53,967 nt of DNA from Candidatus Peregrinibacteria bacterium (lineage in GTDB: Bacteria; Patescibacteriota; Gracilibacteria; CAIRYL01). The notes below the pieces were generated by a model. It had not been told where the DNA came from and did no database searches. It worked only from the letters and a program-made list of their open reading frames with translations. The stretch spans positions 1 through 53,967 of the forward strand of contig JBAXIU010000003.1 of the NCBI GenBank assembly GCA_037138215.1. Reading direction: 5' to 3'. Made by a program: the position numbers and the translations under genes. This document shows, in pieces, positions 1 to 53,967 of the stretch; position 1 is the first letter of the stretch, and each line of letters begins with the position of its first letter.

Positions 1-70
1 AACTCCTCCTCATTTTAATTCACTCTGTTGCACTTCGAATTAAAATCTAGGTTTTTATACAGTATAAATA

Positions 71-688
71 ATGGCTTTTTCCCTTTCTTCTTTCTCGGCA
101 CTTTTTTTTGACTTAGACGGAACACTCTTAAAAGGGAGTGATGTCCATTTTCAGCAGTGCGTTTTAGAGACCGGAAAAGACTTTGGAATTGAAACGCATA
201 TTCCCCGAGGAATGTCACTCCGGTATTTTTTACGCCTGTCGTTTCCCGAAAAAGACGAAGAATTTATAGAGCAATTTCAGGAAGAGAATAAAAAACGAAT
301 GCTTTCTACCGATCGTCCAGTGGAATTTTTTGAGGATGTTGCCCCCTTTTTGCAAAATCTTCCGCCTATTCCCCGTGCGATTGTGACGAATTGTATGGCG
401 TTTGAAGTGGACCTTACCCTTCGTCATGTCCATTTATACGAGCATTTTGAGACGATTATTTCTCGCTCTACCCCAGGAATTGAAAGAGGAAAACCACATC
501 CGGATATGTACGAAAAAGCAGCAGAATACTTGAGTGTTTCACCAAAAACCTGCATCGCGTTTGAAGACAGCGAAACAGGGCTAGAATCTGCCAAAGGCGC
601 GGGAATGTTTACCGTAGCGCTCGATCGCCATGGAGATTTAGATACGAGACTGGCGGACAAAGTGATCACCAGCTTTGCCGATTTTTAA
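71..688 (+). CDS. HAD-family phosphatase (beta-PGM/CbbY-like, subfamily IA)
   Basis: Motif I FDLDGTL, motif II IVTN, motifs III/IV GKPHPD...FEDSETG. Confidence 0.9.
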   Translation: MAFSLSSFSALFFDLDGTLLKGSDVHFQQCVLETGKDFGIETHIPRGMSLRYFLRLSFPEKDEEFIEQFQEENKKRMLSTDRPVEFFEDVAPFLQNLPPIPRAIVTNCMAFEVDLTLRHVHLYEHFETIISRSTPGIERGKPHPDMYEKAAEYLSVSPKTCIAFEDSETGLESAKGAGMFTVALDRHGDLDTRLADKVITSFADF

Positions 689-699
689 GCTGCAAGAAA

Positions 700-2226
700 T
701 TATTTCAAAATCTCGATCCCCCTCTTTATTCTTGACATACTCCGTTCTTTTCCAAAAATTTCTAACAGTTCAAAAGTCCCGGGACTAAATTCTTCGCCGG
801 AAAGAGCAACGCGAAGCGGGTAAAGCACAAATCCGTTTTTCAGTTCTGCCAATCCAACGCGGTCTATAAAAAATGTTTTGAGGGATTCTATACTCCACTC
901 TCCAACATATTCCTCCAAACACTGGAGGGAAAATTGGAGTGAATCTTGAACATTCTCCACATTGGTTCCCATTTTTTTATGCACAAAAATCTCTGGAGAA
1001 TACAAAAGTGCACTCTCTTCCACAAAAAAGAAGCGAATAAATTCTGGCACTTCGGAGAGCTTTTTGGTGCGCTCCTGTACGAGAGAAAGAGCTTTTTGAA
1101 AGAACATAGGATCATTAGTATAAGCCTTTTTGATAAACGCTCCACTTCCTATTTCGTCCGCCTCTACATACTTTGCTTCAGGAGCCTTTCTTAAATCTTT
1201 TTTTAGCAATCTATTGGGATAATAATGATTCAATATAACTTCTTCAAACTCTTCCAGCGATTTCTGCCGAATGTACTGCCCATTCAGCCAGAGGAGTTTT
1301 TCCAAATCAAACACCGCTCCGCCCTTATGAACCCTTTCAAGCGAAAATTCTTGCACCAATTCGTCAAGAGAAAAAATCTCTTTTTCGTCAGCCGTGTTCC
1401 AGCCCACCAATGCTAAAAAATTTATGAGCGCTTCGGGCAAAAACCCTTCGTTCAGGTAGTCATCCACCGAAACCTTATTTTTGCGTTTGGAAAGTTTGGA
1501 TTTATCAGCATTAAGAATAAGGGGCAGATGTGCATAGAAAGGAATTTCCCAGCCAAAAGCCTCAAATAAGAGAATCTGCTTGGGGGTGTTAGAAATGTGA
1601 TCTTCTCCACGAATAACATGAGAAATCTCCATTTCTGCATCATCCACCACTACACAAAAATTATACAGGGGCGTCTCTAAATTTTTTGCTATTACAAAGT
1701 CATCCAACTCTTTGGCGGAAATTTTTACCTCTCCCCGCACGAGATCCTGAAAAACAATATCATGCGCTTCTGCCGGAATACGAAACCGAATAACACTTTT
1801 TTCTCCATTTTTAAGACGGTTTTCAACTTCTTCCTCTGAAATATTTCGGCAGGTTTCGGGGTACCGGAATGCGCGTTTCTCGTTTTGCGCTTTTTCCCGA
1901 AGCGCATCTAATTCTTGTGCAGTACAAAAACAATGGTACGCCTTCCCTTCTTCCAGCAATTTTTGGAGATGTTTTTTATACATTTCTGTGCGTTCACTCT
2001 GACGAATAACGGCCCCATCCCAAGACAGCCCCAGCTTTTGAAGCCCTTCGGTAATATCCATTTCGTATTCCTTTTGAGATCGCTCTTTGTCGGTATCTTC
2101 CATGCGAAGAATAATTTTCCCGCCATGCTTTTTGGCAAAGAGATAATTATACAATGCCGTGCGAGCGGTTCCCACATGGAGAAGTCCCGTAGGAGAAGGT
2201 GGAATACGAACAACAATGTCTTTCAT
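700..2226 (-). CDS. gltX: Glutamate--tRNA ligase
   Basis: RIPPSPTGLLHVG (HIGH), LRMEDTD, RGEDH, KLSKR (KMSKS). Start moved to ATG at 2226 (MKDIVVR). Confidence 0.96.
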   Translation of the reverse strand: MKDIVVRIPPSPTGLLHVGTARTALYNYLFAKKHGGKIILRMEDTDKERSQKEYEMDITEGLQKLGLSWDGAVIRQSERTEMYKKHLQKLLEEGKAYHCFCTAQELDALREKAQNEKRAFRYPETCRNISEEEVENRLKNGEKSVIRFRIPAEAHDIVFQDLVRGEVKISAKELDDFVIAKNLETPLYNFCVVVDDAEMEISHVIRGEDHISNTPKQILLFEAFGWEIPFYAHLPLILNADKSKLSKRKNKVSVDDYLNEGFLPEALINFLALVGWNTADEKEIFSLDELVQEFSLERVHKGGAVFDLEKLLWLNGQYIRQKSLEEFEEVILNHYYPNRLLKKDLRKAPEAKYVEADEIGSGAFIKKAYTNDPMFFQKALSLVQERTKKLSEVPEFIRFFFVEESALLYSPEIFVHKKMGTNVENVQDSLQFSLQCLEEYVGEWSIESLKTFFIDRVGLAELKNGFVLYPLRVALSGEEFSPGTFELLEIFGKERSMSRIKRGIEILK

Positions 2227-2230
2227 ACGC

Positions 2231-2265
2231 AAAAAAAAAGCCCCTGGAGTATACCAAGGGCTTTT
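2231..2265 (-). terminator. Intrinsic terminator-like hairpin whose loop is a -10-like hexamer (TATACT)
   Basis: Minus strand GCCCTTGG-TATACT-CCAGGGGC followed by T9, ending 4 nt before the gltX ATG. Confidence 0.6.
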
Positions 2266-2281
2266 AAAAAAAGAGAGGGGA

Positions 2282-2698
2282 TTATTTCTTTTGAGTTGCT
2301 GCAGGTGCCTGATCGGCAGGAGCTTGCTGTCCTGCGGCTGCTTTTTGCTCTGCGTCTTTTTGAGCCGCTTCTTTTGCCTTTGCATATTCAGCAATAAGGG
2401 CTTTGATTTCATCTTGCGTATAATTTTTCTCTAAATTTTTTCCCAAAAGGAACGCCATTTGATCAAGATTTTGATTCAGGGTTCCAAAGTTTCCATTGAG
2501 CTCTTTTACGAGTTCTGGAGAGAGGTCGGTGGCAGATATCTTTTTAGAAGATTCTGCTACTACTGGAGCTTTTTCAGAGTCTCCATTTTTAATATCCTGA
2601 TGGATAAGGAAGAGCATTCCCGCAATAGCAAAGGCGGCAATAATTCCCATCGCTCCAACAATTTCCAAAACAACATTCGAATCGTGCTTGTACAGCAT
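2282..2698 (-). CDS. Hypothetical single-pass membrane protein
   Basis: One N-terminal hydrophobic helix, then a coiled/low-complexity A/Q/K-rich tail. Likely start ATG 2698 (MLYKHD). Confidence 0.7.
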   Translation of the reverse strand: MLYKHDSNVVLEIVGAMGIIAAFAIAGMLFLIHQDIKNGDSEKAPVVAESSKKISATDLSPELVKELNGNFGTLNQNLDQMAFLLGKNLEKNYTQDEIKALIAEYAKAKEAAQKDAEQKAAAGQQAPADQAPAATQKK

Positions 2699-2733
2699 AA
2701 AAAAAGAAAAAAAGGACAAAAACGGGTGGTATT

Positions 2734-3384
2734 CTACCCGGAATACGGAACAATTGCAATATTCATTGTGATGGGAGTAACAGGCTTATCGTTTGCTCCG
2801 GTTTCTACCTCAGCAATAGATTTTACCACTTCCATCCCTTTAAACACTTGCCCAAAAACGGTGTATGTATTCTCTGGAAGATTTTTAGTCTTAAAATTAT
2901 CAACCTCATTAATAAAGAACTGAGAGCCATTGGTATTGGGACCACTGTTCGCCATAGCCAACGCCCCTGCAATATTTTTTCGTTTGGGAGAAAATTCGTC
3001 AGCAAAAGGTTTTCCCCAAATACTTTCTCCTCCTGTCCCTGTTCCCAACGGATCTCCTCCTTGGATCATAAATCCATTTATAACACGATGAAAAATAAGA
3101 CCATTATAGTACCCTTTTTGAGCATGGGTTTTAAAATTTTCTACTGCTTTGGGAGCCTCTTTCGGAAAAAGACGGAGGTATACATCCCCTTTTTCGGTTT
3201 TAATAATGGCAATTTCTTCTCCTTTCATGGGCATATCCGTTTGAACAGAAGAGACAGTGTTTTGGGTAATTTCTCCAGAGGACCGTTGCGCCTCATAGGT
3301 AGAATCAGTATTACTCGTTCCTCCCCATGAACACCCCGTAAGGAGCAGGAGGCAAGAAAGAGTGGAAAAAAGGGTTCTCGACAT
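2734..3384 (-). CDS. Cyclophilin-type peptidyl-prolyl isomerase, lipoprotein
   Basis: FHRVINGFMIQGGDP, LAMANSGPNTNGSQFFI; lipobox LLLTGC. Confidence 0.95.
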   Translation of the reverse strand: MSRTLFSTLSCLLLLTGCSWGGTSNTDSTYEAQRSSGEITQNTVSSVQTDMPMKGEEIAIIKTEKGDVYLRLFPKEAPKAVENFKTHAQKGYYNGLIFHRVINGFMIQGGDPLGTGTGGESIWGKPFADEFSPKRKNIAGALAMANSGPNTNGSQFFINEVDNFKTKNLPENTYTVFGQVFKGMEVVKSIAEVETGANDKPVTPITMNIAIVPYSG

Positions 3385-3403
3385 ACAAAAAGGGGTAAAA
3401 GAT

Positions 3404-3570
3404 TTCCCCCTTGATAAGGGGGGATAAAGGGGGGTTGGAATTAAGAATGTTCCGTCACTCTCGAGGAACGAAGCAGCCTCGTATAAAGAATTACAAATTA
3501 CAAGTGATGGAACAAAAAGAAAATCTGTAGGGCCGTGCCCTTTTCGTCATTGAGATCCCGCTAGCGGGAG
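3404..3570. repeat. Intergenic mosaic of short repeat units
   Basis: TTCCCCCTTGATAAGGGGGG..GGGGGG (similar to dnaE 45261), GAATTAAGAAT and GAATTACAAATTACAA heptamers, GTCACTCTCGAGGAACGAAGCA (3454-3475; identical in reverse complement to 22881-22902), GTAGGGCCGTGCCC remnant. Confidence 0.8.
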
Positions 3571-3585
3571 AAGTAATCCCATACA

Positions 3586-3999
3586 TTACAGAGCCTTTTG
3601 AGGTTTAGCACCGGGAGTTTCCTCTGGAATTTTACAGGTAACCGTACACTGGTATCCATTATTTTCACCCTGAATTTGAAAAGTAGAAGCGGTTTTTAAG
3701 CCGATATTCCCGTCCGGAGAAACAGGTTTTAATCCTGTCTTTCCTCCTAATTCTCCAGCAGGAATTTTTTCAAGCCCAGGAGATGCAAGAGGAGAAACAA
3801 TAGGAATAGGCGATTCTTCTTTTTTCCCCACTTGCGCTTCTCTGTTTTCTAATCGGGCTTTTTTTAGCAGTGCTTCTTCTCCTGCGGTATCTAAAGCATC
3901 CTGATGCTGTGCTTCAAATTGCTGTTGGTCTGGGTTTTCTCCAATACTGCAGCCAGAAAAGAGAAAAACACCAAAGATGAGAAGGAGTGAGGATTTCAT
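3586..3999 (-). CDS. Hypothetical lipoprotein
   Basis: MKSSLLLIFGVFLFSGC lipobox from ATG 3999. Confidence 0.75.
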   Translation of the reverse strand: MKSSLLLIFGVFLFSGCSIGENPDQQQFEAQHQDALDTAGEEALLKKARLENREAQVGKKEESPIPIVSPLASPGLEKIPAGELGGKTGLKPVSPDGNIGLKTASTFQIQGENNGYQCTVTCKIPEETPGAKPQKAL

Positions 4000-4071
4000 A
4001 AACAAAAGAAAGAGCTCAAAGTGGAGTATACAAAAAATTTCTTCCACCACCAACATTCTGTTTTTAAAAAA

Positions 4072-5064
4072 TTACAGCGTTTCCTCTGCAATTTCTACCG
4101 CGTTTAATGCGGCTCCGCGTAAAAGCTGATCTCCGCACACAAAAAAGTCGAGTCCAAAGTCTCCAAAAACATCGTTTTTACGAAGGCGTCCCACCTCTAC
4201 ATTATATTTTTTGGTAGCATTTAAAGGCATGGGATATTCCCTTTTTTCGGGATTATCTACGAGGTCTACCCCTGGAGCCGCGGATAAAATTTCTCGAATT
4301 TTTTCAATATTTACCGGTTTTTCGGTTTCAATAGTCACGCTTTCGGCGTGCGCGCGAAATGTGGGAATGCGGACGGCGGTACAAGAAATGGGGAGGCTTG
4401 GGAGATTAAAAATTTTTCGGGTTTCCCAAGTTACCTTCATTTCTTCTTTGGTATATCCATTGGACTGAAAAACATCTATCTGCGGAATGAGATTAAAAGG
4501 AATAGGGTGCGCAAAAACTTCATTTTTTACAAGTCCTCCTGCTAAAAAGTGGCGGGTTTCAGTCTCCAATTCTGCCATTCCAGCAGCTCCTGCTCCACTA
4601 GTGGCTTGGTAAGTAGAAACAATGACTCTTTTGAGTCCCAATTCTTGGTAAATGGGGAAAAGTGGCATACCCAAAATAGCCGTGGTACAGTTGGGATTCG
4701 CGATGAGTTTATGGTCTCCAATGGCGCTGGCGTTAATAGCGGGAACAATAAGAGGAACAGCATCGTCGTACCGAAAAGCAGAAGAATTATCAATCACCAG
4801 GACTCCTTTTTCTGCAAGATACGGCGCGTGTTCTTTGGAAAAATCTCCTCCCACTGCTAAAAAAAGAATATCGAGTTTTTCCGCTCTTTCTCGAGTAAAT
4901 TCCTCAATAACCATTTCTCCAAAAGGGGTTTTTATAGTTTTCCCCGCGCTCCGCTCGGACGCCAAAAGAACCAACTCAGAAAATGGGAATTTTCGTTCAA
5001 AAAGAACTTGTAACAGTTCTTGTCCTACAGCACCAGTAACGCCCACAATTCCAATTTTTTTCAT
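4072..5064 (-). CDS. asd: Aspartate-semialdehyde dehydrogenase
   Basis: GVTGAVG Rossmann motif, IDNSSAFR, ANPNCTT (catalytic Cys), STYQATSGAG, DQLLRGAALN. Start ATG 5064. Confidence 0.97.
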   Translation of the reverse strand: MKKIGIVGVTGAVGQELLQVLFERKFPFSELVLLASERSAGKTIKTPFGEMVIEEFTRERAEKLDILFLAVGGDFSKEHAPYLAEKGVLVIDNSSAFRYDDAVPLIVPAINASAIGDHKLIANPNCTTAILGMPLFPIYQELGLKRVIVSTYQATSGAGAAGMAELETETRHFLAGGLVKNEVFAHPIPFNLIPQIDVFQSNGYTKEEMKVTWETRKIFNLPSLPISCTAVRIPTFRAHAESVTIETEKPVNIEKIREILSAAPGVDLVDNPEKREYPMPLNATKKYNVEVGRLRKNDVFGDFGLDFFVCGDQLLRGAALNAVEIAEETL

Positions 5065-5247
5065 GAGAGAGATAAAAACGAGAGTATTACAATGGTTTTT
5101 GAGAAAAAATTCAAGGGGCAAAGGGGGGTTTTGGTGAGAAAAAATGTTTTTTAAAAATGCTCTTGACAAGCCACAGGGGGGGTAAATTGGCGTCTTCTTT
5201 TTTCTGAGGATCAAAAAGGAGAAGTTTTATCATTTTTTTACTTTTTT

Positions 5248-5541
5248 ATGTTAGAAAAAGACCCGACAATACCCCAAGCAGCTACTGCTCATCCTGATAA
5301 CACGCTCGTAGCTTCAAGAATTATTACAATAACAGCTAATCGTGTACTTGAATCTGATAGAGATGACATTACAAATAGGATTTCGCGGGCTGTTTCAGGG
5401 GAGATTCGGGGCGTTACTTTCCTTTCTATGAATCAAGCCGGATTAGGAGAAAATCTATTTTTTAATATCCCAGAAGATGCGGATGAAGCGCAAGAATCTG
5501 AGATAAGGATGCAACTCAAAGCGCTTCTTAAGCTGTATTGA
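5248..5541 (+). CDS. Hypothetical protein (97 aa)
   Basis: ATG after a T-rich leader; no overlap with other genes; no recognised motif. Confidence 0.55.
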   Translation: MLEKDPTIPQAATAHPDNTLVASRIITITANRVLESDRDDITNRISRAVSGEIRGVTFLSMNQAGLGENLFFNIPEDADEAQESEIRMQLKALLKLY

Positions 5542-5593
5542 TGGAAAAAGTGGGGTGGTAAAAATAGTGTTAATCGTTAAGGTGTAATTTTCT

Positions 5594-5626
5594 GTATTGG
5601 GCGTGATTCATCCGTCGCGCCCTTTT
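5594..5626 (+). repeat. GTATTGGG-type hairpin repeat, possible terminator
   Basis: GTATTGGGCGTGA-ttcatccg-TCGCGCCC-TTTT; related copy at 35450-35483. Confidence 0.55.
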
Positions 5627-5675
5627 GTTTAGTATTTATATTTTTTGAAACGAAAATCCAAAAAAATGGGTCACC

Positions 5676-5703
5676 GTAGAGCCGTTGCATGCAACGGCTC
5701 TAC
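5676..5703. repeat. GTAG-type REP palindrome (family A)
   Basis: Perfect 28-bp palindrome GTAGAGCCGTTGCATGCAACGGCTCTAC; supplies the trpD TAG stop. Confidence 0.93.
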
Positions 5704-6719
5704 ACCTTTATATTTCTCAATTCTTCGACTTTTCCCCACACTTTTCCGGTATCTATCACTTTTTTCGCCAGTGCCATTCCTTCTAAAAAAGACTCTGCTT
5801 TTCCGGAAATCCAAAACCCAGCACCAGCATTTAAGAGTACAATATCTCGTTTCGCACCGCGAATTTCTCCTCTTAAAATTCCCTCTAAAATTTGGGCGTT
5901 TTCTGGGGGCGTTCCACCTTGTACCTCCTCATGTTTTACACGAGAAATTCCAAAATCCTCAGGAGTGAAAATTCCGGTTTGTATTTCTCCTCCGTTTTGA
6001 AACAGGGCAAATGTGGTGGAATCACAGACGGTTATTTCATCTAATCCATCGTTTCCGTGTACTACCAGGGCAGAAACGCGCCCCAGAGATTGAAGAGCTT
6101 TGGCAATGGGCAATACGAGATCTTGAGAAAAAACGCCGACCACCTGGTGGGTGGGATGCGCGGGATTTACCAATGGTCCCAGAATATTAAAAATGGTTCG
6201 GTGTTCAATTTTTTTGCGAACCGGCATAATAAACCGCATAGCAGGATGGATTTTTTGGGCAAAAAGGAAGGCAATGCCAACGCTCTCTAAAATTTTCCCC
6301 GTTTCTTCGGGCGTGTTTTCCAAAGAAATCCCCAAACACTCCAAAACATCTGCCGACCCACTTTTTGAACTTGCAGCACGGTTTCCGTGTTTTGCAACGG
6401 TTACCCCTCCTCCTGCCAGCACAAATGCAGCGGTAGTAGAAACATTAAAAGTTTTCGCACTCCCACTTCCTCCGGTCCCGCACGAATCAAAAATTTTTGT
6501 CTGGTGCGTGGAGATTTTTGTAGCAACCTTTTCCATTTCTTTTGCAGCACCCGCAATTTCTTCGTCTGTTTCTCCTTTTTGGGAAAGACCCCGCAAAAAA
6601 ATCTCTAAATCTTCTGACGAAACCTGTTCGGCAAAAATATCCCGAAACGCCTCTGCAGATTGGGTTTCAGGAAGATTTCTTCCTGCGGTAATTGCCGTAA
6701 GTGCAGAAAGAAAAGACAA
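5700..6719 (-). CDS. trpD: Anthranilate phosphoribosyltransferase
   Basis: DSCGTGG, FNVSTT, KHGNRAASSKSGSAD, RTIFNILGPL, DGLDE; TTG start. Confidence 0.96.
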   Translation of the reverse strand: MSFLSALTAITAGRNLPETQSAEAFRDIFAEQVSSEDLEIFLRGLSQKGETDEEIAGAAKEMEKVATKISTHQTKIFDSCGTGGSGSAKTFNVSTTAAFVLAGGGVTVAKHGNRAASSKSGSADVLECLGISLENTPEETGKILESVGIAFLFAQKIHPAMRFIMPVRKKIEHRTIFNILGPLVNPAHPTHQVVGVFSQDLVLPIAKALQSLGRVSALVVHGNDGLDEITVCDSTTFALFQNGGEIQTGIFTPEDFGISRVKHEEVQGGTPPENAQILEGILRGEIRGAKRDIVLLNAGAGFWISGKAESFLEGMALAKKVIDTGKVWGKVEELRNIKV

Positions 6720-6740
6720 GACGGAATGACAAAAAGAAAA

Positions 6741-7109
6741 CTAAAGATCGGTAGAGGCAATAGCGTCTCGAAGAGAACCGTAGTGCTCTACAAGGCTCAA
6801 AAAGCCTACCAAATCTAAAATATCCAAAATATGCTGATTCCCTTCAGAGAAAATTATTTTTTTATCTTCCTGGGAAAGTCGGGTGTACATATCGGCAAAA
6901 TATCCGATAACCGTAGAGTTAATAAATTCCAAATCGCGGAGATGAAAAATAAAACATTTCGTTCCCTGTGTTCGCTCTTCATGAAGAGCATTATTAAGAC
7001 TCTCTCGGAATGCGTCTACTGTCTCGCCATCTATTTCGCCCGATAAATAGATGACCTTGAGATGGTCTTTGTTCGGAACATCAATGAGCGATACCTGGTA
7101 GGCTGCCAT
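6741..7109 (-). CDS. STAS-domain anti-sigma-factor antagonist
   Basis: LSGEID...LRDLEFINSTVIG...ILDLVG pattern. Start ATG 7109. Confidence 0.85.
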   Translation of the reverse strand: MAAYQVSLIDVPNKDHLKVIYLSGEIDGETVDAFRESLNNALHEERTQGTKCFIFHLRDLEFINSTVIGYFADMYTRLSQEDKKIIFSEGNQHILDILDLVGFLSLVEHYGSLRDAIASTDL

Positions 7110-7246
7110 AAATTTCAAGAGAAAGATGAGAAAATTCCCATTACTGTACTCTATTTTGAGCAAAAAATCAAGGTTTCGTCAATCTTCTTTTTTATTTTTC
7201 AAAAATTTGGCATGATAAAAGGGATAAATTCTTCATTTCCCCCACT

Positions 7247-8749
7247 ATGTCTCCATTAAAACCTTTTTATATTACGACTTCCATTGCCTATGTAAATGGC
7301 GTTCCCCATGTGGGATTTGCCATGGAAAGTATTGAAGCCGATGTTTTAGCACGATGGGCACGCAAACAAGGACGAGAAACATTTTTTCTCACCGGAACTG
7401 ACGAGCACGGAAGCAAAGTGGCCAAAACCGCAAAAGAACGAGGAATTTTGCCGCAAGAACTCTGTGACGAAAACAGTGCGGAATTCCAAAAATTGGGAAA
7501 CGCACTTACGCTCTCAAACGACGATTTTATTCGCACGACAGATAAAGAAAGACATTGGACATCTGCTCAAAAAATTTGGGAAAAGCTGGCAGAAAATGGG
7601 GACTTAGAAAAACGGGCATATACCGCTCAGTATTGCAGTGGATGCGAAACATTTCTTACGGAAAAAGATTTAGTGGATGGACTTTGCCCTTTTCATAAAG
7701 TGGCGCCCGAAACCGTTTCAGAAGAAAATTATTTTTTTAAGCTTTCCAAATATTCCCAAGAAATTGCAGAACTGCTCCGCACGGACGCATTAAAAATTGT
7801 GCCCGATTTTAGAAAAAATGAGATTTTAAAAATGGCAGAGGAAGGATTTACTGATGTTTCTTTTTCTCGCCCGACCGAAAAAGTGAGTTGGGGAATTCCC
7901 GTTCCCGGAGACTTGTCTCAAACCATGTATGTGTGGTGTGATGCCCTCACAAATTATATTTCGGCATTGGGATATGGCAAAGAGGTAGAGCCGTTGCATG
8001 CAACGGCTCTACCGTTCCAAAAATTCTGGAATTCTGGCGAAGTGGTCCATGTCATTGGAAAAGATATTTTACGATTCCACGCGGGGATTTGGATTGGAAT
8101 GCTTCTTTCTGCCGGTATAAAAACGCCCGACAAAATTTTTGTGCACGGATTTCTTACCAGCGAAGGAGAAAAAATGAGTAAATCGCTCGGGAATGTGGTA
8201 GACCCGTTTTTGGAAGTAGAAAAATATGGAACAGATGCGCTGCGGTATTTTTTACTCCGAGAGGTTCCCGTAGGAAGAGATGCCGATTTTAGTCGCCAGA
8301 GATTTGAGGAAATTTACCAAGCGCATTTGGCAAACGGAATTGGAAATTTGTCATCTCGAGTTCATAAATTGTGCGAACGAAATTCGGTAGAGCCGTTGCA
8401 TGCAACGGCTCTACGCGACGATTTCACCCAAATAATCGCTAAAACCGAAAAAACCGTAACAGAAAAAATGGACGCATTTCTCATTCACGAAGCCATTCAA
8501 GAACTCTTTTTAGTGGTAGATTTTTGTGATAAACGCATGGACGAAGAAAAACCATGGCTTGCCAATGAAGATGGAACCGTAAAAATGGAACTTATGAAGT
8601 CTCTCCTTATTACCCTCCGATGGTTTGCAATGGAATTGGAACCCTTTTTGACCAATACGGCACAAAAAATGAAAAATATGTTTGGGGATAACGGGGAACC
8701 GTTGGGTGAAGGGCAAATGCTGTTTCCGAGGTTAGAGAAACTGGCGTAA
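7247..8749 (+). CDS. metG: Methionine--tRNA ligase (short form) carrying two in-frame REP insertions
   Basis: YVNGVPHVG, TGTDEHG, CSGC..CPFH knuckle, YVWCDAL, GKDILRFH, KMSKS. Confidence 0.97.
   Translation: MSPLKPFYITTSIAYVNGVPHVGFAMESIEADVLARWARKQGRETFFLTGTDEHGSKVAKTAKERGILPQELCDENSAEFQKLGNALTLSNDDFIRTTDKERHWTSAQKIWEKLAENGDLEKRAYTAQYCSGCETFLTEKDLVDGLCPFHKVAPETVSEENYFFKLSKYSQEIAELLRTDALKIVPDFRKNEILKMAEEGFTDVSFSRPTEKVSWGIPVPGDLSQTMYVWCDALTNYISALGYGKEVEPLHATALPFQKFWNSGEVVHVIGKDILRFHAGIWIGMLLSAGIKTPDKIFVHGFLTSEGEKMSKSLGNVVDPFLEVEKYGTDALRYFLLREVPVGRDADFSRQRFEEIYQAHLANGIGNLSSRVHKLCERNSVEPLHATALRDDFTQIIAKTEKTVTEKMDAFLIHEAIQELFLVVDFCDKRMDEEKPWLANEDGTVKMELMKSLLITLRWFAMELEPFLTNTAQKMKNMFGDNGEPLGEGQMLFPRLEKLA
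7985..8012. repeat. REP family A copy inside metG (encodes VEPLHATAL)
   Basis: Identical to 5676-5703; in frame at codon 247. Confidence 0.95.
8387..8414. repeat. REP family A copy inside metG (encodes VEPLHATAL)
   Basis: Identical to 5676-5703; in frame at codon 381. Confidence 0.95.
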
Positions 8750-8752
8750 TGT

Positions 8753-9538
8753 ATGCCCCATATCACCTTTCCCGTTGGCATTTCAATTGGTGAAAACTTT
8801 CTTCCCATTCATTTTTTCTTTGAAGTGCTCGCGTTTTATTTGGGGATTTCGTATTATTATCATTTACGCGCATCTCAAAAAGATCATTTTTCTGAATCGC
8901 AAAGACTCACGCTCCTCGTTTCAGCGTGTATCGGAGCACTTTTGGGCTCTCGTCTTTTAGCGGCACTAGAACACTACCAGTTTTTAGTAGAGCATTTTTC
9001 GTGGTTTTCTCTCACCCAATCTAAAACCATTGTGGGCGGCATTATTGGCGGGTGGATTGGTATTGAAACGGCAAAAAAATTTATGAAGATTACCACCTCC
9101 AGCGGTGACCTTTTCACTTTTCCGCTTATTTTTGCTATTATAGTGGGAAGAATTGGCTGTGCACTTACCGGTGTGTCGGATGGAACCGCGGGAGATCCAT
9201 CCGATTTGCCCTGGGCGTTTGACCAAGGCGATGGAATTGCACGGCACCCAACCGCACTGTACGAAATTTTATTCCTCGGTATTTTTTGGGCTATTTTATT
9301 ACTTTTAAAACAAAAATTTTCGCTCCAAAATGGAGATCTTTTTAAATTTTTTATGGTGGGCTACTCCCTGTGGAGAGTTCTCGTAGAATTTATAAAACCT
9401 GTTGATAGTCTTATTTTTGGATTATCCGCCATCCAAATTGCCTGCGTTTTTGTTCTTCTATATTATGTATGGGTTTTCATAAAACGATTTTATCCCCCTT
9501 TATGCCCGCACAAAGACCATACACCTACTATGACCTAA
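8753..9538 (+). CDS. Prolipoprotein diacylglyceryl transferase (Lgt)-family protein, divergent
   Basis: About 7 TM helices; GRIGC, HPTALYE and RVLVEFIK correspond to Lgt GRxGN, HPSQLYE and RF..EF.R. The usual SFHGG is replaced by TIVGG. Confidence 0.85.
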   Translation: MPHITFPVGISIGENFLPIHFFFEVLAFYLGISYYYHLRASQKDHFSESQRLTLLVSACIGALLGSRLLAALEHYQFLVEHFSWFSLTQSKTIVGGIIGGWIGIETAKKFMKITTSSGDLFTFPLIFAIIVGRIGCALTGVSDGTAGDPSDLPWAFDQGDGIARHPTALYEILFLGIFWAILLLLKQKFSLQNGDLFKFFMVGYSLWRVLVEFIKPVDSLIFGLSAIQIACVFVLLYYVWVFIKRFYPPLCPHKDHTPTMT

Positions 9539-10908
9539 CCATTAGCCTTTGCCCTACTTGTTTAAAACGGGTATATGGGAAAATTGTTTTTGAGAATGAC
9601 AAAGTGTTTATGCTCAAACACTGCAAAGAGCATGGGAGTTTTAAAGTGCTGATAGCCACAGATATTGAGTACTACAAAAAATGCCGACAATACGCCAAAA
9701 AAAGCGAAATGCCCTGCAAATTTAAAACCAAAGTGAAATACGGATGCCCGTATGATTGTGGGCTTTGTGAAGACCACGAGCAGCATTCGTGCTCTTCGGT
9801 CATCGAAGTGACTGATCGGTGTAATTTGAAATGTCCCACTTGTTATGCGTCTTCTTCTCCTACTTGTGGCGAACACCGCACGCTAGAAGAAATTGAGAAA
9901 ATGTTTGATATTATGGTAGAAAGCGAAGGCGAACCGGATGTCGTGCAGATCAGCGGAGGAGAGCCCACTATTCATCCTGATTTTTTTGCCATTTTAGATA
10001 TGGCGAAAACCAAACCTATTAAACACCTCCTGTTAAACACCAATGGCGTGCGCATTGCCACCGAAGAAGGTTTTGCAGAACGCCTTGCAACCTATATGCC
10101 CCAATTTGAGATTTATCTTCAGTGGGATAGCTTACGACCCGAAGTGCTGAAAAAATTTCGGGGAGCGGATCTTTCCGAAATCCGCAAAAAAGCGTTGGAA
10201 AAACTCAATGCCCTCAATCTCTCAACCACTCTGGTGGTGGTGGTACAAAAAGGCGCAAATGACGATGAGCTAGGGGAAATTGTTGAATTTGCAATGCAGC
10301 AGCCCTGCGTTCGAGGGATTACTTTTCAACCGGTACAATTTGCCGGAAGAAATGAAGACAGTACACCAGAAGACCGCATTACACCCACAGAAGTACGCCA
10401 GAAAATTATTGCGCAACAGAGCGTTTTTACTGCAAATGACCTTATTCCTGTTCCGTGCAACCCCGACACCCTCACAATGGCGTACGGGCTAAAAATCGGA
10501 GGATCTGTTCATGCACTTACAAGGTATATTGATCCGACCAAACTTTTGGAGGCATCCAAAAATACCATTGTGTTTGAGAGGGATGAACAGCTGAAAAAAA
10601 AGCTTATTGAACTGTTTTCTACGGGAAACTCTCCCGAAAGCTCATCCAAGATTTTTGGCAGTATGCTGTGCTGTTTGCCCAAAATAGTGGCACCAAAAAA
10701 CCTCAAATACGACAATATTTTCCGCATTCTTATTATGCACTTTCAAGACGCATACGATTTTGATGTGCGGGCGATTAAAAAGTCCTGCGTGCATATTGTG
10801 CATAAAGACGGGCGCATTATTCCTTTTGAAACCATGAACCTCTTCTACCGCAACAACGAAGATCTCCTCAAAACGCTCCAAAGAGAAGATGAGTCTTTTA
10901 CTTTTTAA
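9502..10908 (+). CDS. Radical SAM enzyme, Tes/GDGT-MAS (MJ0619)-like family
   Basis: N-terminal CPTC...CKEHG, GCPYDCGLCEDH...C, core CNLKCPTC, SGGEPT, C-terminal SCVH..DGRIIPF. Likely start ATG 9502. Confidence 0.85.
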   Translation: MPAQRPYTYYDLTISLCPTCLKRVYGKIVFENDKVFMLKHCKEHGSFKVLIATDIEYYKKCRQYAKKSEMPCKFKTKVKYGCPYDCGLCEDHEQHSCSSVIEVTDRCNLKCPTCYASSSPTCGEHRTLEEIEKMFDIMVESEGEPDVVQISGGEPTIHPDFFAILDMAKTKPIKHLLLNTNGVRIATEEGFAERLATYMPQFEIYLQWDSLRPEVLKKFRGADLSEIRKKALEKLNALNLSTTLVVVVQKGANDDELGEIVEFAMQQPCVRGITFQPVQFAGRNEDSTPEDRITPTEVRQKIIAQQSVFTANDLIPVPCNPDTLTMAYGLKIGGSVHALTRYIDPTKLLEASKNTIVFERDEQLKKKLIELFSTGNSPESSSKIFGSMLCCLPKIVAPKNLKYDNIFRILIMHFQDAYDFDVRAIKKSCVHIVHKDGRIIPFETMNLFYRNNEDLLKTLQREDESFTF

Positions 10909-10917
10909 CACTTTTTT

Positions 10918-11280
10918 ATGACAGATTTTGCAGAAGCAATGCAAGACATTCCACATACCCCAGAGATATCCGAAGAATCTTCTCCCCTAAAAAAAGAGAA
11001 AAAATTTCTTTGGAGGTTTTTTCAGTACTATTTTTTCGGCAGTATTGCCATGTATTTCTGTTTATATGCGAGGGTCTTCTCCGGTGATTTCGAAATTATT
11101 CTCATTTTTGCTCCCTTTGTAATCCCAACACTCGTTTCCATTTTTTACTTTTTTCGCGCCATTTACCTCTTGCTGGATCAGAATTTAGAAGCGTTTAAAT
11201 TTGCGCTACTGGTTATGATTATAAGCGCACTTATTGGGGCGGGCGTATGTGCTGGGAATATACAATTTTTGAGCTTTTAA
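10918..11280 (+). CDS. Small membrane protein with C-terminal IGAGVCxGN motif (paralog 1)
   Basis: Acidic N-terminus MTDFAEAMQDI, 3 hydrophobic segments, LIGAGVCAGNIQFL. Confidence 0.8.
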   Translation: MTDFAEAMQDIPHTPEISEESSPLKKEKKFLWRFFQYYFFGSIAMYFCLYARVFSGDFEIILIFAPFVIPTLVSIFYFFRAIYLLLDQNLEAFKFALLVMIISALIGAGVCAGNIQFLSF

Positions 11281-11312
11281 GCCTCTCTTACATAACCTTT
11301 TGTGATGAATAT

Positions 11313-11666
11313 ATGAAAGACTTTGCAGAAGCAATGCAAGACATTGCCCAACAACCAGAGGTGAATGAAGAAAATGCATCACTCACAAAAGAGAAAAAAT
11401 TGATGGGAAATATTTTAAAGTGCTATGGCCTATTTGTTGTGCTTTTTTGGGTATTATCTCCTGAGATTAATACTACTTACTTTCCACCAGTCGGGATCGC
11501 TTCATTCAGCCTTCCTTGTTTAGTTTCTGTTATTTATTTTTTTCGTATTGTATACTGCTTATTTCAAAAAAACTGGGAATCTTTTAAATTTTCAATCCTT
11601 ATTTTTTTTATGGGACTTATTATTGGCGCGGGAGTATGTTACGGAAATTTAACTTTTTTGGGGTAG
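11313..11666 (+). CDS. Small membrane protein with C-terminal IGAGVCxGN motif (paralog 2)
   Basis: Start ATG 11313 MKDFAEAMQDI matches paralog 1; IIGAGVCYGNLTFL. Confidence 0.8.
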   Translation: MKDFAEAMQDIAQQPEVNEENASLTKEKKLMGNILKCYGLFVVLFWVLSPEINTTYFPPVGIASFSLPCLVSVIYFFRIVYCLFQKNWESFKFSILIFFMGLIIGAGVCYGNLTFLG

Positions 11667-11793
11667 GTGCTCCGCTAAAATGTACCATAAATTATTCTCA
11701 AAACCGCTGTCACTTAATCTCCATGAACTCCAAAAAAATTCCTTGACTCTCGCCCTATAAAAGGCGTAAAAATACCCCCTTTTTTTGAATTTT

Positions 11794-13752
11794 ATGACCA
11801 AAGAAAGCCGACTATTACACAGATTTGTAAATGTTCCTCAATCAACTGCTACAGGGCATTCTCATTTAAATAAGATTCAGAGTGGGACAGGGGATCTCAC
11901 TGATACTCGAAATAAAGAGACCAATGCAAATTGGGACAAAGGGCTTACTGAAGGACTCGCAACGAGTGGAGGACTGTATATGCCAGAAGAAATTCAAACT
12001 CTTCCAGATGGTTTTATTGCGGAAACCCTTCCAACCCTCAATACCGCACAAATTGCCGCGGCGCTTTTGCGTCAGTTTATCCCCCGAGAAGCAATTGATG
12101 ATGCCACTCTTTCTTCCTTTACCGAACAGGCACTAGGCTTTGGAATCCCTCTGGAAGATATTACCAAGATGTTTAGCGAAGGAGAAAGTCCAGACAAGGT
12201 TTTTGTGGCGTGGCTAGACAGAGGGAAAACGGCGAGTTTTAAAGATTTTGCGGCGCAAACCATTGGACAGCTTATGGAATGGTGGTGCGAAAAAAATCAA
12301 ACTCCAAAAAATATCGTCGTGGCCACTTCTGGAGATACTGGAGTAGCTATTGCTCGAGCATTTGCCGGATCAAAATGGGTTACGGTTACAGTACTATATC
12401 CAGCAGATGGAGTTGCCGCACCGCAAGAAGCACAAATGATTGAGGTGGCACAAAAATATAAAAATATTCAGTGCTTGCCCTGTGCGGGAACATTTGACGA
12501 TGCCCAAGCACGGGCAAAAATTTTGCAACAAGCCCGAGATAAAAAAATTACAAAAGAAGAGCAAGAAAATCCCGATGAGAAAACGATTGAAACAGTAGCA
12601 GGAGAGATTCAAAAAATGTTGAAAGACACAGTAGGAGAAGAAATTAAACTGAACGAAGCAAAACGACTGGTAACCGAAACAAAAGAACTCGACCTCTCCA
12701 GCGCTAATTCTATTAATATTTGGCGTCTCATCCCCCAGATGACGCAATATTTTACGACCTACGCCAATCTCGTCAGGTCAGGACAAATAACCAATGGGCA
12801 AAAAATAGTGTTCGTTATTCCTACGGGAAATGTAGGGCATATTACCGCTGGACTTTTTGCCAAAAAATTAGGACTGCCGGTAGAAAAATTCGTGATGGCG
12901 ACGAATGAAAATAATATGATGCACAACCTGTTAGAAAATGGTGTATTACAGCAGGATGGATTTCATGCGACGGATGCAAATTCAATGGATATTGAAAAGC
13001 CGAGTAATTTAGAGCGCATTTTATATTTGGCACAGCAAGAAGCCGATCCAGATGTAACGGTAGACTACGCAGGACTGGCAAAAAAAATGGCAGAACAAGG
13101 AGCAATTCAGAATGGAATTGAGGTAAAAGACTTTGGAGTAACCGATGCCATGATGGCGTGGTTACGAGAAAATATTGTTTCTGCGTCCAGTACTGTAGAA
13201 GAGAGAAAAACTATTATAAAAGAAACCCACGAAAAAACAGGGGCATTACTGGAATGGCATGGCGCGGCGGGAGCAGTGGCAATACAAAAAGTACAAGAAA
13301 ATATTAAAGGCTTTGTAACGGTGCTCTTTGAAACTGCCGGAGTAGAAAAAGCAAAACCATGTTCTCTTGAGGAAGCAACCGGTATTCTAGAAATTCCAGA
13401 GGAATATAAAAATCCTGCAATGCAAGACGCCATGAATTTTGTTTTGGAAGGATCTGAAAAAAATGACCTTGCAGAAGCAACAAATGCCATGAGAGAAACA
13501 GTAGTAAACAGCATTATGGGAATTTTTGACGCTCTTCAAAATATCGCGCAAGAATCAGCAGAGAGAAGGGAATCCCCTCTTTCTCTCTTAAACTCTCTAT
13601 CCGCCAGTGGATATGCAATAGTTGTGGAAGAACAAGAAAAGATTCCTCAGTTTTCCTTTGCATCCGAAAAGAATATGATGACCTTAAGAGAAAACCTTTT
13701 GAACAGGCTTTCTCATAGAGACTATTTGGCATTTATTGAGAGGACAGAGTAA
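11794..13752 (+). CDS. thrC: Threonine synthase-like PLP enzyme with extensions
   Basis: GLATSGGLYMP, TASFKD (PLP Lys), ATSGDTG, SANSINIWRL, PTGN, NSMDI.KPSN; about 650 aa. Confidence 0.8.
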   Translation: MTKESRLLHRFVNVPQSTATGHSHLNKIQSGTGDLTDTRNKETNANWDKGLTEGLATSGGLYMPEEIQTLPDGFIAETLPTLNTAQIAAALLRQFIPREAIDDATLSSFTEQALGFGIPLEDITKMFSEGESPDKVFVAWLDRGKTASFKDFAAQTIGQLMEWWCEKNQTPKNIVVATSGDTGVAIARAFAGSKWVTVTVLYPADGVAAPQEAQMIEVAQKYKNIQCLPCAGTFDDAQARAKILQQARDKKITKEEQENPDEKTIETVAGEIQKMLKDTVGEEIKLNEAKRLVTETKELDLSSANSINIWRLIPQMTQYFTTYANLVRSGQITNGQKIVFVIPTGNVGHITAGLFAKKLGLPVEKFVMATNENNMMHNLLENGVLQQDGFHATDANSMDIEKPSNLERILYLAQQEADPDVTVDYAGLAKKMAEQGAIQNGIEVKDFGVTDAMMAWLRENIVSASSTVEERKTIIKETHEKTGALLEWHGAAGAVAIQKVQENIKGFVTVLFETAGVEKAKPCSLEEATGILEIPEEYKNPAMQDAMNFVLEGSEKNDLAEATNAMRETVVNSIMGIFDALQNIAQESAERRESPLSLLNSLSASGYAIVVEEQEKIPQFSFASEKNMMTLRENLLNRLSHRDYLAFIERTE

Positions 13753-13769
13753 ACGCAAATAAGGGGGTT

Positions 13770-13799
13770 GGGCTGAAATTCTTCATTCAGCCCTTTTTT
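13770..13799 (+). terminator. Intrinsic terminator after thrC
   Basis: GGGCTGAA-loop-TTCAGCCC followed by T6. Confidence 0.7.
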
Positions 13800-13870
13800 G
13801 GAGTATAAACTCAACACCCAACAAAGATGTATGTACAAAAAAATATAATAAAGGAGATTTGTAAATCCTC

Positions 13871-14143
13871 ATGATTTTTGATTGGAACGAGGTAAAAAAT
13901 GAGCTTTTAAAGCAAGACCGAAATATTTCTTTTGAGGAGGTGGTTATTGCTCTTCAGGATGAAAAAAAATTCTCTATTGCGAAATACCCTAATCCTGAAA
14001 AATATCCGAATCAAAAAATGTACATTCTCTCTCTTCAAGGTTATACCTATATGGTCCCGTTCGTTGATACCGAAAATGTGAGATACATAACAGGCATAAT
14101 TTCTCCTTTTTCTTGCTCCCTATTTCCTTTTTTGCCACAATAG
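13871..14143 (+). pseudogene. BrnT-family toxin, apparently 3'-truncated or degenerate; no antitoxin seen
   Basis: FDWNEVKNELLK.DRNISFEEV...YPNQ...YMVPFV matches BrnT-like proteins, but the usual LKTI.PSRK C-terminus is missing. Confidence 0.6.
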
Positions 14144-14148
14144 TTTCC

Positions 14149-14724
14149 GTGATTCAAAAATTCCCCATTCTTTTTTCGGCGCTTTTTCTCTTACTTTTTG
14201 CAGGATGTGGCACTGGAAGTGCTACGCCTTCAGTAGATCCTTCTTTGGCATTTGAAGGAAAAGCGTTTACCATTGGAATTCCCACTAACTGGGAAGTGTT
14301 TCCAGATACCGTTTTAGCCGGAAAAGGCGTAGATTTTGGAGCAAGAGACGCCAATGGCTTTGGAAAAATTGAAACGGTTATTGCGGTTACTTCGGAAGAT
14401 ATTCCCAATGGAGCCCCATTAGACCGCTTTACAACTCAATCTCTTGAAAATATCCGAAGACGATCACAGAATTTCCAAAAACAGTCCGAAGAGCCATTGA
14501 ATTTAGACGGGGTGCCTGCTACGCTGGTCCGGTACACGGATAGAAATGTGGTTGATCTTTCACAACTCCAGTTTTCCAGCATTTTTGCGGTCCATAATGG
14601 AAAAGCCTTTGTGGCAGTATTATCTATGGATTACGCCAAAACAGAGAGTGAAAAAACAAAACTGGAAGAAATTCTCAAGTCATTCCGGATAAAGGGGACT
14701 AGCCCCTCTCCCTCGTCTTCATAA
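14149..14724 (+). CDS. PsbP/DcrB-like lipoprotein
   Basis: GTG start, lipobox LLFAGC, FTIGIPTNW, LDGVPA, ILKSFRI C-terminus. Confidence 0.7.
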   Translation: MIQKFPILFSALFLLLFAGCGTGSATPSVDPSLAFEGKAFTIGIPTNWEVFPDTVLAGKGVDFGARDANGFGKIETVIAVTSEDIPNGAPLDRFTTQSLENIRRRSQNFQKQSEEPLNLDGVPATLVRYTDRNVVDLSQLQFSSIFAVHNGKAFVAVLSMDYAKTESEKTKLEEILKSFRIKGTSPSPSSS

Positions 14725-14752
14725 GAAACACGATGATGAGAAACACTATTCC

Positions 14753-14778
14753 TGGATTCCCGCCTGCGCGGGAATGAC
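14753..14778 (-). repeat. GTCATTCCCGCG..GGGAATCCA palindrome (family C, dRS3-like)
   Basis: Contains ATTCCC-N8-GGGAAT; related copies at 33099, 36296 and 36337. Confidence 0.85.
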
Positions 14779-14786
14779 AAAAAAAT

Positions 14787-14861
14787 GGCGATGTGGCCAA
14801 GTGGTAAGGCAGGAGCCTGCAAAGCTCCCATTCGGCGGTTCGAATCCGCCCGTCGCCTCCA
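14787..14861 (+). tRNA. tRNA-Cys (GCA)
   Basis: Acceptor GGCGATG/CGTCGCC, anticodon arm GGAGC-CTGCAAA-GCTCC, T-arm GGTTCGAATCC, encoded CCA. Confidence 0.97.
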
Positions 14862-14870
14862 GATGAAAAC

Positions 14871-14900
14871 AAAAAAAGAGGGCGTATACCCTCTTTTTTT
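14871..14900. terminator. Bidirectional intrinsic terminator between tRNA-Cys and aroB
   Basis: A7-GAGGG-cgtata-CCCTC-T7. Confidence 0.8.
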
Positions 14901-16020
14901 ATGCGTCTCCAAGAGAAGAACGGATGTCTAAAAGCGCTTGTATAATAAGCTCTCCTGGGACACTGTGGCACCATTTTTCGTCTTCTTGGAGCACGGTTCC
15001 TAAACCAGAAAGGAACACAAAACGCACTGCCCCATTTTCTGTTTTTTTATCCGACTGCATGAGGGTGAGTAACTCCTGAGGATCATGTTTTTTGAGGACA
15101 GAAAAATCAAATCCAATACTCCTGATACATTTTAAAATTCGTGTTTCGTCTTCTTCAGAAAGGTATCCTAGAAGTCTCGAAATTCTATTTTCCACCAGTA
15201 TCCCCAATGCTACCGCGTGCCCATGTGCAATGGAAAAATTGCTGCTGAGTTCTATGGTGTGCCCGATGGTGTGCCCAAAATTAAGAATTGCCCGTTCCCC
15301 TTTTTCGGTTTCATCCCGCTCCACCACGCCTTTTTTAATAGTTACCGCGGTTTCCACCATTTTTTGCATCTGTTCTGCATTATTTTGGAGAATGAGCGAG
15401 AGATTTTTTTCTGCCCATTCAAACGCCGTTTTATGAGAAGTGAGGAACATTTTAAAAGCTTCCACCACTCCATTTTTTCGTTCCTCTTCGGGAAGCGTTT
15501 CCAGCGTTTCCGGATCAATAATAACGGCTTTGGGTTGCCAAAAAGATCCAATAAGATTTTTTCCAAAAGGCGTATCTACGCCCACTTTCCCCCCCACGGA
15601 CGAATCCACCATTGCCAAAACAGAGGTGGGGATTTGAAAAAACGGCACTCCTCGCAAAAAAATAGAAGCCGTAAACCCCGCAATATCCCCCGTTACACCT
15701 CCTCCTACCGCAAGGATAAGAGTGTCTCTTCCATACTTTTTTTCTAAAAGCGCGTAGAGAAGTTTTTGTACCGTCCCCTCATTTTTGTTTTCTTCTCCTG
15801 CGGGAAACGAAAAAAGTTCGGCAGCAAACCCTTCATCCAAAAGATTTTGTAAAATATCAGTTCCCCATATCGGAGCAACATGGGAATCTGCTATGACGGC
15901 AATGCGAGAAAAATTTCCCATTTTCCGAATAAGCTCGGGAATTTGGGCTCTTCCCCCTTTTGAAATAAAGAGGGAGTAATTTTTAGACTGCGCCGGAAAA
16001 CACACGGAAATTTCTGTCAT
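14899..16020 (-). CDS. aroB: 3-dehydroquinate synthase
   Basis: GEENK, GGGVTGDIAGF, PTSVLAMVDSSVGGK, LNFGHTIGH, HGHAV, DKK. Confidence 0.96.
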   Translation of the reverse strand: MTEISVCFPAQSKNYSLFISKGGRAQIPELIRKMGNFSRIAVIADSHVAPIWGTDILQNLLDEGFAAELFSFPAGEENKNEGTVQKLLYALLEKKYGRDTLILAVGGGVTGDIAGFTASIFLRGVPFFQIPTSVLAMVDSSVGGKVGVDTPFGKNLIGSFWQPKAVIIDPETLETLPEEERKNGVVEAFKMFLTSHKTAFEWAEKNLSLILQNNAEQMQKMVETAVTIKKGVVERDETEKGERAILNFGHTIGHTIELSSNFSIAHGHAVALGILVENRISRLLGYLSEEDETRILKCIRSIGFDFSVLKKHDPQELLTLMQSDKKTENGAVRFVFLSGLGTVLQEDEKWCHSVPGELIIQALLDIRSSLGDA

Positions 16021-17054
16021 ACCGTTTCAGAAAGCCACCTCAGAAGCTCTTCTGTTTCCTCCCATCCCATACACGGATCGGTAATAGAAAGCCCTCCCCT
16101 ATCAATATCCTCCGGAGAAAAACTCTCTGCCTTTTGAGCTCCTGTTTTTAAAAAACTCTCAAACATAAATCCTTTTACTCCTGCTTTTATTTCTGGGAAA
16201 AGTTGCATCTGGGAAACCACTTCTCGCACTACTTTCCCCTGTAAAAGAGGATCTTTTCCGGTTGGAAGACGACAATTGTCATGGCTGGTATCTACCACGA
16301 TGGCGGGGTTTTTAATTTTATTTTTATGGAGGAGTTCCAATGCCAACAAAATATCTTCGGTATAGTAGTTCGGACGATCCATACCTCCTCGTAAAACAAG
16401 ATGCGCGTATGGATTTCCGAGCGTTTCAATTTGCTGTCCTTCAAAAACAGTGTGGTGTTGATGCTGCGCTGCAATAATACCATTTACTCCAATTTCAAGC
16501 GATCCACTGGTAGGATTTTTCATCCCCACGGCACAATCAACCATGGAGGCAAAAATGCGGTGTTCTTGGTCTTCTGTACTTCTGGCGCCAATTGCAACCC
16601 AAGAGAGGAGTTCCAAAAAACCCTTGGCATTACTGGTAAACAGCGCTTCATCAGCAATAGGAAGCCCCGCTTCAATAACATTCACCATGAGTTCTCGACA
16701 ATAAAATGCGCCCGCAGCAATATCTGGTTTTTCGTATGGATCGGGCTGATTTACCGGCCCTGTCCATCCTTTTGTGGTTCTTGGTTTTTGGATATACACC
16801 CTCATGACGATTTTGAGCTTAGAAGACAGTTCTTTTGCCAAAGGAACAAGACGATGTGCGTATTCGAGAGTCGCATCAAATGGCCACGCACTGCAAGGCC
16901 CCATAATAACCAAAAGTCTATCATCTTTTCCGGAGAGGATATTTTTTACTTCTTCTTGGTCTCTTTTCACCTGTTCTTCTGCTTTTGTTGAAAGTGGAAA
17001 ACGCGCAATAATTTCGTCATTGCTAGGAATGCGTTGGATAGGAGTGTATTGCAT
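16017..17054 (-). CDS. 3-deoxy-7-phosphoheptulonate (DAHP) synthase, class I-alpha
   Basis: GPCS, KPRT, IGARSTEDQEHR, GMKN, LRGG, DTSHDN, SITDPC. Start ATG 17054; ATGA overlap with aroB. Confidence 0.94.
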   Translation of the reverse strand: MQYTPIQRIPSNDEIIARFPLSTKAEEQVKRDQEEVKNILSGKDDRLLVIMGPCSAWPFDATLEYAHRLVPLAKELSSKLKIVMRVYIQKPRTTKGWTGPVNQPDPYEKPDIAAGAFYCRELMVNVIEAGLPIADEALFTSNAKGFLELLSWVAIGARSTEDQEHRIFASMVDCAVGMKNPTSGSLEIGVNGIIAAQHQHHTVFEGQQIETLGNPYAHLVLRGGMDRPNYYTEDILLALELLHKNKIKNPAIVVDTSHDNCRLPTGKDPLLQGKVVREVVSQMQLFPEIKAGVKGFMFESFLKTGAQKAESFSPEDIDRGGLSITDPCMGWEETEELLRWLSETV

Positions 17055-17076
17055 AGGGGAAAATGAGAGGGGAATG

Positions 17077-18426
17077 TTAAAAAAATGACTTATGAATGGC
17101 CGCAATAGCGGTTTTTATTTCCTCTTCATGAATAATCGCCGAGACATTGAGCTCCGTAGCTCCCTGAGAAATCATTTTTACACTAATCCCAGCATCCCCA
17201 AGCGCTGTAAAAATTCGTCCCGCTACTCCAGGAGTTCCTGCCATTTCAGAACCAATAACAGACAAAATGGCTTCATTCTTTTTTTCTTCTACCTTAGCAA
17301 ACCCAGAGAGGGCTTTTATAGCTCTCTCCAAATGGGGTTTTGTTCCCTCTACGGTTACGGAAACAGTCGCCTCGGAGGTAGAAATGAGGTCAATAGAGAT
17401 TTCGTAATCGGAAAAAATCTTAAAAATTTTCTCCATAAATCCATGCCCAGACATTTCAAAAGAGTGCATGGTAATAACCGTTATCCCTTTTTTTGCCGTT
17501 ACCGATTTAAAAGCTCGTGCCGTTTTTTTCCCCGCTGCAGTAATGCAAGTTCCGGAATTTTCGGGATTGAGAGTATTTTTAATACGCACCGGGATACTAT
17601 TTTGAACCGCTGGCCAAATGGTTTGCGGGTGAATAACCTTTGCTCCAAAATTCGCAAGCTCTGAGGCTTCCTCAAAGGAAAGAGTATCGAGTGAAATGGC
17701 ATCCGACACAATACGAGGATCTGCAGAAAGAATACCATTCACATCGGTCCAAATTTGAATTTCTTCCGCATTACAAGCGCTTCCCACTAAAGATGCAGTA
17801 AAATCAGAATATCCTCGCCCCACTGCTCCCACAATTCCTCCCGGGATGCGTCCAAAAAACCCAGTAATAACGGGTAGTTTTCCTGCGAGGAGGAGCGGTT
17901 CTATGCGATTTTTAAGTGCTTCTTTTACTTTCTCAAAAAAATCTCTATTCACCGTTTTGTTCTCCTCCGGAACAATATTTTCTAAGTCCACAAACTCGCT
18001 TTGTACCCCACGGTCTTGCAGATGCATTGCCAAAAGGTACGCCGAAAGAATTTCCCCCACAGAAACGATTTGGTCATACGAACGAGGGGAAATTTCCTGA
18101 ATAACAGTAATCGCTTCTAAAAATTCGTAAAGTTTTTCTATTTGAAATGCAATAAACCCGCGCGCTTCCGATTGGAGATCAATATTTTTTACCAGGGTTT
18201 CAATGGCCGTAAAATGTTTTTCAGTAATAGTATGGAGAATGGTTTTTACCGCTTCCATTTTCTCCTCCTTGGCATTTTTCCCGGCAGAAATAAGGAGATC
18301 TGTAACACCCGACATGGCGGAAACCACTACGGATTTAACCTCTGTATTACGGGTTAAAATATCTGCCACGACAGTAATATTTTCTGCCGAGCCCATGGAG
18401 GTCCCTCCGAATTTGTAGGAAAACAT
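17077..18426 (-). CDS. lysC: Aspartate kinase with two ACT domains
   Basis: KFGGTS, VSAMSGVTD, GRGYSD, WTDVNGI.SADPR, GAKVIHP. Confidence 0.95.
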   Translation of the reverse strand: MFSYKFGGTSMGSAENITVVADILTRNTEVKSVVVSAMSGVTDLLISAGKNAKEEKMEAVKTILHTITEKHFTAIETLVKNIDLQSEARGFIAFQIEKLYEFLEAITVIQEISPRSYDQIVSVGEILSAYLLAMHLQDRGVQSEFVDLENIVPEENKTVNRDFFEKVKEALKNRIEPLLLAGKLPVITGFFGRIPGGIVGAVGRGYSDFTASLVGSACNAEEIQIWTDVNGILSADPRIVSDAISLDTLSFEEASELANFGAKVIHPQTIWPAVQNSIPVRIKNTLNPENSGTCITAAGKKTARAFKSVTAKKGITVITMHSFEMSGHGFMEKIFKIFSDYEISIDLISTSEATVSVTVEGTKPHLERAIKALSGFAKVEEKKNEAILSVIGSEMAGTPGVAGRIFTALGDAGISVKMISQGATELNVSAIIHEEEIKTAIAAIHKSFF

Positions 18427-18474
18427 AGAAAAAAAATTAATCGTGTTCTATTCTTCCTTATTTTTTGGTGTTCT

Positions 18475-20133
18475 TCAAACTTTTCCCGCCAGTTCCTGCA
18501 CTTTTTTTACACGGTTTTCGGATTTAAGAATTTCTGTGCCAATCAGCACGGCATCAGCAGTGCACGCATATTGGTGAATATCTTCTGCCGTTTTAAGCCC
18601 ACTTTCTGCCACAAAAATATAGTTTTTACGAGTATCATCACTGCCCTTAAGAAGGTGGTGAGCCAGAACTTTTCCAAAATGTGTGGGATCGACCGATAAA
18701 TCTCGAAAATCCCGATTATTAATGCCAATAATTTTCGCCGTCGTTTTTTCCAATATTTCTTGCAACTCCTCTGTGGTATGCACTTCCACCAGGGCATCTA
18801 TTCCTAACTTCTCACAAAGCTCTAAAAATTCTTTAATTTTTGCCGTGGTCAAAATACTCTTCATAAGAAGCACGGCATTAGCACCCTCTTCCACTGCTTC
18901 GTAAATTTGGGAGTCGTGCACAATAAAATCTTTCCGAAGGAGCGGGAGATGCGTTGCACTTCTGGCTTTTTTAAGATTTTCCAGACTTGCTCCAAAAAAT
19001 GCCGAGTCGGTGAGCACGGAAATAGCAGAGGCGCCGTTTTCGGTATACAGCCTTGCGAGGTCTTCTACCGTATCTGTTTCCCGAAAAAGTTTCCCTTGAG
19101 AAGGAGATGCAGGTTTAATTTCGGCTATTAGATGGGGTGTTTGAGATAGACCCTTTTTTGGCTTTAAAAGAGCATTATAAAAGGCGCGGGGGGTTGTAGG
19201 GGCGCGAGTTGTCGCGTCCGTTTTTTTGTAATCCGAAATTGTTTTCCATTTTTCTTTCACAATGCGGTGCAATATTTTTTGTGTTTTTGTAGAGCCGTTG
19301 CATGCAACGGTTCTACAAAAACAATTCTCCATTTCTTCTTCTGGCGCATTTAACCCCGTAAAAATCTCAAATTGCGCCATGCCCTGGTACAAAAACATTT
19401 TTTCTCCGCTGATAATTTTTGCACCGGCCGATTCTGCTTCTCGTAAAAATCTTGTTTTTTGGGGCGTATATACAATATCAAGCGCCGTGTGGTGGTCATT
19501 CCAAAAGGTTTTTGGGATGGGACTTTCGTTTTCATATGCACCAGTCATTCCGAGAGAGGTGGTATTGATGACGAGGTCAATGGTTTTTGGGTTTTGTAGA
19601 GACGCATTGCAATGCGTCTCTACGGTTTTAAATTCTTCTGCTAATTTTTGCGCCTTTTCCACCGTTCTATTCCAGAGAAAAATTTGAGAAACCCCTGCAT
19701 TTTCCAACGCGTATAAAATGGCTCTCGTGGCTCCTCCAGCGCCTAAAACCAGAGCAGTTTTTCCACGGATTTCAAACTTTTCCGTCAGAGATTTTAAAAA
19801 CCCCGTTCCGTCGGTATTGTCCCCCACCAATTTTCCATTGCGCCAAAAAATGGTATTTACGGCACCTATTTTTTGGGCAGCCGGATTCAGTGTATCGAGA
19901 TATTTTATGACCACTTCTTTATGGGGAACGCTGACAGAAAGCCCAGAAATTTCTCCGGACATTACTCGTTTTGCAAAAAATTCGTCTAAATTTTCAGGAG
20001 CAATTTCAAACCGTTCGTATTTCCCCGGGAAACCCCACGCCAAAAACCCAGCCGTATGAAGCGCCGGGGAAAGGGAATGCGATGCCGGGTAGGCGAGAAT
20101 GCCGAAACGCTGAAAAGAGGAGGGGTGGGGCAT
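18475..20133 (-). CDS. Fusion of shikimate dehydrogenase (AroE) and indole-3-glycerol-phosphate synthase (TrpC)
   Basis: N-half HSLSP, VSVPHK, GAVNT, NTDG, GAGGA, NRT, DIVY; C-half IAEIKPASPSQG, SVLTD, LLRKDF, EVH, GINNR, AESG. Start ATG 20133. Confidence 0.9.
   Translation of the reverse strand: MPHPSSFQRFGILAYPASHSLSPALHTAGFLAWGFPGKYERFEIAPENLDEFFAKRVMSGEISGLSVSVPHKEVVIKYLDTLNPAAQKIGAVNTIFWRNGKLVGDNTDGTGFLKSLTEKFEIRGKTALVLGAGGATRAILYALENAGVSQIFLWNRTVEKAQKLAEEFKTVETHCNASLQNPKTIDLVINTTSLGMTGAYENESPIPKTFWNDHHTALDIVYTPQKTRFLREAESAGAKIISGEKMFLYQGMAQFEIFTGLNAPEEEMENCFCRTVACNGSTKTQKILHRIVKEKWKTISDYKKTDATTRAPTTPRAFYNALLKPKKGLSQTPHLIAEIKPASPSQGKLFRETDTVEDLARLYTENGASAISVLTDSAFFGASLENLKKARSATHLPLLRKDFIVHDSQIYEAVEEGANAVLLMKSILTTAKIKEFLELCEKLGIDALVEVHTTEELQEILEKTTAKIIGINNRDFRDLSVDPTHFGKVLAHHLLKGSDDTRKNYIFVAESGLKTAEDIHQYACTADAVLIGTEILKSENRVKKVQELAGKV
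19196..19220 (+). repeat. Degenerate GTAG REP inside the TrpC N-terminal region
   Basis: GTAGGGGCGCGA-gttg-TCGCGTCC; reads DATTRAPT in the protein. Confidence 0.65.
19289..19316. repeat. REP family A copy at the AroE/TrpC junction
   Basis: One mismatch to 5676-5703; reads CRTVACNGST. Confidence 0.92.
19596..19623. repeat. REP family A variant inside the AroE domain
   Basis: Perfect palindrome GTAGAGACGCATTGCAATGCGTCTCTAC; reads VETHCNASLQ. Confidence 0.92.
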
Positions 20134-20328
20134 AAAAAAAGAAATTTTTGAGGACGAAATTTGCCAGAATACAGAAAAATGACGGTGTAAAAAAGAAAAA
20201 CATCTCCCCCAGAATATGGAAAAAATCATTTTTTTACAATCTTCCATCTCACTTTCTTCCTTTTTCTTGTTTTCCGCATTTTCTTTCGGCACCATAAAAA
20301 AAGAACGGATACTTTTGCCCCTCTGTTT

Positions 20329-22743
20329 ATGTCCCAAAATCTCGTAATTGTGGAGTCTCCTGCGAAAGCCAAGACCATTGAAAAATTCTTGGGAAAAGAA
20401 TTTACGGTAAAATCGAGTTTTGGGCATATTCGAGATTTGCCAAAAAGTGGTATGGGAATTGACTTAGAGGGGGATTTTTCACCTACTTATGAAATTTCTG
20501 CTGGGAAAAATAAAGTAGTGGCAGAACTGAAAAAAGCGGCAAAAGAAGCCACCACTGTCTGGCTCGCCTCCGATGAGGACCGCGAAGGAGAAGCTATTTC
20601 ATGGCATTTGGCAGAAGTTTTAAAACTCAAACCCGAAAATACCAAACGCATTGTGTTCCATGAAATCACCAAAACCGCTATTGAAGCGGCGATTCAAAAT
20701 CCGCGGAGTGTGGACCAACACCTGGTGGACGCACAACAGGCCCGGCGCGTATTAGACCGATTAGTGGGGTACGAGCTTTCCCCTGTATTGTGGCGAAAAA
20801 TTCGGGCAGGGCTTTCTGCTGGACGCGTACAAAGCGTGGCAGTAAGACTTATTGTCGAGAGAGAAAAAGAAATTGAGGCGTTTAATTCCTCCTCTCTTTT
20901 TGCCGTAAAAGCAGAATTTATAACCCCAGAAGGGAAGAGTTTTTTTGCGGAATGCAGTGAGAAATTTCAAAACGAAGCCAGCGCAAAAGCCTTTTTAGAA
21001 ACCGCATTAACGGGCGAATACACCATAAAGAGTGTGGAGAAAAAACCAGCAAAACGGTCTCCCGCGCCTCCATTTACCACTTCTACCCTCCAGCAAGAAG
21101 CCGCACGAAAACTGGGATTTTCCGTAAAAAAAACCATGATGGTGGCGCAAAAATTATACGAATCGGGAAAAATTACCTATATGCGAACCGACTCGTTTAA
21201 TCTCTCTAGCATGGCTTTGGGGGCGGCAAAAGAATACATTATCAAAAAATACGGAGAAAATTTTTCGCATTTCAGAACCTACACCACCAAAACCAAAGGC
21301 GCGCAAGAAGCGCATGAAGCCATTCGTCCTACCAATCTTTCCCAAGAAATGGCGGGGAATGAAAAAGACGAAGAACGGCTATACTCCCTGATATGGAAAC
21401 GAACCATTGCTTCCCAAATGAGCGATGCGCAATTTGAGCGCACCACAGCAGTTATTTCTGCCAAAAGTGTTCCGCATGAATTTTTGGCAAAGGGCGAAGT
21501 GATCACCTTTAGTGGATTTTTGGAGGTGTATCTCGAAGGAAAAGATGATGAAGAAGAGGGAGAGGAAGGAATGCTTCCCGCACTTAAAAATGGAGATAAG
21601 GCAGATCTTGGGAATCTCCAGGCAAAACAATCGTTTGCCCGTCCACCAGCGCGGTACAGTGAAGCAGCATTGGTAAAAAAACTAGAAGAAATGGGAATTG
21701 GACGACCTTCTACTTATGCGCCCACTATTTCCACCGTACAAGACCGCGGATATATTGAAAAAGGCGTTTCGGAAGGGGAAGAACGAAAAATCATCATTCT
21801 CTCCGCAAAACCCCTTTCTCCGGTGGTGAAGAGAGAAGAAAAAACAGAAAAAACAGGATCAGAAAAAGGAAAGTTAGTGCCCACTCCCATTGGGCGCGTG
21901 GTAACCGATTTTTTGGTAGAGCATTTTGCGGATATTGTGGATTACGGATTTACGGCAAAAGTAGAGGAAGAATTTGACACGATTGCGGAAGGAAAAACGA
22001 AATGGAATGCGATGATTAAATCTTTTTACGGCGATTTTCGGAAAAATATCGAAGAAAAGATGGGAAGTGTTTCTCGTGCAGATGCCATTCAGGAGCGCGT
22101 TTTAGGAACAGATCCCAAGAGTGGAAAACCCGTTTCTGCGCGGATGGGGCGATTTGGTCCGTATATTCAAATTGGAACCAAAGATGATGAAGAAAAGCCA
22201 TTATTTGCGTCTCTTCGCCCGGGACAAAATGGAGATAAAATTACTCTGGAAGACGCTTTGGAGCTCTTTAAACTCCCAAGAAATTTGGGAAAAACCGCGG
22301 AAGGAGAAGAGATTCTCACCAATTTTGGGCGATTTGGTCCGTATATAAAAATTGGATCTCTGTTTGTGTCTATCAAAAAAGATCCCATGGAAATTACGCT
22401 AGAAGAGGCTTTGGAAGCGATTGTTGCCAAAAAACAGGCGGAAATTGAAAAGCACATTAAAACATTTGCCGGAACGGATATTCAAATTTTAAAAGGTCGG
22501 TGGGGACCATATATTTCAGACGGAAACAAGAACGCCAAAATTCCAAAAGAACGGCAAGAACATCCAGAAACCCTCACCCAAGAAGAGTGTGAAGCGCTGC
22601 TTAAAACTGCACCGGTGAAAAAGGGTGGTTGGGGAAAAAAGAAAGCCGTTCCCGCAAAAATAACGGCAACAAAAACCAGCGTAAAAAAGCCAGCAGCCAA
22701 GAAAACGGCGGTAAAAAAGGCACCGGTGAAAAAGAAAGCATAA
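20329..22743 (+). CDS. topA: DNA topoisomerase I (type IA) with C-terminal repeats and a basic tail
   Basis: IVESPAKAKTI, DEDREGE, SAGRVQS, ITYMRTDS, AQEAHEAIRPT, GIGRPSTY; G.FGPY repeats; K/A/P-rich tail. Confidence 0.97.
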   Translation: MSQNLVIVESPAKAKTIEKFLGKEFTVKSSFGHIRDLPKSGMGIDLEGDFSPTYEISAGKNKVVAELKKAAKEATTVWLASDEDREGEAISWHLAEVLKLKPENTKRIVFHEITKTAIEAAIQNPRSVDQHLVDAQQARRVLDRLVGYELSPVLWRKIRAGLSAGRVQSVAVRLIVEREKEIEAFNSSSLFAVKAEFITPEGKSFFAECSEKFQNEASAKAFLETALTGEYTIKSVEKKPAKRSPAPPFTTSTLQQEAARKLGFSVKKTMMVAQKLYESGKITYMRTDSFNLSSMALGAAKEYIIKKYGENFSHFRTYTTKTKGAQEAHEAIRPTNLSQEMAGNEKDEERLYSLIWKRTIASQMSDAQFERTTAVISAKSVPHEFLAKGEVITFSGFLEVYLEGKDDEEEGEEGMLPALKNGDKADLGNLQAKQSFARPPARYSEAALVKKLEEMGIGRPSTYAPTISTVQDRGYIEKGVSEGEERKIIILSAKPLSPVVKREEKTEKTGSEKGKLVPTPIGRVVTDFLVEHFADIVDYGFTAKVEEEFDTIAEGKTKWNAMIKSFYGDFRKNIEEKMGSVSRADAIQERVLGTDPKSGKPVSARMGRFGPYIQIGTKDDEEKPLFASLRPGQNGDKITLEDALELFKLPRNLGKTAEGEEILTNFGRFGPYIKIGSLFVSIKKDPMEITLEEALEAIVAKKQAEIEKHIKTFAGTDIQILKGRWGPYISDGNKNAKIPKERQEHPETLTQEECEALLKTAPVKKGGWGKKKAVPAKITATKTSVKKPAAKKTAVKKAPVKKKA

Positions 22744-22817
22744 AAATTGGAGAGGAATCCAATTCTCGCACTCCATCTTAAAAAAAGTCGACAAAACTCA
22801 AAGACATTCAATAATCC

Positions 22818-22902
22818 GTCATTGCGAGGAGGCACGACGAAGCAATCTATCCACCAGATAAGGAGTGAAAAATTATTGATTGCTTCGTTCCTCGAGAGTG
22901 AC
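22818..22902. repeat. Inverted doublet of GTCA..GCGAG..GCAATC repeats (family B)
   Basis: GTCATTGCGAGGAGGCACGACGAAGCAATC (22818-22847) faces GATTGCTTCGTTCCTCGAGAGTGAC (22878-22902). Confidence 0.88.
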
Positions 22903-22959
22903 AGGAACACCCCTTTTTCAGAAATTTTCTAAAAAACTATTCTCTCGTATCCTGCCCCT

Positions 22960-24366
22960 ATGACCACCTCTCGCGTAGATTTCTCCGGCCTTTCTCGGTC
23001 AGACCTCGACGACGCCAATGCGTCTGAGTACACCAAGAATTTTTCTAAAGGGCTTTCTGAAGCCCTGATTCGTAAAATTTCTGCGGATAAACATGAGCCA
23101 AAATGGCTTTTGGAACACAGACTCGAATCATTAAAAATTTTTTTAGAAATGCCAAACCCCTCTTGGGGACCGTCTTTAAAAACGCTCCATTTTGAAGAAA
23201 TTTGTTTTTATGCCATTGCCTCCGATAAAAAAAATGCGAAATCGTGGGATGATGTAGACCCCGCCATTAAACGCACTTTTGAAAAACTCAAAATTCCAGA
23301 AGCAGAACGAAGTGTTTTAGCGGGAGTGGGAGCGCAATATGAAAGCGAAACCGTGTACCATTCTTTAAAAGAAGAATGGGAAAACCTGGGGGTTATTTTT
23401 TTGGATTTTGATGAAGCGGTAAAAACGCAAGAAGCGCTGGTAAAAAAATATTTCATGAAATGCGTTTCCAATAAAGACCATAAGTATTCGGCACTCCATG
23501 GTGCGGTATTTTCTGGAGGAACCTTTTTGTTTGTTCCTCAAGGCGTGCATATTTCTGACCCTCTTCAGGCGTACTTTAGAATGAATGCTGCAGGAATGGG
23601 ACAATTTGAACACACCCTCATTATTATCGAAGATGGCGCTCAGGCGCAGTACATAGAAGGCTGTAGCGCTCCCAAGTACGGAGAAAATGCGCTTCATGCC
23701 GGATGTGTAGAAGTATTTGTGGGAAAAAATGCAAGTTTTCGGTATTCATCCGTAGAAAACTGGTCCCACGATACCTACAACCTGAATACCAAGCGCGCTA
23801 TTGTGGCAGAAGACGGAAAAATGGAATGGGTAGGGGGGAATATGGGATCAGCAGTAACCATGCTGTACCCGGCAACCATTTTGGCAGGAAACCGGTCACA
23901 AGCGCAGCATTTGGGAATAGCCGTCGCTTCAGGAGCGCAAAACCAAGATACCGGTGCAAAAATTACAATTCTCGGAAAAGACTGCAAAGCGAGTGTTATC
24001 GCCAAAAGCATTTCAAAGGATTCCGGAATTTCTACCTATCGGGGAATGGTGGACATTAAAAAAACGGCAGACAGAGCAGTGGTAAATGTGCAGTGTGATG
24101 CGTTGCTTTTTGATCGGTCTATTAGTGATACGCTTCCCCTTATGAAAGTTGCCAACGACAGTGCCAGCGTAACGCACGAAGCAAGTGCTGGACGCATTTC
24201 CGAAGAAGTGCTCTTCTTTTTAGAGTCTCGAGGACTTTCGGAAGAAGGCGCAAAAGGCATTATTGTGAATGGGTTTTTGGAGGATATCGTGAAAACCCTT
24301 CCCCTAGAATACGCGGTGGAGCTAAATAGGCTTATTGAACTGGAGATGGAGGGCAGTATTGGATAA
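22960..24366 (+). CDS. sufB: Fe-S cluster assembly protein SufB
   Basis: GVGAQYESE, SGGTFLFVP, GQFEHTLII, YIEGCSAP, DTGAK, HEAS, MEGSIG. Confidence 0.96.
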   Translation: MTTSRVDFSGLSRSDLDDANASEYTKNFSKGLSEALIRKISADKHEPKWLLEHRLESLKIFLEMPNPSWGPSLKTLHFEEICFYAIASDKKNAKSWDDVDPAIKRTFEKLKIPEAERSVLAGVGAQYESETVYHSLKEEWENLGVIFLDFDEAVKTQEALVKKYFMKCVSNKDHKYSALHGAVFSGGTFLFVPQGVHISDPLQAYFRMNAAGMGQFEHTLIIIEDGAQAQYIEGCSAPKYGENALHAGCVEVFVGKNASFRYSSVENWSHDTYNLNTKRAIVAEDGKMEWVGGNMGSAVTMLYPATILAGNRSQAQHLGIAVASGAQNQDTGAKITILGKDCKASVIAKSISKDSGISTYRGMVDIKKTADRAVVNVQCDALLFDRSISDTLPLMKVANDSASVTHEASAGRISEEVLFFLESRGLSEEGAKGIIVNGFLEDIVKTLPLEYAVELNRLIELEMEGSIG

Positions 24367-24369
24367 CGC

Positions 24370-25425
24370 TTATTTATACTGCATCTTCACTCCCATTGCG
24401 TGCGAAAATGATGCCTGCAACGGAGAAACCGTACCGGAGACCGTCATTAAGAATTCGTCCCAAGGACTTAATGGAGCCCTAAATTCTACCAGCTGCACAG
24501 AAGTTTTCATTTCGGCTCGCAAGTTTACCAGCAAATCTCCCAATGAGGTGACGGTTTTATCGACGAGCTTGTTTTTTTCTCCCTGCGTTCCCGAATAAAT
24601 CCGCCCGTCGGCAAGGGTTTTTACCGTTTCCAATGGAAGATGTCGTCCATCGGCCACTCGCTGTAAAAACTTTTGGTATGACTCATCCACCAACGCCTGA
24701 AAAACCTTTTGCTCTTCATCGGTCATAGCTCTAAAAGGGCTTCCCATATCTTTTAACGCACCCGATTTAACCGTTTGCATTTGGATTCCTACTTTTTCGA
24801 GGAGTCCTTGAATATGAGGAGAATCGATACGCACTCCAATATTTCCGAGCAGCGTTTCCGGATACGCATAAATTTTAGATGCAGGCGTAGAAATATAATA
24901 TCCTCCGCTGGCAGCCATGTTTTCCATGAGCACATAAACGGGCTTTTTCTCTTTGTTAATGCGGTCAATGGTAGTAGTAATTCGCTCTGATGCACCCACT
25001 TCTCCACCGGGGGAATCCACACGAAGGACAATAGCCGCAATATCCGCATCATCCGCCGCAGAAGCCAGGAGTTTTATGAGCTCTGGCGCAATAATCATCC
25101 CGGTTGCCATAGCAGGAGGGATTTCCTGATCCGTAATTTCCCCCTTAGCGGAGATGAAGGCAATATGCTTCGCATTTGCATCCGTATCCACTTCTCGAAA
25201 ATATTCGTCAATTGCTGTTTTTTCGTATGGCGTAGGACTTTTTGCCTGTTTTTCCATTTCAGCACTTCCGGCAATGGCTCCAATAATGGCAAATACAAAA
25301 AAGACTTTTATAACGCCCCACGCAATGGTTCCAATATTTTCCCAAAGGGGTTTTTTAATGGTCACCTCCAGTACTTGTGGAGCAGGAGCATCAGGAATTT
25401 CTGAATTTTTGGGAATAGAAAACAT
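24370..25425 (-). CDS. sppA: Signal peptide peptidase SppA (S49)
   Basis: LRVDSPGG, AASGGYYI, KSGALKDMGSPFR, ADGRIYSG; N-terminal TM helix. Confidence 0.93.
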   Translation of the reverse strand: MFSIPKNSEIPDAPAPQVLEVTIKKPLWENIGTIAWGVIKVFFVFAIIGAIAGSAEMEKQAKSPTPYEKTAIDEYFREVDTDANAKHIAFISAKGEITDQEIPPAMATGMIIAPELIKLLASAADDADIAAIVLRVDSPGGEVGASERITTTIDRINKEKKPVYVLMENMAASGGYYISTPASKIYAYPETLLGNIGVRIDSPHIQGLLEKVGIQMQTVKSGALKDMGSPFRAMTDEEQKVFQALVDESYQKFLQRVADGRHLPLETVKTLADGRIYSGTQGEKNKLVDKTVTSLGDLLVNLRAEMKTSVQLVEFRAPLSPWDEFLMTVSGTVSPLQASFSHAMGVKMQYK

Positions 25426-25522
25426 AAGCAAGAAAAAATCATCCCCATGGTACCAAGAGGAGGGAGAGAAAGAAATGGAGATTTTGAAAGACTCCGAATA
25501 CTATGAAAAAGTTATTTTAGTC

Positions 25523-26311
25523 CTAGTCTTTTTTTCGTCCCGAAAGCGTCCGCGCCAGATGGGAAATAAAAGGAATTTCTAAATAATTTCCGTTCCACGC
25601 CGTCCACATGGCAAAAAACACGAGTCCAAAAAAGAAGAGGTAAAGAATCCAAAAAATCACCACAAAAAGAGTGAGGATTCCTAATAAGAAATAAACGGGA
25701 AGCGAAACAAGAAAAATGGCGAGCAGTGCAAACCCTTGCCAAGCATGGTATTGCACAAAACGGGAATCTTTTCGGGAAGAGAGGGTAAAAAAGCACAAAA
25801 ATGGAATATACGAAATGGCTCCAAACATGCGTTCATCATCTTCAATACTGTTTTCTTCGGGCAAACTTTCGTCAATTTCTCGCGGAGTGGAAGTGGAAAC
25901 ACCCACCATGTTTACAGACTTTGCTACCGGTTTTACTAAGGGGGCAGGCTCTTCTTTTTTTTCAGGAGAAGTACCCTCTGGCGCAGACACAACAGGAGCC
26001 TCTTTGAGAAGCACTGCTGGTTTTTTCCCAGTAATCACAAAACTCACCGCTCCCTTTAATTTTTCAGAAAGGGTTGGTTTTGGCTTTTCTACAGGGATTT
26101 CCACCAAAAGAGGGTCTGAGACTGGTTGAGCTGGAGTCTCCAACTCTGCCAAGAGTTTTTTTGCGGTATGCTCTGGAAAAAGTTTGAGGATTTGCGCGCA
26201 TCCCGCCTTGGCTTCTGCTATTTTGCCGGTTGTTGCCCAGGTTTCTACCTTTTCCCACGCCTGTTCCACCGTCATCCCATTTTGCTCTAAAAACTGCTCT
26301 TCTGGGGTCAT
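25523..26311 (-). CDS. Membrane protein with a C-terminal DUF4870/Tic20-like domain
   Basis: GAISYIPFL...FVQYHAWQG...G.Y.EIPFI at the C-terminus, after a P/E/K-rich linker. Start ATG 26311. Confidence 0.7.
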   Translation of the reverse strand: MTPEEQFLEQNGMTVEQAWEKVETWATTGKIAEAKAGCAQILKLFPEHTAKKLLAELETPAQPVSDPLLVEIPVEKPKPTLSEKLKGAVSFVITGKKPAVLLKEAPVVSAPEGTSPEKKEEPAPLVKPVAKSVNMVGVSTSTPREIDESLPEENSIEDDERMFGAISYIPFLCFFTLSSRKDSRFVQYHAWQGFALLAIFLVSLPVYFLLGILTLFVVIFWILYLFFFGLVFFAMWTAWNGNYLEIPFISHLARTLSGRKKD

Positions 26312-26377
26312 ACCAAAAAAATAAAATTGCACCCAGTATGCCATACTTTTTATCAAATTTCAATGCCTGAGCCGTTT

Positions 26378-27169
26378 TTACAGCGAAAAAAGCCGTTTCG
26401 CGTTCTCCACCAAAACTTCTGCACATTTTTGTACCGGCAGATTTTTAATATCAGCAATGCACTCCACCACTTCGGTCATGTACGCCGATTCATTTCTTTT
26501 ACCGCGGTATGATTGGGGTGCTAGATACGGCGCATCGGTTTCCGTTACTAAAAATTCCAGGGGTGTTTTTTGGACTGCTTCGCGGATATGGTCGTTTTTT
26601 TTGTAGGTGAGTGTTCCTCCAATTCCCAAAAAATAGCTAAGTTCTTGCGTTGCAAATTCGGAAAAAGAGGAGTCTTCGCAAAAACAGTGAAATACTCCTC
26701 TTTTGGGAAGTTCCGTTTTATAAAGCCGAAAGAACTGGAGGGTTTCTTCTTTGGCATTGCGGGTATGAATCACCAAGGTTTTATTATACTCCCTCGCAAA
26801 ATGAATATGTTCCAGAAGTGAGGCCTCCTGAAGCGCGCGCAATTCGGGCGTATCGGCATGAAAAAAATCAAATCCTGTTTCTCCAAGCGCAACAATTTTT
26901 TGCGGATATTTTTTTAGGAGTGCTTCCAAATCCTCCAATGCTTTTGGCAATTCAGAAAGGGGGAGCACGGAGCACGGATGGATTCCTACACTGGCCCACA
27001 TATTTTCATATAAAAGCGCCAAATCCACGGCGCGCTGGGAAGAAGCAAGATCACAACCGATTTGGATTTTGCCCACCACTCCGGCATTTTTTCCACGGGT
27101 CATCATTTCCTCTCGGTCTTCGTCAAAACCCTCAAAAGAGTCGTGGGTATGGGTATCAAAAAGGGTCAT
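26378..27169 (-). CDS. tatD: TatD-family nuclease
   Basis: DTHTH, GIHP, GETGFD, IHTR, FHCF, ETDAPY. Confidence 0.94.
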   Translation of the reverse strand: MTLFDTHTHDSFEGFDEDREEMMTRGKNAGVVGKIQIGCDLASSQRAVDLALLYENMWASVGIHPCSVLPLSELPKALEDLEALLKKYPQKIVALGETGFDFFHADTPELRALQEASLLEHIHFAREYNKTLVIHTRNAKEETLQFFRLYKTELPKRGVFHCFCEDSSFSEFATQELSYFLGIGGTLTYKKNDHIREAVQKTPLEFLVTETDAPYLAPQSYRGKRNESAYMTEVVECIADIKNLPVQKCAEVLVENAKRLFSL

Positions 27170-27192
27170 AGAAAAAGAAAAACGAGAAAATA

Positions 27193-29411
27193 TTATTTTA
27201 CCAAAAAACTCTTATCCTCTAAAAACTCTCCAGAAAAAAGAACAGGATTTGCGGAGACTAAAGGAGCTCCGACTTCCGAGAGTACTGAGGCGGTAAGATT
27301 TTGTTCCCGCATTCCCGGCTGAGATACCGCCGTAAATTCTAGCCCTTTTGAAAATACTTTTTCAGGAAGCGTGTAGGAAATATTAATCTCTTCGGATTTT
27401 CCTGCCGAAACCTTGGGAAAGAAAAAGGAAACTTCGGTATATGTGGGAAACGGAGTGGTTTTTATAGTTCCAGAAAATATCCCACTGGCGCTGGTAATCG
27501 TGATTTTAGGTGGCAAAAAAACACGCATAAATACGGCATTATCCCCTTTCCCTAAAATTTTTTCCAAATCCTCATTTCCCACTGTTGCGGAAGTTCCAAA
27601 CTCTGAAAACAATTGTGCAAAGAGGGCATTGTCTGTTTCTCCCCAGGTATGCGTTCTTTTAATTTTTAAAACCGAGGAAAGCGTCCCATCCCCTGCAATA
27701 ATATTGGTGTGGTCAATATTTTGGCTTATATATCCGTCACTTTTGTTGGCACCCATATTAGTGGCCGCTATCGCAAAAAAATCTTTTACGGCACCAGTAG
27801 TACGGGGTAAAAAGGAGTTTTCCGCCTCTCCCGTAATATGGAAGTCCTCAAAAAGACTTTGCACAGGCGTTTGAGATGACCATGCCAAAAGATGTTTTTG
27901 GGAAATGAGTTTTAAAAGCCGTGCTATATCCGACACAGAAATATTTTTTAAAACTTTTTGTGCCAGCTCTGGCGCGAGTTTCCCCAAAAATTCTTTCGGA
28001 GAAGTCCCATCGAATCCTTTCCCTAAAAATTTCCCTTCTACCAGGTACATAATGGTAAAAATAGCATTTTCTGGGGTAATAGAAATATTTTCACCCACGG
28101 TTACCGGTCCTGCCACCGAAAGTGCCCACTCTAAAAACCGCTCATCTCCGGTAATAACCGTGTCTACTTTTACCCCACTTTCTTGCTCATAAAACCATTT
28201 TATGCGCTGGGCAGAAGTTGGGAAATGGAGCGAATAATTCGCATCGCGCAAAAAAAGTCGATTGGTAATGGCAGAAAATTCTTCAGGTGGAGGAATCGTC
28301 ATTTTCAGCTGCTTATCGAGGTCATATACATCCTGAAAATGGAAATCTTTGAGAGCCCCATTTTGGATGGTTGCAACACCTACAGACCCAATAAATCCCC
28401 CCGTTGCGCGAATTTCACGGGTATTTTGAAAAACGAACAAAATGGTATGGGGCGTGTTTCCTATTCCAAAAAATTCTTCAATCCCCAGTTTGTTATTGTT
28501 AAGAATATCCGCAAAAGAAAGAGCAAGAGGAAGACCGGTATGAAGAGCCTCTGGAGCTTTTGGAATACCAGCAAATGCGGTATTGGCGATTTGCAAATGC
28601 GCCATCATCTGGGGCAATGCGCGGTAAAAATCAGGAATAAGAACGGCGAAATTGGGGGTCGGAGAAACGGGAGGAAGCAATTCTTCATGACGCAGCAAAA
28701 AATCGTTGCTCTCTTGTAAAAAGGCAACCAAGGCTTTTCCTCCTTTATTCGCCTGTTCCCCCTGAAAAAGAGAAGAATCTTTGGGAACCGAAACTATGCC
28801 CTGGAGGAGTTGTGGAGCAAAAAAAAACTCGCCGAATGAGAGAGACTTTGTAATTCAGTTAAAAATCCACCCGCTTCTGCTGGATTTTTGGGAAGCGTAG
28901 TAGACATCTCTTTTGCCGTTTCTTGGATTTGTGCGTAAGTAAGAATAACCGTATTAGTGGCTCCGGTAAGGAGCAATGACCCGAGAAAAACAATCCCGAG
29001 GGAGAGCATATTGCGGATATTGCGAAAAAATATCCGTTTTTCGGAGAGCTGACGAATTTCTGGCTGGCGAAGAAATTCTTGTTCCATACCAATAATGCGC
29101 TTGGTTTTCGCGATTTGGAGATCAGGAGAGAGATCAGCGGGAGAACTTTCGGGAAGGCGTTTGGTAGTAAACGGAAGAATGGGATGCGAAGCATCTTCAA
29201 TCGGAACATCAAACGGAGCAGGAGCAGAAACTTCGGCTTTTGTGGCTTTTATACGAGAAAAGCCCTCCTCTCGCAATGGAGAAAAGAGGGCAGAAAGCGA
29301 AATAAGATGCGGAGAATATGCTTTTCCCTTTGGCAAAGCGTTCGGAATAAGAATGCAATTTCCGAATGGAGAAGGCTCATTGCGCGAAAGAAACATATCC
29401 AAAGGGCGCAT
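27193..29411 (-). CDS. DUF4012-domain membrane-anchored protein, split into two ORFs (28794-29411 and 27193-~28830) by a frameshift at a T9 tract
   Basis: C-terminal part has FQNTREIRATGGFIGS, LRDANYS..FP.SA, N.GANKSD; N-terminal part has the TM anchor. Adding one T at 28819-28827 joins the frames. Confidence 0.75.
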
Positions 29412-29426
29412 GGAACGAGCGAAAGA

Positions 29427-29690
29427 TTATCCTCGAAGACCCAACTTTTCAATAAGGGCACCGTACTGCTCTGGAGATTTCTTTTTGAAATTGGTAAGAA
29501 GTTTTCGTCGTTTTGCAACCATTTGCAAAAGCCCTCTACGAGAATGCTTGTCTTTCGGGTGCATTTTTAAGTGATCGGTGAGCTGAGAAATTTTCTTGGT
29601 AAAAATTGCGATTTGAACAGAAAAAGATCCCGTGTCTTTGGTGTGTGATTGGTGTTCACCAATAACCAACTTTTTTTCGTCTCGTTTCAT
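29427..29690 (-). CDS. rpsO: 30S ribosomal protein S15
   Basis: DTGS..VQIA, HLK.HPKDKHSRRGLL.MV.KRRKLL, LIEKLGLR. Start ATG 29690. Confidence 0.97.
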   Translation of the reverse strand: MKRDEKKLVIGEHQSHTKDTGSFSVQIAIFTKKISQLTDHLKMHPKDKHSRRGLLQMVAKRRKLLTNFKKKSPEQYGALIEKLGLRG

Positions 29691-29887
29691 AGAAAAGGGG
29701 TTAAAGTCGAGACTTTTGAGCCAATCCTTTCCGAGAAAAAAGGGAGCCCTCATGTCCGTGTGGGGGGAGCGTACAAAAGAAAAATCCAAAAATCAAGAGG
29801 GCTCTTATTTTTGTTCTTTCCGAAACAGGAAAATTCTTTTTTTGGGGATAGAAAGAGAATAGGAATGGTTTTGAGTGAGAAAGTCCC

Positions 29888-29945
29888 GTCATTGCGAGGA
29901 GGCACGACGAAGCAATCCATATTCGGCAAGAGATTGCTTCGTTCC
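29888..29945. repeat. Family B repeat doublet
   Basis: 29888-29917 is identical to 22818-22847, followed by the inverted partial GATTGCTTCGTTCC. Confidence 0.88.
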
Positions 29946-30001
29946 GGACATCAAGGGGGATTTTTTCAGACCTTTCTCAATTTTATCGCTCAAAAAGCCT
30001 C

Positions 30002-30030
30002 TTGAAAAAAACGGGAAGAAGTGGTACACT
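30002..30030 (+). promoter_or_regulatory. Sigma70-type promoter
   Basis: TTGAAA-17 nt-TACACT with an extended TG, 28 nt upstream of ATG 30059. Confidence 0.6.
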
Positions 30031-30058
30031 GCTTTGATTTTTTGGCATACCAAAATAC

Positions 30059-30562
30059 ATGATTAACGCACCACCACCCCATATTTTAGACCAGTACGGC
30101 AAAACCATTCTTTCGTTTACCACGAAGGAAAGCATTGAACATACCCGTGGAAAAACATGGTTTTTAGTGGGCGGTGTCATCACGCTTTTGGGAGTTTTAT
30201 ACGGTATTCTCACTGATTCCATGAGTTTTTCCATCCTTTGTATTCTTTTGGCGGGCGTGTATTCCCTTACGCACAACAAGCCCGTAGCAGATACCGAAGT
30301 GCGCATTACCGATTTGGGCGTGGTATTTCGGGGAGATTTACACCTCTATTCGGCCATTCGCGCATTTTGGATTTTTTGGCAACCAGGGGAATTACAAACC
30401 CTGAACCTGGCAGTAACGGAAGGATTTTTTAAGGAACTGGTTATTCCTGTTGCAGGGCAAGATATTGCCCGGATTCGGGAAATTTTGTCATTCCATGTGC
30501 AAGAAGTAGAAGGAAAACGCGAACGATTTACCGATTTTTTAGCCCGAAAATTTAAATTATAA
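30059..30562 (+). CDS. Conserved CPR-type membrane protein (2 TM plus PH-like soluble domain, DUF5673-like)
   Basis: EHTRGKTWF then two TM helices, ITDLGV..YSAIRAFW; pattern recalled from CPR genomes. Confidence 0.65.
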   Translation: MINAPPPHILDQYGKTILSFTTKESIEHTRGKTWFLVGGVITLLGVLYGILTDSMSFSILCILLAGVYSLTHNKPVADTEVRITDLGVVFRGDLHLYSAIRAFWIFWQPGELQTLNLAVTEGFFKELVIPVAGQDIARIREILSFHVQEVEGKRERFTDFLARKFKL

Positions 30563-30563
30563 G

Positions 30564-32420
30564 ATGGCAGAAGTGCTTCACACCCAGCCGGCACCAGCAC
30601 CACAAAAGCCTGAACTCAATTTGGCGGGGAAACCTTTGCCAGAGGTTATTGATAGCAGTATTTATCCCAATGACAGGCGATTACAAACACTGTCCGCAAG
30701 AGTAAATTCCAGATTAGCACAAATAAAAATGAGAGCGGACATCTCTCCTCAAACGAGAGAAAAAGCAGAAATGCAATGGCCTACAAAGTGGGAAAATATT
30801 CCAGCGCCAGAAAGGAATGTCCTCCTTACGCAATACAACGGACTATATAATGCTCATCTGGAAACCAAAAGAAGTAATTTTACGGTTCAGGAAAAAAAAC
30901 AATTAGAAGATACCGGAAAAGTGATTCTTCAAGATCCAGCAGTGATTGCCCTGGAAAAAAAGATATCTGAAGGTACAGATCCTACAGAAGAAGAAATATC
31001 TGCCGTAAATGAGATTCTGAAAAAATATGAAGATCCGATAAAAATTATCAGCGATTTTCAAAAACCTCCCTCTACAGCCGAAATACAAGGGATTCTTGCT
31101 AAAAATCCTTTTCTTTGGACCAGCACCACGGTAAAACCGGAAGAATTTGGAGCTTTTATGGAGGATTTGCAACGCAATATCCCCATTGCTAATGAACAAC
31201 TCGCAACAGCCCAACAACACATTGTTGACGAATTTTCCAAAGAAAAGGTTTTCAATAAAGACCACAAGGAAATCCCAAAAAACAGCAGTGCGGAGTATTT
31301 TATCCAGGGAAAAGTTCAGGAAATAAAAGCATATCCGCCAACCATCTTTGGAGAGGGTTTTTCTGAAATCGTCCAGTTTGTAAACGGAAATGGATCTCTT
31401 TCCGAAAATGGGAAAATGGTGTTGTATGACATGACCGGAGGCGACCAGGCAAAAATAAGCAAAACAGAAGCCAGTTTTAATAAAACTTTTGAACGAGAAC
31501 ACCAAAAAAAGAACCCATCATGGGGCGATATGCAAAAAAACAACGAACACGAAATTTACCAGGTAGCGTGCCACAGAATTGCAGAAGAAGCGAAAGCAAA
31601 ACTTCCTCCCAATTTTGTAGCAGATATGCAAAAAAGCTTGGGCAGAAGCGCCACGGGGCACACGGTAGAACACCGCGGAGCCGACAATATTAAAGCCCAA
31701 AACATTGATGCTTCTAAACGCGTGGGGCAAGTGGATCTTCAAAATTTTATTATTTATGAAGGGGTTGCCAGTGTTGCCATGCTTTCCTTTGCCGCCAATT
31801 TAATGATTGCCGTGGGAAGTGGTGATTTTGTGGGGAATGTGATGGGAAACGAAACCTTGCTGGTGGATGCCGCCGTAATGTACGGGACCTACAAAGGAAT
31901 TGGAAAACAAGCCATTAATAAGATGATGTACCCGCAGGATATGGCAGTACATATTTTACGGGAGGTGAATATGCTCCAAAAAGCAGAAATTTTAGCGTAC
32001 GAAAATGAATTTCAGTTTTTTCAAAGAGGTATTAACTGGGGAGAACCAGGAGATAAAACGGTAAAAAACGCCCTGAAGGAATTGCGAAAAAATCATAAAG
32101 ACGCCAAAAAAGAAGAAGAAGAATCCCTTTCCGTGGAAGACCTGGGCAAAGAGCCCATGACGAGCATTTTAACACCAGAAGGAAAAGCAAAACTGGCAAC
32201 ACTCGGGCACTTTGAGAAAGGAGAAAACCCAGAAGAAATGGACAAAAAACGGTATGCCATGGTGGAAGATATTGCCGGGAGACGAGGACAATATGACGAT
32301 TTACTGCCACAACTCCATACCCTCCACAAATACGCAAACCAGGCATATTTCCGCCCTGCGGGAATCCCTATGAAACCGGAAGATTCTCCTTTTGATAACC
32401 GCACTCATCAACAAGCATAA
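30564..32420 (+). CDS. Hypothetical protein (618 aa, helical, short hydrophobic segment)
   Basis: Long ORF with 1-nt spacing from the previous gene; no recognised motif. Confidence 0.8.
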   Translation: MAEVLHTQPAPAPQKPELNLAGKPLPEVIDSSIYPNDRRLQTLSARVNSRLAQIKMRADISPQTREKAEMQWPTKWENIPAPERNVLLTQYNGLYNAHLETKRSNFTVQEKKQLEDTGKVILQDPAVIALEKKISEGTDPTEEEISAVNEILKKYEDPIKIISDFQKPPSTAEIQGILAKNPFLWTSTTVKPEEFGAFMEDLQRNIPIANEQLATAQQHIVDEFSKEKVFNKDHKEIPKNSSAEYFIQGKVQEIKAYPPTIFGEGFSEIVQFVNGNGSLSENGKMVLYDMTGGDQAKISKTEASFNKTFEREHQKKNPSWGDMQKNNEHEIYQVACHRIAEEAKAKLPPNFVADMQKSLGRSATGHTVEHRGADNIKAQNIDASKRVGQVDLQNFIIYEGVASVAMLSFAANLMIAVGSGDFVGNVMGNETLLVDAAVMYGTYKGIGKQAINKMMYPQDMAVHILREVNMLQKAEILAYENEFQFFQRGINWGEPGDKTVKNALKELRKNHKDAKKEEEESLSVEDLGKEPMTSILTPEGKAKLATLGHFEKGENPEEMDKKRYAMVEDIAGRRGQYDDLLPQLHTLHKYANQAYFRPAGIPMKPEDSPFDNRTHQQA

Positions 32421-32422
32421 CT

Positions 32423-33043
32423 ATGTATACCCCTTTAAATACCATTGGCAAACGGTCGTTACTGCCCAATATTCCCAACCAGTTTGAGGCGGGAGAAATA
32501 GAAGTGTTGGCAACCAGTATGGTGCCGTATCTTTCTCCTCAAGACGCCATGGGAATAGCGCAACTTTCGGAAAACTATTCGTCAGAAGAACGACAACGAA
32601 AAATAATTGCTGCGTTTTTATTGCTTTCATTGGGCGACCAAATAGCACTTTTAGGAAGTATGGGACAAAGCCATCCCCAAACAGCCCAAAAGTTAAAAAA
32701 GACCATTACCAAGCCACGCATTTCGGCACAGCAGTATGATGAGCAGGTTACTGCCCTGGCAGGTGCGGTTGCCAACGCACAAGCACAATCCCAGTCTCAG
32801 TCACAAAATTCATCGCAGCCATCTGCAAATCCTGGAAAAGGGACGGACGAAAGCATTAAACAGGGATTGCAAAAAAACGGATACGAGGAATTTATGGGGA
32901 AACAAAAGGCAAACCAAATCGCAAAACTCAAAAACTCACAAAAAACAAAAGTGTCGTGGTCATCCAAAGCCAGCAGCAGTATTGGCTGGTGGGTTGCCGG
33001 AGGCATTGGCGGGGTGTTTGGCGCTGGAGCCCTTTTATCATAA
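32423..33043 (+). CDS. Hypothetical protein with Q/S-rich linker and Gly-rich hydrophobic C-terminal tail
   Basis: Ends IGWWVAGGIGGVFGAGALLS; tightly packed in the operon. Confidence 0.75.
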   Translation: MYTPLNTIGKRSLLPNIPNQFEAGEIEVLATSMVPYLSPQDAMGIAQLSENYSSEERQRKIIAAFLLLSLGDQIALLGSMGQSHPQTAQKLKKTITKPRISAQQYDEQVTALAGAVANAQAQSQSQSQNSSQPSANPGKGTDESIKQGLQKNGYEEFMGKQKANQIAKLKNSQKTKVSWSSKASSSIGWWVAGGIGGVFGAGALLS

Positions 33044-33051
33044 TAGATTTT

Positions 33052-35436
33052 GTGAATATTTTTTCATTTTTGTATCGGCATTTTTTATTCCCTGCTCTGT
33101 CATTCCTGCGGAGGCAGGAATCCAGAGAAGACGCATTGCAATGCGTCTCTACAAAAAACATCGTGCGTCGCGTCTCTACCATTCTTTTGTTATTTTTTGT
33201 ACTGGGAGGAATGGTGTTGCCAGTTATGGCGGTTGATCCTAATGTAGCAATAGACCCAAATGCTCTTAACCCTAGTCTTACCAATACTCCAACAACCGGA
33301 ACACAAGGTCAAACTGCAAATACTATCGGTAATGCTATTACACCTACTCTTCAAAACACTAATACCAACAACACCGCAACTGGGAATCTTCCTCTCGGTT
33401 CTGCGGGCAGTAATGCCATTGATCCAAAATTGCAAAACGCCTCAGCCACTAACCCTACAGCCACCACTGGTTCAACAGCTGCAAATACCACGGCAACAAC
33501 TAATTCTCCTGGATGCAATGAATCAGATAGACCATCAGATACAACAAAAGTAAAAGCCTGGGAAGATGGCTGTAAAAATGCAGAAATCAACAATCTCAAA
33601 AAAATGATTGGACAACTTTCCTCCTTGCTGGTGAGTTTTTTTACGCCGATTATTGCCATTTTAGCCGCATGGATAGGCGATGTAATGGGGAATAGCTTTG
33701 TAATGGGCGATATGTACGCCACGGGTGCCGCCGGAAACGACCAAAAATCCGTGGGGGAACTGCTGCACGCCGTATGGATGATATTTCGAGATATTATGAA
33801 TTATATCTTCATCCTCATTCTCGTTTTTATTGCGTTTATGAATGTCATCCCCAAAGGAGGGGGGGGTAAATTTAAAATAGGGGATTTACTTCCCAAATTA
33901 GTAATGGCGATTGTGGTCATCAATTTTACCTGGTTTGGCGCACAAGTTATTTTGGATGCCTCTACCATTGCCACCCATGTGATATACGGTATTCCGGACG
34001 AAATTGCCAAATCGTACCCCGAAGCCAAAATAGATAAGTGTGAAATGATAGAAAAAAAGATCCAAAATGAAAACAAGAAAGATACAATCGTTAAAGTCCC
34101 TGGACAAGGATGTATGGTAGTAGCGGGGCAAATCTATTTTGACAAGGATCACGCTCCCAAATCTGGAACACAAGCGGATCCGAATAATCTGAATAAAGAC
34201 CCAACCACCCAAGCAAAATTTAAGGACATTGATCCTGGGAAAATTATTGACTATGGAACGGTAGTATTGGGATGGGGTGATTTTGACAAATCGAAATTTA
34301 AAGATGGGAGCATTGCGCAGTTTTTTGCATTTAATATTATGCAAATCCAAAACTTGCCCATGGTGGTTCCGGGCGAAAATGTGGGATGGAGCGCCCTGTT
34401 TATTAACTCCCTTGCGGCGCTTATCCTTATGATTCTTGTACTGGTTATCTTTTTTTCCTTGTTTGTAGCGTTGGTGGCACGAGTAGTTATTTTATGGGTC
34501 AATATTATCTTGTCGCCTTTTATGGGGCTTTTAATGTTTAAAGACGATTTTGGGATTAGTACCGGAGGGGCAGACGATTATATTGGGCTCAATGTTTTTG
34601 TAAAAAATGCCTTTTTACCGGCTATGATGGGAATACCGTTGGTGCTGGGATTTATTATTATTAACACCGGGCAAACCTACCATTTTTTAGGATACGATGC
34701 GTCTGGAGCGACTGACATTGCCAATAGCACTGCCACCGCCAGCAACAATACCGACTTTACCCACAGTATTATTGAGTTTGCCCCAGGGCAAAAATTTATT
34801 AACGGTATTGGGAATATTCACCAGCTGTTTTGGTATATTATGGCCATTATGATTATGTGGATGAGTATGGAAATTGGAAAGGGATCTAATGGTCTTGCTG
34901 GTCTCATGATTACCCCTGTGGCAGATGGTGTGAAGAATATCGGACAATGGATTGCCACTTCTCCGATGTATATTAACTTTATACCGGTAACCTCGGCAGA
35001 TGGGAAAAAGACAACGCTTGTAGATCTGCACTCTGCAGGAGTAGGAATACCAAATATATTACGACGGAACATTGATAATGAGCAAAATATGGAGGCAGAA
35101 AAGCTCTTCCCGGGAAGTAGTAGTAGCCATAATCCGGTAACCAGTAAAGCAGCCCTTGCTCCTGAGATACAGCGTAAACTAGAAGCATATAATAACGATG
35201 ATGCCAAATTAAATCAGATATGGAGTACATTAAATAATGGAACCATTCACAATTCCGCAGACAGAGAGATAGCCCTTAGAGCCAATTTTGGGCTTCCTAT
35301 AACGGTTCCTATATCAGTAGCCGACCAAAAGAATTTAGCAGTAGTAATAGGAAATAAACTGCACCCGAATGATTCTGCAAAAATCGAAACTGCATACACA
35401 ATAATTGATCCCTCTACGGATACCGCCGCACAGTAG
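33052..35436 (+). CDS. Polytopic membrane protein, VirB6/TrbL-like (CPR type); start uncertain
   Basis: W..FRDIMN..FILIL..IA, LPKL..AIV.INF, RVVILWV.IILSP pattern; T/N-rich N-terminal region. GTG 33052 chosen as start. Confidence 0.7.
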   Translation: MNIFSFLYRHFLFPALSFLRRQESREDALQCVSTKNIVRRVSTILLLFFVLGGMVLPVMAVDPNVAIDPNALNPSLTNTPTTGTQGQTANTIGNAITPTLQNTNTNNTATGNLPLGSAGSNAIDPKLQNASATNPTATTGSTAANTTATTNSPGCNESDRPSDTTKVKAWEDGCKNAEINNLKKMIGQLSSLLVSFFTPIIAILAAWIGDVMGNSFVMGDMYATGAAGNDQKSVGELLHAVWMIFRDIMNYIFILILVFIAFMNVIPKGGGGKFKIGDLLPKLVMAIVVINFTWFGAQVILDASTIATHVIYGIPDEIAKSYPEAKIDKCEMIEKKIQNENKKDTIVKVPGQGCMVVAGQIYFDKDHAPKSGTQADPNNLNKDPTTQAKFKDIDPGKIIDYGTVVLGWGDFDKSKFKDGSIAQFFAFNIMQIQNLPMVVPGENVGWSALFINSLAALILMILVLVIFFSLFVALVARVVILWVNIILSPFMGLLMFKDDFGISTGGADDYIGLNVFVKNAFLPAMMGIPLVLGFIIINTGQTYHFLGYDASGATDIANSTATASNNTDFTHSIIEFAPGQKFINGIGNIHQLFWYIMAIMIMWMSMEIGKGSNGLAGLMITPVADGVKNIGQWIATSPMYINFIPVTSADGKKTTLVDLHSAGVGIPNILRRNIDNEQNMEAEKLFPGSSSSHNPVTSKAALAPEIQRKLEAYNNDDAKLNQIWSTLNNGTIHNSADREIALRANFGLPITVPISVADQKNLAVVIGNKLHPNDSAKIETAYTIIDPSTDTAAQ
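33099..33179. repeat. Nested repeat cluster (family C plus family A variant plus half REP) in the 5' end of the VirB6-like gene
   Basis: GTCATTCCTGCGGAGGCAGGAATCCA (33099-33124), AGACGCATTGCAATGCGTCTCTAC (33129-33152), ..GCGTCTCTAC (to 33179). Confidence 0.88.
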
Positions 35437-35449
35437 CTTGTGCTGGACT

Positions 35450-35560
35450 GTATTGGGAGGGAGTTGCAGTCCCGCCCTTTTTTGACCCCATCACTCTCGA
35501 GCGAAGCGCGGCAATCCATGTTCCACCCGCCCCGTCTTTGCGAGCGAAGCGCGGCAATCC
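35450..35560 (+). repeat. Repeat cluster upstream of the RAYT
   Basis: GTATTGGGAGGGA..TCCCGCCC-T6, then two direct family B variants CGAGCGAAGCGCGGCAATCCAT. Confidence 0.8.
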
Positions 35561-35578
35561 ATACCCCCACTTTCCTGG

Positions 35579-36282
35579 ACTTTGCTGGAGCAACTCTCCC
35601 GAGTTGCTCCTTTCGTTTCTGGTTTACAAAAACTACCTCCACGCTCCTTTTGTTTGTTGTCTCTAAAAACAAATACTTCACTTTGCATTTCCCTATTCTT
35701 TTCGTAAAAATTAAGAAAATTTACCCCATAAAATGCCATCTATACGCATTAGCAAACAAGAAAAGGATGCTCTCTATTTTATCACCTGCACCGTTCAAAA
35801 TTGGTATTATCTTTTTGACCGGCATAATCGGTTTCATATTTTAGAGGAGTCTTTGCAGTACTGCCAAAAAAATAAAGAAGTAAAAGTGTACGCTTATGTT
35901 TTTATGCTGAACCATATCCATCTTATTGTTTCTAGCCCTGATACAAGCCGTTTTCTTTGCGATTTTAAAAAATATACTTCGCGAGAACTTATGAAAAATA
36001 TTTTGGCAACGGAGCCCAATGTTGCCAGCCTTTTTCCAGAACAGAATGGAAAACATAAAATCTGGCAAGAAACCAATTTCCCAAAACTCATTGAGACAGA
36101 AGATTTTTTCCTTCAAAAAAAGCAGTATATTGAGGAAAATCCTATCAGAAAGGAATATGTTTCAAACCCTAAACACTGGATATATTCTTCGGCAAATCCT
36201 TTTTCTCCGATTGCACTGGAAGCGGTGGAGTAAGAAAACAAGAAACAAAAAGAGCAACTCAGGAGAGTTGCTCTAGCAAAGT
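35579..36282 (+). mobile_element. RAYT/IS200-like element bounded by 47-bp imperfect inverted repeats
   Basis: 35579-35625 versus the reverse complement of 36236-36282 match at 42/47; each contains the hairpin GAGCAACTC-N4-GAGTTGCTC. Confidence 0.8.
35733..36233 (+). CDS. REP-associated tyrosine (Y1/HUH) transposase
   Basis: YFITCT, AYVFMLNHIHLI (HUH), DFKKYTS, IWQ, YIEENP...W.YSSA. Confidence 0.92.
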   Translation: MPSIRISKQEKDALYFITCTVQNWYYLFDRHNRFHILEESLQYCQKNKEVKVYAYVFMLNHIHLIVSSPDTSRFLCDFKKYTSRELMKNILATEPNVASLFPEQNGKHKIWQETNFPKLIETEDFFLQKKQYIEENPIRKEYVSNPKHWIYSSANPFSPIALEAVE

Positions 36283-36295
36283 GCCGTTTATATTT

Positions 36296-36377
36296 GTCAT
36301 CCCTGCGAAGGCAGGGATCCATGTTCCCCAATGGGCTGGATTCCCGTGTTCCCCGTTTTCACGGGGACGGGAATGAC
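36296..36377. repeat. Inverted doublet of family C repeats downstream of the RAYT
   Basis: GTCATCCCTGCGAAGGCAGGGATCCA (36296-36321) and TGGATTCCCG..CGGGAATGAC (36337-36377, with an extra internal hairpin). Confidence 0.85.
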
Positions 36378-36464
36378 AAAGCTCCACAGAATGCAAATAT
36401 ATGGCTTTCTCCTGAGCTTAATACCGCAGCCGTAGGGTAAAAAATTTGCAAAAAAGCCTTTTGC

Positions 36465-37652
36465 TTATAACCGTAATCCTTCAAGCCTTTTTGCCGCTTC
36501 TTCCACTTCTGCGAGTGACGCTACTAACGCAAACCGGATGTAGTTTTCTCCGGGGTTCTTTCCCGTTCGCGTATCTTCTTCCGAAATCCATGCCCCGGGA
36601 GTGGTAACGATTCCAATTTCTGGAGAGAGGAGTTTTTTTGCCAATTCTACGCCGGTCATTCCGGCTGGTGCTTTTTGCCAAATGTAAAAAGTGGCATCTA
36701 TTTTTGCTTTTGGCAACCCTGCTTTTTCTAAAGCGGAGAGGAGTATATCCTGCTTTTTTTGGTATGCCTGTCTCATGGTCTCCACATGGTCATCGTTTTG
36801 GAGTGCTGCTATCGCTGCTTCCTGTACAAAATTAGGCGTTCCGGAATCAATATTTGTTTTTACTTTTTTAAAAGTAGCAATCAGTTCACTGTCTCCACAT
36901 AAAAACCCAACCCGGTATCCGGTCATATTGTTTCTCTTAGAGAGGGAGTAAAAACAAATCACTCCTTTTTTGGTCACCTCTAAAATGGAATGTGGTTTTT
37001 CTCCATGAAAATAAATATCAATATAGCATCCTTCATCACACGCCAAAATAATATTATGCTTCTGCGCCCACTCTACAAGCCCACGGTACCATTCTAAACT
37101 GGCCGTTTTTCCGGTGGGGGAATTCGGGTAATTCAGCCATAAAATCTTTGCGCGGTCCGCAATATCTTCTGGAATATTTTTATAGTCGATCAAAAAATCG
37201 TTTTCCTCAAAAAGCCCCACGCTATAAATTTCTGCCCGACAAAAGCGGGTTCCGGTACGCATAGGAGGATACCCAGGAGTAGGAATAATAACGAGGTCTC
37301 CCGCATTAAGATGCCCAAAAGAGAAATGAAAAACCGCTTCTTTTGCTCCGATATTGGAAGTAATTTCTGTGGCTGGGTCTAGCTCTACCCCAAATCGCCT
37401 CTCCATATATCCTGCAGCGGCTTCTAAAAATTTTTTATGCCCAATATAGGATGGGTATCCCGCAGTCGCATGAATATCTGCTCCTTTTTTAAGCGCCTCT
37501 CGTATAAATTCTGGGGTTGGTTCGGTCGGGTCTCCCACACCAAAATCTATTGGCGTTACCCCTTGCTCTTTTAACTGGCTCACCAGTTTATCAACCTCGG
37601 CAAAAGCATACGGAGCAGTATTTTGGAGGGGATCAGAAACAGGAAATGGCAT
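36465..37652 (-). CDS. Class I/II PLP aminotransferase, LL-diaminopimelate aminotransferase (DapL)-like
   Basis: DFGVGDP, GAKE, LNYPNSPTG, SLSKRNNMTGYRVG, KTNIDSG, ATFYIW. Start ATG 37652. Confidence 0.8.
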   Translation of the reverse strand: MPFPVSDPLQNTAPYAFAEVDKLVSQLKEQGVTPIDFGVGDPTEPTPEFIREALKKGADIHATAGYPSYIGHKKFLEAAAGYMERRFGVELDPATEITSNIGAKEAVFHFSFGHLNAGDLVIIPTPGYPPMRTGTRFCRAEIYSVGLFEENDFLIDYKNIPEDIADRAKILWLNYPNSPTGKTASLEWYRGLVEWAQKHNIILACDEGCYIDIYFHGEKPHSILEVTKKGVICFYSLSKRNNMTGYRVGFLCGDSELIATFKKVKTNIDSGTPNFVQEAAIAALQNDDHVETMRQAYQKKQDILLSALEKAGLPKAKIDATFYIWQKAPAGMTGVELAKKLLSPEIGIVTTPGAWISEEDTRTGKNPGENYIRFALVASLAEVEEAAKRLEGLRL

Positions 37653-37717
37653 AAGAGAGCGAAAAATATCACACATATTATGAGGAAGAAGAAAAAAGTT
37701 TACAAGAAATAAAGTTT

Positions 37718-39082
37718 TTATGCCCCCTCTACTACCTTTTTTAAATCTCCTACAGTTGCCACCAAAATGGTTTTGAGATTTTTTAATTTTACAGAAGGAG
37801 ACGATTTGGGAATAACTGCCACGGTAAACCCCAGTTTTTCTGCCTCTTTTAGGCGTTTTTCAAGGTGAGAAACATTCCGAATTTCCCCCGAAAGTCCCAC
37901 TTCTCCACAAAAAACCGTGGTAGAGGGGAGAGAAATTTTCGATTTGGACGAAATAATCGCCGCTAAAAGCGCCATATCCAGCGCTGGCTCTGCCACTTTA
38001 ATACCTCCTACAATGTTCGCAAATACATCTTCACTGTCTAATTTTACCCCCGCATGGCGCGCCAAAACCGCCAGCAAAATTCCCAGCCGGTTTACATCTA
38101 CCCCACTGGCAGATCGCTTGGGATACCCAAAATTGGTCCACTTGGTTAACGCTTGCACCTCTACTAAAAAGGATCTATTCCCTTCTACCGACGGAAAAAT
38201 TGCCGATCCTATGGCGTCTTTTAGGCGACCTTGGAGAAAATTTTCCGATGGATTTTTTACCTCCACTAACCCCGATTCCTCCATTTGAAACACGCCCATT
38301 TCATTAGAACTCCCAAAACGATTTTTTCCAGAACGAAGAATGCGCAGTTCATGAAATCGGTCTCCTTCTAAATGAAGTGTGACATCTACGAGATGTGCTA
38401 AAGTTTGCGGTCCTGCCATTTCTCCCGCCTTGGTAACATGACCAATAAGAAGAACCGGAACATGGCGCATTTTTGCAAATCGCATCATCTGCTCTACCAC
38501 GGCAGTGGTTTGAGAAAGAGAGCCCGAACCACCCGTCAGATCTAAAGAAATAAGAGTTTGCACCGAATCCACCACTAAAAACCCCATTTCTTCCTGGTCC
38601 ATAGCCGCCAAAGCGGATTCTAAAACGGTCTCCGAAAGAATTTTAAGATTAGGGGGAATATTTTTTGAAAGGCGAAAAAGTCTGCTGGAAACCTGCGGCA
38701 CCGATTCTTCTCCCGTAAGAATCAGCACTGTTTTTTTCGGCATTTGCAGGGAAACGCTAAGGGCTACCTGAAGAGAAAGTGTGGATTTTCCGATCCCGGG
38801 ATCGCCCGTTAAAAGCACCAACGAATCTGGAAAAAATCCGTTCCCCAAAACGCGGTCCAACTCTTCAATATTTGTGGGAATACGAGAGTCGTGAAACGAA
38901 GAGTGCTCTGGCGTAGAAAATGATTTTTTGGGGAGGCTGGAAAGGGGCGTTTTTTTGGAAATCGTCACCTCCGGAAAATACTCCTCCAAACTATTCCACG
39001 CATTGCACGCGCCGCACTGTCCTGCCCATTTCGGAAACGAAGCAGCACATTGGGAACACCGGTAAGCAGAGCTTTGTTTCAT
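37718..39082 (-). CDS. radA: DNA repair protein RadA/Sms
   Basis: CxxC...CxxC zinc finger, GDPGIGKST, GEES, DSVQT, KNRFG, GEVGLSGE. Confidence 0.97.
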   Translation of the reverse strand: MKQSSAYRCSQCAASFPKWAGQCGACNAWNSLEEYFPEVTISKKTPLSSLPKKSFSTPEHSSFHDSRIPTNIEELDRVLGNGFFPDSLVLLTGDPGIGKSTLSLQVALSVSLQMPKKTVLILTGEESVPQVSSRLFRLSKNIPPNLKILSETVLESALAAMDQEEMGFLVVDSVQTLISLDLTGGSGSLSQTTAVVEQMMRFAKMRHVPVLLIGHVTKAGEMAGPQTLAHLVDVTLHLEGDRFHELRILRSGKNRFGSSNEMGVFQMEESGLVEVKNPSENFLQGRLKDAIGSAIFPSVEGNRSFLVEVQALTKWTNFGYPKRSASGVDVNRLGILLAVLARHAGVKLDSEDVFANIVGGIKVAEPALDMALLAAIISSKSKISLPSTTVFCGEVGLSGEIRNVSHLEKRLKEAEKLGFTVAVIPKSSPSVKLKNLKTILVATVGDLKKVVEGA

Positions 39083-39087
39083 AATGG

Positions 39088-40347
39088 TTATAACGATTCT
39101 TTTTTATTTCCCCGTTGTTGATAATCCATTACAAAAATCGCCGCAATAGATGCAACAGGAACGGCGAGAATAATTCCCAAAATTCCTAAAAATTCCCATC
39201 CAATCAGCATCACTAAAATGGTCACAATAGGAGGCATTCCTATGGCTCTTTTCATCACCAGGGGAACGAGAATATTTCCCTCTATCATCTGAATTCCCGT
39301 ATACAGCGCCAACACCAAAAATCCATGTTCTAAGCTTTCTCCAAAGGCAATGGGAGCCGCAGTGCATACCACAATCGTCGGTCCAATATAGGGTAAAAAC
39401 TCGGATAATCCGGCTAAAAAGGAAAGAGTGAGGGCGTATTCTACTCCAATAAGACTGAGCCCAACCCACTGAATAATAGCAACGACTGCAAAAAGAATCA
39501 TTTGGCCATGAACCCACTCCGCAATTTTCTTTTGAACATGAATGGATTTATAACTTACATATTCTTGATACAGTTCTGGAAAAAGCCGAATAAAAAACAA
39601 TTTAATAGTGGGAACATCGGAGACAATAAAAAATGTGAGCACGAGAACAAGTCCTAGTTCAAAGACCCAATTTACAAATCCAAAAACAAAGGAACTGAGA
39701 CCCGTCCCGAGGTTTGAAGCAAGAGATTCGAGTTTATCGGTATTCGTTTGGAGAATATTAATGAGATTTTTTTCCGTCGAAGAATTTCCCAAATAGATAT
39801 TCAGCGATTTGAGCATTCCCTGAATTTGTGGCGCAAACTTTTCCATCCAGTGAGGCAAAGGAGAAAAATCTCCGAAATATACTTTAGAAATAATATCGAT
39901 GAGTTTTTCGCTGATCACAGTTAATTGCGTTACAATAGCGGGGAGAAGTTCTGCAAAAACAAAAACAAGCATCCCAAAAATAAGAAAATACCAAATGAGA
40001 ACACCTATACTGGGCGGAATTTTATATTTCTCTAAAAATGCTACTCCTGGATGCAATGCTGCTGAAAGGAATAGAGAAAGGAAAAAGAGGAGCAATATAT
40101 TGCTGATCTGAAAAAGGAGATCCCCCATAACAATGATTCCAAAAACCACGGCAATAATTTTTATGGCACTAAAAGTAGAAATATCCACCATTATTCGTTG
40201 TTCTGTATTTTCAGGAAGAATGGGAGTAAGGATATTGTTTTCTTCCGCTACTGGGGCTGTTATTTTTTTATGAATATGACGGATAACCTTGTGGGCACGC
40301 GCTAGGAAATTTTTAGAATGGTGAATGATGGTGTGATGAAGAGCCAT
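39088..40347 (-). CDS. AI-2E family transporter
   Basis: Multiple TM helices; EFLPYIGP, Q.IEGNILVPLVM, GILGIILAVP. Confidence 0.92.
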   Translation of the reverse strand: MALHHTIIHHSKNFLARAHKVIRHIHKKITAPVAEENNILTPILPENTEQRIMVDISTFSAIKIIAVVFGIIVMGDLLFQISNILLLFFLSLFLSAALHPGVAFLEKYKIPPSIGVLIWYFLIFGMLVFVFAELLPAIVTQLTVISEKLIDIISKVYFGDFSPLPHWMEKFAPQIQGMLKSLNIYLGNSSTEKNLINILQTNTDKLESLASNLGTGLSSFVFGFVNWVFELGLVLVLTFFIVSDVPTIKLFFIRLFPELYQEYVSYKSIHVQKKIAEWVHGQMILFAVVAIIQWVGLSLIGVEYALTLSFLAGLSEFLPYIGPTIVVCTAAPIAFGESLEHGFLVLALYTGIQMIEGNILVPLVMKRAIGMPPIVTILVMLIGWEFLGILGIILAVPVASIAAIFVMDYQQRGNKKESL

Positions 40348-40390
40348 GGGGAAAAAATTAAGTATGAAGAATGAGGAATAAATTTTCTCC

Positions 40391-40804
40391 TTATCCCGTT
40401 ACAAACGATAACACAATATCCACCACAATCCAGGAAAGAAGGACCACCGCAAGCCCAATGGCAGCATTGGTCATGGAATTTTTTCCCGCCTCTTTATCAT
40501 CTGCCAAAGGTCCCATAATATATTGGATTCCTGCAAAGAGATTTGCCAGCATATACGCTGTTCCCGCCAACATTCCGGCTGTTTTTATGAGGTACAGTGC
40601 GAATTCTAAAATATCTTTAAAATGAAACTTCCCATCTTTAAAGCGCTCTGCAAGATTTCCACTGGTAGGGATAACGGTAATATCTGCCTTTAAAGAGGCT
40701 GGCACCAAAAATTCACCTCCCCCCAATGTAAAAAAAGAGAGAAGCAGGCTGAGTCCAAAAAAAGTTTTCAGAGGAATTGACCACCACGATTGAAAAGCGT
40801 TCAT
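40391..40804 (-). CDS. T4SS-type (VirB2/TrbC-like) pilin, CPR type
   Basis: Signal region, then AGIQYIMG...KEAGK..MTNAAIGLAVVLLSWIVV. Start ATG 40804. Confidence 0.75.
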   Translation of the reverse strand: MNAFQSWWSIPLKTFFGLSLLLSFFTLGGGEFLVPASLKADITVIPTSGNLAERFKDGKFHFKDILEFALYLIKTAGMLAGTAYMLANLFAGIQYIMGPLADDKEAGKNSMTNAAIGLAVVLLSWIVVDIVLSFVTG

Positions 40805-40981
40805 AACGGTTGTTTTGGAAAATCTAACGGTATTATGGCGCTTTTTTCCAAAAAATAAAAGAGCAGAAAAAGATGAAGGACTTCGCCACATTGTTGAGAA
40901 AAATCAATGGGTTTTACTTGTCATAAGTACAAAAAAATGAAAGAATGACCCCTTCCCATCTCTTCTTCCTTTTTGCTTTTT

Positions 40982-42004
40982 ATGAACGATCAAATCTTCT
41001 CTCAACAGTTTTCAGAAGGTATTGCGGCCGCATATCAGGCCTTATATTCTGCCCAAAATATCCTCCTCGTTTCCCATCAAAAACCCGATGGAGATACTTC
41101 TGGATCAGCTATTGCAATGGCAGAAATTTTGGAATTAGCCGGCAAAAAGGTGACCCTTTTTTGCAAGGATCCCCTTCCGGAAGAGTTCCAATTTCTCCCC
41201 AAAGCGAGTGAATATGTGCACGAATTTAGAACATCGGATTACGACATGGCGATGGTTTTTGATGCGGGAAGTTATAAAATGATTGGTATCCATGAAGAAA
41301 AACCAGAGTTTTTTACCGGAGGTATTCCCCTTTGGAATATTGATCACCATCTCTCGAATGAGCAATATGGAACCTGGAATACCGTTGCTACGGATTGCGC
41401 CTCTACTACCATTGTGGTGGCAAAAATTTTACGAATGCTTCGGTGGAAAATAACCCCCAAAGTGGCAACTCCTCTTCTGATGGGGTTGTATACCGACACA
41501 GGATCTCTCATGCACTCCAATGCGACCGCCGACACTCATAAAGAAGCTTCTCATCTTTTGGCCGCTGGAGCGGATTTAAGAACTATTGTACAGTGTATTT
41601 TTAGAACCAAAACCGTGGGAAAATTAAAACTGTGGGGCCGAATTTTAAGCCGCGCAACACTCGGAGAAGACTTAGTGACGACTTCTTTTGTACGAGAACG
41701 AGATTTTCGGGAAACCGGAGGAAATATGGACGACCTCACGGGAGTAGTGGATTATCTCAATGCGGTTCCCGGCGCAAAACTCTCACTCCTCCTTACCGAA
41801 CGAGGAGATAAGGTAAAAGGATCCCTGAGAACACTGGCAGAAGAAATAGATGTGAACGAAATGGCAGGCGTATTTGGTGGAGGAGGCCACAAAAAAGCCG
41901 CAGGATTTACCGTTCCCGGAAAACTACACCTCGAAACACGATGGAGAATTGCCTCTATGAAACAAGGGATTCCTCAGAATTTTAATTCAGTCGTGATGAA
42001 ATAA
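40982..42004 (+). CDS. DHH/DHHA1 phosphoesterase (NrnA-like)
   Basis: HQKPDGD, VFDAG, IDHH, TDTGS, GSLR, GGGGHKKAAG. Confidence 0.93.
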   Translation: MNDQIFSQQFSEGIAAAYQALYSAQNILLVSHQKPDGDTSGSAIAMAEILELAGKKVTLFCKDPLPEEFQFLPKASEYVHEFRTSDYDMAMVFDAGSYKMIGIHEEKPEFFTGGIPLWNIDHHLSNEQYGTWNTVATDCASTTIVVAKILRMLRWKITPKVATPLLMGLYTDTGSLMHSNATADTHKEASHLLAAGADLRTIVQCIFRTKTVGKLKLWGRILSRATLGEDLVTTSFVRERDFRETGGNMDDLTGVVDYLNAVPGAKLSLLLTERGDKVKGSLRTLAEEIDVNEMAGVFGGGGHKKAAGFTVPGKLHLETRWRIASMKQGIPQNFNSVVMK

Positions 42005-42944
42005 GAGAGGAGGAAGACTGCCAGTATATTTGGTTTGCTTCTTCGTGACCCGGTAATGCGGCATAAATTTCAAGTGGAATTTTTAATGCCTGGCATTCAC
42101 CAATAAGCGCGCCCCCTGCTTTTCCCACTGCAAAATCGGTAATCGCATACATTTCAGACATATCATCTACCCATGGAAGGATGTGAATTTCTGGGAAAGG
42201 TGCCATTTTGTTTTTAAAAAATTTTTCATTTTTTCCGGTGAGTACTAAATATTCGGCTTTATTGCGGTGTGTTTCCCAATGTTTCCAAAATATCTCTATC
42301 TCATTTCCAAACAAAAAATGATGGAAGAAAAAGGTAAACACAGGAACTTCAGGAGCAACTCCCCATTTTTCTCGTAATACTCTTGTTTCCGCTGGAGAAT
42401 ACGCCCCAACCTTTTCAATCCGTCTGGGAAGAGGGAAAGGCGAAACATGGTAATTTCTTTTGGGGATATGTTTTTGGAGATATTCTTTTGCGTGATGGTC
42501 CAAACACACAATGCGCACACTTTTTCCCCATGTCCAAAAAAAGTGTGGCTCATAATAATCGGTCAGGAATACTGTTTTGGGCACTTTTTTCGTGAGAGCC
42601 TCATCTATCACTTCGGAAAACAACGAATTGGTGACAAAAATGGCATCGGGGAGATGATGAGAAAATGTTTGTTTTAAGAATCCTAAAAATGATTTCCGCA
42701 AAAGCCATCGGAGAAGAAAGTTTGGGGTTTTGTTATTTCCCAAGCGATATATCCATTTCCAAAGGAACGGTCTTTCGGAAACGAATTTCCAAGACTTGGA
42801 GAATATTTTAGCCCCCCAAGAAACGGCAGCCATATCAAAAATTTTTACCCGATTCCCTTTTTCTTCTTCCCGATCTTTTAACCCTTCTGCGGCAGTATTA
42901 TGCCCATTCCCCCAAGATGCGGTAAAAATAAAAATAGTTTTCAT
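41982..42944 (-). CDS. GT28/MGDG-synthase (UgtP)-like glycosyltransferase, short C-terminus
   Basis: ASWGNGHNTAA, LTDY..H..W, GKAGG, PGHEEAN; overlaps the DHH gene end by 23 nt. Confidence 0.75.
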   Translation of the reverse strand: MKTIFIFTASWGNGHNTAAEGLKDREEEKGNRVKIFDMAAVSWGAKIFSKSWKFVSERPFLWKWIYRLGNNKTPNFLLRWLLRKSFLGFLKQTFSHHLPDAIFVTNSLFSEVIDEALTKKVPKTVFLTDYYEPHFFWTWGKSVRIVCLDHHAKEYLQKHIPKRNYHVSPFPLPRRIEKVGAYSPAETRVLREKWGVAPEVPVFTFFFHHFLFGNEIEIFWKHWETHRNKAEYLVLTGKNEKFFKNKMAPFPEIHILPWVDDMSEMYAITDFAVGKAGGALIGECQALKIPLEIYAALPGHEEANQIYWQSSSSLISSRLN

Positions 42945-42959
42945 GAACACAATAGATAA

Positions 42960-44189
<1,230 letters not shown>

Positions 44190-44213
44190 ACCCAGGGAGA
44201 ATAAGAAAGCAAA

Positions 44214-44239
44214 ATGGGCACAAAATTTTGTGCCCATAC
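44214..44239. repeat. REP-like palindrome between leuB and dnaE
   Basis: Perfect 24-bp ATGGGCACAAAATTTTGTGCCCAT; GTATGGG start on the minus strand. Confidence 0.7.
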
Positions 44240-44321
44240 GGATTTTTCAAATTCAAAAATCCAAATTCCCTCCTGCTCTTTTTTCCGCTACACTGTTTGC
44301 TGAAATATAAACCCTTTCCTC

Positions 44322-47300
44322 TTGCCGTTTGTTCACCTCCACACTCATTCGGATTACTCTTTTTTAGACGCGCTTCCAAAGGCCGAAGATTTGGCACAAA
44401 AAGCAAAAGAATTAGGAATGCCTGCTGTGGCCCTGACAGACCGTGCCAATATGCACGGAGCCATTGAGTTTTACAAAGCCTGTAAAAAAGAAGGAGTCAA
44501 TCCTATTATCGGAGGTGAGTTTTATTTAGCACCGCGAAGCCGAAACGATAAAGAACAAGGGATTGATAATAAACGATTTCGCATTGTTCTTCTGGCAGAA
44601 AATAATGAGGGCTACCAAAACCTGCTCCAGCTTTCCACTCTCTCTTATTTAGAGGGAATATATTATGTTCCGCGCATTGACGATGATCTTCTTCAAAAAT
44701 ACGGAAAAAACCTCATTGCCATTCTCCCCCGAGCAGGAGGAGAAATAACACCTCTTTTGGAACACAACGAACTGGAAAAAGCCGTAGAAAAAGCAGAACG
44801 ATTTCAAAAAATCTTCCCCCCAGAAAATCTCTTTATCGAAACCACGCCCAGGCCCAATAGTGAGGAAGAGGGTACTTTTCAATCGAATCTGAAAAAATTC
44901 TGCACACAAACAGGAATTGCGCCAGTAGCAACCAATGATATGCGGTATCTCGAAAAAGAGGAGCGCGAAGTGCATGACACGCTTATTTGCATGGAATACA
45001 GCCTCCAAAAAACAGATGCCGACCGCATTTCATATCTCGAACACGATCTCTCGTTTTGGAGTGAAGCAGAAATGAAAGACTATTTTTATGACTTTTTAGA
45101 AGCAGTAGAGAATACGGGGCTTATTGCCGATCGGTGCCACTATGAATTTGAATTTGGCGTGAATCGCCTTCCTCAATTTCCTATTCCGGAAGGATTTAGC
45201 AATGACAAAGAGTATTTGCGTTTTTTATGTGAAAAAGGGGTAGAGAAAAGGTACGGGCAGTTCCCCCCTGATAAGGGGGGCAGGGGGGGTTATGAAGAAT
45301 TAGGAATAGGCGGAGTGACGGAAAATCTCCAAGTAACAGCGGATCATGATCAATTCCAAATAACAGCGGGTCATGACCCGCTGTTAAATGTTCCCAACCG
45401 CCAAGAAATCCTCGACCGCCTCAATTTTGAGCTCGCGACCATTGATCAAATGGGATTTAATTCCTATTTTTTGATTGTTGCGGATTTTGTGCAGTGGGCA
45501 AAAAACAACGGCATTGCCGTTGGCCCCGGAAGAGGATCTGCCGCGGGAGCTATTATTGCGTATTTGCTCGAAATTACCGATTTGGACCCCTTGTATCATG
45601 GTCTGTATTTTGAGCGATTTTTGAATCCAGAACGCGTGAGTATGCCCGATATTGATATTGATTTTTCCGATGTGCGTCGTGATGAAGTGTTGGAATATGT
45701 GCGAGGAAAATATGGAAGAGATTGTGTTGCCCATGTGTGTACCTTTGGAACCATGGCAGCCCGGGCGGCAGTAAAAGATGTAGGACGAGCGTTTGGAGTC
45801 CCGTTTAGTGATATGAACGACTTTGCGAAACTCATTCCTGAAAAACCCGGAACAACGCTGGAAGAAGCATTTGAGCAATCCAAAGACCTCCGAGAAAAGC
45901 TCAAATCGGATGAAACCCTTCAAAAAATTTTTGAAACAGCAAAACGAATTGAAGGAAATATTCGCCATGTTTCCGTCCATGCTTGTGCCGTAATGATTAC
46001 ACCAGAACCCATTGTAAAATACACGGCATTAATGCCGGCTCCAAAAGATGCCAACTCCATTATTACACAGTACCAAGCCAAACCATTGGATATGCTCGGG
46101 CTTTTGAAAATGGATTTTTTGGGGCTTCGGAACCTCAGCATTTTGGAAAAAACCCTCCAGCACATCAAAGATCGCCACGGAGTAGAAATTAATCTCAGTA
46201 CGCTTCCCCTGGATGACGAAGCAAGTTTTTTACTCCTTTCGGGGGGAGAAACGACGGGTGTATTTCAGCTGGAATCTTCGGGAATGACGCGGTATTTAAA
46301 AGAGCTGTGCCCGACCAAATTTGAAGATCTCGTAGCGATGGTATCTTTGTATCGCCCTGGTCCTATGAAATTTATTCCCGACTACATTGCGGGAAAACAC
46401 GGAAAAAAAGTCGTGAAATATCCCCATCCCTCTCTGGAAAAGGTACTTTCTCCGACATTTGGAATTGCCGTGTACCAAGAGCAAATTTTGGAAATTGCCA
46501 AGATTTTTGGAGGATTTTCTCTCGGGGGAGCCGATTTGCTTCGGCGGGCGATTGGAAAAAAAATTGCATCGGAACTGGCAGCACAACGGGAAAAATTTAT
46601 TGAGGGGGCAAAAGCACAAGGACACGCAGAAAAACTGGCAATTCAGATTTTTGACGAGGTCATTGAGCCGTTTGCGGGATATGGATTTAACAAATCTCAT
46701 GCCGCGTGCTATGCGATGATCGCCTACCAAACAGCGTATCTTAAGGCGCATTATCCGGTAGAATTTTTGGCAGGACTGCTTTCTTGTGATGAAGAAAATA
46801 CCGACCGCGTGATTATTGATATTGCGGCCGCACGACGCATGAAAATTGATATTCTCCCTCCCAGTGTAAAAACTTCAGAAGGATATTTTACGATTTTGGA
46901 CGATCGCACCATTCGATTTGGATTAAATGCTATTAAGGGGATTGGAGAAAGTGTGGTGGAGAAAATTTTGGAGGCGCGAAAAAAAGAAGGATTTGAAAAT
47001 TTTGCCGATTTCCTTTCTAAATGTGGAGGAAAAGCCGTAAACAAAAAATCTCTGGAGGCATTGGCAAAAGCAGGAGCTTTGGAAGAATATGAAAAAACGG
47101 AAAAAATTTTAGCAAATGAAGAACGGATACTGGAATACGCCAAATCTCATAAAGAAGATACTTCTTCTCTGCAGGATGATTTATTCGGAATGCACGAGGT
47201 AGAAGTAGAAGTGCAAGATCTTTCTCTTCCCGATGCAGAACCGCTTTCTCTCGCTCATAAATTGCGACTGGAAAAGGAGGTTTTGGGGCTTTATGTTTCT

Positions 47301-48176
47301 GACCATCCTCTCCGAGGCATGGGACCATATCTCCTTAAAAAAGGAACACCCATTGCACAAATCCCTCAAAAAGTACGATTTTCTCCTAAAAAAGCCATTA
47401 CCGTTTGCGGTCTAGTGGAGAGCATAAAAAAGATTGTTACCAAGAAAAAAACCAACATGGCGATTGTGCTTTTGGAGGATCTCTCCCGAAAAATTGAGGT
47501 CGTGTTTTTCCCTTCTTCCTACGAAAAAAATGGAGAAAAATTGCAACCCGATGTGCTGGCGACCATTACTGGGAAAGCCGAAAAAAAAGATGGAGAATGG
47601 CAAATTTTAGCGGAAAATCTAGAAATTGAAGATCTCGGCATCGCTCGCAAAAAAGCAGAAGAACAAGGACTCCTTTCGGAAGAGACCATTTTATCGGCAG
47701 AAGAAGCGGAAGAAATGTTGGAAGGAGAGGAAGGAGGAGGAGAATTAAGAATTAGGAATGAAGAATTAGGAATAGAAGAGGAGGAGGGAGAATTAGGAAT
47801 GACAAATTACAAATTACAAATAGAGGGGGAAGAAAATGGGGAATTAAGAATGAAGAATGAAGGATTAGGAATAAAGGAGGAAGGAGGAAAAGATAAAACT
47901 GTTGAGGATGTTCCCCAACAGGGGGTCATGACCCCCTGTTCTGATGGTAATATACTGGATACAACAGAGGGGTTTGCCCCTCTCCCTGCCCCTTGGCAAA
48001 TAATTATTCCCGAAAAAATTTCTAAAGAAAAACTAGAGCGGCTTTTTCACCTTCTTAAAACACATCCAGGCAACACGGTGGTAAATTTGGTTTTTCACGG
48101 AGGAACACACCCCTTTCATCATGGTGTTGCACAGAGTGAAGAACTAAAGAAGAATATAGAAGAGATTCTTTTTTAA
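44322..48176 (+). CDS. dnaE: DNA polymerase III alpha subunit with repeat-derived insertions
   Basis: VHLHTHSDYS (PHP), GPGRGSAAG, MPDIDIDF, KMDFLGL, GFNKSH; TTG start. Confidence 0.97.
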   Translation: MPFVHLHTHSDYSFLDALPKAEDLAQKAKELGMPAVALTDRANMHGAIEFYKACKKEGVNPIIGGEFYLAPRSRNDKEQGIDNKRFRIVLLAENNEGYQNLLQLSTLSYLEGIYYVPRIDDDLLQKYGKNLIAILPRAGGEITPLLEHNELEKAVEKAERFQKIFPPENLFIETTPRPNSEEEGTFQSNLKKFCTQTGIAPVATNDMRYLEKEEREVHDTLICMEYSLQKTDADRISYLEHDLSFWSEAEMKDYFYDFLEAVENTGLIADRCHYEFEFGVNRLPQFPIPEGFSNDKEYLRFLCEKGVEKRYGQFPPDKGGRGGYEELGIGGVTENLQVTADHDQFQITAGHDPLLNVPNRQEILDRLNFELATIDQMGFNSYFLIVADFVQWAKNNGIAVGPGRGSAAGAIIAYLLEITDLDPLYHGLYFERFLNPERVSMPDIDIDFSDVRRDEVLEYVRGKYGRDCVAHVCTFGTMAARAAVKDVGRAFGVPFSDMNDFAKLIPEKPGTTLEEAFEQSKDLREKLKSDETLQKIFETAKRIEGNIRHVSVHACAVMITPEPIVKYTALMPAPKDANSIITQYQAKPLDMLGLLKMDFLGLRNLSILEKTLQHIKDRHGVEINLSTLPLDDEASFLLLSGGETTGVFQLESSGMTRYLKELCPTKFEDLVAMVSLYRPGPMKFIPDYIAGKHGKKVVKYPHPSLEKVLSPTFGIAVYQEQILEIAKIFGGFSLGGADLLRRAIGKKIASELAAQREKFIEGAKAQGHAEKLAIQIFDEVIEPFAGYGFNKSHAACYAMIAYQTAYLKAHYPVEFLAGLLSCDEENTDRVIIDIAAARRMKIDILPPSVKTSEGYFTILDDRTIRFGLNAIKGIGESVVEKILEARKKEGFENFADFLSKCGGKAVNKKSLEALAKAGALEEYEKTEKILANEERILEYAKSHKEDTSSLQDDLFGMHEVEVEVQDLSLPDAEPLSLAHKLRLEKEVLGLYVSDHPLRGMGPYLLKKGTPIAQIPQKVRFSPKKAITVCGLVESIKKIVTKKKTNMAIVLLEDLSRKIEVVFFPSSYEKNGEKLQPDVLATITGKAEKKDGEWQILAENLEIEDLGIARKKAEEQGLLSEETILSAEEAEEMLEGEEGGGELRIRNEELGIEEEEGELGMTNYKLQIEGEENGELRMKNEGLGIKEEGGKDKTVEDVPQQGVMTPCSDGNILDTTEGFAPLPAPWQIIIPEKISKEKLERLFHLLKTHPGNTVVNLVFHGGTHPFHHGVAQSEELKKNIEEILF
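45261..45386. repeat. Composite in-frame repeat insertion in dnaE
   Basis: C/G-run hairpin as at 3404, GAAGAATTAGGAAT, and a partial plus a perfect 26-bp palindrome TAACAGCGGGTCATGACCCGCTGTTA. Confidence 0.88.
47742..47940. repeat. Heptamer tandem clusters and a 24-bp palindrome in the dnaE 3' linker
   Basis: Three clusters of GAATTAG/GAATGAA/CAAATTA units; AACAGGGGGTCATGACCCCCTGTT at 47917-47940. Confidence 0.88.
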
Positions 48177-49351
48177 TCCGCGGATTCAGGAGTAGCAGTA
48201 AAAAAATCCTGAAGCCTTTGAGTAACGCGAGAGAGAAGAAAATTTTCTTGAGCAAGGACCTGCGCATTTTTTGCGATATGCTCCAAATGAAGCCGATTTT
48301 CCCATAAAATTTTTATTTTTTGGGCGAGATCAAAGGCATTTTTGGGTTCAAAAAATAATGCATTTTCTCGATCTGTAAAAATATGGGTTGGCGTTCCCAT
48401 ACGAGAAAGGATAAGCCCCTTTCCCGCCATGGCGCCTTCAATAGGAACGCGTCCAAAGGGCTCTTTTTCTGTTGCCGCATGGACCAGAATGTCCAGGGAT
48501 TCAAATGCTTTTTCAGGAGGTATAAAGCCACAAAACGAGATGTTTTTCTCCAGGTGATGGTCATGCACATACTGTTGAAGCCCCTCAAAAAAGGCGATGG
48601 TTTGGGGATTATGAGCAGTAGGCTCTCCAAAAATAAAGAACTGCGCATCGGGATAAATTTCCAAAAAAATCTTCGCAGCCTGCACAAAAATATGCTGCCC
48701 TTTCCAGGCGTCAATGCGACCAATAATCCCTATATTTAGCGGGCGACTTGCTAAAGACTGCGCAGAAAGCGGAGGGATATGGGAAAATTTTTCAGGATCA
48801 ACACCATTGGGAAGCACTTCTACTTTCTCTGTTTTTACCCCCGAAGAAACGAGATACTCTTTTACATCCTGAGAACAGGCAAAAATATGAAAAAATCGCC
48901 CAGAAAAGAGCTTGAGGAAAAATGGAGGAGCTGTAAAATCATGGGCAAAAAACGAGAACCGAAGAGAACGAGGGAGAAAAACCGCCGCCAACCCCGCAAT
49001 ACAAAAAGTCCGAACCGTATTGGCGTGGATATGGGTAATATTTTCGTGGCGTATAAATGTTCGTAATGCATACGCAGAGCGGAACCATTTCCCAATGGTG
49101 GAAAATGAGAGGGGCTTAAGTTGGGGTAAAAAGAAAGAATGGAGCGAAAAAGACTGATTTTTTTGCGATTCTTTTTCCCAGGCCGTCCACGCAACAGAAT
49201 GAGAATTTCCAATCCCTACCAAATATTGGGGCTTATCATCATCTCCATCACTGCAAAAGCGAAGAGAGGAAAAGAAATCGAGAGAAAAAAGCTCTGCTCC
49301 CCCTAAAATATCACCGTTTTCCAGAAAGAGAATTTTGCGAGCAGAAGGCAT
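48173..49351 (-). CDS. Glycosyltransferase family 4
   Basis: GGAE, IHAN, PNGVD, GRIDAWKGQ, EPFGRVPIEG. Start ATG 49351. Confidence 0.9.
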   Translation of the reverse strand: MPSARKILFLENGDILGGAELFSLDFFSSLRFCSDGDDDKPQYLVGIGNSHSVAWTAWEKESQKNQSFSLHSFFLPQLKPLSFSTIGKWFRSAYALRTFIRHENITHIHANTVRTFCIAGLAAVFLPRSLRFSFFAHDFTAPPFFLKLFSGRFFHIFACSQDVKEYLVSSGVKTEKVEVLPNGVDPEKFSHIPPLSAQSLASRPLNIGIIGRIDAWKGQHIFVQAAKIFLEIYPDAQFFIFGEPTAHNPQTIAFFEGLQQYVHDHHLEKNISFCGFIPPEKAFESLDILVHAATEKEPFGRVPIEGAMAGKGLILSRMGTPTHIFTDRENALFFEPKNAFDLAQKIKILWENRLHLEHIAKNAQVLAQENFLLSRVTQRLQDFFTATPESAD

Positions 49352-49461
49352 GGAGAAGAGGAGAAAAGAAAAACCGCACACGAAGTATACAAGAATTGAA
49401 AACAGTTAAAGAAAGAACCACGGACATTGTGGCAGGAAAAAAATGGCTTGCAAAGAAGAAT

Positions 49462-49494
49462 AAAAAAAGGAGTACTCCCCTCAGGAAGTACTCC
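49462..49494 (-). terminator. Intrinsic terminator after the lectin-fold gene
   Basis: GGAGTACTTCC-TGAG-GGGAGTACTCC followed by T7 on the minus strand. Confidence 0.75.
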
Positions 49495-49519
49495 AAGATA
49501 ACAATAGAATAGCTCTTTT

Positions 49520-50149
49520 TTAGTGCACACAACGATAAGTAGCAGGGTATCCTAAGTGACCAGAATGACCATCCCAAATTAAAGAAATAAAAGAGTCATT
49601 CCCACTGCATTGTCCTATAGCACTCCCTTGGCCATAAAGACCTCCGCTTTCTGCTGAAGTGAGCTGATTAGAGATATGCTCGTAATTATCTCCTGTATTT
49701 GCTATTCCTAGGCCCGTTGCATTTTTACATACGGTTTGCCACTCCAGTGTTTCTGGAAGTCTTTTCCCTTCGTTAATACAGGTCTTAAGAGCGTCATGCC
49801 AAACGGCGGTAGCTTTTTCTGTTTTATCAATACAAAAACCTTTTCCTGCTTTTATATCTACAAACGCTTCAGTATTAGCGCAAGAAGTTCCATCATGAGG
49901 AGTCCACAGATTTGCATCACTCATAATACCTGCAAACATTCCTAACCCTTCAGGGGGCGCAGAACGAGTAGTCGCAGATCCAAATTGAGCCGGTGTAAGG
50001 TATTGGTAACTCCCAGGGTCTTGACTAGGCTCTGGAAAGGAAGCATATACTGCGGCAATTCCACCAAAAATAATGGCCAATGCCATAAGCGTGGAAGAAG
50101 CTTTTTGAAAGGTTTCCAAAAGCCATTTTTTTAAAAAAGAGGTTTTCAT
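49520..50149 (-). CDS. Exported protein with a C-type-lectin/FGE-like fold
   Basis: FCIDKTE..W..A..C..EGKRLP...EW..C and terminal YRCV; N-terminal hydrophobic segment ending AVYA. Confidence 0.7.
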   Translation of the reverse strand: MKTSFLKKWLLETFQKASSTLMALAIIFGGIAAVYASFPEPSQDPGSYQYLTPAQFGSATTRSAPPEGLGMFAGIMSDANLWTPHDGTSCANTEAFVDIKAGKGFCIDKTEKATAVWHDALKTCINEGKRLPETLEWQTVCKNATGLGIANTGDNYEHISNQLTSAESGGLYGQGSAIGQCSGNDSFISLIWDGHSGHLGYPATYRCVH

Positions 50150-50187
50150 AGAAAAGAAAAAAAGGGAAAAAGAGCGATGACAGAACC

Positions 50188-51453
50188 TTATTCTTGGGTA
50201 AACCGGATATACCCCATAATGGGATTATAGGCATTTCCGACAATACGACCCAGTGTTTTATTGAGAGTGACCAAGTACAGATTATTAGTATTATTAAAAT
50301 TAATATATCCCACTATCGGATTATAAGCATATCCCGTCAACTTGTTCGTGGTACTATCGTAGTGTACGCAGTAATTATTAGGAGCAGTTCCTCCGCAAAA
50401 ATTAATATATCCAAGATTAGGATTATATGCGTATCCTGAGAGATTCCCTGATGCACCATTGGCAGGGAGCATAACCCCGTATGTCGCCCCTTTCATATGG
50501 AAATATCCAAATAGCGGGTTATACGCATATCCATCCAGTGCGCCCGTAGGAGCATCAACACTCACGGCATATTTCAATGCGGCACATCTATCGGGATCGC
50601 ACACTCTTATACTGTCAGGCGGATTTGGAAAATACGGATTACTATGGCAAAAGCTTTCTGCCACAAGATTCCCATCTTGATCAGCGCAAGAGACAATTCT
50701 CTTTTGCACACATCCAGATACCTCTGTTACACAAGATCCAAAATCATTCCGTACCCAATCGTACACCCCTTTAGTGCCTCTCTCACACACGGGATTCCCA
50801 TTGGCATCAAACCCATTTAAAAAGGTTTTTGTTCCATCTGAATCAGGAGCACAAGCAAATGTTGTTACTAATTTATGACCATTTACACTTCCTCCCAACG
50901 GAAGATTGACCTGAGAAGGAGTGATAACGAGACCGTTTTCCCCCACCGTTGGAGTGGTAGAATCTTTTTGAAGCCACACCCTCAATTCACTAGACGGCTG
51001 ATCAAAGTATAGCGCCGCGTGTCCTGATGAGTTCTCCCATTGCACTTCTGGATTTTGAGAAGCCCCAGAAAGAGCAGAGATACGCATTTTTGGAGATATT
51101 CCCGACATTTTTACAGTGCCCTCCTCCGCAGAATTAATAAATGTTGTAGATGCTGCTTCATCCCCTATTCCCCATTTTAAATCCCCTGCCACTCCAGAAA
51201 AAACGCCGTTTTCATCCACAAGAGCATGGGCTTTTTTTACCGTTCCCGTCGTCAGAGGCGTAGAAAAATCAGTAGGAAGAGAATCAAAAATTTGCTCTAC
51301 CCAGTTCCCATACATATCTCCTCCTTCTTCCCGATTGGTAGCGTATGCAGCAGTAAAAACGCCAATCATGAGAAGCGCAAAAAAAGCCCTCAATGCGTAT
51401 CGAGGAAATTTTTGTGAGAGCCACGACTTTTGTGTTTTGTTTTTTACCACCAT
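50188..51453 (-). CDS. Exported surface protein with a TSP1-like module and four GYAYNP repeats
   Basis: Hydrophobic N-terminus ending AAYA; W....FGSC....C.QKR.V.C..DG..V.ES.C; GYAYNPxxGYxxF repeated four times. Confidence 0.75.
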   Translation of the reverse strand: MVVKNKTQKSWLSQKFPRYALRAFFALLMIGVFTAAYATNREEGGDMYGNWVEQIFDSLPTDFSTPLTTGTVKKAHALVDENGVFSGVAGDLKWGIGDEAASTTFINSAEEGTVKMSGISPKMRISALSGASQNPEVQWENSSGHAALYFDQPSSELRVWLQKDSTTPTVGENGLVITPSQVNLPLGGSVNGHKLVTTFACAPDSDGTKTFLNGFDANGNPVCERGTKGVYDWVRNDFGSCVTEVSGCVQKRIVSCADQDGNLVAESFCHSNPYFPNPPDSIRVCDPDRCAALKYAVSVDAPTGALDGYAYNPLFGYFHMKGATYGVMLPANGASGNLSGYAYNPNLGYINFCGGTAPNNYCVHYDSTTNKLTGYAYNPIVGYINFNNTNNLYLVTLNKTLGRIVGNAYNPIMGYIRFTQE

Positions 51454-51575
51454 AAAAAGGAGAATCTCGCTATTATTATAGCATATCTCTTAATCGATAG
51501 GAAGGGAGTTTTCCAGAAACACAATTTCCCTTCTTCTGGTTCTTTTTGTACACTCATCTCGTTTTTTATCTTTTT

Positions 51576-52676
51576 ATGGCAACCTATCAAGAGGCGGGAG
51601 TAGATATTTCTACGGGAGACATTGCATCTCGCATTGCATACCAAGAAGCGCTCAAAACCTTTGCTTCGCGCGCGGGAATGATAGGCGCTCCTTTGGCGCT
51701 AGAAGGCGGATTTTCCGGAGCTTTAGATTTTGGTCAATTTTTAATGGTGATGAACTGCGATGGAGTCGGGACAAAAATTGATGTGGCTTTGGAAACGCAA
51801 AATTTCACGGACCTAGGAGATGATCTTCTGGCAATGACGGCAGATGATGCGATTTGCGTAGGGGCCGAAGTTATTGCTATTACCAATACGGTCGATACTA
51901 ATCGCGTGAATCCTACAGAAATTAAGGCCATGATGGAATCCCTCTCTACCGCGTGCATACGAGAAAAAGTGGTAATCCCCGGAGGAGAAATTGCGGAGCT
52001 CGGGCATACGCTTTCTAAAACCATCTGGAACTCCACGGCCATTGGAGTAGTAGAAAAAGAGAAATACATTACCGGTGCAGATATTGCGCCTGGGGACAGC
52101 GTTATTGCGCTGCAAGAAAACGGGTTTCGAGCAAATGGATTTTCCCTAGTGCGCCACATTTTACGAGAAAACGGAGTTTCTTTTTCCGATCCTTATGAAC
52201 AAAATCTCCAAAAAACATGGGGAGAAATGCTCCTCACTCCGGCAAAAATTTATCATTCTGCTCTTCTCTCCATTTTGGGACGATATGGAGTTCCTTCGGT
52301 ATTTCCCATAAAAGGCATTGCCCATATTACTGGAGGCGGACTGGCAGGGAATTTTTTCCGAATCCTCAAAAAAAAGAATCTCGGGGCGTATTTACCAGAT
52401 ATTTTTGATATGCCAGAGATGATGAAAGCAATCCAAAAAATGGGAAATGTTTCGGATCGAGAAGCGTATAGAACTTGGAATGGGGGGAATGGAATGCTGC
52501 TGGTCGTCAATTCTGAAGATGCGGAGAAAGTCGTATCACTCCTAAAAAAATCAGGAGTAACGGCAAAAGTATGTGGAGAAATTACTGCCACGCCAGAAAT
52601 AGTGCACAAAAACTGGGGAGCAGAACAAAGAGAGGAAATGTTAAAATTTACGAAAGAAGAAGGCTCAAAAGGGTAG
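51576..52676 (+). CDS. purM: Phosphoribosylformylglycinamidine cyclo-ligase (AIR synthetase)
   Basis: YQEAGVDI, DGVGTK, GGEIAE, NGFSLVR, AHITGGG, YRTWN.G.GM. Confidence 0.92.
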   Translation: MATYQEAGVDISTGDIASRIAYQEALKTFASRAGMIGAPLALEGGFSGALDFGQFLMVMNCDGVGTKIDVALETQNFTDLGDDLLAMTADDAICVGAEVIAITNTVDTNRVNPTEIKAMMESLSTACIREKVVIPGGEIAELGHTLSKTIWNSTAIGVVEKEKYITGADIAPGDSVIALQENGFRANGFSLVRHILRENGVSFSDPYEQNLQKTWGEMLLTPAKIYHSALLSILGRYGVPSVFPIKGIAHITGGGLAGNFFRILKKKNLGAYLPDIFDMPEMMKAIQKMGNVSDREAYRTWNGGNGMLLVVNSEDAEKVVSLLKKSGVTAKVCGEITATPEIVHKNWGAEQREEMLKFTKEEGSKG

Positions 52677-52690
52677 CATTTTAATTTTTT

Positions 52691-53431
52691 ATGAATCTCT
52701 CACCACCACTTATTACTGGTCTCCATCAGTACTTTCAAAATTCTGGAGCACAAAAAGCCATTGTAGGAGTTTCAGGAGGAGTAGATTCGGCCGTAACACT
52801 TTCCATTGCCGTACGAGCGTTGGGACACAGTCGTGTTATCCCGGTTTTAATGCCGTTTCAAATCGGAAAGATTTCCTCACATGAAAATTTTGAAGATGCA
52901 AAAAATATTTGCGCCCTCTTTCATACTACCCCTCGTATTTTTCAACTCGATGATTTTTTTGCGCCATACGAGCAAAATATGCCGGAAATGGCACAGCAAA
53001 TGGTGACGGGAAATACGCTGGCACGGATTCGAATGACCATTCTTTTTGCATTGGCGAATGCAGAAAATGGATTAGTATTAGGGACTTGTAATAAAACAGA
53101 AGTGCTTTTGGGCTACGAAACAAAATTTGGAGACGGAGCGGCCGATATTTCTGTTTTAGGAGATTTATGGAAAACAGAAGTATGGGAAATGGCAAAAGAG
53201 CTTGATCTCCCTGAGATTTTTATCACCAAAACACCCAGTGCCGAACTTTTTGAGGGGCACACAGACGAGGGAGAGCTCGGGTTTTCGTATATACAAGCAG
53301 ATAATATTTTACAGGCATTAGAGAATGGAGAGGAACTTGAGAAAACACCCACGCTTGAGCGGATTCAAATGCTCATAAAAAAAAGTGAGCATAAGAGAAT
53401 TTCCATTCCCGTACTCCCAAAATCTGTCTGA
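52691..53431 (+). CDS. nadE: NH3-dependent NAD+ synthetase
   Basis: GVSGGVDSA, N..ARIRM, GYETKFGDG, PSAEL, SEHKR. Confidence 0.95.
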   Translation: MNLSPPLITGLHQYFQNSGAQKAIVGVSGGVDSAVTLSIAVRALGHSRVIPVLMPFQIGKISSHENFEDAKNICALFHTTPRIFQLDDFFAPYEQNMPEMAQQMVTGNTLARIRMTILFALANAENGLVLGTCNKTEVLLGYETKFGDGAADISVLGDLWKTEVWEMAKELDLPEIFITKTPSAELFEGHTDEGELGFSYIQADNILQALENGEELEKTPTLERIQMLIKKSEHKRISIPVLPKSV

Positions 53432-53436
53432 TCCTC

Positions 53437-53823
53437 ATGAGAATTCTCTTTTCTGTTATAAAAATTTCAGCAAAAAAAAGTTTTCAAAAATTAAGAGATC
53501 ATTCTCCTTATTTTTGTAAAGCCATTGGCTCGAATATTTTTGTTACAAAAAAGATACTGTCTCATATTACGAGCATTGAAAAGGGGAGGAGCCTCTATGA
53601 AATGGCAATGAGACTTTCTATAATTCCTCTTATTGAAGATATCTTACAGGAGGGGGAAATTGTTGAAGTTCGAGAAAACAATAAAATAGGGATTATTTTT
53701 TTAAAAATATCCCATACTATAAATCACCATACCTTTTCTGTAATTATTGAGCAAAAAGAGGGAGATAATTTTCTTATCAGTTGTTTTAGAGAGTTTAAAT
53801 ACCAAAAAAGAGACCTGTCTTAA
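53437..53823 (+). CDS. Small basic protein, possible RelE/barnase-like (BECR-type) ribonuclease
   Basis: IFVT...SHI...RS..E...RL..I and a C-terminal beta-meander ending FLISCF; family assignment is inferred. Confidence 0.55.
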   Translation: MRILFSVIKISAKKSFQKLRDHSPYFCKAIGSNIFVTKKILSHITSIEKGRSLYEMAMRLSIIPLIEDILQEGEIVEVRENNKIGIIFLKISHTINHHTFSVIIEQKEGDNFLISCFREFKYQKRDLS

Positions 53824-53871
53824 CCTTTATTGGTAGCTCACATATCAACAGATATGTTCAGATCTCACTTC
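53804..53871 (-). ncRNA. Putative structured antisense small RNA (about 68 nt)
   Basis: Closing stem GAGATCTG/CAGGTCTC plus U6, inner hairpin ACATATC-TGTT-GATATGT, upstream promoter. Confidence 0.5.
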
Positions 53872-53877
53872 CACACC

Positions 53878-53906
53878 ATCGTATACCATTTTTAAATACT
53901 TTTCAA
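53878..53906 (-). promoter_or_regulatory. Sigma70-type promoter for the putative antisense RNA
   Basis: TTGAAA (53906-53901)-17 nt-TACGAT (53883-53878). Confidence 0.55.
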
Positions 53907-53967
53907 GAAAAATTGGGTATTCTCTAAAAGGGTGTGCTAGAAAAGTAAAAAAAGTGGAAATGAGGGA

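Follow-up and report, generated by a model that had tools for sequence, protein, structure and literature searches.

REPs are by definition extragenic and are usually seen as regulatory hairpins or harmless intergenic passengers. How, then, does a REP-type element come to live mainly inside essential genes of the reduced genome of Candidatus Peregrinibacteria bacterium, a small lake bacterium? We analysed 53,967 nt of assembly GCA_037138215.1 (JBAXIU010000003.1, positions 1 to 53,967; this whole stretch is called the window) together with the rest of the genome and its relatives. The answer that we consider likely is that a GTAG-type REP family with its own clade of RAYT transposases holds about three quarters of its copies in frame in housekeeping genes, where they are tolerated, inherited and exchangeable for other variants.

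A pattern search of the window found three exact copies of GTAGAGCCGTTGCATGCAACGGCTCTAC, at 5676, 7985 and 8387, and a copy with one mismatch at 19289; none of 100 shuffles of the window contained it (0/100). GTAGAGACGCATTGCAATGCGTCTCTAC, likewise unmatched in every shuffle, occurs exactly at 19596 and with three mismatches at 33125-33152, where the 5' arm has decayed, and a half copy, GCGTCTCTAC, lies at 33170-33179. The copies and the genes that carry them are:

5676 to 5703, unstranded: perfect 28-bp palindrome of REP variant B; its CTA (5700-5702) forms the TAG stop codon of minus-strand trpD
5700 to 6719, minus strand: trpD, anthranilate phosphoribosyltransferase (PF00591, 309.7 bits), with its stop codon from the REP
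7247 to 8749, plus strand: metG, 500 aa, intact, with two in-frame REPs
7985 to 8012, unstranded: REP variant B in MetG (site 1), read as VEPLHATAL, residues 247-255
8387 to 8414, unstranded: REP variant B in MetG (site 2), read as VEPLHATAL, residues 381-389
18475 to 20427, minus strand: aroE-trpC fusion (shikimate dehydrogenase and IGPS), 650 aa, intact, with two in-frame REPs
19289 to 19316, unstranded: REP variant B with one mismatch in AroE-TrpC, giving CRTVACNGST on the minus strand, in the SDH_C/IGPS linker
19596 to 19623, unstranded: REP variant A in AroE (site 1), read on the minus strand as VETHCNASL, within the Shikimate_DH domain
33125 to 33152, unstranded: REP variant A with decayed 5' arm, probably 5'-UTR; the likely GTG start (33163) follows 11 nt downstream
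33170 to 33179, unstranded: half REP (right arm), in the first codons (RRVST) of the gene starting at 33163

The six copies of the original prediction were thus all recovered, with the overlap of one of them with the trpD stop and the peptides it had named, including EDALQCVST in the long frame from 32956. Its placement of copies inside genes held for the four in intact MetG and AroE-TrpC but not for the copy near 33129, which it had put in a gene as a probability. This copy (33125) is probably 5'-UTR rather than coding sequence, because it ends 11 nt before the GTG at 33163, which opens a signal-peptide-like MRRVSTILLLFF..., and because homology to relatives in the frame from 32956 starts only at residue 163 or later. 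The 19289 copy and its flanks form a 42-bp palindrome (19282-19323). Rfam gave a single match above threshold in the window, a tRNA at 14787-14858.

What kind of element is this? A genome scan found 53 copies with 37 distinct sequences in 1.435 Mb, on 29 contigs; a reversed-pattern control gave 1 match versus 29. The family ends, GTAGRG and CYCTAC, are conserved and the inner stems covary: (i) pairs 1-4 are G-C, T-A, A-T and G-C in 25-34 of the 37 distinct sequences, with GTAG/CTAC at both ends; (ii) pairs 5, 7 and 11 are complementary in 37/37 and pairs 9, 10 and 12 in 35-36/37, with 2-4 pair types at each of these six pairs; and (iii) complementarity extends to the two innermost pairs (27/37 and 32/37), Watson-Crick pair types again numbering 2-4 at pairs 5, 7 and 9-14. 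Perfect palindromes account for 24/53 copies. The 28-bp hairpin has a folding energy of -18.3 to -19.9 kcal/mol, with z-scores of -6.4 and -7.6, a stability that 0/200 shuffles reached. Short (20-40 bp) stem-loop palindromes with terminal GTAG, many dispersed copies and compensating sub-families are what defines a GTAG-type REP, and on sequence grounds we assign the palindromes, as had been predicted, to such a family, linked to a putative RAYT transposase clade. Two features are missing, one of REPIN systems and one of REPs. The copies are mostly single, few lying within 130 bp of another (C69 1034/1061, C53 1924/2050, C4 20682/20767), and do not form REPIN-type inverted doublets around a spacer; and they are not extragenic.

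Counted genome-wide with ORF-based gene calls, 39/53 copies lie inside long ORFs. Pfam families were recognised in the ORFs of 34 of these (UvrC, AlaRS, IleRS, ClpB, PheT and NrdD among them), where 31 copies fall within or between matched stretches and 3 adjoin one; the other five are in ORFs that span 590-598 aa and gave no confident Pfam match. Three more copies overlap stop codons, four are N-terminal and ambiguous, two are otherwise ambiguous and five are extragenic. Coding density is 88%, a crude figure from a greedy gene map that mis-called some loci (e.g., aroE-trpC) and was used for this figure only. Elsewhere the 28-mer is mostly found outside genes (62/83 copies). Its exact sequence recurs in many phyla, in at least 119 genome stretches, so the family is not the independent system that had been proposed.

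Which enzyme could act on these palindromes? A RAYT had been suggested as the possible driver, and the window contains one:

35733 to 36233, plus strand: RAYT (REP-associated tyrosine transposase), NF047646, 92.1 bits, cut-off 80

This is the sole RAYT here above the NCBI curated cut-off. It probably does not act on the GTAG 28-mers, because the hairpins that flank it (35587-35610 and 36251-36274) are of a different type. Two further proteins score under 80 with NF047646, one on contig C16 (66.7 bits) and one on contig C1 (67.9 bits in two stretches); the C1 RAYT falls below the cut-off because a REP splits it. The suggestion is supported in that RAYT genes exist, and the C1 gene is physically tied to GTAG 28-mers, with one at its 5' end and one inside its ORF; within 300 bp of its 3' end no REP was found. 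An HxH motif (MPNHVHGII) is visible in the C1 protein, a putative HUH motif of the kind that RAYTs, which cleave REP single-stranded DNA, carry along with a catalytic tyrosine. A REP lies in frame just after the HUH motif in 7/10 RAYT loci examined, and seven further RAYT paralogues also hold an in-frame REP after this motif, with other variants. Judged by such sequences, a predicted RAYT clade with an in-frame REP in its own ORF occurs in many phyla. C1-type RAYTs were found in 21/22 genomes with at least two palindromes versus 7/39 with fewer (Fisher p = 1.8e-9, for genomes that are related and hence not independent); exceptions were G050, with ten palindromes and no RAYT match, and G051, with five matches and no palindrome.

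How did the palindromes enter coding sequence? Among named MetG homologues, the nearest carry the label Candidatus Peregrinibacteria or Gracilibacteria; both are CPR lineages, in agreement with the probable CPR bacterium of the original prediction. Among 5.8 billion proteins, no MetG exceeds 74% identity. The searched databases contained no filled/empty allele pair and no strain nearer than this, so no single transposition event was seen. No insertion/deletion alleles appeared when contigs of four runs were aligned to 5400-20600.

The original prediction had the palindromes inserted in frame. By plain insertion, each copy would have begun as a 30-bp (10-codon) addition, and later separate deletions would have restored the length under selection. 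Consistent with this, epimerase site 1 exceeds its counterparts in G012 and G014 by exactly 10 aa, and UvrC site 2 is 9 aa longer than in the congener G001. T is enriched at -1 (24/53 copies) and A at +1 (34/53; background 29%), as a 30-bp unit would predict, and 30-bp palindromes TGTAG...CTACA exist at several loci; this enrichment is the sole signal in the REP flanks, in which no direct duplication, such as the target-site duplication that goes with the terminal inverted repeats of a MITE, was seen. However, the net length changes versus G001 at 13 sites were +4 (MetG, 7985), -1 (MetG, 8387), 0, +3, +3, +9, +20, -5, +4, +7, -1, -1 and +14, and the +9/+10 residues expected from plain insertion were matched at 1/13. 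ClpB site 1, inside a helix, shows net 0 versus all 16 REP-free relatives. At AroE site 1, a perfect, undecayed copy of the commonest variant stands in place of a native 9-residue segment, and the length change is nevertheless 0 (G001) or +1 (four relatives). At these two sites and at ClpB site 2, REP-free relatives hold native sequence of the same length at the REP codons (net length 0, at most +1/+2 versus some relatives); here "inserted" must give way to "replaced". We thus regard plain insertion followed by separate deletions as unlikely for the family as a whole, although replacement in one step and insertion then deletion are indistinguishable here.

Two rules for the target were rejected: a pre-existing GTAG-like sequence as a general rule, since the native sequences at ClpB site 1 lack GTAG and CTAC, and insertion of 24 nt behind a native GTAG (+8 aa), with which the net changes do not match. 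A native Val codon stands at the start of the AroE site, epimerase site 2 and MetG site 2.

Once in place, what keeps a copy there? At ClpB site 1, at IleRS site A and at both epimerase sites (1 and 2), the same codons carry one REP variant in this genome (G000) and another in G001. The two genomes share occupied sites despite a 20-30% divergence of the flanks. A REP shared by their cytidylyltransferase genes was rejected, the G001 copies lying in and beside a second RAYT. Such persistence could mean that the hairpins are functional in mRNA or DNA and kept by selection, and are not tolerated selfish DNA; they might, for example, pause translation where domains meet, act as signals for RNase or stability, or serve a domesticated RAYT as sites. 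The very stable hairpin, the many perfect palindromes (24/53) and the copies at domain linkers (AroE|TrpC, PheT tRNA_bind|B3_4, AlaRS and UvrC) all point this way. Against it, 13/19 non-RAYT sites compared have no REP in G001, other copies fall within domains and helices, the choice of genes has no common logic and the 28-mer is mostly extragenic elsewhere. Selection for the hairpin is, in our judgement, quite improbable.

In structure models, the MetG REP at 7985 falls in a variable, low-confidence loop and that at 8387 in a coil between helices 350-378 and 391-409, both in segments of pLDDT around 70; the ClpB REPs (residues 60-68 and 130-138) are modelled as confident helices with a mean pLDDT of 91.3. 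From the intact frames and conserved flanks we infer that in-frame REPs are translated. One frame gives VETHCNASL-type peptides, another xRDALQCVST-type peptides, and the third, which holds TAG, is confined to copies that provide the stop codon of a gene. The 47 copies whose longest spanning open frame is at least 150 aa divide into 26 in frame a and 21 in frame c, and the TAG frame is not used by any of them. Could the 28-mers be removed before or during translation, intron-like or bypassed, and add nothing to the proteins? The stable hairpin would be a plausible processing signal. Yet removal would cost ClpB and AroE nine residues of conserved helix or strand, excising 28 nt (not a multiple of 3) would shift the frame, and avoidance of the TAG frame is expected only if the element is read, which makes removal very improbable. 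An assembly or sequencing artefact, hinted at by contig breaks at the 5676 and 19596 copies such as repeats often cause, is hardly credible when contigs from two runs (X1 and X2) cross 7985 and 8387 with 0 differences, the X4 contig from another sample and study crosses 7985, and independent genomes carry REPs at orthologous codons.

The reading we prefer, REPs tolerated and exchanged within genes, would then work as follows. The element is a 28-bp, fully dyad-symmetric hairpin with ends GTAGRG...CYCTAC and a variable inner stem that always stays complementary, and it probably belongs with a RAYT clade of HUH/Y1 transposases. A site may first have been filled by inserting about 30 bp (T + 28 + A), with more or less of the target DNA lost. 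Copies would survive where the protein tolerates them, in variable loops and linkers (MetG, UvrC), and also in structured helices where the REP replaces a native segment of equal length (ClpB, AroE). An occupied site would be inherited, and its 28-mer could be exchanged for another family variant with length and frame unchanged, perhaps by a RAYT that cleaves the conserved ends and puts one cassette in place of another. A broader version is possible, and we offer it tentatively: a RAYT clade in many phyla may keep its recognition hairpin in its own ORF, gene and site travelling together, and REPs may spread by insertion and by 28-nt cassette replacement at GTAGRG/CYCTAC, overwriting host codons or an older REP. 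Coding sequence in gene-dense CPR genomes would then be where the element mainly lives, and essential proteins would steadily acquire 9-residue substitutions.

The recurrent VETHCNASL, RDALQCVST and VGAYCNTPL peptides of predicted proteins are explained as repeat-derived, a caution for annotation. In the literature searched, no paper joins RAYT or REPIN with Patescibacteria or CPR in a relevant manner, and none of the papers listed on RAYTs and in-frame elements deals with a REP inside a RAYT ORF.

How do these REPs compare with known systems? Rickettsia palindromic elements (RPEs) had been named as the known case of in-frame insertion; however, passages of Di Nocera, De Gregorio and Rocco (2013, PMC3733652) already describe intragenic GTAG and CGTC REPs in several species, including uvr and tRNA-synthetase genes. 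The GTAG REPs portrayed there resemble ours in the short palindrome, terminal GTAG, compensating sub-families and RAYT association, and some units lie in ORFs (uvr, tRNA synthetases) or at ORF ends. In those passages, GTAG stands at one end and units are often dimers or clusters, whereas here the whole 28-mer including GTAG/CTAC is symmetric and copies are mostly single; equal-length replacement, variant exchange at a fixed site and a REP within the RAYT ORF are found here and are absent from them. Thus intragenic REPs are already known, and their extent here, with 39/53 copies inside long ORFs, and their manner are unusual. The Background of PMC3733652 cites the RPEs (its refs 13-14). Like RPEs, our elements are in-frame palindromic repeats in genes that still appear functional. 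RPEs are about 100-150 bp long and add tens of residues, and no transposase is known to go with them; our unit, at 28 bp (9-10 codons), often takes the place of residues instead of adding them, and the genome also has a RAYT. The REPIN-RAYT system of Bertels and Rainey (PMC3116915, PMC3337134) likewise joins a non-autonomous hairpin to a RAYT, and it persists vertically for long at fixed positions, REPINs being two-REP doublets around a spacer, outside genes and flanking the RAYT. In contrast, we found single symmetric 28-mers, mostly intragenic, with one copy inside the RAYT ORF. HUH/Y1 enzymes such as the IS200/IS605 TnpA recognise DNA hairpins and cut at short adjacent sequences, and TnpA inserts beside a target tetranucleotide with no target DNA removed. 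Unlike the pattern here, this mechanism predicts no equal-length overwriting. An enzymatic exchange, if that is what occurs, would rewrite coding DNA without altering its length, which an IS200/IS605-type mechanism does not predict, and RAYT biochemistry would gain a simple, testable substrate.

Matching confirmed two 28-bp GTAG-type palindromes (REPs) where the original prediction had placed them in the window, and both 28-mers were absent from the shuffled window.

REP copies in the window and the Pfam-assigned genes concerned
5676, 7985 and 8387: exact copies of REP variant B, GTAGAGCCGTTGCATGCAACGGCTCTAC
19289: variant B with one mismatch
19596: exact copy of REP variant A, GTAGAGACGCATTGCAATGCGTCTCTAC
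33125-33152: variant A whose left arm is decayed; a half copy follows at 33170-33179
5700-6719, minus strand: TrpD
7247-8749, plus strand: MetG
18475-20427, minus strand: shikimate dehydrogenase-IGPS fusion (AroE-TrpC)

Four of these copies are intragenic and read VEPLHATAL (twice), VETHCNASL and CRTVACNGST in the open frames, and the copy at 5676 contains the trpD TAG stop (CTA, 5700-5702). The copy at 33125, which had been placed with some probability inside a gene (as 33129), is probably 5'-UTR, because a GTG at 33163, 11 nt past its end, starts a signal-peptide-like MRRVSTILLLFFVLGG... and because relatives match the long frame over the copy only from residue 163, none earlier. The intergenic DNA adjoining this REP and a RAYT (REP-associated tyrosine transposase) also holds, at 33099-33123, 36296-36320 and 35499-35562, small hairpins (TCCTGC-GGAG-GCAGGA / CCCTGC-GAAG-GCAGGG) and a direct repeat, GAGCGAAGCGCGGCAATCCAT (two copies).

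The REP copies are not an assembly artefact. The metG stretch is present in four lake-water metagenome runs, and contigs span the copies: those from runs X1 (5677-13203) and X2 (5677-14778) cross both MetG REPs with zero differences, and a contig from X4, from another sample and study, crosses the 7985 copy. Metagenome contigs break off at 5676 and at 19596, a usual effect of repeats, and no insertion or deletion alleles were found among the contigs of the four runs. In all four, summed contig depth was several-fold higher in the bin of a tRNA gene (14787-14858; Rfam RF00005, 66.1 bits), presumably from other organisms' tRNAs.

We then scanned the whole genome (1.435 Mb, 93 contigs, 41% G+C) for relaxed palindromes (11 or more of 14 pairs, GTAGAG-like ends). 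One of the 54 matches (C37:5794), AT-rich and without the family core, was left out; the 53 copies kept comprise 37 distinct sequences and 24 perfect palindromes. Their outer six bases are conserved (GTAGRG/CYCTAC) and the inner stem is variable yet complementary: all 37 distinct sequences keep complementarity at pairs 5, 7 and 11, and 35-36 of them at pairs 9, 10 and 12, with two to four pair types at each of these positions. Complementarity extends to the two central pairs (27/37 and 32/37), which a 4-nt hairpin loop would leave unpaired, so that the REP is symmetric as duplex DNA, beyond hairpin symmetry; the folding energy of the RNA hairpin is -18 to -20 kcal/mol. In one recurrent sub-family the centre is asymmetric (AAGATTTT), so that copying involves whole 28-mers, not half-sites. 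Allowing up to 3 mismatches, the genome holds 21 copies of a second palindrome family, AACAG(G/C)GGGTCATGACCC(C/G)CTGTT, nine of them within open frames of at least 400 aa and mostly read xTGGHDPLL; its two window copies (45361-45386 and 47917-47940) lie in frame within one ORF (44322-48176, 1284 aa).

Where do the REPs lie? Genome-wide, 39 of the 53 (74%) are within genes.

Location of the 53 REP copies
34 copies: open frames with a Pfam family
5 copies: ORFs of 590-598 aa with no confident Pfam match
3 copies: overlapping a stop codon and providing its TAG (trpD; a metallo-beta-lactamase-fold gene on contig C22; a cytidylyltransferase gene on contig C35)
4 copies: first 11-88 codons of a stop-to-stop frame, possibly 5'-UTR
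2 copies: otherwise ambiguous
5 copies: extragenic

Among the 34 Pfam-supported copies, 31 fall within or between matched stretches and three adjoin one. UvrC has four; AlaRS, IleRS, MetG, AroE-TrpC, ClpB, UDP-GlcNAc 2-epimerase, aldehyde dehydrogenase and a YfiH-like protein have two each; PheT, NrdD, MurB, a Mur ligase, IspH/LytB, PanC, RecF, AroA, RlmN, GATase, an N6 methylase, a metallo-beta-lactamase-fold protein, an RNase_T-domain protein and a RAYT have one. Of the five copies lacking a confident Pfam match, three lie in paralogues of 595-598 aa (C17:18168-19961, C21:18883-20673, C26:9841-11625), in each case 126 aa before the C-terminus; as the REP flanks of C17 and C21 are identical, it was gene duplication that spread these copies. 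For the 47 REPs whose longest spanning frame is at least 150 aa, the GTA-GAG frame is used 26 times, xGT-AGA 21 times and G-TAG never, and we infer that the REP-encoded segments are translated. Since coding density is 88% (crude ORF map), 74% of REPs in genes is near the expectation for unselective placement, and this near-indifference to genes is the unusual part, for a REP.

Some of these hosts and their relatives have other peculiarities. AlaRS and IleRS (C9:25549-28797, L023; C26:2507-6541, L032) each contain a complete histidine-phosphatase domain (PF00300) mid-synthetase, at whose site the IleRS of the congener G001 has a different, longer insert. MetG of several family relatives (L004-L011; G003-G005, G007-G010; frames of 727-767 aa) has a C-terminal B3_4 domain (PF03483), an extension missing from MetG of this genome and G001. 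In six same-class genomes (G040, G030, G038, G052, G059, G060), in-frame TGA codons are frequent in the matches, with for example 6-10 in every IS200 transposase of G040, as expected if TGA encodes a residue there; the genes examined in the present genome contained none.

We aligned host proteins with orthologues of G001 and of family, order and class relatives. Eight sites are REP-occupied in both congeners. At four of them, identical codons carry different variants: ClpB site 1, IleRS site A (VEPLHATAL vs VETKNFESL), epimerase site 1 (VETQNFASL vs VGAYCNTPL) and epimerase site 2 (VETRLIASL vs VGAYCNTSI). The same or a like variant occupies IleRS site B (CRDSLQCVST vs CRDALQCVST), ClpB site 2 and the 5' end of a RAYT, in whose interior the two genomes have REPs nearby at non-identical positions. 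Point mutation cannot convert one variant to another while keeping every pair; thus the alignments show exchange of variants at fixed sites, whole 28-mers having been replaced in place and in frame. A further 13 sites (MetG 2, AroE-TrpC 2, UvrC 4, AroA, LytB, PanC, NrdD, MurB), which include all four in MetG and AroE-TrpC, are REP-free in G001 and were therefore gained or lost after the two genomes split.

Were the REPs inserted in frame, as originally proposed? Net differences from G001 at the 13 sites were +4, -1, 0, +3, +3, +9, +20, -5, +4, +7, -1, -1 and +14 aa, and a plain insertion of 9-10 codons fits only one of them. In variable loops and linkers, REPs do lengthen the protein: at epimerase site 1 the excess over two relatives (G012 and G014) is exactly 10 aa, and differences from G001 are +9 and +20 aa in UvrC, +7 in LytB and +14 in MurB. 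ClpB and AroE behave differently. At ClpB site 1, VRAYCDTPL here and VETHCNASL in G001 occupy exactly nine codons that are native (for example AIEKVAEAL) in 16 REP-free relatives, all alignment rows being gap-free; ClpB site 2 is length-neutral against five relatives; and AroE site 1 (VETHCNASL) aligns without a gap to VQTISSDSF of G001 and with a one-residue gap to VEW...-type segments of four others. NrdD, PanC and MetG site 2 are each one residue shorter than in G001. Predicted structures agree with this split. MetG REP residues 247-255 and 381-389 are modelled in segments with pLDDT ~70 (mean of the whole model 89.5), the latter as coil flanked by two long helices, whereas ClpB REP residues 60-68 and 130-138 fall in helices 57-70 and 132-143 of the N-domain model (mean pLDDT 91.3). 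Thus, in-frame insertion holds for some copies only, and others, judged by alignment, have replaced native codons at equal length.

Two genes matched PF01797 in the genome search. The window RAYT (35733-36233; 92.1 bits with the NCBI RAYT model, cut-off 80) has a third hairpin type, (G/A)GAGCAACTC-N4-GAGTTGCTC(C/T), on either side (35587-35610 and 36251-36274), which is the classical REP-flanked RAYT layout; similar hairpins occur on contigs C12 and C39. A RAYT-like gene on contig C16 (C16:19043-19744; 66.7 bits against the cut-off of 80) is preceded by a CCCCGCGGG-type hairpin array (C16:18800-19110). The RAYT tied to the GTAG family is that of contig C1 (37784-38473; 67.9 bits in two stretches, cut-off 80), with variant A at its 5' end and, in frame just past the MPNHVHGII motif, a variant C-like and a decayed copy. 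An in-frame REP of this type occupies the same place inside the RAYT ORF at 7/10 orthologous loci examined, the other three having REP-like peptides there. In seven further paralogues (G001, G002, G005, G006), other variants lie within the two matching halves or in the stretch between them, which suggests variant-specific RAYT-REP pairs. Searched with the C1 RAYT, 28 of 61 genomes of the class had a match (E <= 1e-8): 21/22 with at least two palindromes vs 7/39 with fewer (Fisher p = 1.8e-9, related genomes not being independent), G050 and G051 being exceptions.

What moves the REPs? A RAYT had been put forward as a possible driver; co-occurrence and physical linkage of a RAYT clade with the REPs are observed, as are the family's structure, location and frames, and a C1-type RAYT may well move them. 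By cutting at the conserved REP ends it could exchange a 28-nt cassette, which would account for length- and frame-neutral turnover. First arrivals may have been ~30-bp insertions with variable loss of target DNA, a unit size suggested by the flanks (T precedes 24/53 copies at -1 and A follows 34/53 at +1; background 29%). No GTAG-like target was found in native ClpB sequences of relatives. Equal-length overwriting differs from the IS200/IS605 scheme, which removes no target DNA.

The system is not independent to this organism, contrary to the original prediction, since a species-representative genome set contains the exact variant A 28-mer in at least 119 stretches. Labels among the matches listed include Planctomycetota (Kuenenia, Brocadia), Bacteroidota, Gammaproteobacteria, Chloroflexia, Cyanobacteriota, Dadabacteria, Nitrospirae, Omnitrophota and many Patescibacteria. 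Of 83 copies in 80 loci among the matches listed, only 21 are genic (ORF length 150 aa or more, of which 40 aa or more to either side of the copy), in 20 ORFs: eight match Y1_Tnp, four are RAYT-sized without a Pfam match, and eight are other genes (UvrA, UvrC, TGT, a His_biosynth protein, a GT2 glycosyltransferase, malic enzyme, a formyltransferase, an ATP-grasp enzyme). The REP-inside-RAYT arrangement is widespread and the variant A element mostly extragenic outside this lineage; the present genome is set apart by the share of its family within coding sequence.

The finding is real and well supported, and intragenic GTAG REPs are of a known kind. In the literature listed, nothing relevant dealt with RAYTs or REPINs of Patescibacteria or CPR, with palindromic elements of Peregrinibacteria, or with an in-frame REP in a RAYT; nor did the retrieved excerpts describe a coding majority of REP copies, equal-length overwriting within structured helices, variant exchange at orthologous codons, or an in-frame REP inside the RAYT ORF across phyla. 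According to the excerpts of Di Nocera et al. 2013 (PMC3733652), which cite the Rickettsia RPEs and point to a supplementary list of intragenic units, GTAG REP families show compensating stem changes, RAYT association and some intragenic units, as here; most REPs are stated to be intergenic, whereas in the present genome the majority lie in coding sequence.

Follow-up and report, generated by a model that had tools for sequence, protein, structure and literature searches.

What might an Lgt-like membrane transferase, a radical SAM enzyme resembling the archaeal tetraether synthase (Tes/GDGT-MAS) and two small membrane proteins do together? Genes for these four proteins lie side by side in a 53,967-nucleotide stretch of DNA from a Candidatus Peregrinibacteria bacterium, referred to here as the window. 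An earlier note on this DNA had proposed that the transferase lipidates a cysteine near the end of the small proteins, and that the radical SAM enzyme then joins lipid tails or links lipid to protein. The functions of the bacterial Tes homologues themselves are called open in one study (Lloyd 2022, PMC9433317); another suggests that they make branched GDGTs (Zeng 2022, PMC8941075), and according to the results given in a third they do not track membrane-spanning lipids (Sahonero-Canavesi 2022, PMC13159169). No description of such a cassette was found in the searchable literature. Among the papers listed, none combined tetraether synthase with Lgt, and none of those that combined diacylglyceryl transferase with radical SAM was relevant judging by its title. 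Here, we show that the cassette is a widespread, unnamed, three-part gene set of which the window holds one copy. Its products probably make an undescribed lipid-protein link.

Layout of the locus

The four genes occupy positions 8753-11666 of the window and are all encoded in the same orientation, on the forward strand. The first (8753..9538) encodes the Lgt-family paralog, a membrane transferase of 261 amino acids, and its start lies 3 nt downstream of the stop of a 500-aa ORF (7247-8749). The radical SAM gene follows (9502..10908, 468 amino acids). Its start is given as 9469 in the list of open reading frames; homologues and the stored 468-aa protein (P0121) favour the ATG at 9502, and the overlap with the Lgt-like ORF is therefore 37 nt. 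Gaps of 9 nt and 32 nt precede the genes for small membrane protein 1 (10918..11280, 120 amino acids) and small membrane protein 2 (11313..11666, 117 amino acids, start ATG at 11313). With the start at 9502, these coordinates agree with the tight, co-oriented packing described in the earlier note. Among sequencing data sets, four DNA sets, from lake-water metagenomes, were listed for this stretch, three of them possible sources of the DNA, and no RNA set was.

The paralogy claimed for the last two genes was likewise confirmed, as 51 of 119 residues are identical (43%, E 1e-32). Both proteins carry the same nine-residue terminal motif, with the cysteine at position 111 in protein 1 and 109 in protein 2. 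The core of this motif, G-A-G-V-C, is referred to as the Cys box; it is encoded at 11236..11250 (residues 107-111 of protein 1) and at 11625..11639.

Recurrence of the gene set

A neighbourhood survey, which the earlier note had proposed, was approached from both enzymes. On the radical SAM side, an Lgt paralog (36-46% identity) adjoins the radical SAM gene on the same strand at 16 of 19 bacterial loci and at none of 61 archaeal Tes-type loci. In this first locus set, a small ORF with a Cys box was found in 15 of 18 cases. The Lgt-side search returned 26 paralog matches in 25 of 301 Bacteroidota genomes, and 22 of the 26 copies are found no more than 6 kb from a radical SAM gene of the same orientation. 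The exceptions are the four remaining copies, without a radical SAM gene within that distance, and one genome in which none was found by the radical SAM query used. Both genes were present in 24 of the 301 genomes, the Lgt paralog only in one, a distant radical SAM gene only in two, and neither in 274.

Small ORFs on the same strand with a C-terminal helix and a Cys box accompany 21 of the 22 pairs, and at the 22nd locus the box lies 27 residues from the end. The motif occurs in 26 of 123 nearby small ORFs, compared to 1 of the 935 remaining small ORFs of these loci, in a test that was defined post hoc and on genomes that are related to each other. All three gene types occur together again in Bacteroidota, Acidobacteriota, Pseudomonadota and the phylum of the window itself, where flanking genes and gene orders differ. 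Other flanking genes are lineage-specific housekeeping genes, and no protease is conserved in the cassette among the neighbourhoods surveyed. Furthermore, the Lgt-paralog and radical SAM trees agree for the most part, in line with co-evolution. The survey shows that the three parts of the cassette were inherited and moved together; co-occurrence of the three gene types in other genomes, on which the earlier note had staked its reading, is thereby borne out.

A variant cassette, seen in two genomes, additionally encodes an ICMT-family methyltransferase, which is missing from the window cassette. The variant protein gives a further match to PEMT and a weak one to a model of lipid A phosphate methyltransferase. 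Members of the ICMT family methylate S-lipidated C-terminal cysteines, and ICMT-family enzymes methylate lipids too.

The Lgt paralog

The transferase passes the Pfam model LGT (PF01790) with 86.5 bits (cut-off 24.9) and stays below all four NCBIfam Lgt equivalog models, TIGR00544 and NF000778 among them (14-56 bits, cut-offs 119-636). By these scores, it is a member of the family and not an equivalog. Together with 36 cassette-type relatives it forms one clade (SH-aLRT 100), apart from 10 ordinary Lgt proteins. An ordinary Lgt is encoded in addition to the paralog in the window genome and in all five other cassette genomes searched.

In an alignment to E. coli Lgt, counterparts of D129, G142, R143, G145, E202, Y235, R239, and E243 are retained. 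The motif G132-R133-I-G135-C136 (9146..9160) corresponds to the start of the Lgt signature motif, G142-R143-L-G145-N146, and its residues G132, R133, G135, and C136 are invariant across 63 paralog sequences. The same holds for R208 and Y204, which together with R133 are the counterparts of R239, Y235, and R143; the position of E243 is occupied by Glu or Asp. Compared to the complete signature motif (G142-R-L-G-N146-F-I-N-G-E151-L-W-G154), G142, R143, and G145 have been retained, N146 has given way to the invariant cysteine, and an insertion of three residues follows; an acidic residue lies nearby, its equivalence to E151 being uncertain. Across the paralog clade, the histidine of the HGGL motif (H103) is lost, with Val, Met or Ala in its place, and the position of Y26 is taken by Phe or another residue. 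R246 is replaced by Lys.

In E. coli Lgt, R143 was placed together with R239 at the transfer site and is essential; H103 and Y26 are described as essential as well, H103 as the proposed site for the lipobox (Mao 2016, PMC4728403). A working Lgt from Bacteroides also carries the R246K exchange (PMC13251419). The residues retained suggest that Lgt chemistry has plausibly been preserved in the paralog. Considering the loss of H103 and Y26, the exchange of N146 for Cys and that of R246 for Lys, the paralog might therefore be inactive or act otherwise.

The radical SAM enzyme

The radical SAM protein matches the Pfam domains PF04055 and PF23545, the latter being the HMPTM/Tes zinc-ribbon domain, and aligns to the GDGT-MAS structure 7TOL over residues 23-463 (E 2.4e-65). 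Motifs corresponding to those pointed out previously (a CxxC..CxxH site, CPYDCGLCxDH, and RIIPF) were all found in alignments to 7TOL and homologues. Scored against the Tes model NF045702, the protein reached 278 bits (cut-off 450) and covered only profile positions 2-312 of 486; an archaeal control from Thermoplasmata passed with 574 bits over positions 1-485. The best curated score was obtained with the TrsS model NF045646, which was matched end to end (positions 3-439 of 441) with 333 bits at a cut-off of 490. Seven other bacterial cassette proteins scored 308-368 bits with this model, all below the cut-off. TrsS, a radical SAM (seleno)protein, was reportedly named by Haft and Tolstoy in 2025. 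Among the best 120 homologues of the variant-cassette enzyme, no protein is named TrsS. No in-frame stop pointing to selenocysteine was seen in the window gene. A suspected selenocysteine in one homologue, flagged for two TGA codons, was rejected because these lie upstream of the real start.

By sequence comparison, the enzyme is thus a member of an unnamed sister clade in the Tes/GDGT-MAS superfamily, nearer to TrsS. The previous assignment to Tes/GDGT-MAS holds at the level of the superfamily, to which the match to 7TOL attests. It does not hold for Tes proper, as the curated cut-off was missed and the C-terminal cluster domain is unlike that of Tes.

The motif CPYDCGLCxDH and the radical SAM cluster motif CxxxCxxC (9820..9843, located by alignment to 7TOL and 19 homologues) are kept in the window protein and in 13 of 13 bacterial homologues aligned. 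The rubredoxin-like site of three Cys and one His is kept in the window protein and in all 12 homologues with an intact N-terminus (one further sequence is cut there). The window protein also keeps a Met at the position of the GDGT-MAS ligand to the C-terminal cluster. Elsewhere, the C-terminal domain differs from the archaeal one: the Cys of the archaeal "PFC" is Glu or Asp in the bacterial clade, two archaeal Cys positions have counterparts, and a CC pair at another place in the domain is invariant in the 14 bacterial sequences aligned. In GDGT-MAS, this cluster ([4Fe-4S]C) is described as bound by three Cys and a labile Met and as the site that holds the lipid radical (Lloyd 2022, PMC9433317). 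Given the altered Cys pattern, Tes-type coupling on the C-terminal cluster is therefore not assured.

The small membrane proteins

None of 12 small proteins searched against Pfam and NCBIfam, small protein 1 of the window included, had a match reaching the cut-off. A protein-atlas search with small protein 1 led to nothing beyond clusters without a name (best 0.91) and proteins of generic helical similarity. The proteins have two to three helices. Their box closes a membrane helix and takes the form G-x-[G/S]-hydrophobic-Cys, in which the residue at position -2 is small and that at -1 usually bulky and hydrophobic. G107, G109, V110, and C111 of small protein 1 are invariant in the small-protein alignment. 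The cysteine, the conservation of which had been set as a test of the original proposal, is also present in every cassette-linked small ORF listed. A lipobox is defined as [LVI][ASTVI][GAS]C after an N-terminal signal helix (PMC12462473); the Cys box departs from this standard, having its small residue at -2 instead of -1 and sitting usually on the last helix instead of the first.

In most lineages, the box is found 2-13 residues from the C-terminus, mostly at the end of the last helix. In Acidobacteriaceae, it follows helix 1 near the N-terminus, and in Duganella it lies in the middle of the protein. The term "C-terminal Cys" in the earlier note consequently suits most lineages and is too narrow for these two groups. 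The tails behind the cysteine are short in two of the three sets of small ORFs and not conserved in sequence. By a crude positive-inside count, the cysteine is predicted to face outwards in 46 of 51 small ORFs. Each cassette contains one to four small genes. This copy number, and the fact that nothing outside the box is conserved, fit substrates better than subunits.

Discussion

Our tentatively preferred reading, which we hold at a little under even confidence, is that the Lgt paralog lipidates the boxed cysteine and the radical SAM enzyme remodels the tails of that lipid. The cassette has as its parts a diverged membrane transferase of the Lgt family, a radical SAM enzyme that is cytoplasmic and belongs to a sister clade of archaeal Tes/GDGT-MAS and TrsS, and one to four small membrane proteins whose sole conserved feature is the Cys box at the predicted outer end of a helix. 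The paralog would move a diacylglycerol-type lipid from a phospholipid to the boxed cysteine and bind it there in a thioether, in the way that Lgt treats lipoboxes. By hydrogen abstraction of the Tes type, the radical SAM enzyme would act on the tail ends of this lipid, whether ahead of the transfer or following it, and form a C-C (or C-S) link between hydrocarbons or with them. The product would be a cross-linked, macrocyclic or membrane-spanning anchor. The more specific version, a new protein lipidation in which a dedicated Lgt paralog puts diacylglycerol on the Cys box of small carriers and a Tes-like radical SAM enzyme then joins the tail ends among themselves or with a lipid from the other leaflet, yielding a macrocyclic or membrane-spanning protein anchor, appears unlikely to us.

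The active site of Lgt faces the periplasm (Mao 2016, PMC4728403), and the predicted outer-face position of the cysteine matches this side. The preferred reading is further favoured by the catalytic residues retained in the paralog, the conserved metal-site motifs of the radical SAM enzyme, the binding of bacterial diacyl phospholipids by GDGT-MAS (Lloyd 2022, PMC9433317) and the ICMT-family gene of the variant cassette. Against it stand the absence of H103 and Y26 from the paralog, the deviation of the box from a standard lipobox and the altered C-terminal cluster domain. There is also a predicted conflict of topology, with the radical SAM enzyme in the cytoplasm and the cysteine on the outer face. 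The original lipidation and cross-linking proposal is supported in part: it gains from the co-occurrence of the genes and the conservation of the cysteine, and loses where the Tes assignment was half correct and the term "C-terminal Cys" too narrow.

As for the lipid, the window genome (1.44 Mb, 98.6% complete) contains no match to PF01066, PF00109, or PF01553, which supports the remark in the note that the lineage generally lacks lipid synthesis. The substrate here may be scavenged lipid, in a genome without recognisable lipid-synthesis genes. A cassette of this kind is unexpected in such a reduced genome and points to the remodelling of scavenged lipids.

A pathway acting on lipids only is the strongest alternative, albeit a somewhat doubtful one. 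Both enzymes would work on free membrane lipids, by tail coupling and by glycerolipid transfer to a non-protein acceptor, with the small proteins serving as scaffolds, chaperones or regulators and their cysteine at most as a transient carrier. The Tes family works on free lipids, GDGT-MAS was found to bind bacterial diacyl phospholipids (Lloyd 2022, PMC9433317), and the proposed peptide-binding His is gone from the paralog. The lipid methylation known from ICMT-family enzymes, along with the PEMT and lipid A matches of the variant protein, also fits. However, conservation in the small proteins is confined to a Cys box that resembles a lipobox and is predicted to lie on the side of the membrane where Lgt acts, the box shifts its position within the protein while keeping its form, and a variable copy number is unusual for fixed subunits.

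We regard it as quite improbable that the small proteins are precursors of a RiPP-like lipopeptide, in which the radical SAM enzyme would modify the peptide at or near the cysteine (thioether or C-C), the Lgt paralog would lipidate it, and cleavage would free a short lipidated tail. Tandem small ORFs of variable copy number with one conserved cysteine beside a radical SAM gene are a typical maturase arrangement, the tail after the cysteine is short in the ORFs listed, and signal peptidase II is encoded in the window genome. Yet no SPASM/twitch or peptide-recognition domain was found in the radical SAM protein, maturase models match its radical SAM core only (36-62 bits, cut-offs 340-850), and its nearest solved relative is a lipid enzyme. 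Moreover, the tails lack conservation, the box is N-terminal in Acidobacteriaceae, and the cysteine is predicted to lie across the membrane from the cytoplasmic enzyme.

Very little speaks for a bulk synthase of membrane-spanning lipids, making iso-diabolic acid or branched GDGT-type lipids next to incidental neighbours. Such a role was proposed for bacterial Tes homologues, one of them in an Acidobacteriaceae species (Zeng 2022, PMC8941075), and Acidobacteriaceae possess the radical SAM clade of the cassette. But Tes homologues were reported as undetected in the diabolic or iso-diabolic acid producers screened outside Acidobacteria and, among 14 genomes of Acidobacteria that produce iso-diabolic acid, as present in only 3 (Sahonero-Canavesi 2022, PMC13159169), the 1.44-Mb window genome lacks matches to the three Pfam families named above, and according to the linkage survey the neighbours are not incidental. 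Chance adjacency of four unrelated neighbours in a compact genome is hardly credible: genes are densely packed throughout the window, and a promoter and terminator scan gave signals equal to those of shuffled sequence with none above chance delimiting the four genes, but the trio recurs across phyla with differing flanks and orders, and the 301-genome counts already contradict this reading.

Bacterial Tes homologues have had no known role since 2022; the survey ties a large clade of them to an Lgt paralog and small Cys-box proteins, so that the question becomes testable. Were the new-lipidation version true, it would provide the first function for this clade, and homologues in Acidobacteriaceae, Bacteroidota and tiny symbiotic lineages would not be markers of bulk tetraether synthesis. 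The cassette bears on biomarker work, in which Tes-like genes are used to indicate where palaeoclimate lipid biomarkers come from. In addition, about 1,300 genomes with two lgt copies are reported in a 2026 mBio survey, and the cassette supplies a context for many of these second copies.

Comparison with known systems

Archaeal Tes/GDGT-MAS (MJ0619, PDB 7TOL) is the closest solved structure to the radical SAM enzyme, and the rubredoxin-like site, the N-terminal cluster motif of three Cys and one His, the radical SAM motif and the Met ligand position are all shared with the window protein. The window enzyme is only about 29% identical to the archaeal proteins found and fails the Tes model. Two insertions and the C-terminal tail are missing from the C-terminal domain of the cassette enzyme, the Cys pattern of which is also different, and the linkage to an Lgt paralog sets the cassette apart from the archaeal Tes-type loci. 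TrsS (NF045646) is the top curated model for the window enzyme, although all eight bacterial cassette proteins tested fall below its cut-off and no selenocysteine-type stop was seen in the window gene.

In eukaryotic CaaX processing, a cysteine near the C-terminus is S-lipidated, the tail is removed, and the carboxyl group is methylated by ICMT. The cassette resembles this scheme in the place of its Cys box in most lineages and in the ICMT-family gene of the variant cassette. It differs in that its transferase is an Lgt homologue and not a prenyltransferase, no protease is conserved, the box of Acidobacteriaceae is N-terminal, and the window cassette is without ICMT.

Lgt itself (E. coli Lgt, PDB 5AZB) shares its Pfam family with the paralog, as well as the eight residues with retained counterparts, and the presumed acceptor of the paralog is likewise a cysteine after a hydrophobic helix at the outer membrane face. 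In contrast to Lgt, the paralog belongs to a separate clade, occurs in addition to the ordinary enzyme, scores below the NCBIfam cut-offs, and has lost H103 and Y26, with Cys for N146 and Lys for R246. Finally, the acceptor box of the cassette carries Gly at -2, most often followed by a bulky residue at -1, and is found on dedicated small polytopic proteins encoded alongside the transferase.

Organization of the locus

Four closely spaced ORFs lie on the plus strand of the window, which bears out the co-orientation described in the earlier note. An Lgt-like ORF (8753-9538), starting 3 nt past the stop of a preceding 500-aa ORF, is followed by a radical SAM ORF (9502-10908) and by two small membrane protein ORFs (10918-11280 and 11313-11666), with gaps of 9 and 32 nt before the latter two. 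A start at 9469 is given for the radical SAM ORF by the mechanical ORF list; ATG 9502 was preferred because homologues begin there and the stored window protein has 468 residues. With this start, the 37-nt overlap of the two large genes reported earlier is confirmed. Likewise, the last two genes are paralogs as claimed: pairwise alignment of their products revealed 43% identity (E 1e-32) and a common C-terminal motif with one Cys. Four metagenome runs from lake water contain DNA near-identical to window positions 8600-11800; three of these runs are perhaps the source of the assembly itself.

Conservation of the cassette

Relatives of the radical SAM enzyme were collected by scanning one genome per species, which yielded 188 proteins, 80 of which were kept. 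Nineteen of these are bacterial (54-83% identity; Chitinophaga, Xanthocytophaga, Flavobacterium, Aquimarina, Duganella, Acidobacteriaceae, Moraxellaceae, Fusobacteriaceae, and one Peribacteria genome), and 61 are archaeal-type (~29% identity). The co-occurrence of an Lgt paralog and a Tes homologue, suggested as a check in the earlier note, was found in 16 of the 19 bacterial loci, where the paralog adjoins the enzyme gene, and in 24 of 301 sampled Bacteroidota genomes. Two of the three other bacterial loci were cut off upstream, and one carried a partial radical SAM gene only. No Lgt paralog was found next to the archaeal-type enzyme (0/61 loci).

The Lgt paralog was present in 25 of the 301 Bacteroidota genomes, in 26 copies. 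A radical SAM gene lay on the same strand within 6 kb of 22 copies, with the enzyme gene directly downstream in 20 cases and a 40%-identical enzyme upstream in two. For the remaining four copies, no radical SAM gene was found within 6 kb; their genomes carried one elsewhere (two genomes), beside the other copy (one), or none detectable with the window enzyme as query (one). One genome had the Lgt paralog only, two had an enzyme-like gene only (35% identity, N-terminal part only), and 274 had neither. The Lgt paralog tree and the enzyme tree were largely congruent.

The gene pair is accompanied by same-strand small ORFs of 56-149 aa with two or three hydrophobic helices, which matched no Pfam or NCBIfam family. 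They share a box, G-x-[G/S]-hydrophobic-Cys, at a helix end. By a fixed rule, a Cys-box small ORF was found in 21 of 22 loci with both large genes (in the 22nd, the box lies 27 residues before the C-terminus). Such an ORF is also present in 15 of 18 loci of the first locus set. The rule picked out 26 of 123 nearby small ORFs versus 1 of 935 other small ORFs of the same loci; as it was framed after the pattern was known and the genomes are related, the p-value of this comparison is indicative only. The C-terminal position of the Cys proposed earlier holds for Bacteroidota and the window's relatives but not for Acidobacteriaceae, where the box follows the first helix and two to four tandem small ORFs lie between the two enzyme genes, nor for Duganella, where it is mid-protein. 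By a crude positive-inside count, 46 of 51 small ORFs were predicted to have the Cys on the outer side of the membrane, one of the 51 being a DUF4395 protein selected by the rule. Four kinds of gene order occur, and the remaining cassette neighbours vary between lineages. The three cassette parts form a conserved, co-evolving unit.

Distribution and variant cassette

Of 301 genomes from the phylum of the window, 2 gave a match to the enzyme, one of them being the window's genome; the single further genome of the window's family that was searched gave none. In this phylum, the cassette is a sporadic accessory. The sole other cassette genome among the 301 (G072; 2.1 Mb, 89% complete) carries it at L152 7352-8381, together with a tandem pair of small paralogs, of which one carries the Cys box and the other has no Cys at its end. 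Compared to Bacteroidota cassettes, the window enzyme is 65-69% and the paralog 39-50% identical.

A variant cassette, with an enzyme 40% identical to that of the window, occurs in two Bacteroidota genomes (L149 3473-6943, with a gene for an Mrp/NUBPL-type Fe-S carrier following it, and L151 3518-7099). In this variant, the enzyme gene comes first, followed by those for an ICMT-family methyltransferase, a DUF4395 membrane protein, the Lgt paralog, and a small Cys-box protein. Among the matches listed, relatives of the variant enzyme carry names of Prevotellaceae, Chlorobiales, and several candidate-phyla bacteria. For the Lgt paralog and the radical SAM enzyme alike, source labels also assign close homologues to DPANN archaea (Pacearchaeota, Woesearchaeota) and Leptospirales. 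Annotations in the sources do not go beyond general terms ('prolipoprotein diacylglyceryl transferase', 'radical SAM protein', '7,8-dihydro-6-hydroxymethylpterin dimethyltransferase', 'tetraether lipid synthase').

Lipid and lipoprotein genes of the genome

The claim of a lineage lacking lipid synthesis was supported: the window's own genome (1.44 Mb, 98.6% complete) gave no match to the CDP-alcohol phosphatidyltransferase, ketoacyl synthase, and PlsC-type acyltransferase families (PF01066, PF00109, PF01553), searches for which were positive in 10-14 of 14 control genomes. The cell probably takes its lipids from outside. Signal peptidase II and an ordinary Lgt (215 bits) are encoded elsewhere in this genome. 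In a 203-aa ORF of the window (14113-14724, plus strand), the N-terminal hydrophobic stretch is followed by an ordinary lipobox-like motif, which fits the presence of these Lgt and LspA genes.

The Lgt paralog

The Lgt paralog scored 86.5 bits with Pfam LGT and far under the cut-offs of all four NCBIfam Lgt equivalog models. Besides the cassette paralog, ordinary Lgt genes are also present in five other cassette genomes, and 37 cassette-type proteins formed one clade (SH-aLRT 100) separate from 10 ordinary Lgt proteins. Alignments to E. coli Lgt and of 63 paralogs revealed that the clade retains the counterparts of G142, R143, G145, D129, E202, Y235, R239, and E243. N146 is replaced by an invariant Cys and R246 by Lys, and both H103 of the HGGL motif and Y26 are missing. 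In the available part of the E. coli Lgt study, R143 and R239 are put at the transfer site and H103 is proposed as lipobox site (Mao 2016, PMC4728403). The catalytic centre of the paralog looks kept and its substrate recognition changed.

A third, degenerate family member of the window's genome (284 aa; contig C9, L153 1966-2820, minus strand; Pfam 65 bits) has Glu at the essential R143 position and a very long branch in the Lgt tree, and its neighbour encodes a 138-aa membrane protein in which Cys-rich motifs resemble zinc ribbons. Cys at the N146 position is also found in some ordinary-type Lgt genes of higher score (L090 and L093, Chitinophaga; L089, Acidobacteriaceae); those of Chitinophaga additionally contain a long insertion after helix 1.

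The radical SAM enzyme

The enzyme consists of a radical SAM domain and an HMPTM/Tes zinc ribbon (Pfam), and its closest solved relative is GDGT-MAS (PDB 7TOL; E 2.4e-65). The best NCBIfam model was TrsS (333 bits, end to end; cut-off 490), followed by Tes (278 bits, N-terminal two thirds only; cut-off 450), a model that a Thermoplasmata control protein passed with 574 bits. Seven other cassette enzymes behaved like that of the window. The rubredoxin-like site, the N-terminal cluster motif, and the radical SAM motif are conserved in the alignment. The enzyme is therefore a superfamily member outside both named families; of the earlier assignment to Tes/GDGT-MAS, the superfamily stands and membership in Tes proper does not. 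Tes-like radical SAM genes with 35% identity over the N-terminal ~310 residues only, present in two Bacteroidota genomes that have no Lgt paralog (genome G449, C81:13131-14072; genome G474, C91:56878-57807), may represent another subfamily.

Proposed mechanism and alternatives

In the proposed mechanism, the Lgt paralog would lipidate the boxed Cys of the small proteins, and the Tes-like enzyme would alter the tails of this lipid. Judged from sequence, several features argue for it: the conserved catalytic Arg pair, the lipobox-like Cys box predicted on the Lgt-active face, the substrate-like variability of the small genes, a lipid enzyme as closest structure to the radical SAM enzyme, and the ICMT gene of the variant cassette. 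Others argue against it, namely the loss of H103 and Y26, the non-standard box, the altered C-terminal cluster domain, and the cytoplasmic location of the radical SAM enzyme as opposed to a Cys predicted outside. The most plausible rival is a lipid-only pathway, which we regard as a tentative possibility. A RiPP-like lipopeptide ranks second and appears unlikely, and a bulk tetraether-type synthase, third, is very improbable. Chance adjacency, the least plausible, is excluded by the neighbourhood survey.

Comparison with known systems

In searches of main-text literature, nothing relevant turned up on the combination of Lgt paralog and Tes-like enzyme; an earlier description may exist, for example in the paper that named TrsS (Haft and Tolstoy 2025). 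As far as their accessible text goes, bacterial Tes homologues are left without function by Zeng 2022 (PMC8941075), Lloyd 2022 (PMC9433317), Sahonero-Canavesi 2022 (PMC13159169), a review (2026) on radical SAM enzymes acting on lipids, and a paper on branched GDGTs (2026), and Lgt is unmentioned in those portions of Sahonero-Canavesi 2022 and the review. A 2026 Lgt survey (PMC13251419) puts the number of genomes carrying two copies of lgt at ~1,300, its accessible portion making no mention of radical SAM. [quoted passage not shown] The corresponding domain of the cassette enzyme is shorter than that of archaeal Tes, with four invariant Cys residues arranged in a pattern of its own, and the Met ligand position of the C-terminal cluster is retained in the window enzyme.

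Follow-up and report, generated by a model that had tools for sequence, protein, structure and literature searches.

In the stretch of DNA analyzed here (53,967 nt in total, hereafter the window), two genes for small membrane proteins, miniproteins A and B, close a cassette whose genes are all on the forward strand. A paralog of Lgt, the phosphatidylglycerol:prolipoprotein diacylglyceryl transferase that acts on lipobox prolipoproteins, is encoded first, a radical SAM enzyme similar to Tes/GDGT-MAS second, and the two miniproteins follow in tandem. The Lgt paralog gene (8753..9538, + strand; 261 aa) begins 3 nt after metG. The longest open reading frame (ORF) for the radical SAM enzyme (9469..10908, + strand) encodes 479 aa. 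Comparison with its ortholog in a related genome, G015, indicates that the true start is probably the ATG at 9502. Both candidate starts, 9469 and 9502, overlap the end of the Lgt paralog gene. Miniprotein A (10918..11280, + strand; 120 aa) consists of a polar leader and three transmembrane helices, and miniprotein B (11313..11666, + strand) is 117 aa long. A public record (P0009) calls miniprotein B from 11247, as a protein of 139 aa. The 22 additional residues of that ORF have no counterpart in miniprotein A or in any homolog, and the longer ORF overlaps miniprotein A by 34 nt; therefore, the ATG at 11313 was taken as the start. A scan for promoters and terminators yielded sites no more frequent than in shuffled sequence (11 versus 11.9 and 5 versus 6.7, respectively), so the limits of the operon are drawn from gene spacing. 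Base composition between positions 4000 and 16000 shows no island, with a GC content of 0.35-0.46 throughout.

Miniproteins A and B are identical at 51 of 119 residues (43%; BLASTP, E 1e-32), a similarity that, as judged from the two sequences, is far beyond chance. They had been described in the initial annotation as a paralog pair with similar N- and C-terminal blocks around a divergent middle, and two ORFs on the same strand with this identity confirm the description. Their N-termini share M-x-D-F-A-E-A-M-Q-D-I ... P-E ... E-E ... K-E-K-K and their C-termini share I-G-A-G-V-C-x-G-N-x-x-F-L; the divergence is greatest in the first helix and the loop behind it. They are the only copies in their genome, where the next match has an E value of 0.02 and contains internal stop codons. 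Neither protein belongs to a family in Pfam or NCBIfam (best scores 12-14 bits, under the cut-offs). A word-indexed protein search with miniprotein A returned its own cluster alone, and the ESM Atlas returned unnamed clusters only, with a top score of 0.91 that is within the chance range.

The narrow family around the two miniproteins is small. Its profile matches just 9 representatives at E <= 0.001 among 1.84 billion proteins. Members were found at eight loci, and the genomic context is known for three of them: the window, G015, and a Peribacteria contig (L020). P0010-P0015 represent the other five. Overall identity of the family members to miniprotein A is 26-43%. Among 10 members, G109, C111, and N114 (numbering of miniprotein A) are invariant and G107 is nearly so, and a cytoplasmic loop, Y-F-F-R/K ... 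W-E-S-F-K-F, is fairly conserved. Homologs lacking the Cys, which the initial annotation had named as evidence against its proposal, are absent from these members (Cys in 10/10). The motif is G107-A-G-V-C111-A-G-N114 in miniprotein A (11236..11259, + strand; Cys codon 11248-11250) and G105-A-G-V-C109-Y-G-N112 in miniprotein B (11625..11648, + strand; Cys codon 11637-11639).

The Cys is residue 111 of 120 in miniprotein A and residue 109 of 117 in miniprotein B, on the third helix in both. The AlphaFold2 model of miniprotein A (pLDDT 84) contains helices at residues 23-50, 57-86, and 90-119, and Lys and Arg residues lie beside the predicted cytoplasmic helix ends. Both miniproteins are thus predicted to be three-helix membrane proteins with the Cys close to the outer end of helix 3, which runs in-to-out. 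In this prediction, the Cys lies toward the outside, a point that the initial annotation had proposed to check. The comparison with an inverted lipoprotein signal holds in one respect, namely the C-terminal position of the motif. Its carrier helix runs in-to-out, however, and thus crosses the membrane in the same direction as the signal peptide of an ordinary lipoprotein, without inversion of the geometry. Neither miniprotein has the canonical lipobox of a prolipoprotein, as there is no N-terminal signal peptide ending with [LVI][ASTVI][GAS]C and the residue preceding the Cys is V.

The association of these miniproteins with the two enzymes was observed beyond the window. Among 61 related genomes, credible matches to the miniprotein family are present only in the window genome and in G015, and G015 is the only one of the 61 relatives searched that has the radical SAM enzyme. 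Its gene order is Lgt-like, radical SAM, and one miniprotein; hence the single relative with the family has the enzyme pair adjacent, and the independent occurrence that would have argued against the proposal was not observed there. In L020, the miniprotein is directly behind the radical SAM gene. Between the window genome and G015, identity is 87% for the radical SAM enzyme, 69% for the Lgt paralog, and 35-38% for the miniproteins.

Loci collected with either enzyme as the query come from at least five bacterial phyla, and they generally encode both enzymes together with small membrane proteins that carry the motif [LVI][ILV][GS]F[GSP]xC. These small proteins are otherwise unrelated to each other, and there are one to four tandem paralogs per locus. 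Of the 19 bacterial loci collected with the radical SAM enzyme, 16 encode the Lgt paralog, and in two of the three exceptions no upstream sequence is available. Small membrane proteins with a Cys embedded in a helix were likewise detected next to these genes in 16 loci; the three without them are L025, L038, and L029, and in the last of these no sequence precedes the Lgt-like gene. Among 80 metagenome loci collected with the Lgt paralog, 66 have the radical SAM gene by phmmer and one more has it at the contig end by tblastn. Eight of the 13 remaining loci end less than 600 bp from the Lgt gene. L106, L126, and L108/L109 (identical hits) contain the Lgt paralog and neither a radical SAM gene nor an evident miniprotein nearby. 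In L124, the Lgt paralog and a motif-bearing miniprotein are present and the radical SAM gene is absent, which links the miniprotein to the Lgt paralog specifically. In one Gracilibacteria genome (G264), four Cys-bearing membrane proteins are encoded upstream of the radical SAM gene, and no Lgt paralog was found among the ORFs listed over roughly 2.4 kb before and 3.1 kb after that gene.

We define the cassette, which has no name, by a small membrane protein encoded beside both enzymes on the same strand, with a Cys near the outer end of an in-to-out helix in the motif [LVI][ILV][GS]x[GSP]xC. An automatic rule found a small ORF with the motif in 34 of 48 loci, or 0.63 per kb on one strand, against 0.064 per kb on both strands in control sequence at least 1.5 kb from the enzyme pair. 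In 10 of the 14 loci missed by the rule, such an ORF was recognized by eye. Over 41 distinct contexts, position -6 relative to the Cys is L/V/I in 39, position -5 is I/L/V in 38, position -4 is G in 28 or S in 8, position -3 is F in 22, and position -2 is G/S/P in 35. The residue just before the Cys is bulky or polar (V, I, L, S, T). The sequence L-I-G-A-G-V-C in the window fits both this consensus and the definition above. The motif is carried by the last helix, where a median of 8 residues follows the Cys, or, in Acidobacteria, by the first. One tandem paralog in L120 has no Cys at the motif position. The distribution of the cassette is patchy, with 4 carriers among 301 genomes of the class and 8 among 61 genomes of one acidobacterial family. 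Its carriers include Chitinophaga, Flavobacterium, Aquimarina, Duganella, Peribacteria, and Acidobacteriaceae. No published account of the gene trio was found.

The Lgt paralog matches Pfam LGT (PF01790) with 86.5 bits against a cut-off of 24.9. It is under every NCBIfam Lgt equivalog cut-off (TIGR00544 and PRK00052 models; 40-56 bits versus 119-334). The canonical Lgt of the same genome is encoded on another contig (C38; 215 bits) and is 29% identical to the paralog. For E. coli Lgt, we take H103, R143, N146, E151, Y235, R239, and E243 to be the residues reported as important. Like Lgt (PDB 5AZB/5AZC), the cassette enzyme retains the counterparts of R143, Y235, R239, and E243. Unlike Lgt, it belongs to a second paralogous subfamily with an invariant G-R-x-G-C, and the positions of H103, N146, and E151 are occupied by V, an invariant C, and V or S, respectively. 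These losses imply that its chemistry or its lipid donor may differ from those of Lgt. A third LGT-family gene in the genome, on contig C9, was considered as part of a second cassette and rejected, as its neighbors include no radical SAM gene.

The radical SAM enzyme (Pfam Zn_ribbon_HMPTM and Radical_SAM) is a full-length homolog of the archaeal tetraether lipid synthase Tes/GDGT-MAS (MJ0619), matching PDB 7TOL at residues 23-463 with an E value of 2.4e-65; a second structure is 7TOM. The two share the N-terminal zinc ribbon, the auxiliary-cluster motif C-P-Y-D-C-G-L-C, and the radical SAM motif CX3CX2C; the cysteines of these elements are invariant in 18 sequences. The cassette enzyme differs in being bacterial, in being paired with the Lgt paralog and the miniproteins, and in three additional cysteines, C330, C401, and C402, which are invariant in its clade and aligned with S, S, and V of GDGT-MAS. 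In contrast to the proteins covered by the NCBIfam models for TrsS (NF045646) and Tes (NF045702), it is under both curated cut-offs (333 bits versus 490, and 278 bits versus 450). Ten full-length cassette enzymes score 308-344 bits with TrsS and 263-306 bits with Tes against the same cut-offs, and the eleventh, truncated to 273 aa, scores lower and is likewise below both. TrsS is a name that appears in a table of a selenoprotein review (PMC13188914). The radical SAM sequence contains neither a signal peptide nor a transmembrane helix.

Co-folding of the Lgt paralog with miniprotein A gave an ipSAE of 0.68, and the best of three controls gave 0.00, so that the controls were passed. Of solved complexes, 116 of 157 reach the mark applied, as do 2 of 215 mismatched pairs; because the alignments were our own, these counts apply only roughly. 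At least 90% of contacts recur between runs, and the partner has a pLDDT of 75 or more. In the predicted interface, helix 3 of miniprotein A (residues 90-119, including 108-114) faces residues 7-32, 48-63, 85-91, and 142 of the Lgt paralog. The controls were unrelated natural proteins, possibly not membrane proteins, so generic packing of helices in a membrane-like model may account for the co-fold.

Taken with the invariance of the Cys, the co-occurrence of the genes, and the motif shared across loci, the co-fold supports the original proposal that the C-terminal Cys motif marks substrates or partners of the adjacent enzymes in a lipobox-like manner. As in the lipobox, the candidate target Cys lies at the outer end of a hydrophobic helix that runs in-to-out, with small residues before it. 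The cassette motif differs from the lipobox in [LVI][ILV][GS]F[GSP]xC, with a non-small residue just before the Cys, in its location on the last helix of a polytopic miniprotein, and in its tie to a radical SAM enzyme. Due to this location and the short segment after the Cys, cleavage by signal peptidase II is unlikely.

Two other C-terminal systems were compared. The 'lipo-invert' domain (invert_tail, NF058595), for which no paper under that name was found, resembles the miniproteins in its C-terminal hairpin of an out-to-in helix, an Arg-rich cytoplasmic turn, and an in-to-out helix that ends in a lipobox Cys. Its true members differ in that they are tails of large secreted proteins, with an Ig-like strand on either side and a lipobox of the canonical type. 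The profile is matched weakly by seven of 45 cassette miniproteins (8-16 bits, profile positions 26-75; cut-off 37 bits), and the window miniproteins (P0001, P0004, P0006) do not match it at E <= 10. These tails are present in 56 of 61 genomes of the acidobacterial family in which 8 of 61 have the cassette radical SAM enzyme, indicating that they are independent of the cassette. One genome (G350) has the enzyme and no tail; the tails were rejected as clients of the cassette on these grounds. MYXO-CTERM/myxosortase tags are also C-terminal and have an invariant Cys beside a transmembrane helix. That Cys is predicted, in a passage of PMC11980579, to be lipidated by an unidentified 'Lgt-like' enzyme. 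Unlike the miniprotein Cys, it precedes an out-to-in helix, in inverted topology; a CPBP protease cleaves the helix off, the clients are large secreted proteins, and there is no radical SAM enzyme.

On balance, we favor, by a modest degree, the interpretation that the miniproteins are dedicated, uncleaved substrates that are lipidated on the motif Cys, followed by remodeling of the lipid by the radical SAM enzyme. The miniprotein would be inserted with a cytoplasmic N-terminus and an external C-terminus, which would bring the invariant Cys of [LVI][ILV]-G-x-G-[VI]-C close to where the last, in-to-out helix ends in the outer leaflet, in the geometry of the lipobox Cys on a signal peptide. The Lgt paralog would dock this helix and transfer a lipid to the thiol; by analogy, it may be diacylglyceryl from a phospholipid. 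Without signal-peptidase cleavage, the product would be a lipidated polytopic proteolipid. The cytoplasmic radical SAM enzyme might then modify the attached lipid, for example by carbon-carbon coupling of its tails. The variable copy number and the shift of the motif between helices are consistent with substrate-like behavior.

If the Cys is lipidated, the cassette would represent a second, substrate-dedicated branch of bacterial protein lipidation, acting on polytopic miniproteins without cleavage of a signal peptide, and the first link of Lgt-type chemistry to a Tes-type radical enzyme. A more specific and distinctly more tentative version is a protein-anchored bolalipid, in which the Tes-like enzyme would link the tails on the S-lipidated helix Cys through carbon-carbon bonds, whether with one another to give a macrocycle or with a lipid of the other leaflet to give a membrane-spanning form; such a conjugate would staple the bilayer. 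Bacterial Tes homologs are proposed as makers of branched tetraether lipids, which are climate proxies, in a passage of Zeng et al. 2022 (PMC8941075). If the bolalipid version is correct, the present clade of these homologs would not be free-lipid tetraether synthases, and this would extend to its representatives in Acidobacteriaceae. In the loci examined, the clade is nearly always encoded with the Lgt paralog and Cys miniproteins, and assignment of lipid sources by gene presence should allow for this. The cassette is short, patchy, and present in culturable Chitinophaga, Flavobacterium, and Duganella, and is therefore directly testable.

The main alternative, which we consider appreciably less probable than the substrate role, is an accessory role for the miniproteins, as subunits that would anchor, scaffold, or regulate a membrane complex formed by the Lgt paralog with the radical SAM enzyme. 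This complex would make a modified free lipid, such as the tail-coupled or membrane-spanning lipids proposed for bacterial Tes homologs, and the Cys would be a catalytic thiol or a ligand of a metal or cluster. The genomic association and the passing co-fold would be expected for a stable subunit no less than for a substrate, and the fairly conserved cytoplasmic loop could dock a cytoplasmic enzyme. The full-length homology of the radical SAM enzyme to an enzyme coupling lipid tails, and the presence of the cassette in Acidobacteriaceae, agree with this alternative as well. However, three architectures with the motif alone in common, in one to four copies, show a variability that is rare in subunits, and the miniproteins of the window genome and G015 have diverged far more than the two enzymes. 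One Cys by itself cannot hold a cluster, and L124, which lacks the radical SAM gene, retains the Lgt paralog and a miniprotein. Moreover, most carriers (Chitinophaga, Flavobacterium, Aquimarina, Duganella, and Peribacteria) are not known as tetraether producers.

It is improbable that the radical SAM enzyme itself acts on the Cys, forming a thioether to an unactivated lipid carbon, with the Lgt paralog supplying or positioning the lipid. By analogy with Tes, whose mechanism involves a substrate carbon bonded to cluster sulfur according to a passage of a 2026 review (PMC13459092), such a reaction is conceivable. The three clade-specific cysteines and the loss of the H103, N146, and E151 counterparts in the Lgt paralog would be in line with it. 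However, the Cys is predicted near the outer leaflet, and an enzyme with neither a signal peptide nor a transmembrane helix needs cytoplasmic SAM and reductant. The motif-bearing miniprotein is kept in L124 where this enzyme is missing, and the co-fold puts the motif helix on the Lgt paralog.

The leaders of miniprotein A (residues 1-30; 10918..11007, + strand) and miniprotein B (11313..11402, + strand) are identical at 19 of 30 residues, compared with 32 of 87 in the remainder. In the model, there is no long helix before residue 23, where confidence is low (pLDDT 64 and 57). A RiPP-like precursor, whose conserved acidic leader is recognized by a radical SAM maturase, would fit this best-conserved stretch between A and B, the tandem precursor genes beside a radical SAM enzyme that are typical of RiPP loci, and the conserved acidic cytoplasmic tail that ends the acidobacterial versions, but it is very improbable because D-F-A-E-A-M-Q-D-I is present in 2 of 10 family members (A and B) and missing from the other eight, including the G015 ortholog beside an 87%-identical enzyme, the conserved element is a C-terminal helix, the reverse of a RiPP precursor, the proteins are predicted to be integral three-helix membrane proteins, no protease or exporter is encoded among the cassette ORFs, and the enzyme is in the Tes/TrsS branch, with SPASM peptide maturase models scoring at most 52 bits. 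The conserved enzyme-recognition leader of the initial annotation is not supported either, in view of the same restriction to A and B and of the low-confidence segment before residue 23 of the model. At the DNA level, one 24-nt block of the two leaders is identical at 24 of 24 positions, and identical residues use the same codon at 15 of 17 positions in residues 1-30 versus 18 of 32 elsewhere (Fisher p = 0.028). Local gene conversion fits these near-identical codons better than a family-wide recognition sequence. The tail of the acidobacterial versions implies that an acidic cytoplasmic handle may recur.

Two ORFs lie on one strand of the window, at 10918-11280 (paralog A, 120 aa) and 11247-11666 (paralog B). 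For paralog B the ATG at 11313 is preferred over the start at 11247, because the alignment with paralog A then runs from the first residue; this gives a protein of 117 aa at 11313-11666. The 11247 start is used in one public record (P0009, 139 aa). The initial annotation described tandem paralogs with a common start, a common cysteine-containing end, and a divergent first helix and loop, and the alignment bears this out. The proteins are identical at 51 of 119 residues (43%; BLASTP, E = 1e-32). Both start with M-x-D-F-A-E-A-M-Q-D-I and end with I-G-A-G-V-C-x-G-N, and the first helix and the loop after it are their least similar parts. A search of the genome revealed no third copy.

The 5' ends (within 10921-10950 and 11316-11345) share 24 nt of DNA with 100% identity, synonymous sites included, whereas protein identity outside the leader falls to 37%. 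The same codon is used at 15 of 17 identical residues within residues 1-30, versus 18 of 32 elsewhere (Fisher p = 0.028). Two causes could explain the likeness of the leader DNA: local gene conversion, or a nucleotide-level constraint that acts on the 5' ends as DNA or RNA, for example through translation initiation or an RNA element.

The paralogs end a tight row of genes on the same strand. The row starts with metG (7247-8749), followed by an LGT-family gene (8753-9538) and an overlapping radical SAM gene (9469-10908, with a likely start at 9502). Paralog A follows after 9 nt, and paralog B after a further 32 nt. The LGT-family protein, hereafter the Lgt paralog, passes the Pfam LGT cut-off (86.5 bits; cut-off 24.9) and falls under the NCBIfam Lgt equivalog cut-offs. 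It is one of three LGT-family proteins of the genome. The canonical Lgt is encoded on another contig, C38 (215 bits), and is 29% identical to the Lgt paralog. Its motifs are S-I-H-G-G and G-R-F-G-N-F-I-N-G-E, in contrast to T-I-V-G-G and G-R-I-G-C-A-L-T-G-V in the Lgt paralog. H103, R143, N146, E151, Y235, R239, and E243 are reported to matter in E. coli Lgt. By comparison with the structure of that enzyme (5AZB), the Lgt paralog retains the counterparts of R143, Y235, R239, and E243 but lacks those of H103, N146, and E151. The cysteine of G-R-x-G-C is invariant across 17 Lgt paralogs from similar loci. The third LGT-family gene, on contig C9 (L102 1447-2301, minus strand; 284 aa, 65 bits), adjoins genes for two membrane proteins, one with a zinc ribbon and the other large and coiled-coil. 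A 203-aa ORF at 14113-14724 (+) of the window has a canonical N-terminal lipoprotein signal (L-L-F-A-G-C-G-T-G); ordinary lipoproteins are therefore also present for the canonical Lgt. A tRNA-Cys (GCA) gene is located at 14787-14861 (+).

The radical SAM enzyme consists of an HMPTM-type zinc ribbon and a radical SAM domain. Residues 23-463 align with the archaeal tetraether lipid synthase GDGT-MAS, or Tes (PDB 7TOL; E = 2.4e-65). Its scores miss the cut-offs of two NCBIfam models, TrsS (333 bits; cut-off 490) and Tes (278 bits; cut-off 450). The same is true of 11 further enzymes from similar loci, of which the 10 full-length ones score 308-344 bits and 263-306 bits, respectively. Because of these scores, the clade has no curated name. 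C330, C401, and C402 are invariant in 18 clade members, in addition to the cysteines common with GDGT-MAS, which has S, S, and V at these positions.

Neither paralog matched any Pfam or NCBIfam family, and a word-indexed protein search with paralog A returned only its own entry. A profile search from the two paralogs had been proposed; it was run with an ortholog from a relative (G015) added. Among 1.84 billion representatives, nine proteins matched at E <= 0.001, all of 113-139 aa. In the alignment of ten family members, M1, E27, Y38, Y77, G109, C111, and N114 are invariant. The initial annotation had regarded the proteins as substrates of the neighboring enzymes with a RiPP-like recognition leader. 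The leader part of that view did not survive, since D-F-A-E-A-M-Q-D-I is absent from eight of the ten members, all except paralogs A and B.

The AlphaFold2 model of paralog A, based on the same ten sequences, has a mean pLDDT of 84 and three helices (23-50, 57-86, and 90-119); its N-terminus is of low confidence. K-K-E-K-K and R33 precede helix 1, and R80 and K94 flank the turn between helices 2 and 3. Membrane helices can be oriented by the positive-inside rule, which here predicts a cytoplasmic N-terminus and an outside C-terminus. Cys111, about 16 residues into helix 3, is consequently predicted to lie in the outer leaflet. The side on which the cysteine faces, a question raised at the outset, is thus predicted to be the outside.

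The scan with the radical SAM enzyme found 19 bacterial loci and 61 loci at about 25-30% identity, 60 of which are titled as Thermoplasmata-lineage archaea. The bacterial loci belong to Chitinophaga, Xanthocytophaga, Aquimarina, Flavobacterium, Acidobacteriaceae, Duganella, Moraxellaceae, another Pseudomonadota MAG, Fusobacteriaceae, and Peribacteria. An Lgt paralog is present in 16 of the 19; of the three loci without one, two lack DNA upstream. In 16 of the 19 as well, the enzyme pair is adjoined by small membrane proteins that have a cysteine embedded in a helix; none was found in L025, L029, or L038. These miniproteins are diverse. They are 56-75 aa with two helices and downstream of the pair in Flavobacteriia, about 89 aa in Chitinophaga, two tandem copies in Fusobacteriaceae, and a single upstream copy in Duganella. 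Acidobacteriaceae have two to four copies in tandem, located between the enzyme genes; here the first helix carries the motif and the C-terminal tail is acidic.

In the scan with the Lgt paralog, the best 80 loci of 573 relatives were examined. A radical SAM gene is present in 66 (phmmer) and in one more at a contig end (tblastn). In eight of the 13 others, the sequence stops no more than 600 bp from the Lgt gene. In five loci the radical SAM gene is absent despite room (L106, L108, L109, which is the same hit as L108, L124, and L126). In L124 (1550-2550, +), the Lgt paralog is directly followed by a 90-aa miniprotein with the motif (V-I-G-F-S-S-C-W). The next gene there resembles a B12-binding mutase subunit.

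The cysteine motif was also searched for with an automatic rule. It accepted ORFs of <=200 aa on the strand of the pair and no more than 700 bp away from it, provided that 15 hydrophobic residues preceded a cysteine that had G/A/S/P at -1 or -2. Candidates were found in 34 of 48 loci with a near-complete pair, at 0.63 per kb, versus a background of 0.064 per kb on both strands at >=1.5 kb from the pair. Reading the 14 misses by eye revealed a candidate in 10; the other four loci end at the end of the radical SAM gene or within ~120 nt of it. The consensus over 41 distinct contexts is [LVI][ILV][GS]F[GSP]xC, followed in the downstream type by a median of 8 residues. L120 (3007-3706, +) has two tandem miniproteins downstream of the pair, one with S-F-P-T-C and the other with S-F-P-A-Y. 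The copy lacking the cysteine may serve as a decoy or a regulator, or may be decaying. In L135 (5762-7545) and L174 (5756-7533), both (+), the radical SAM ORF is ~550 aa with an N-terminal extension. Just upstream, another frame encodes a short hydrophobic segment containing G-G-S-C-F-G or C-G-S-C-F-G, which may represent a fusion or a frameshifted miniprotein.

Within the lineage the cassette, that is the enzyme pair with its miniproteins, has a patchy distribution. Among 61 relatives, credible miniprotein matches are restricted to this genome (G000) and G015, and the radical SAM enzyme is found in 4 of 301 genomes of the class (G000, G015, G140, and G264). The congener G001 and the same-family G006 keep the STAS gene and metG but have other genes after metG; the cassette is therefore considered an accessory insertion here. 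The region has no compositional signature. In G015 the order is Lgt-like, radical SAM, and one miniprotein without the leader. Between G000 and G015, the radical SAM enzymes are 87% identical and the Lgt paralogs 69%; the two possible miniprotein pairs reach 35% and 38%. The 87% is a value across two families, whereas metG, even within one, reaches 64-74%. A 228-aa transposase-like ORF (L013 9114-9800, minus strand) is directly upstream of the G015 cassette, and integrase-like ORFs flank the region. These ORFs fit a lateral transfer of the cassette from one Peribacteria lineage to another.

In G264 (table 25), TGA is a sense codon, and ten in-frame TGA codons are present in the Tes-like enzyme. 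Four tandem, paralogous, cysteine-bearing multi-pass membrane proteins (159-292 aa) are encoded upstream (L018 2008-4733, +); the first helix of at least three of them, at the very start of the protein, ends in [AG]-C-G-G. The listed ORFs, which cover ~2.4 kb upstream and 3.1 kb downstream of the Tes-like gene, include no Lgt paralog. The G140 Tes-like gene (L019 4579-5964, +), near which no Lgt paralog was seen, apparently falls into two ORFs (291 and 144 aa), its match being interrupted by one TGA and one TAA; pseudogene formation or faulty assembly may account for this.

Co-folding of the leader with the Lgt-like or the radical SAM protein had been suggested; the Lgt paralog (alignment of 17) was run with paralog A (alignment of 10). 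The ipSAE was 0.68, versus 0.00 for the best of three controls, which are possibly not membrane proteins. Of 157 solved complexes, 116 attain this ipSAE mark, as do 2 of 215 mismatched pairs; with custom alignments these counts are only rough. At least 90% of contacts are common to the runs, and the pLDDT of the partner is at least 75. Helix 3 of paralog A, including 108-114, is modeled against residues 7-32, 48-63, 85-91, and 142 of the Lgt paralog. A sequence search found two Lgt entries in the PDB, 5AZB and 5AZC, neither of which is known to contain a protein substrate. As a prediction, the model supports binding of paralog A by the Lgt paralog.

We place high confidence in the association of the miniproteins with the enzyme pair. 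LGT-family enzymes have one known activity, the attachment of a lipid through a thioether to a cysteine where an in-to-out signal helix reaches its outer end. Such a cysteine is the only feature common to the miniproteins across phyla. Their copy number and architecture vary, as in substrates. These points, and the presence of a miniprotein beside the Lgt paralog in L124, which has no radical SAM gene, lead us to favor, by a modest preference, miniproteins as dedicated, uncleaved lipidation substrates. The view of the paralogs as substrates of their neighbors thus stands, on the cysteine motif, the association, and the co-fold. The Lgt paralog would lipidate the cysteine, with no cleavage. The Tes-like enzyme would act later, on the attached lipid, for example in the manner of the tail coupling by GDGT-MAS; this role is inferred only by analogy. 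Among the rivals, it is less probable, though still to be taken seriously, that the miniproteins are accessory subunits of a free-lipid pathway; their variability speaks against it. Direct formation of the thioether by the radical SAM enzyme ranks next and is improbable. A RiPP leader is very improbable, as only this genome has the leader and conservation lies in the C-terminal helix.

The trio in the window is a CPR-lineage variant of a widespread cassette for which no published description was found. In the accessible literature, no paper was found that joins tetraether lipid synthase with diacylglyceryl transferase, nor one on a gene neighborhood of Lgt, radical SAM, and lipoprotein, nor one on lipo-invert domains. 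Among the matches listed, none on Lgt paralogs concerned the cassette by title or abstract, and none on C-terminal or internal lipoboxes was relevant by title. In the accessible portions of the literature, TrsS appears with radical SAM only as a table entry. Zeng et al. (2022), in the accessible text, report 456 bacterial Tes homologs with no assigned function and propose a branched-tetraether role (PMC8941075); the accessible part of a 2026 review adds nothing on them (PMC13459092). New here are the family of three-helix miniproteins of Peribacteria type, with its private leader, the lipo-invert comparison, the locus of Lgt paralog and miniprotein with no radical SAM gene, and the controlled co-fold for this copy.

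MYXO-CTERM tags are one analog; according to the accessible text of PMC11980579, their cysteine is predicted to be lipidated by an Lgt-like enzyme. Another is NF058595 (NCBIfam release 20), "lipo-invert putative C-terminal anchoring domain", which weakly matches 7 of 45 cassette miniproteins and does not match the paralogs of the window. Its true members, in an acidobacterial genome, differ in being tails of large proteins, with a helix, an Arg-rich turn, a helix, and a canonical lipobox. In one acidobacterial family, such tails are present in 56 of 61 genomes and the cassette radical SAM enzyme in 8 of 61 (54 and 7 of 59 when G307 and G330, flagged as unpublished, are left out). The architecture is therefore analogous to the cassette yet independent of it. 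The domains, such as one in G303 (L183 1402-1845, +), look like an Ig-like domain split by a two-helix hairpin with a canonical lipobox cysteine. The matches number 1 to 23 per genome in the 56 genomes.
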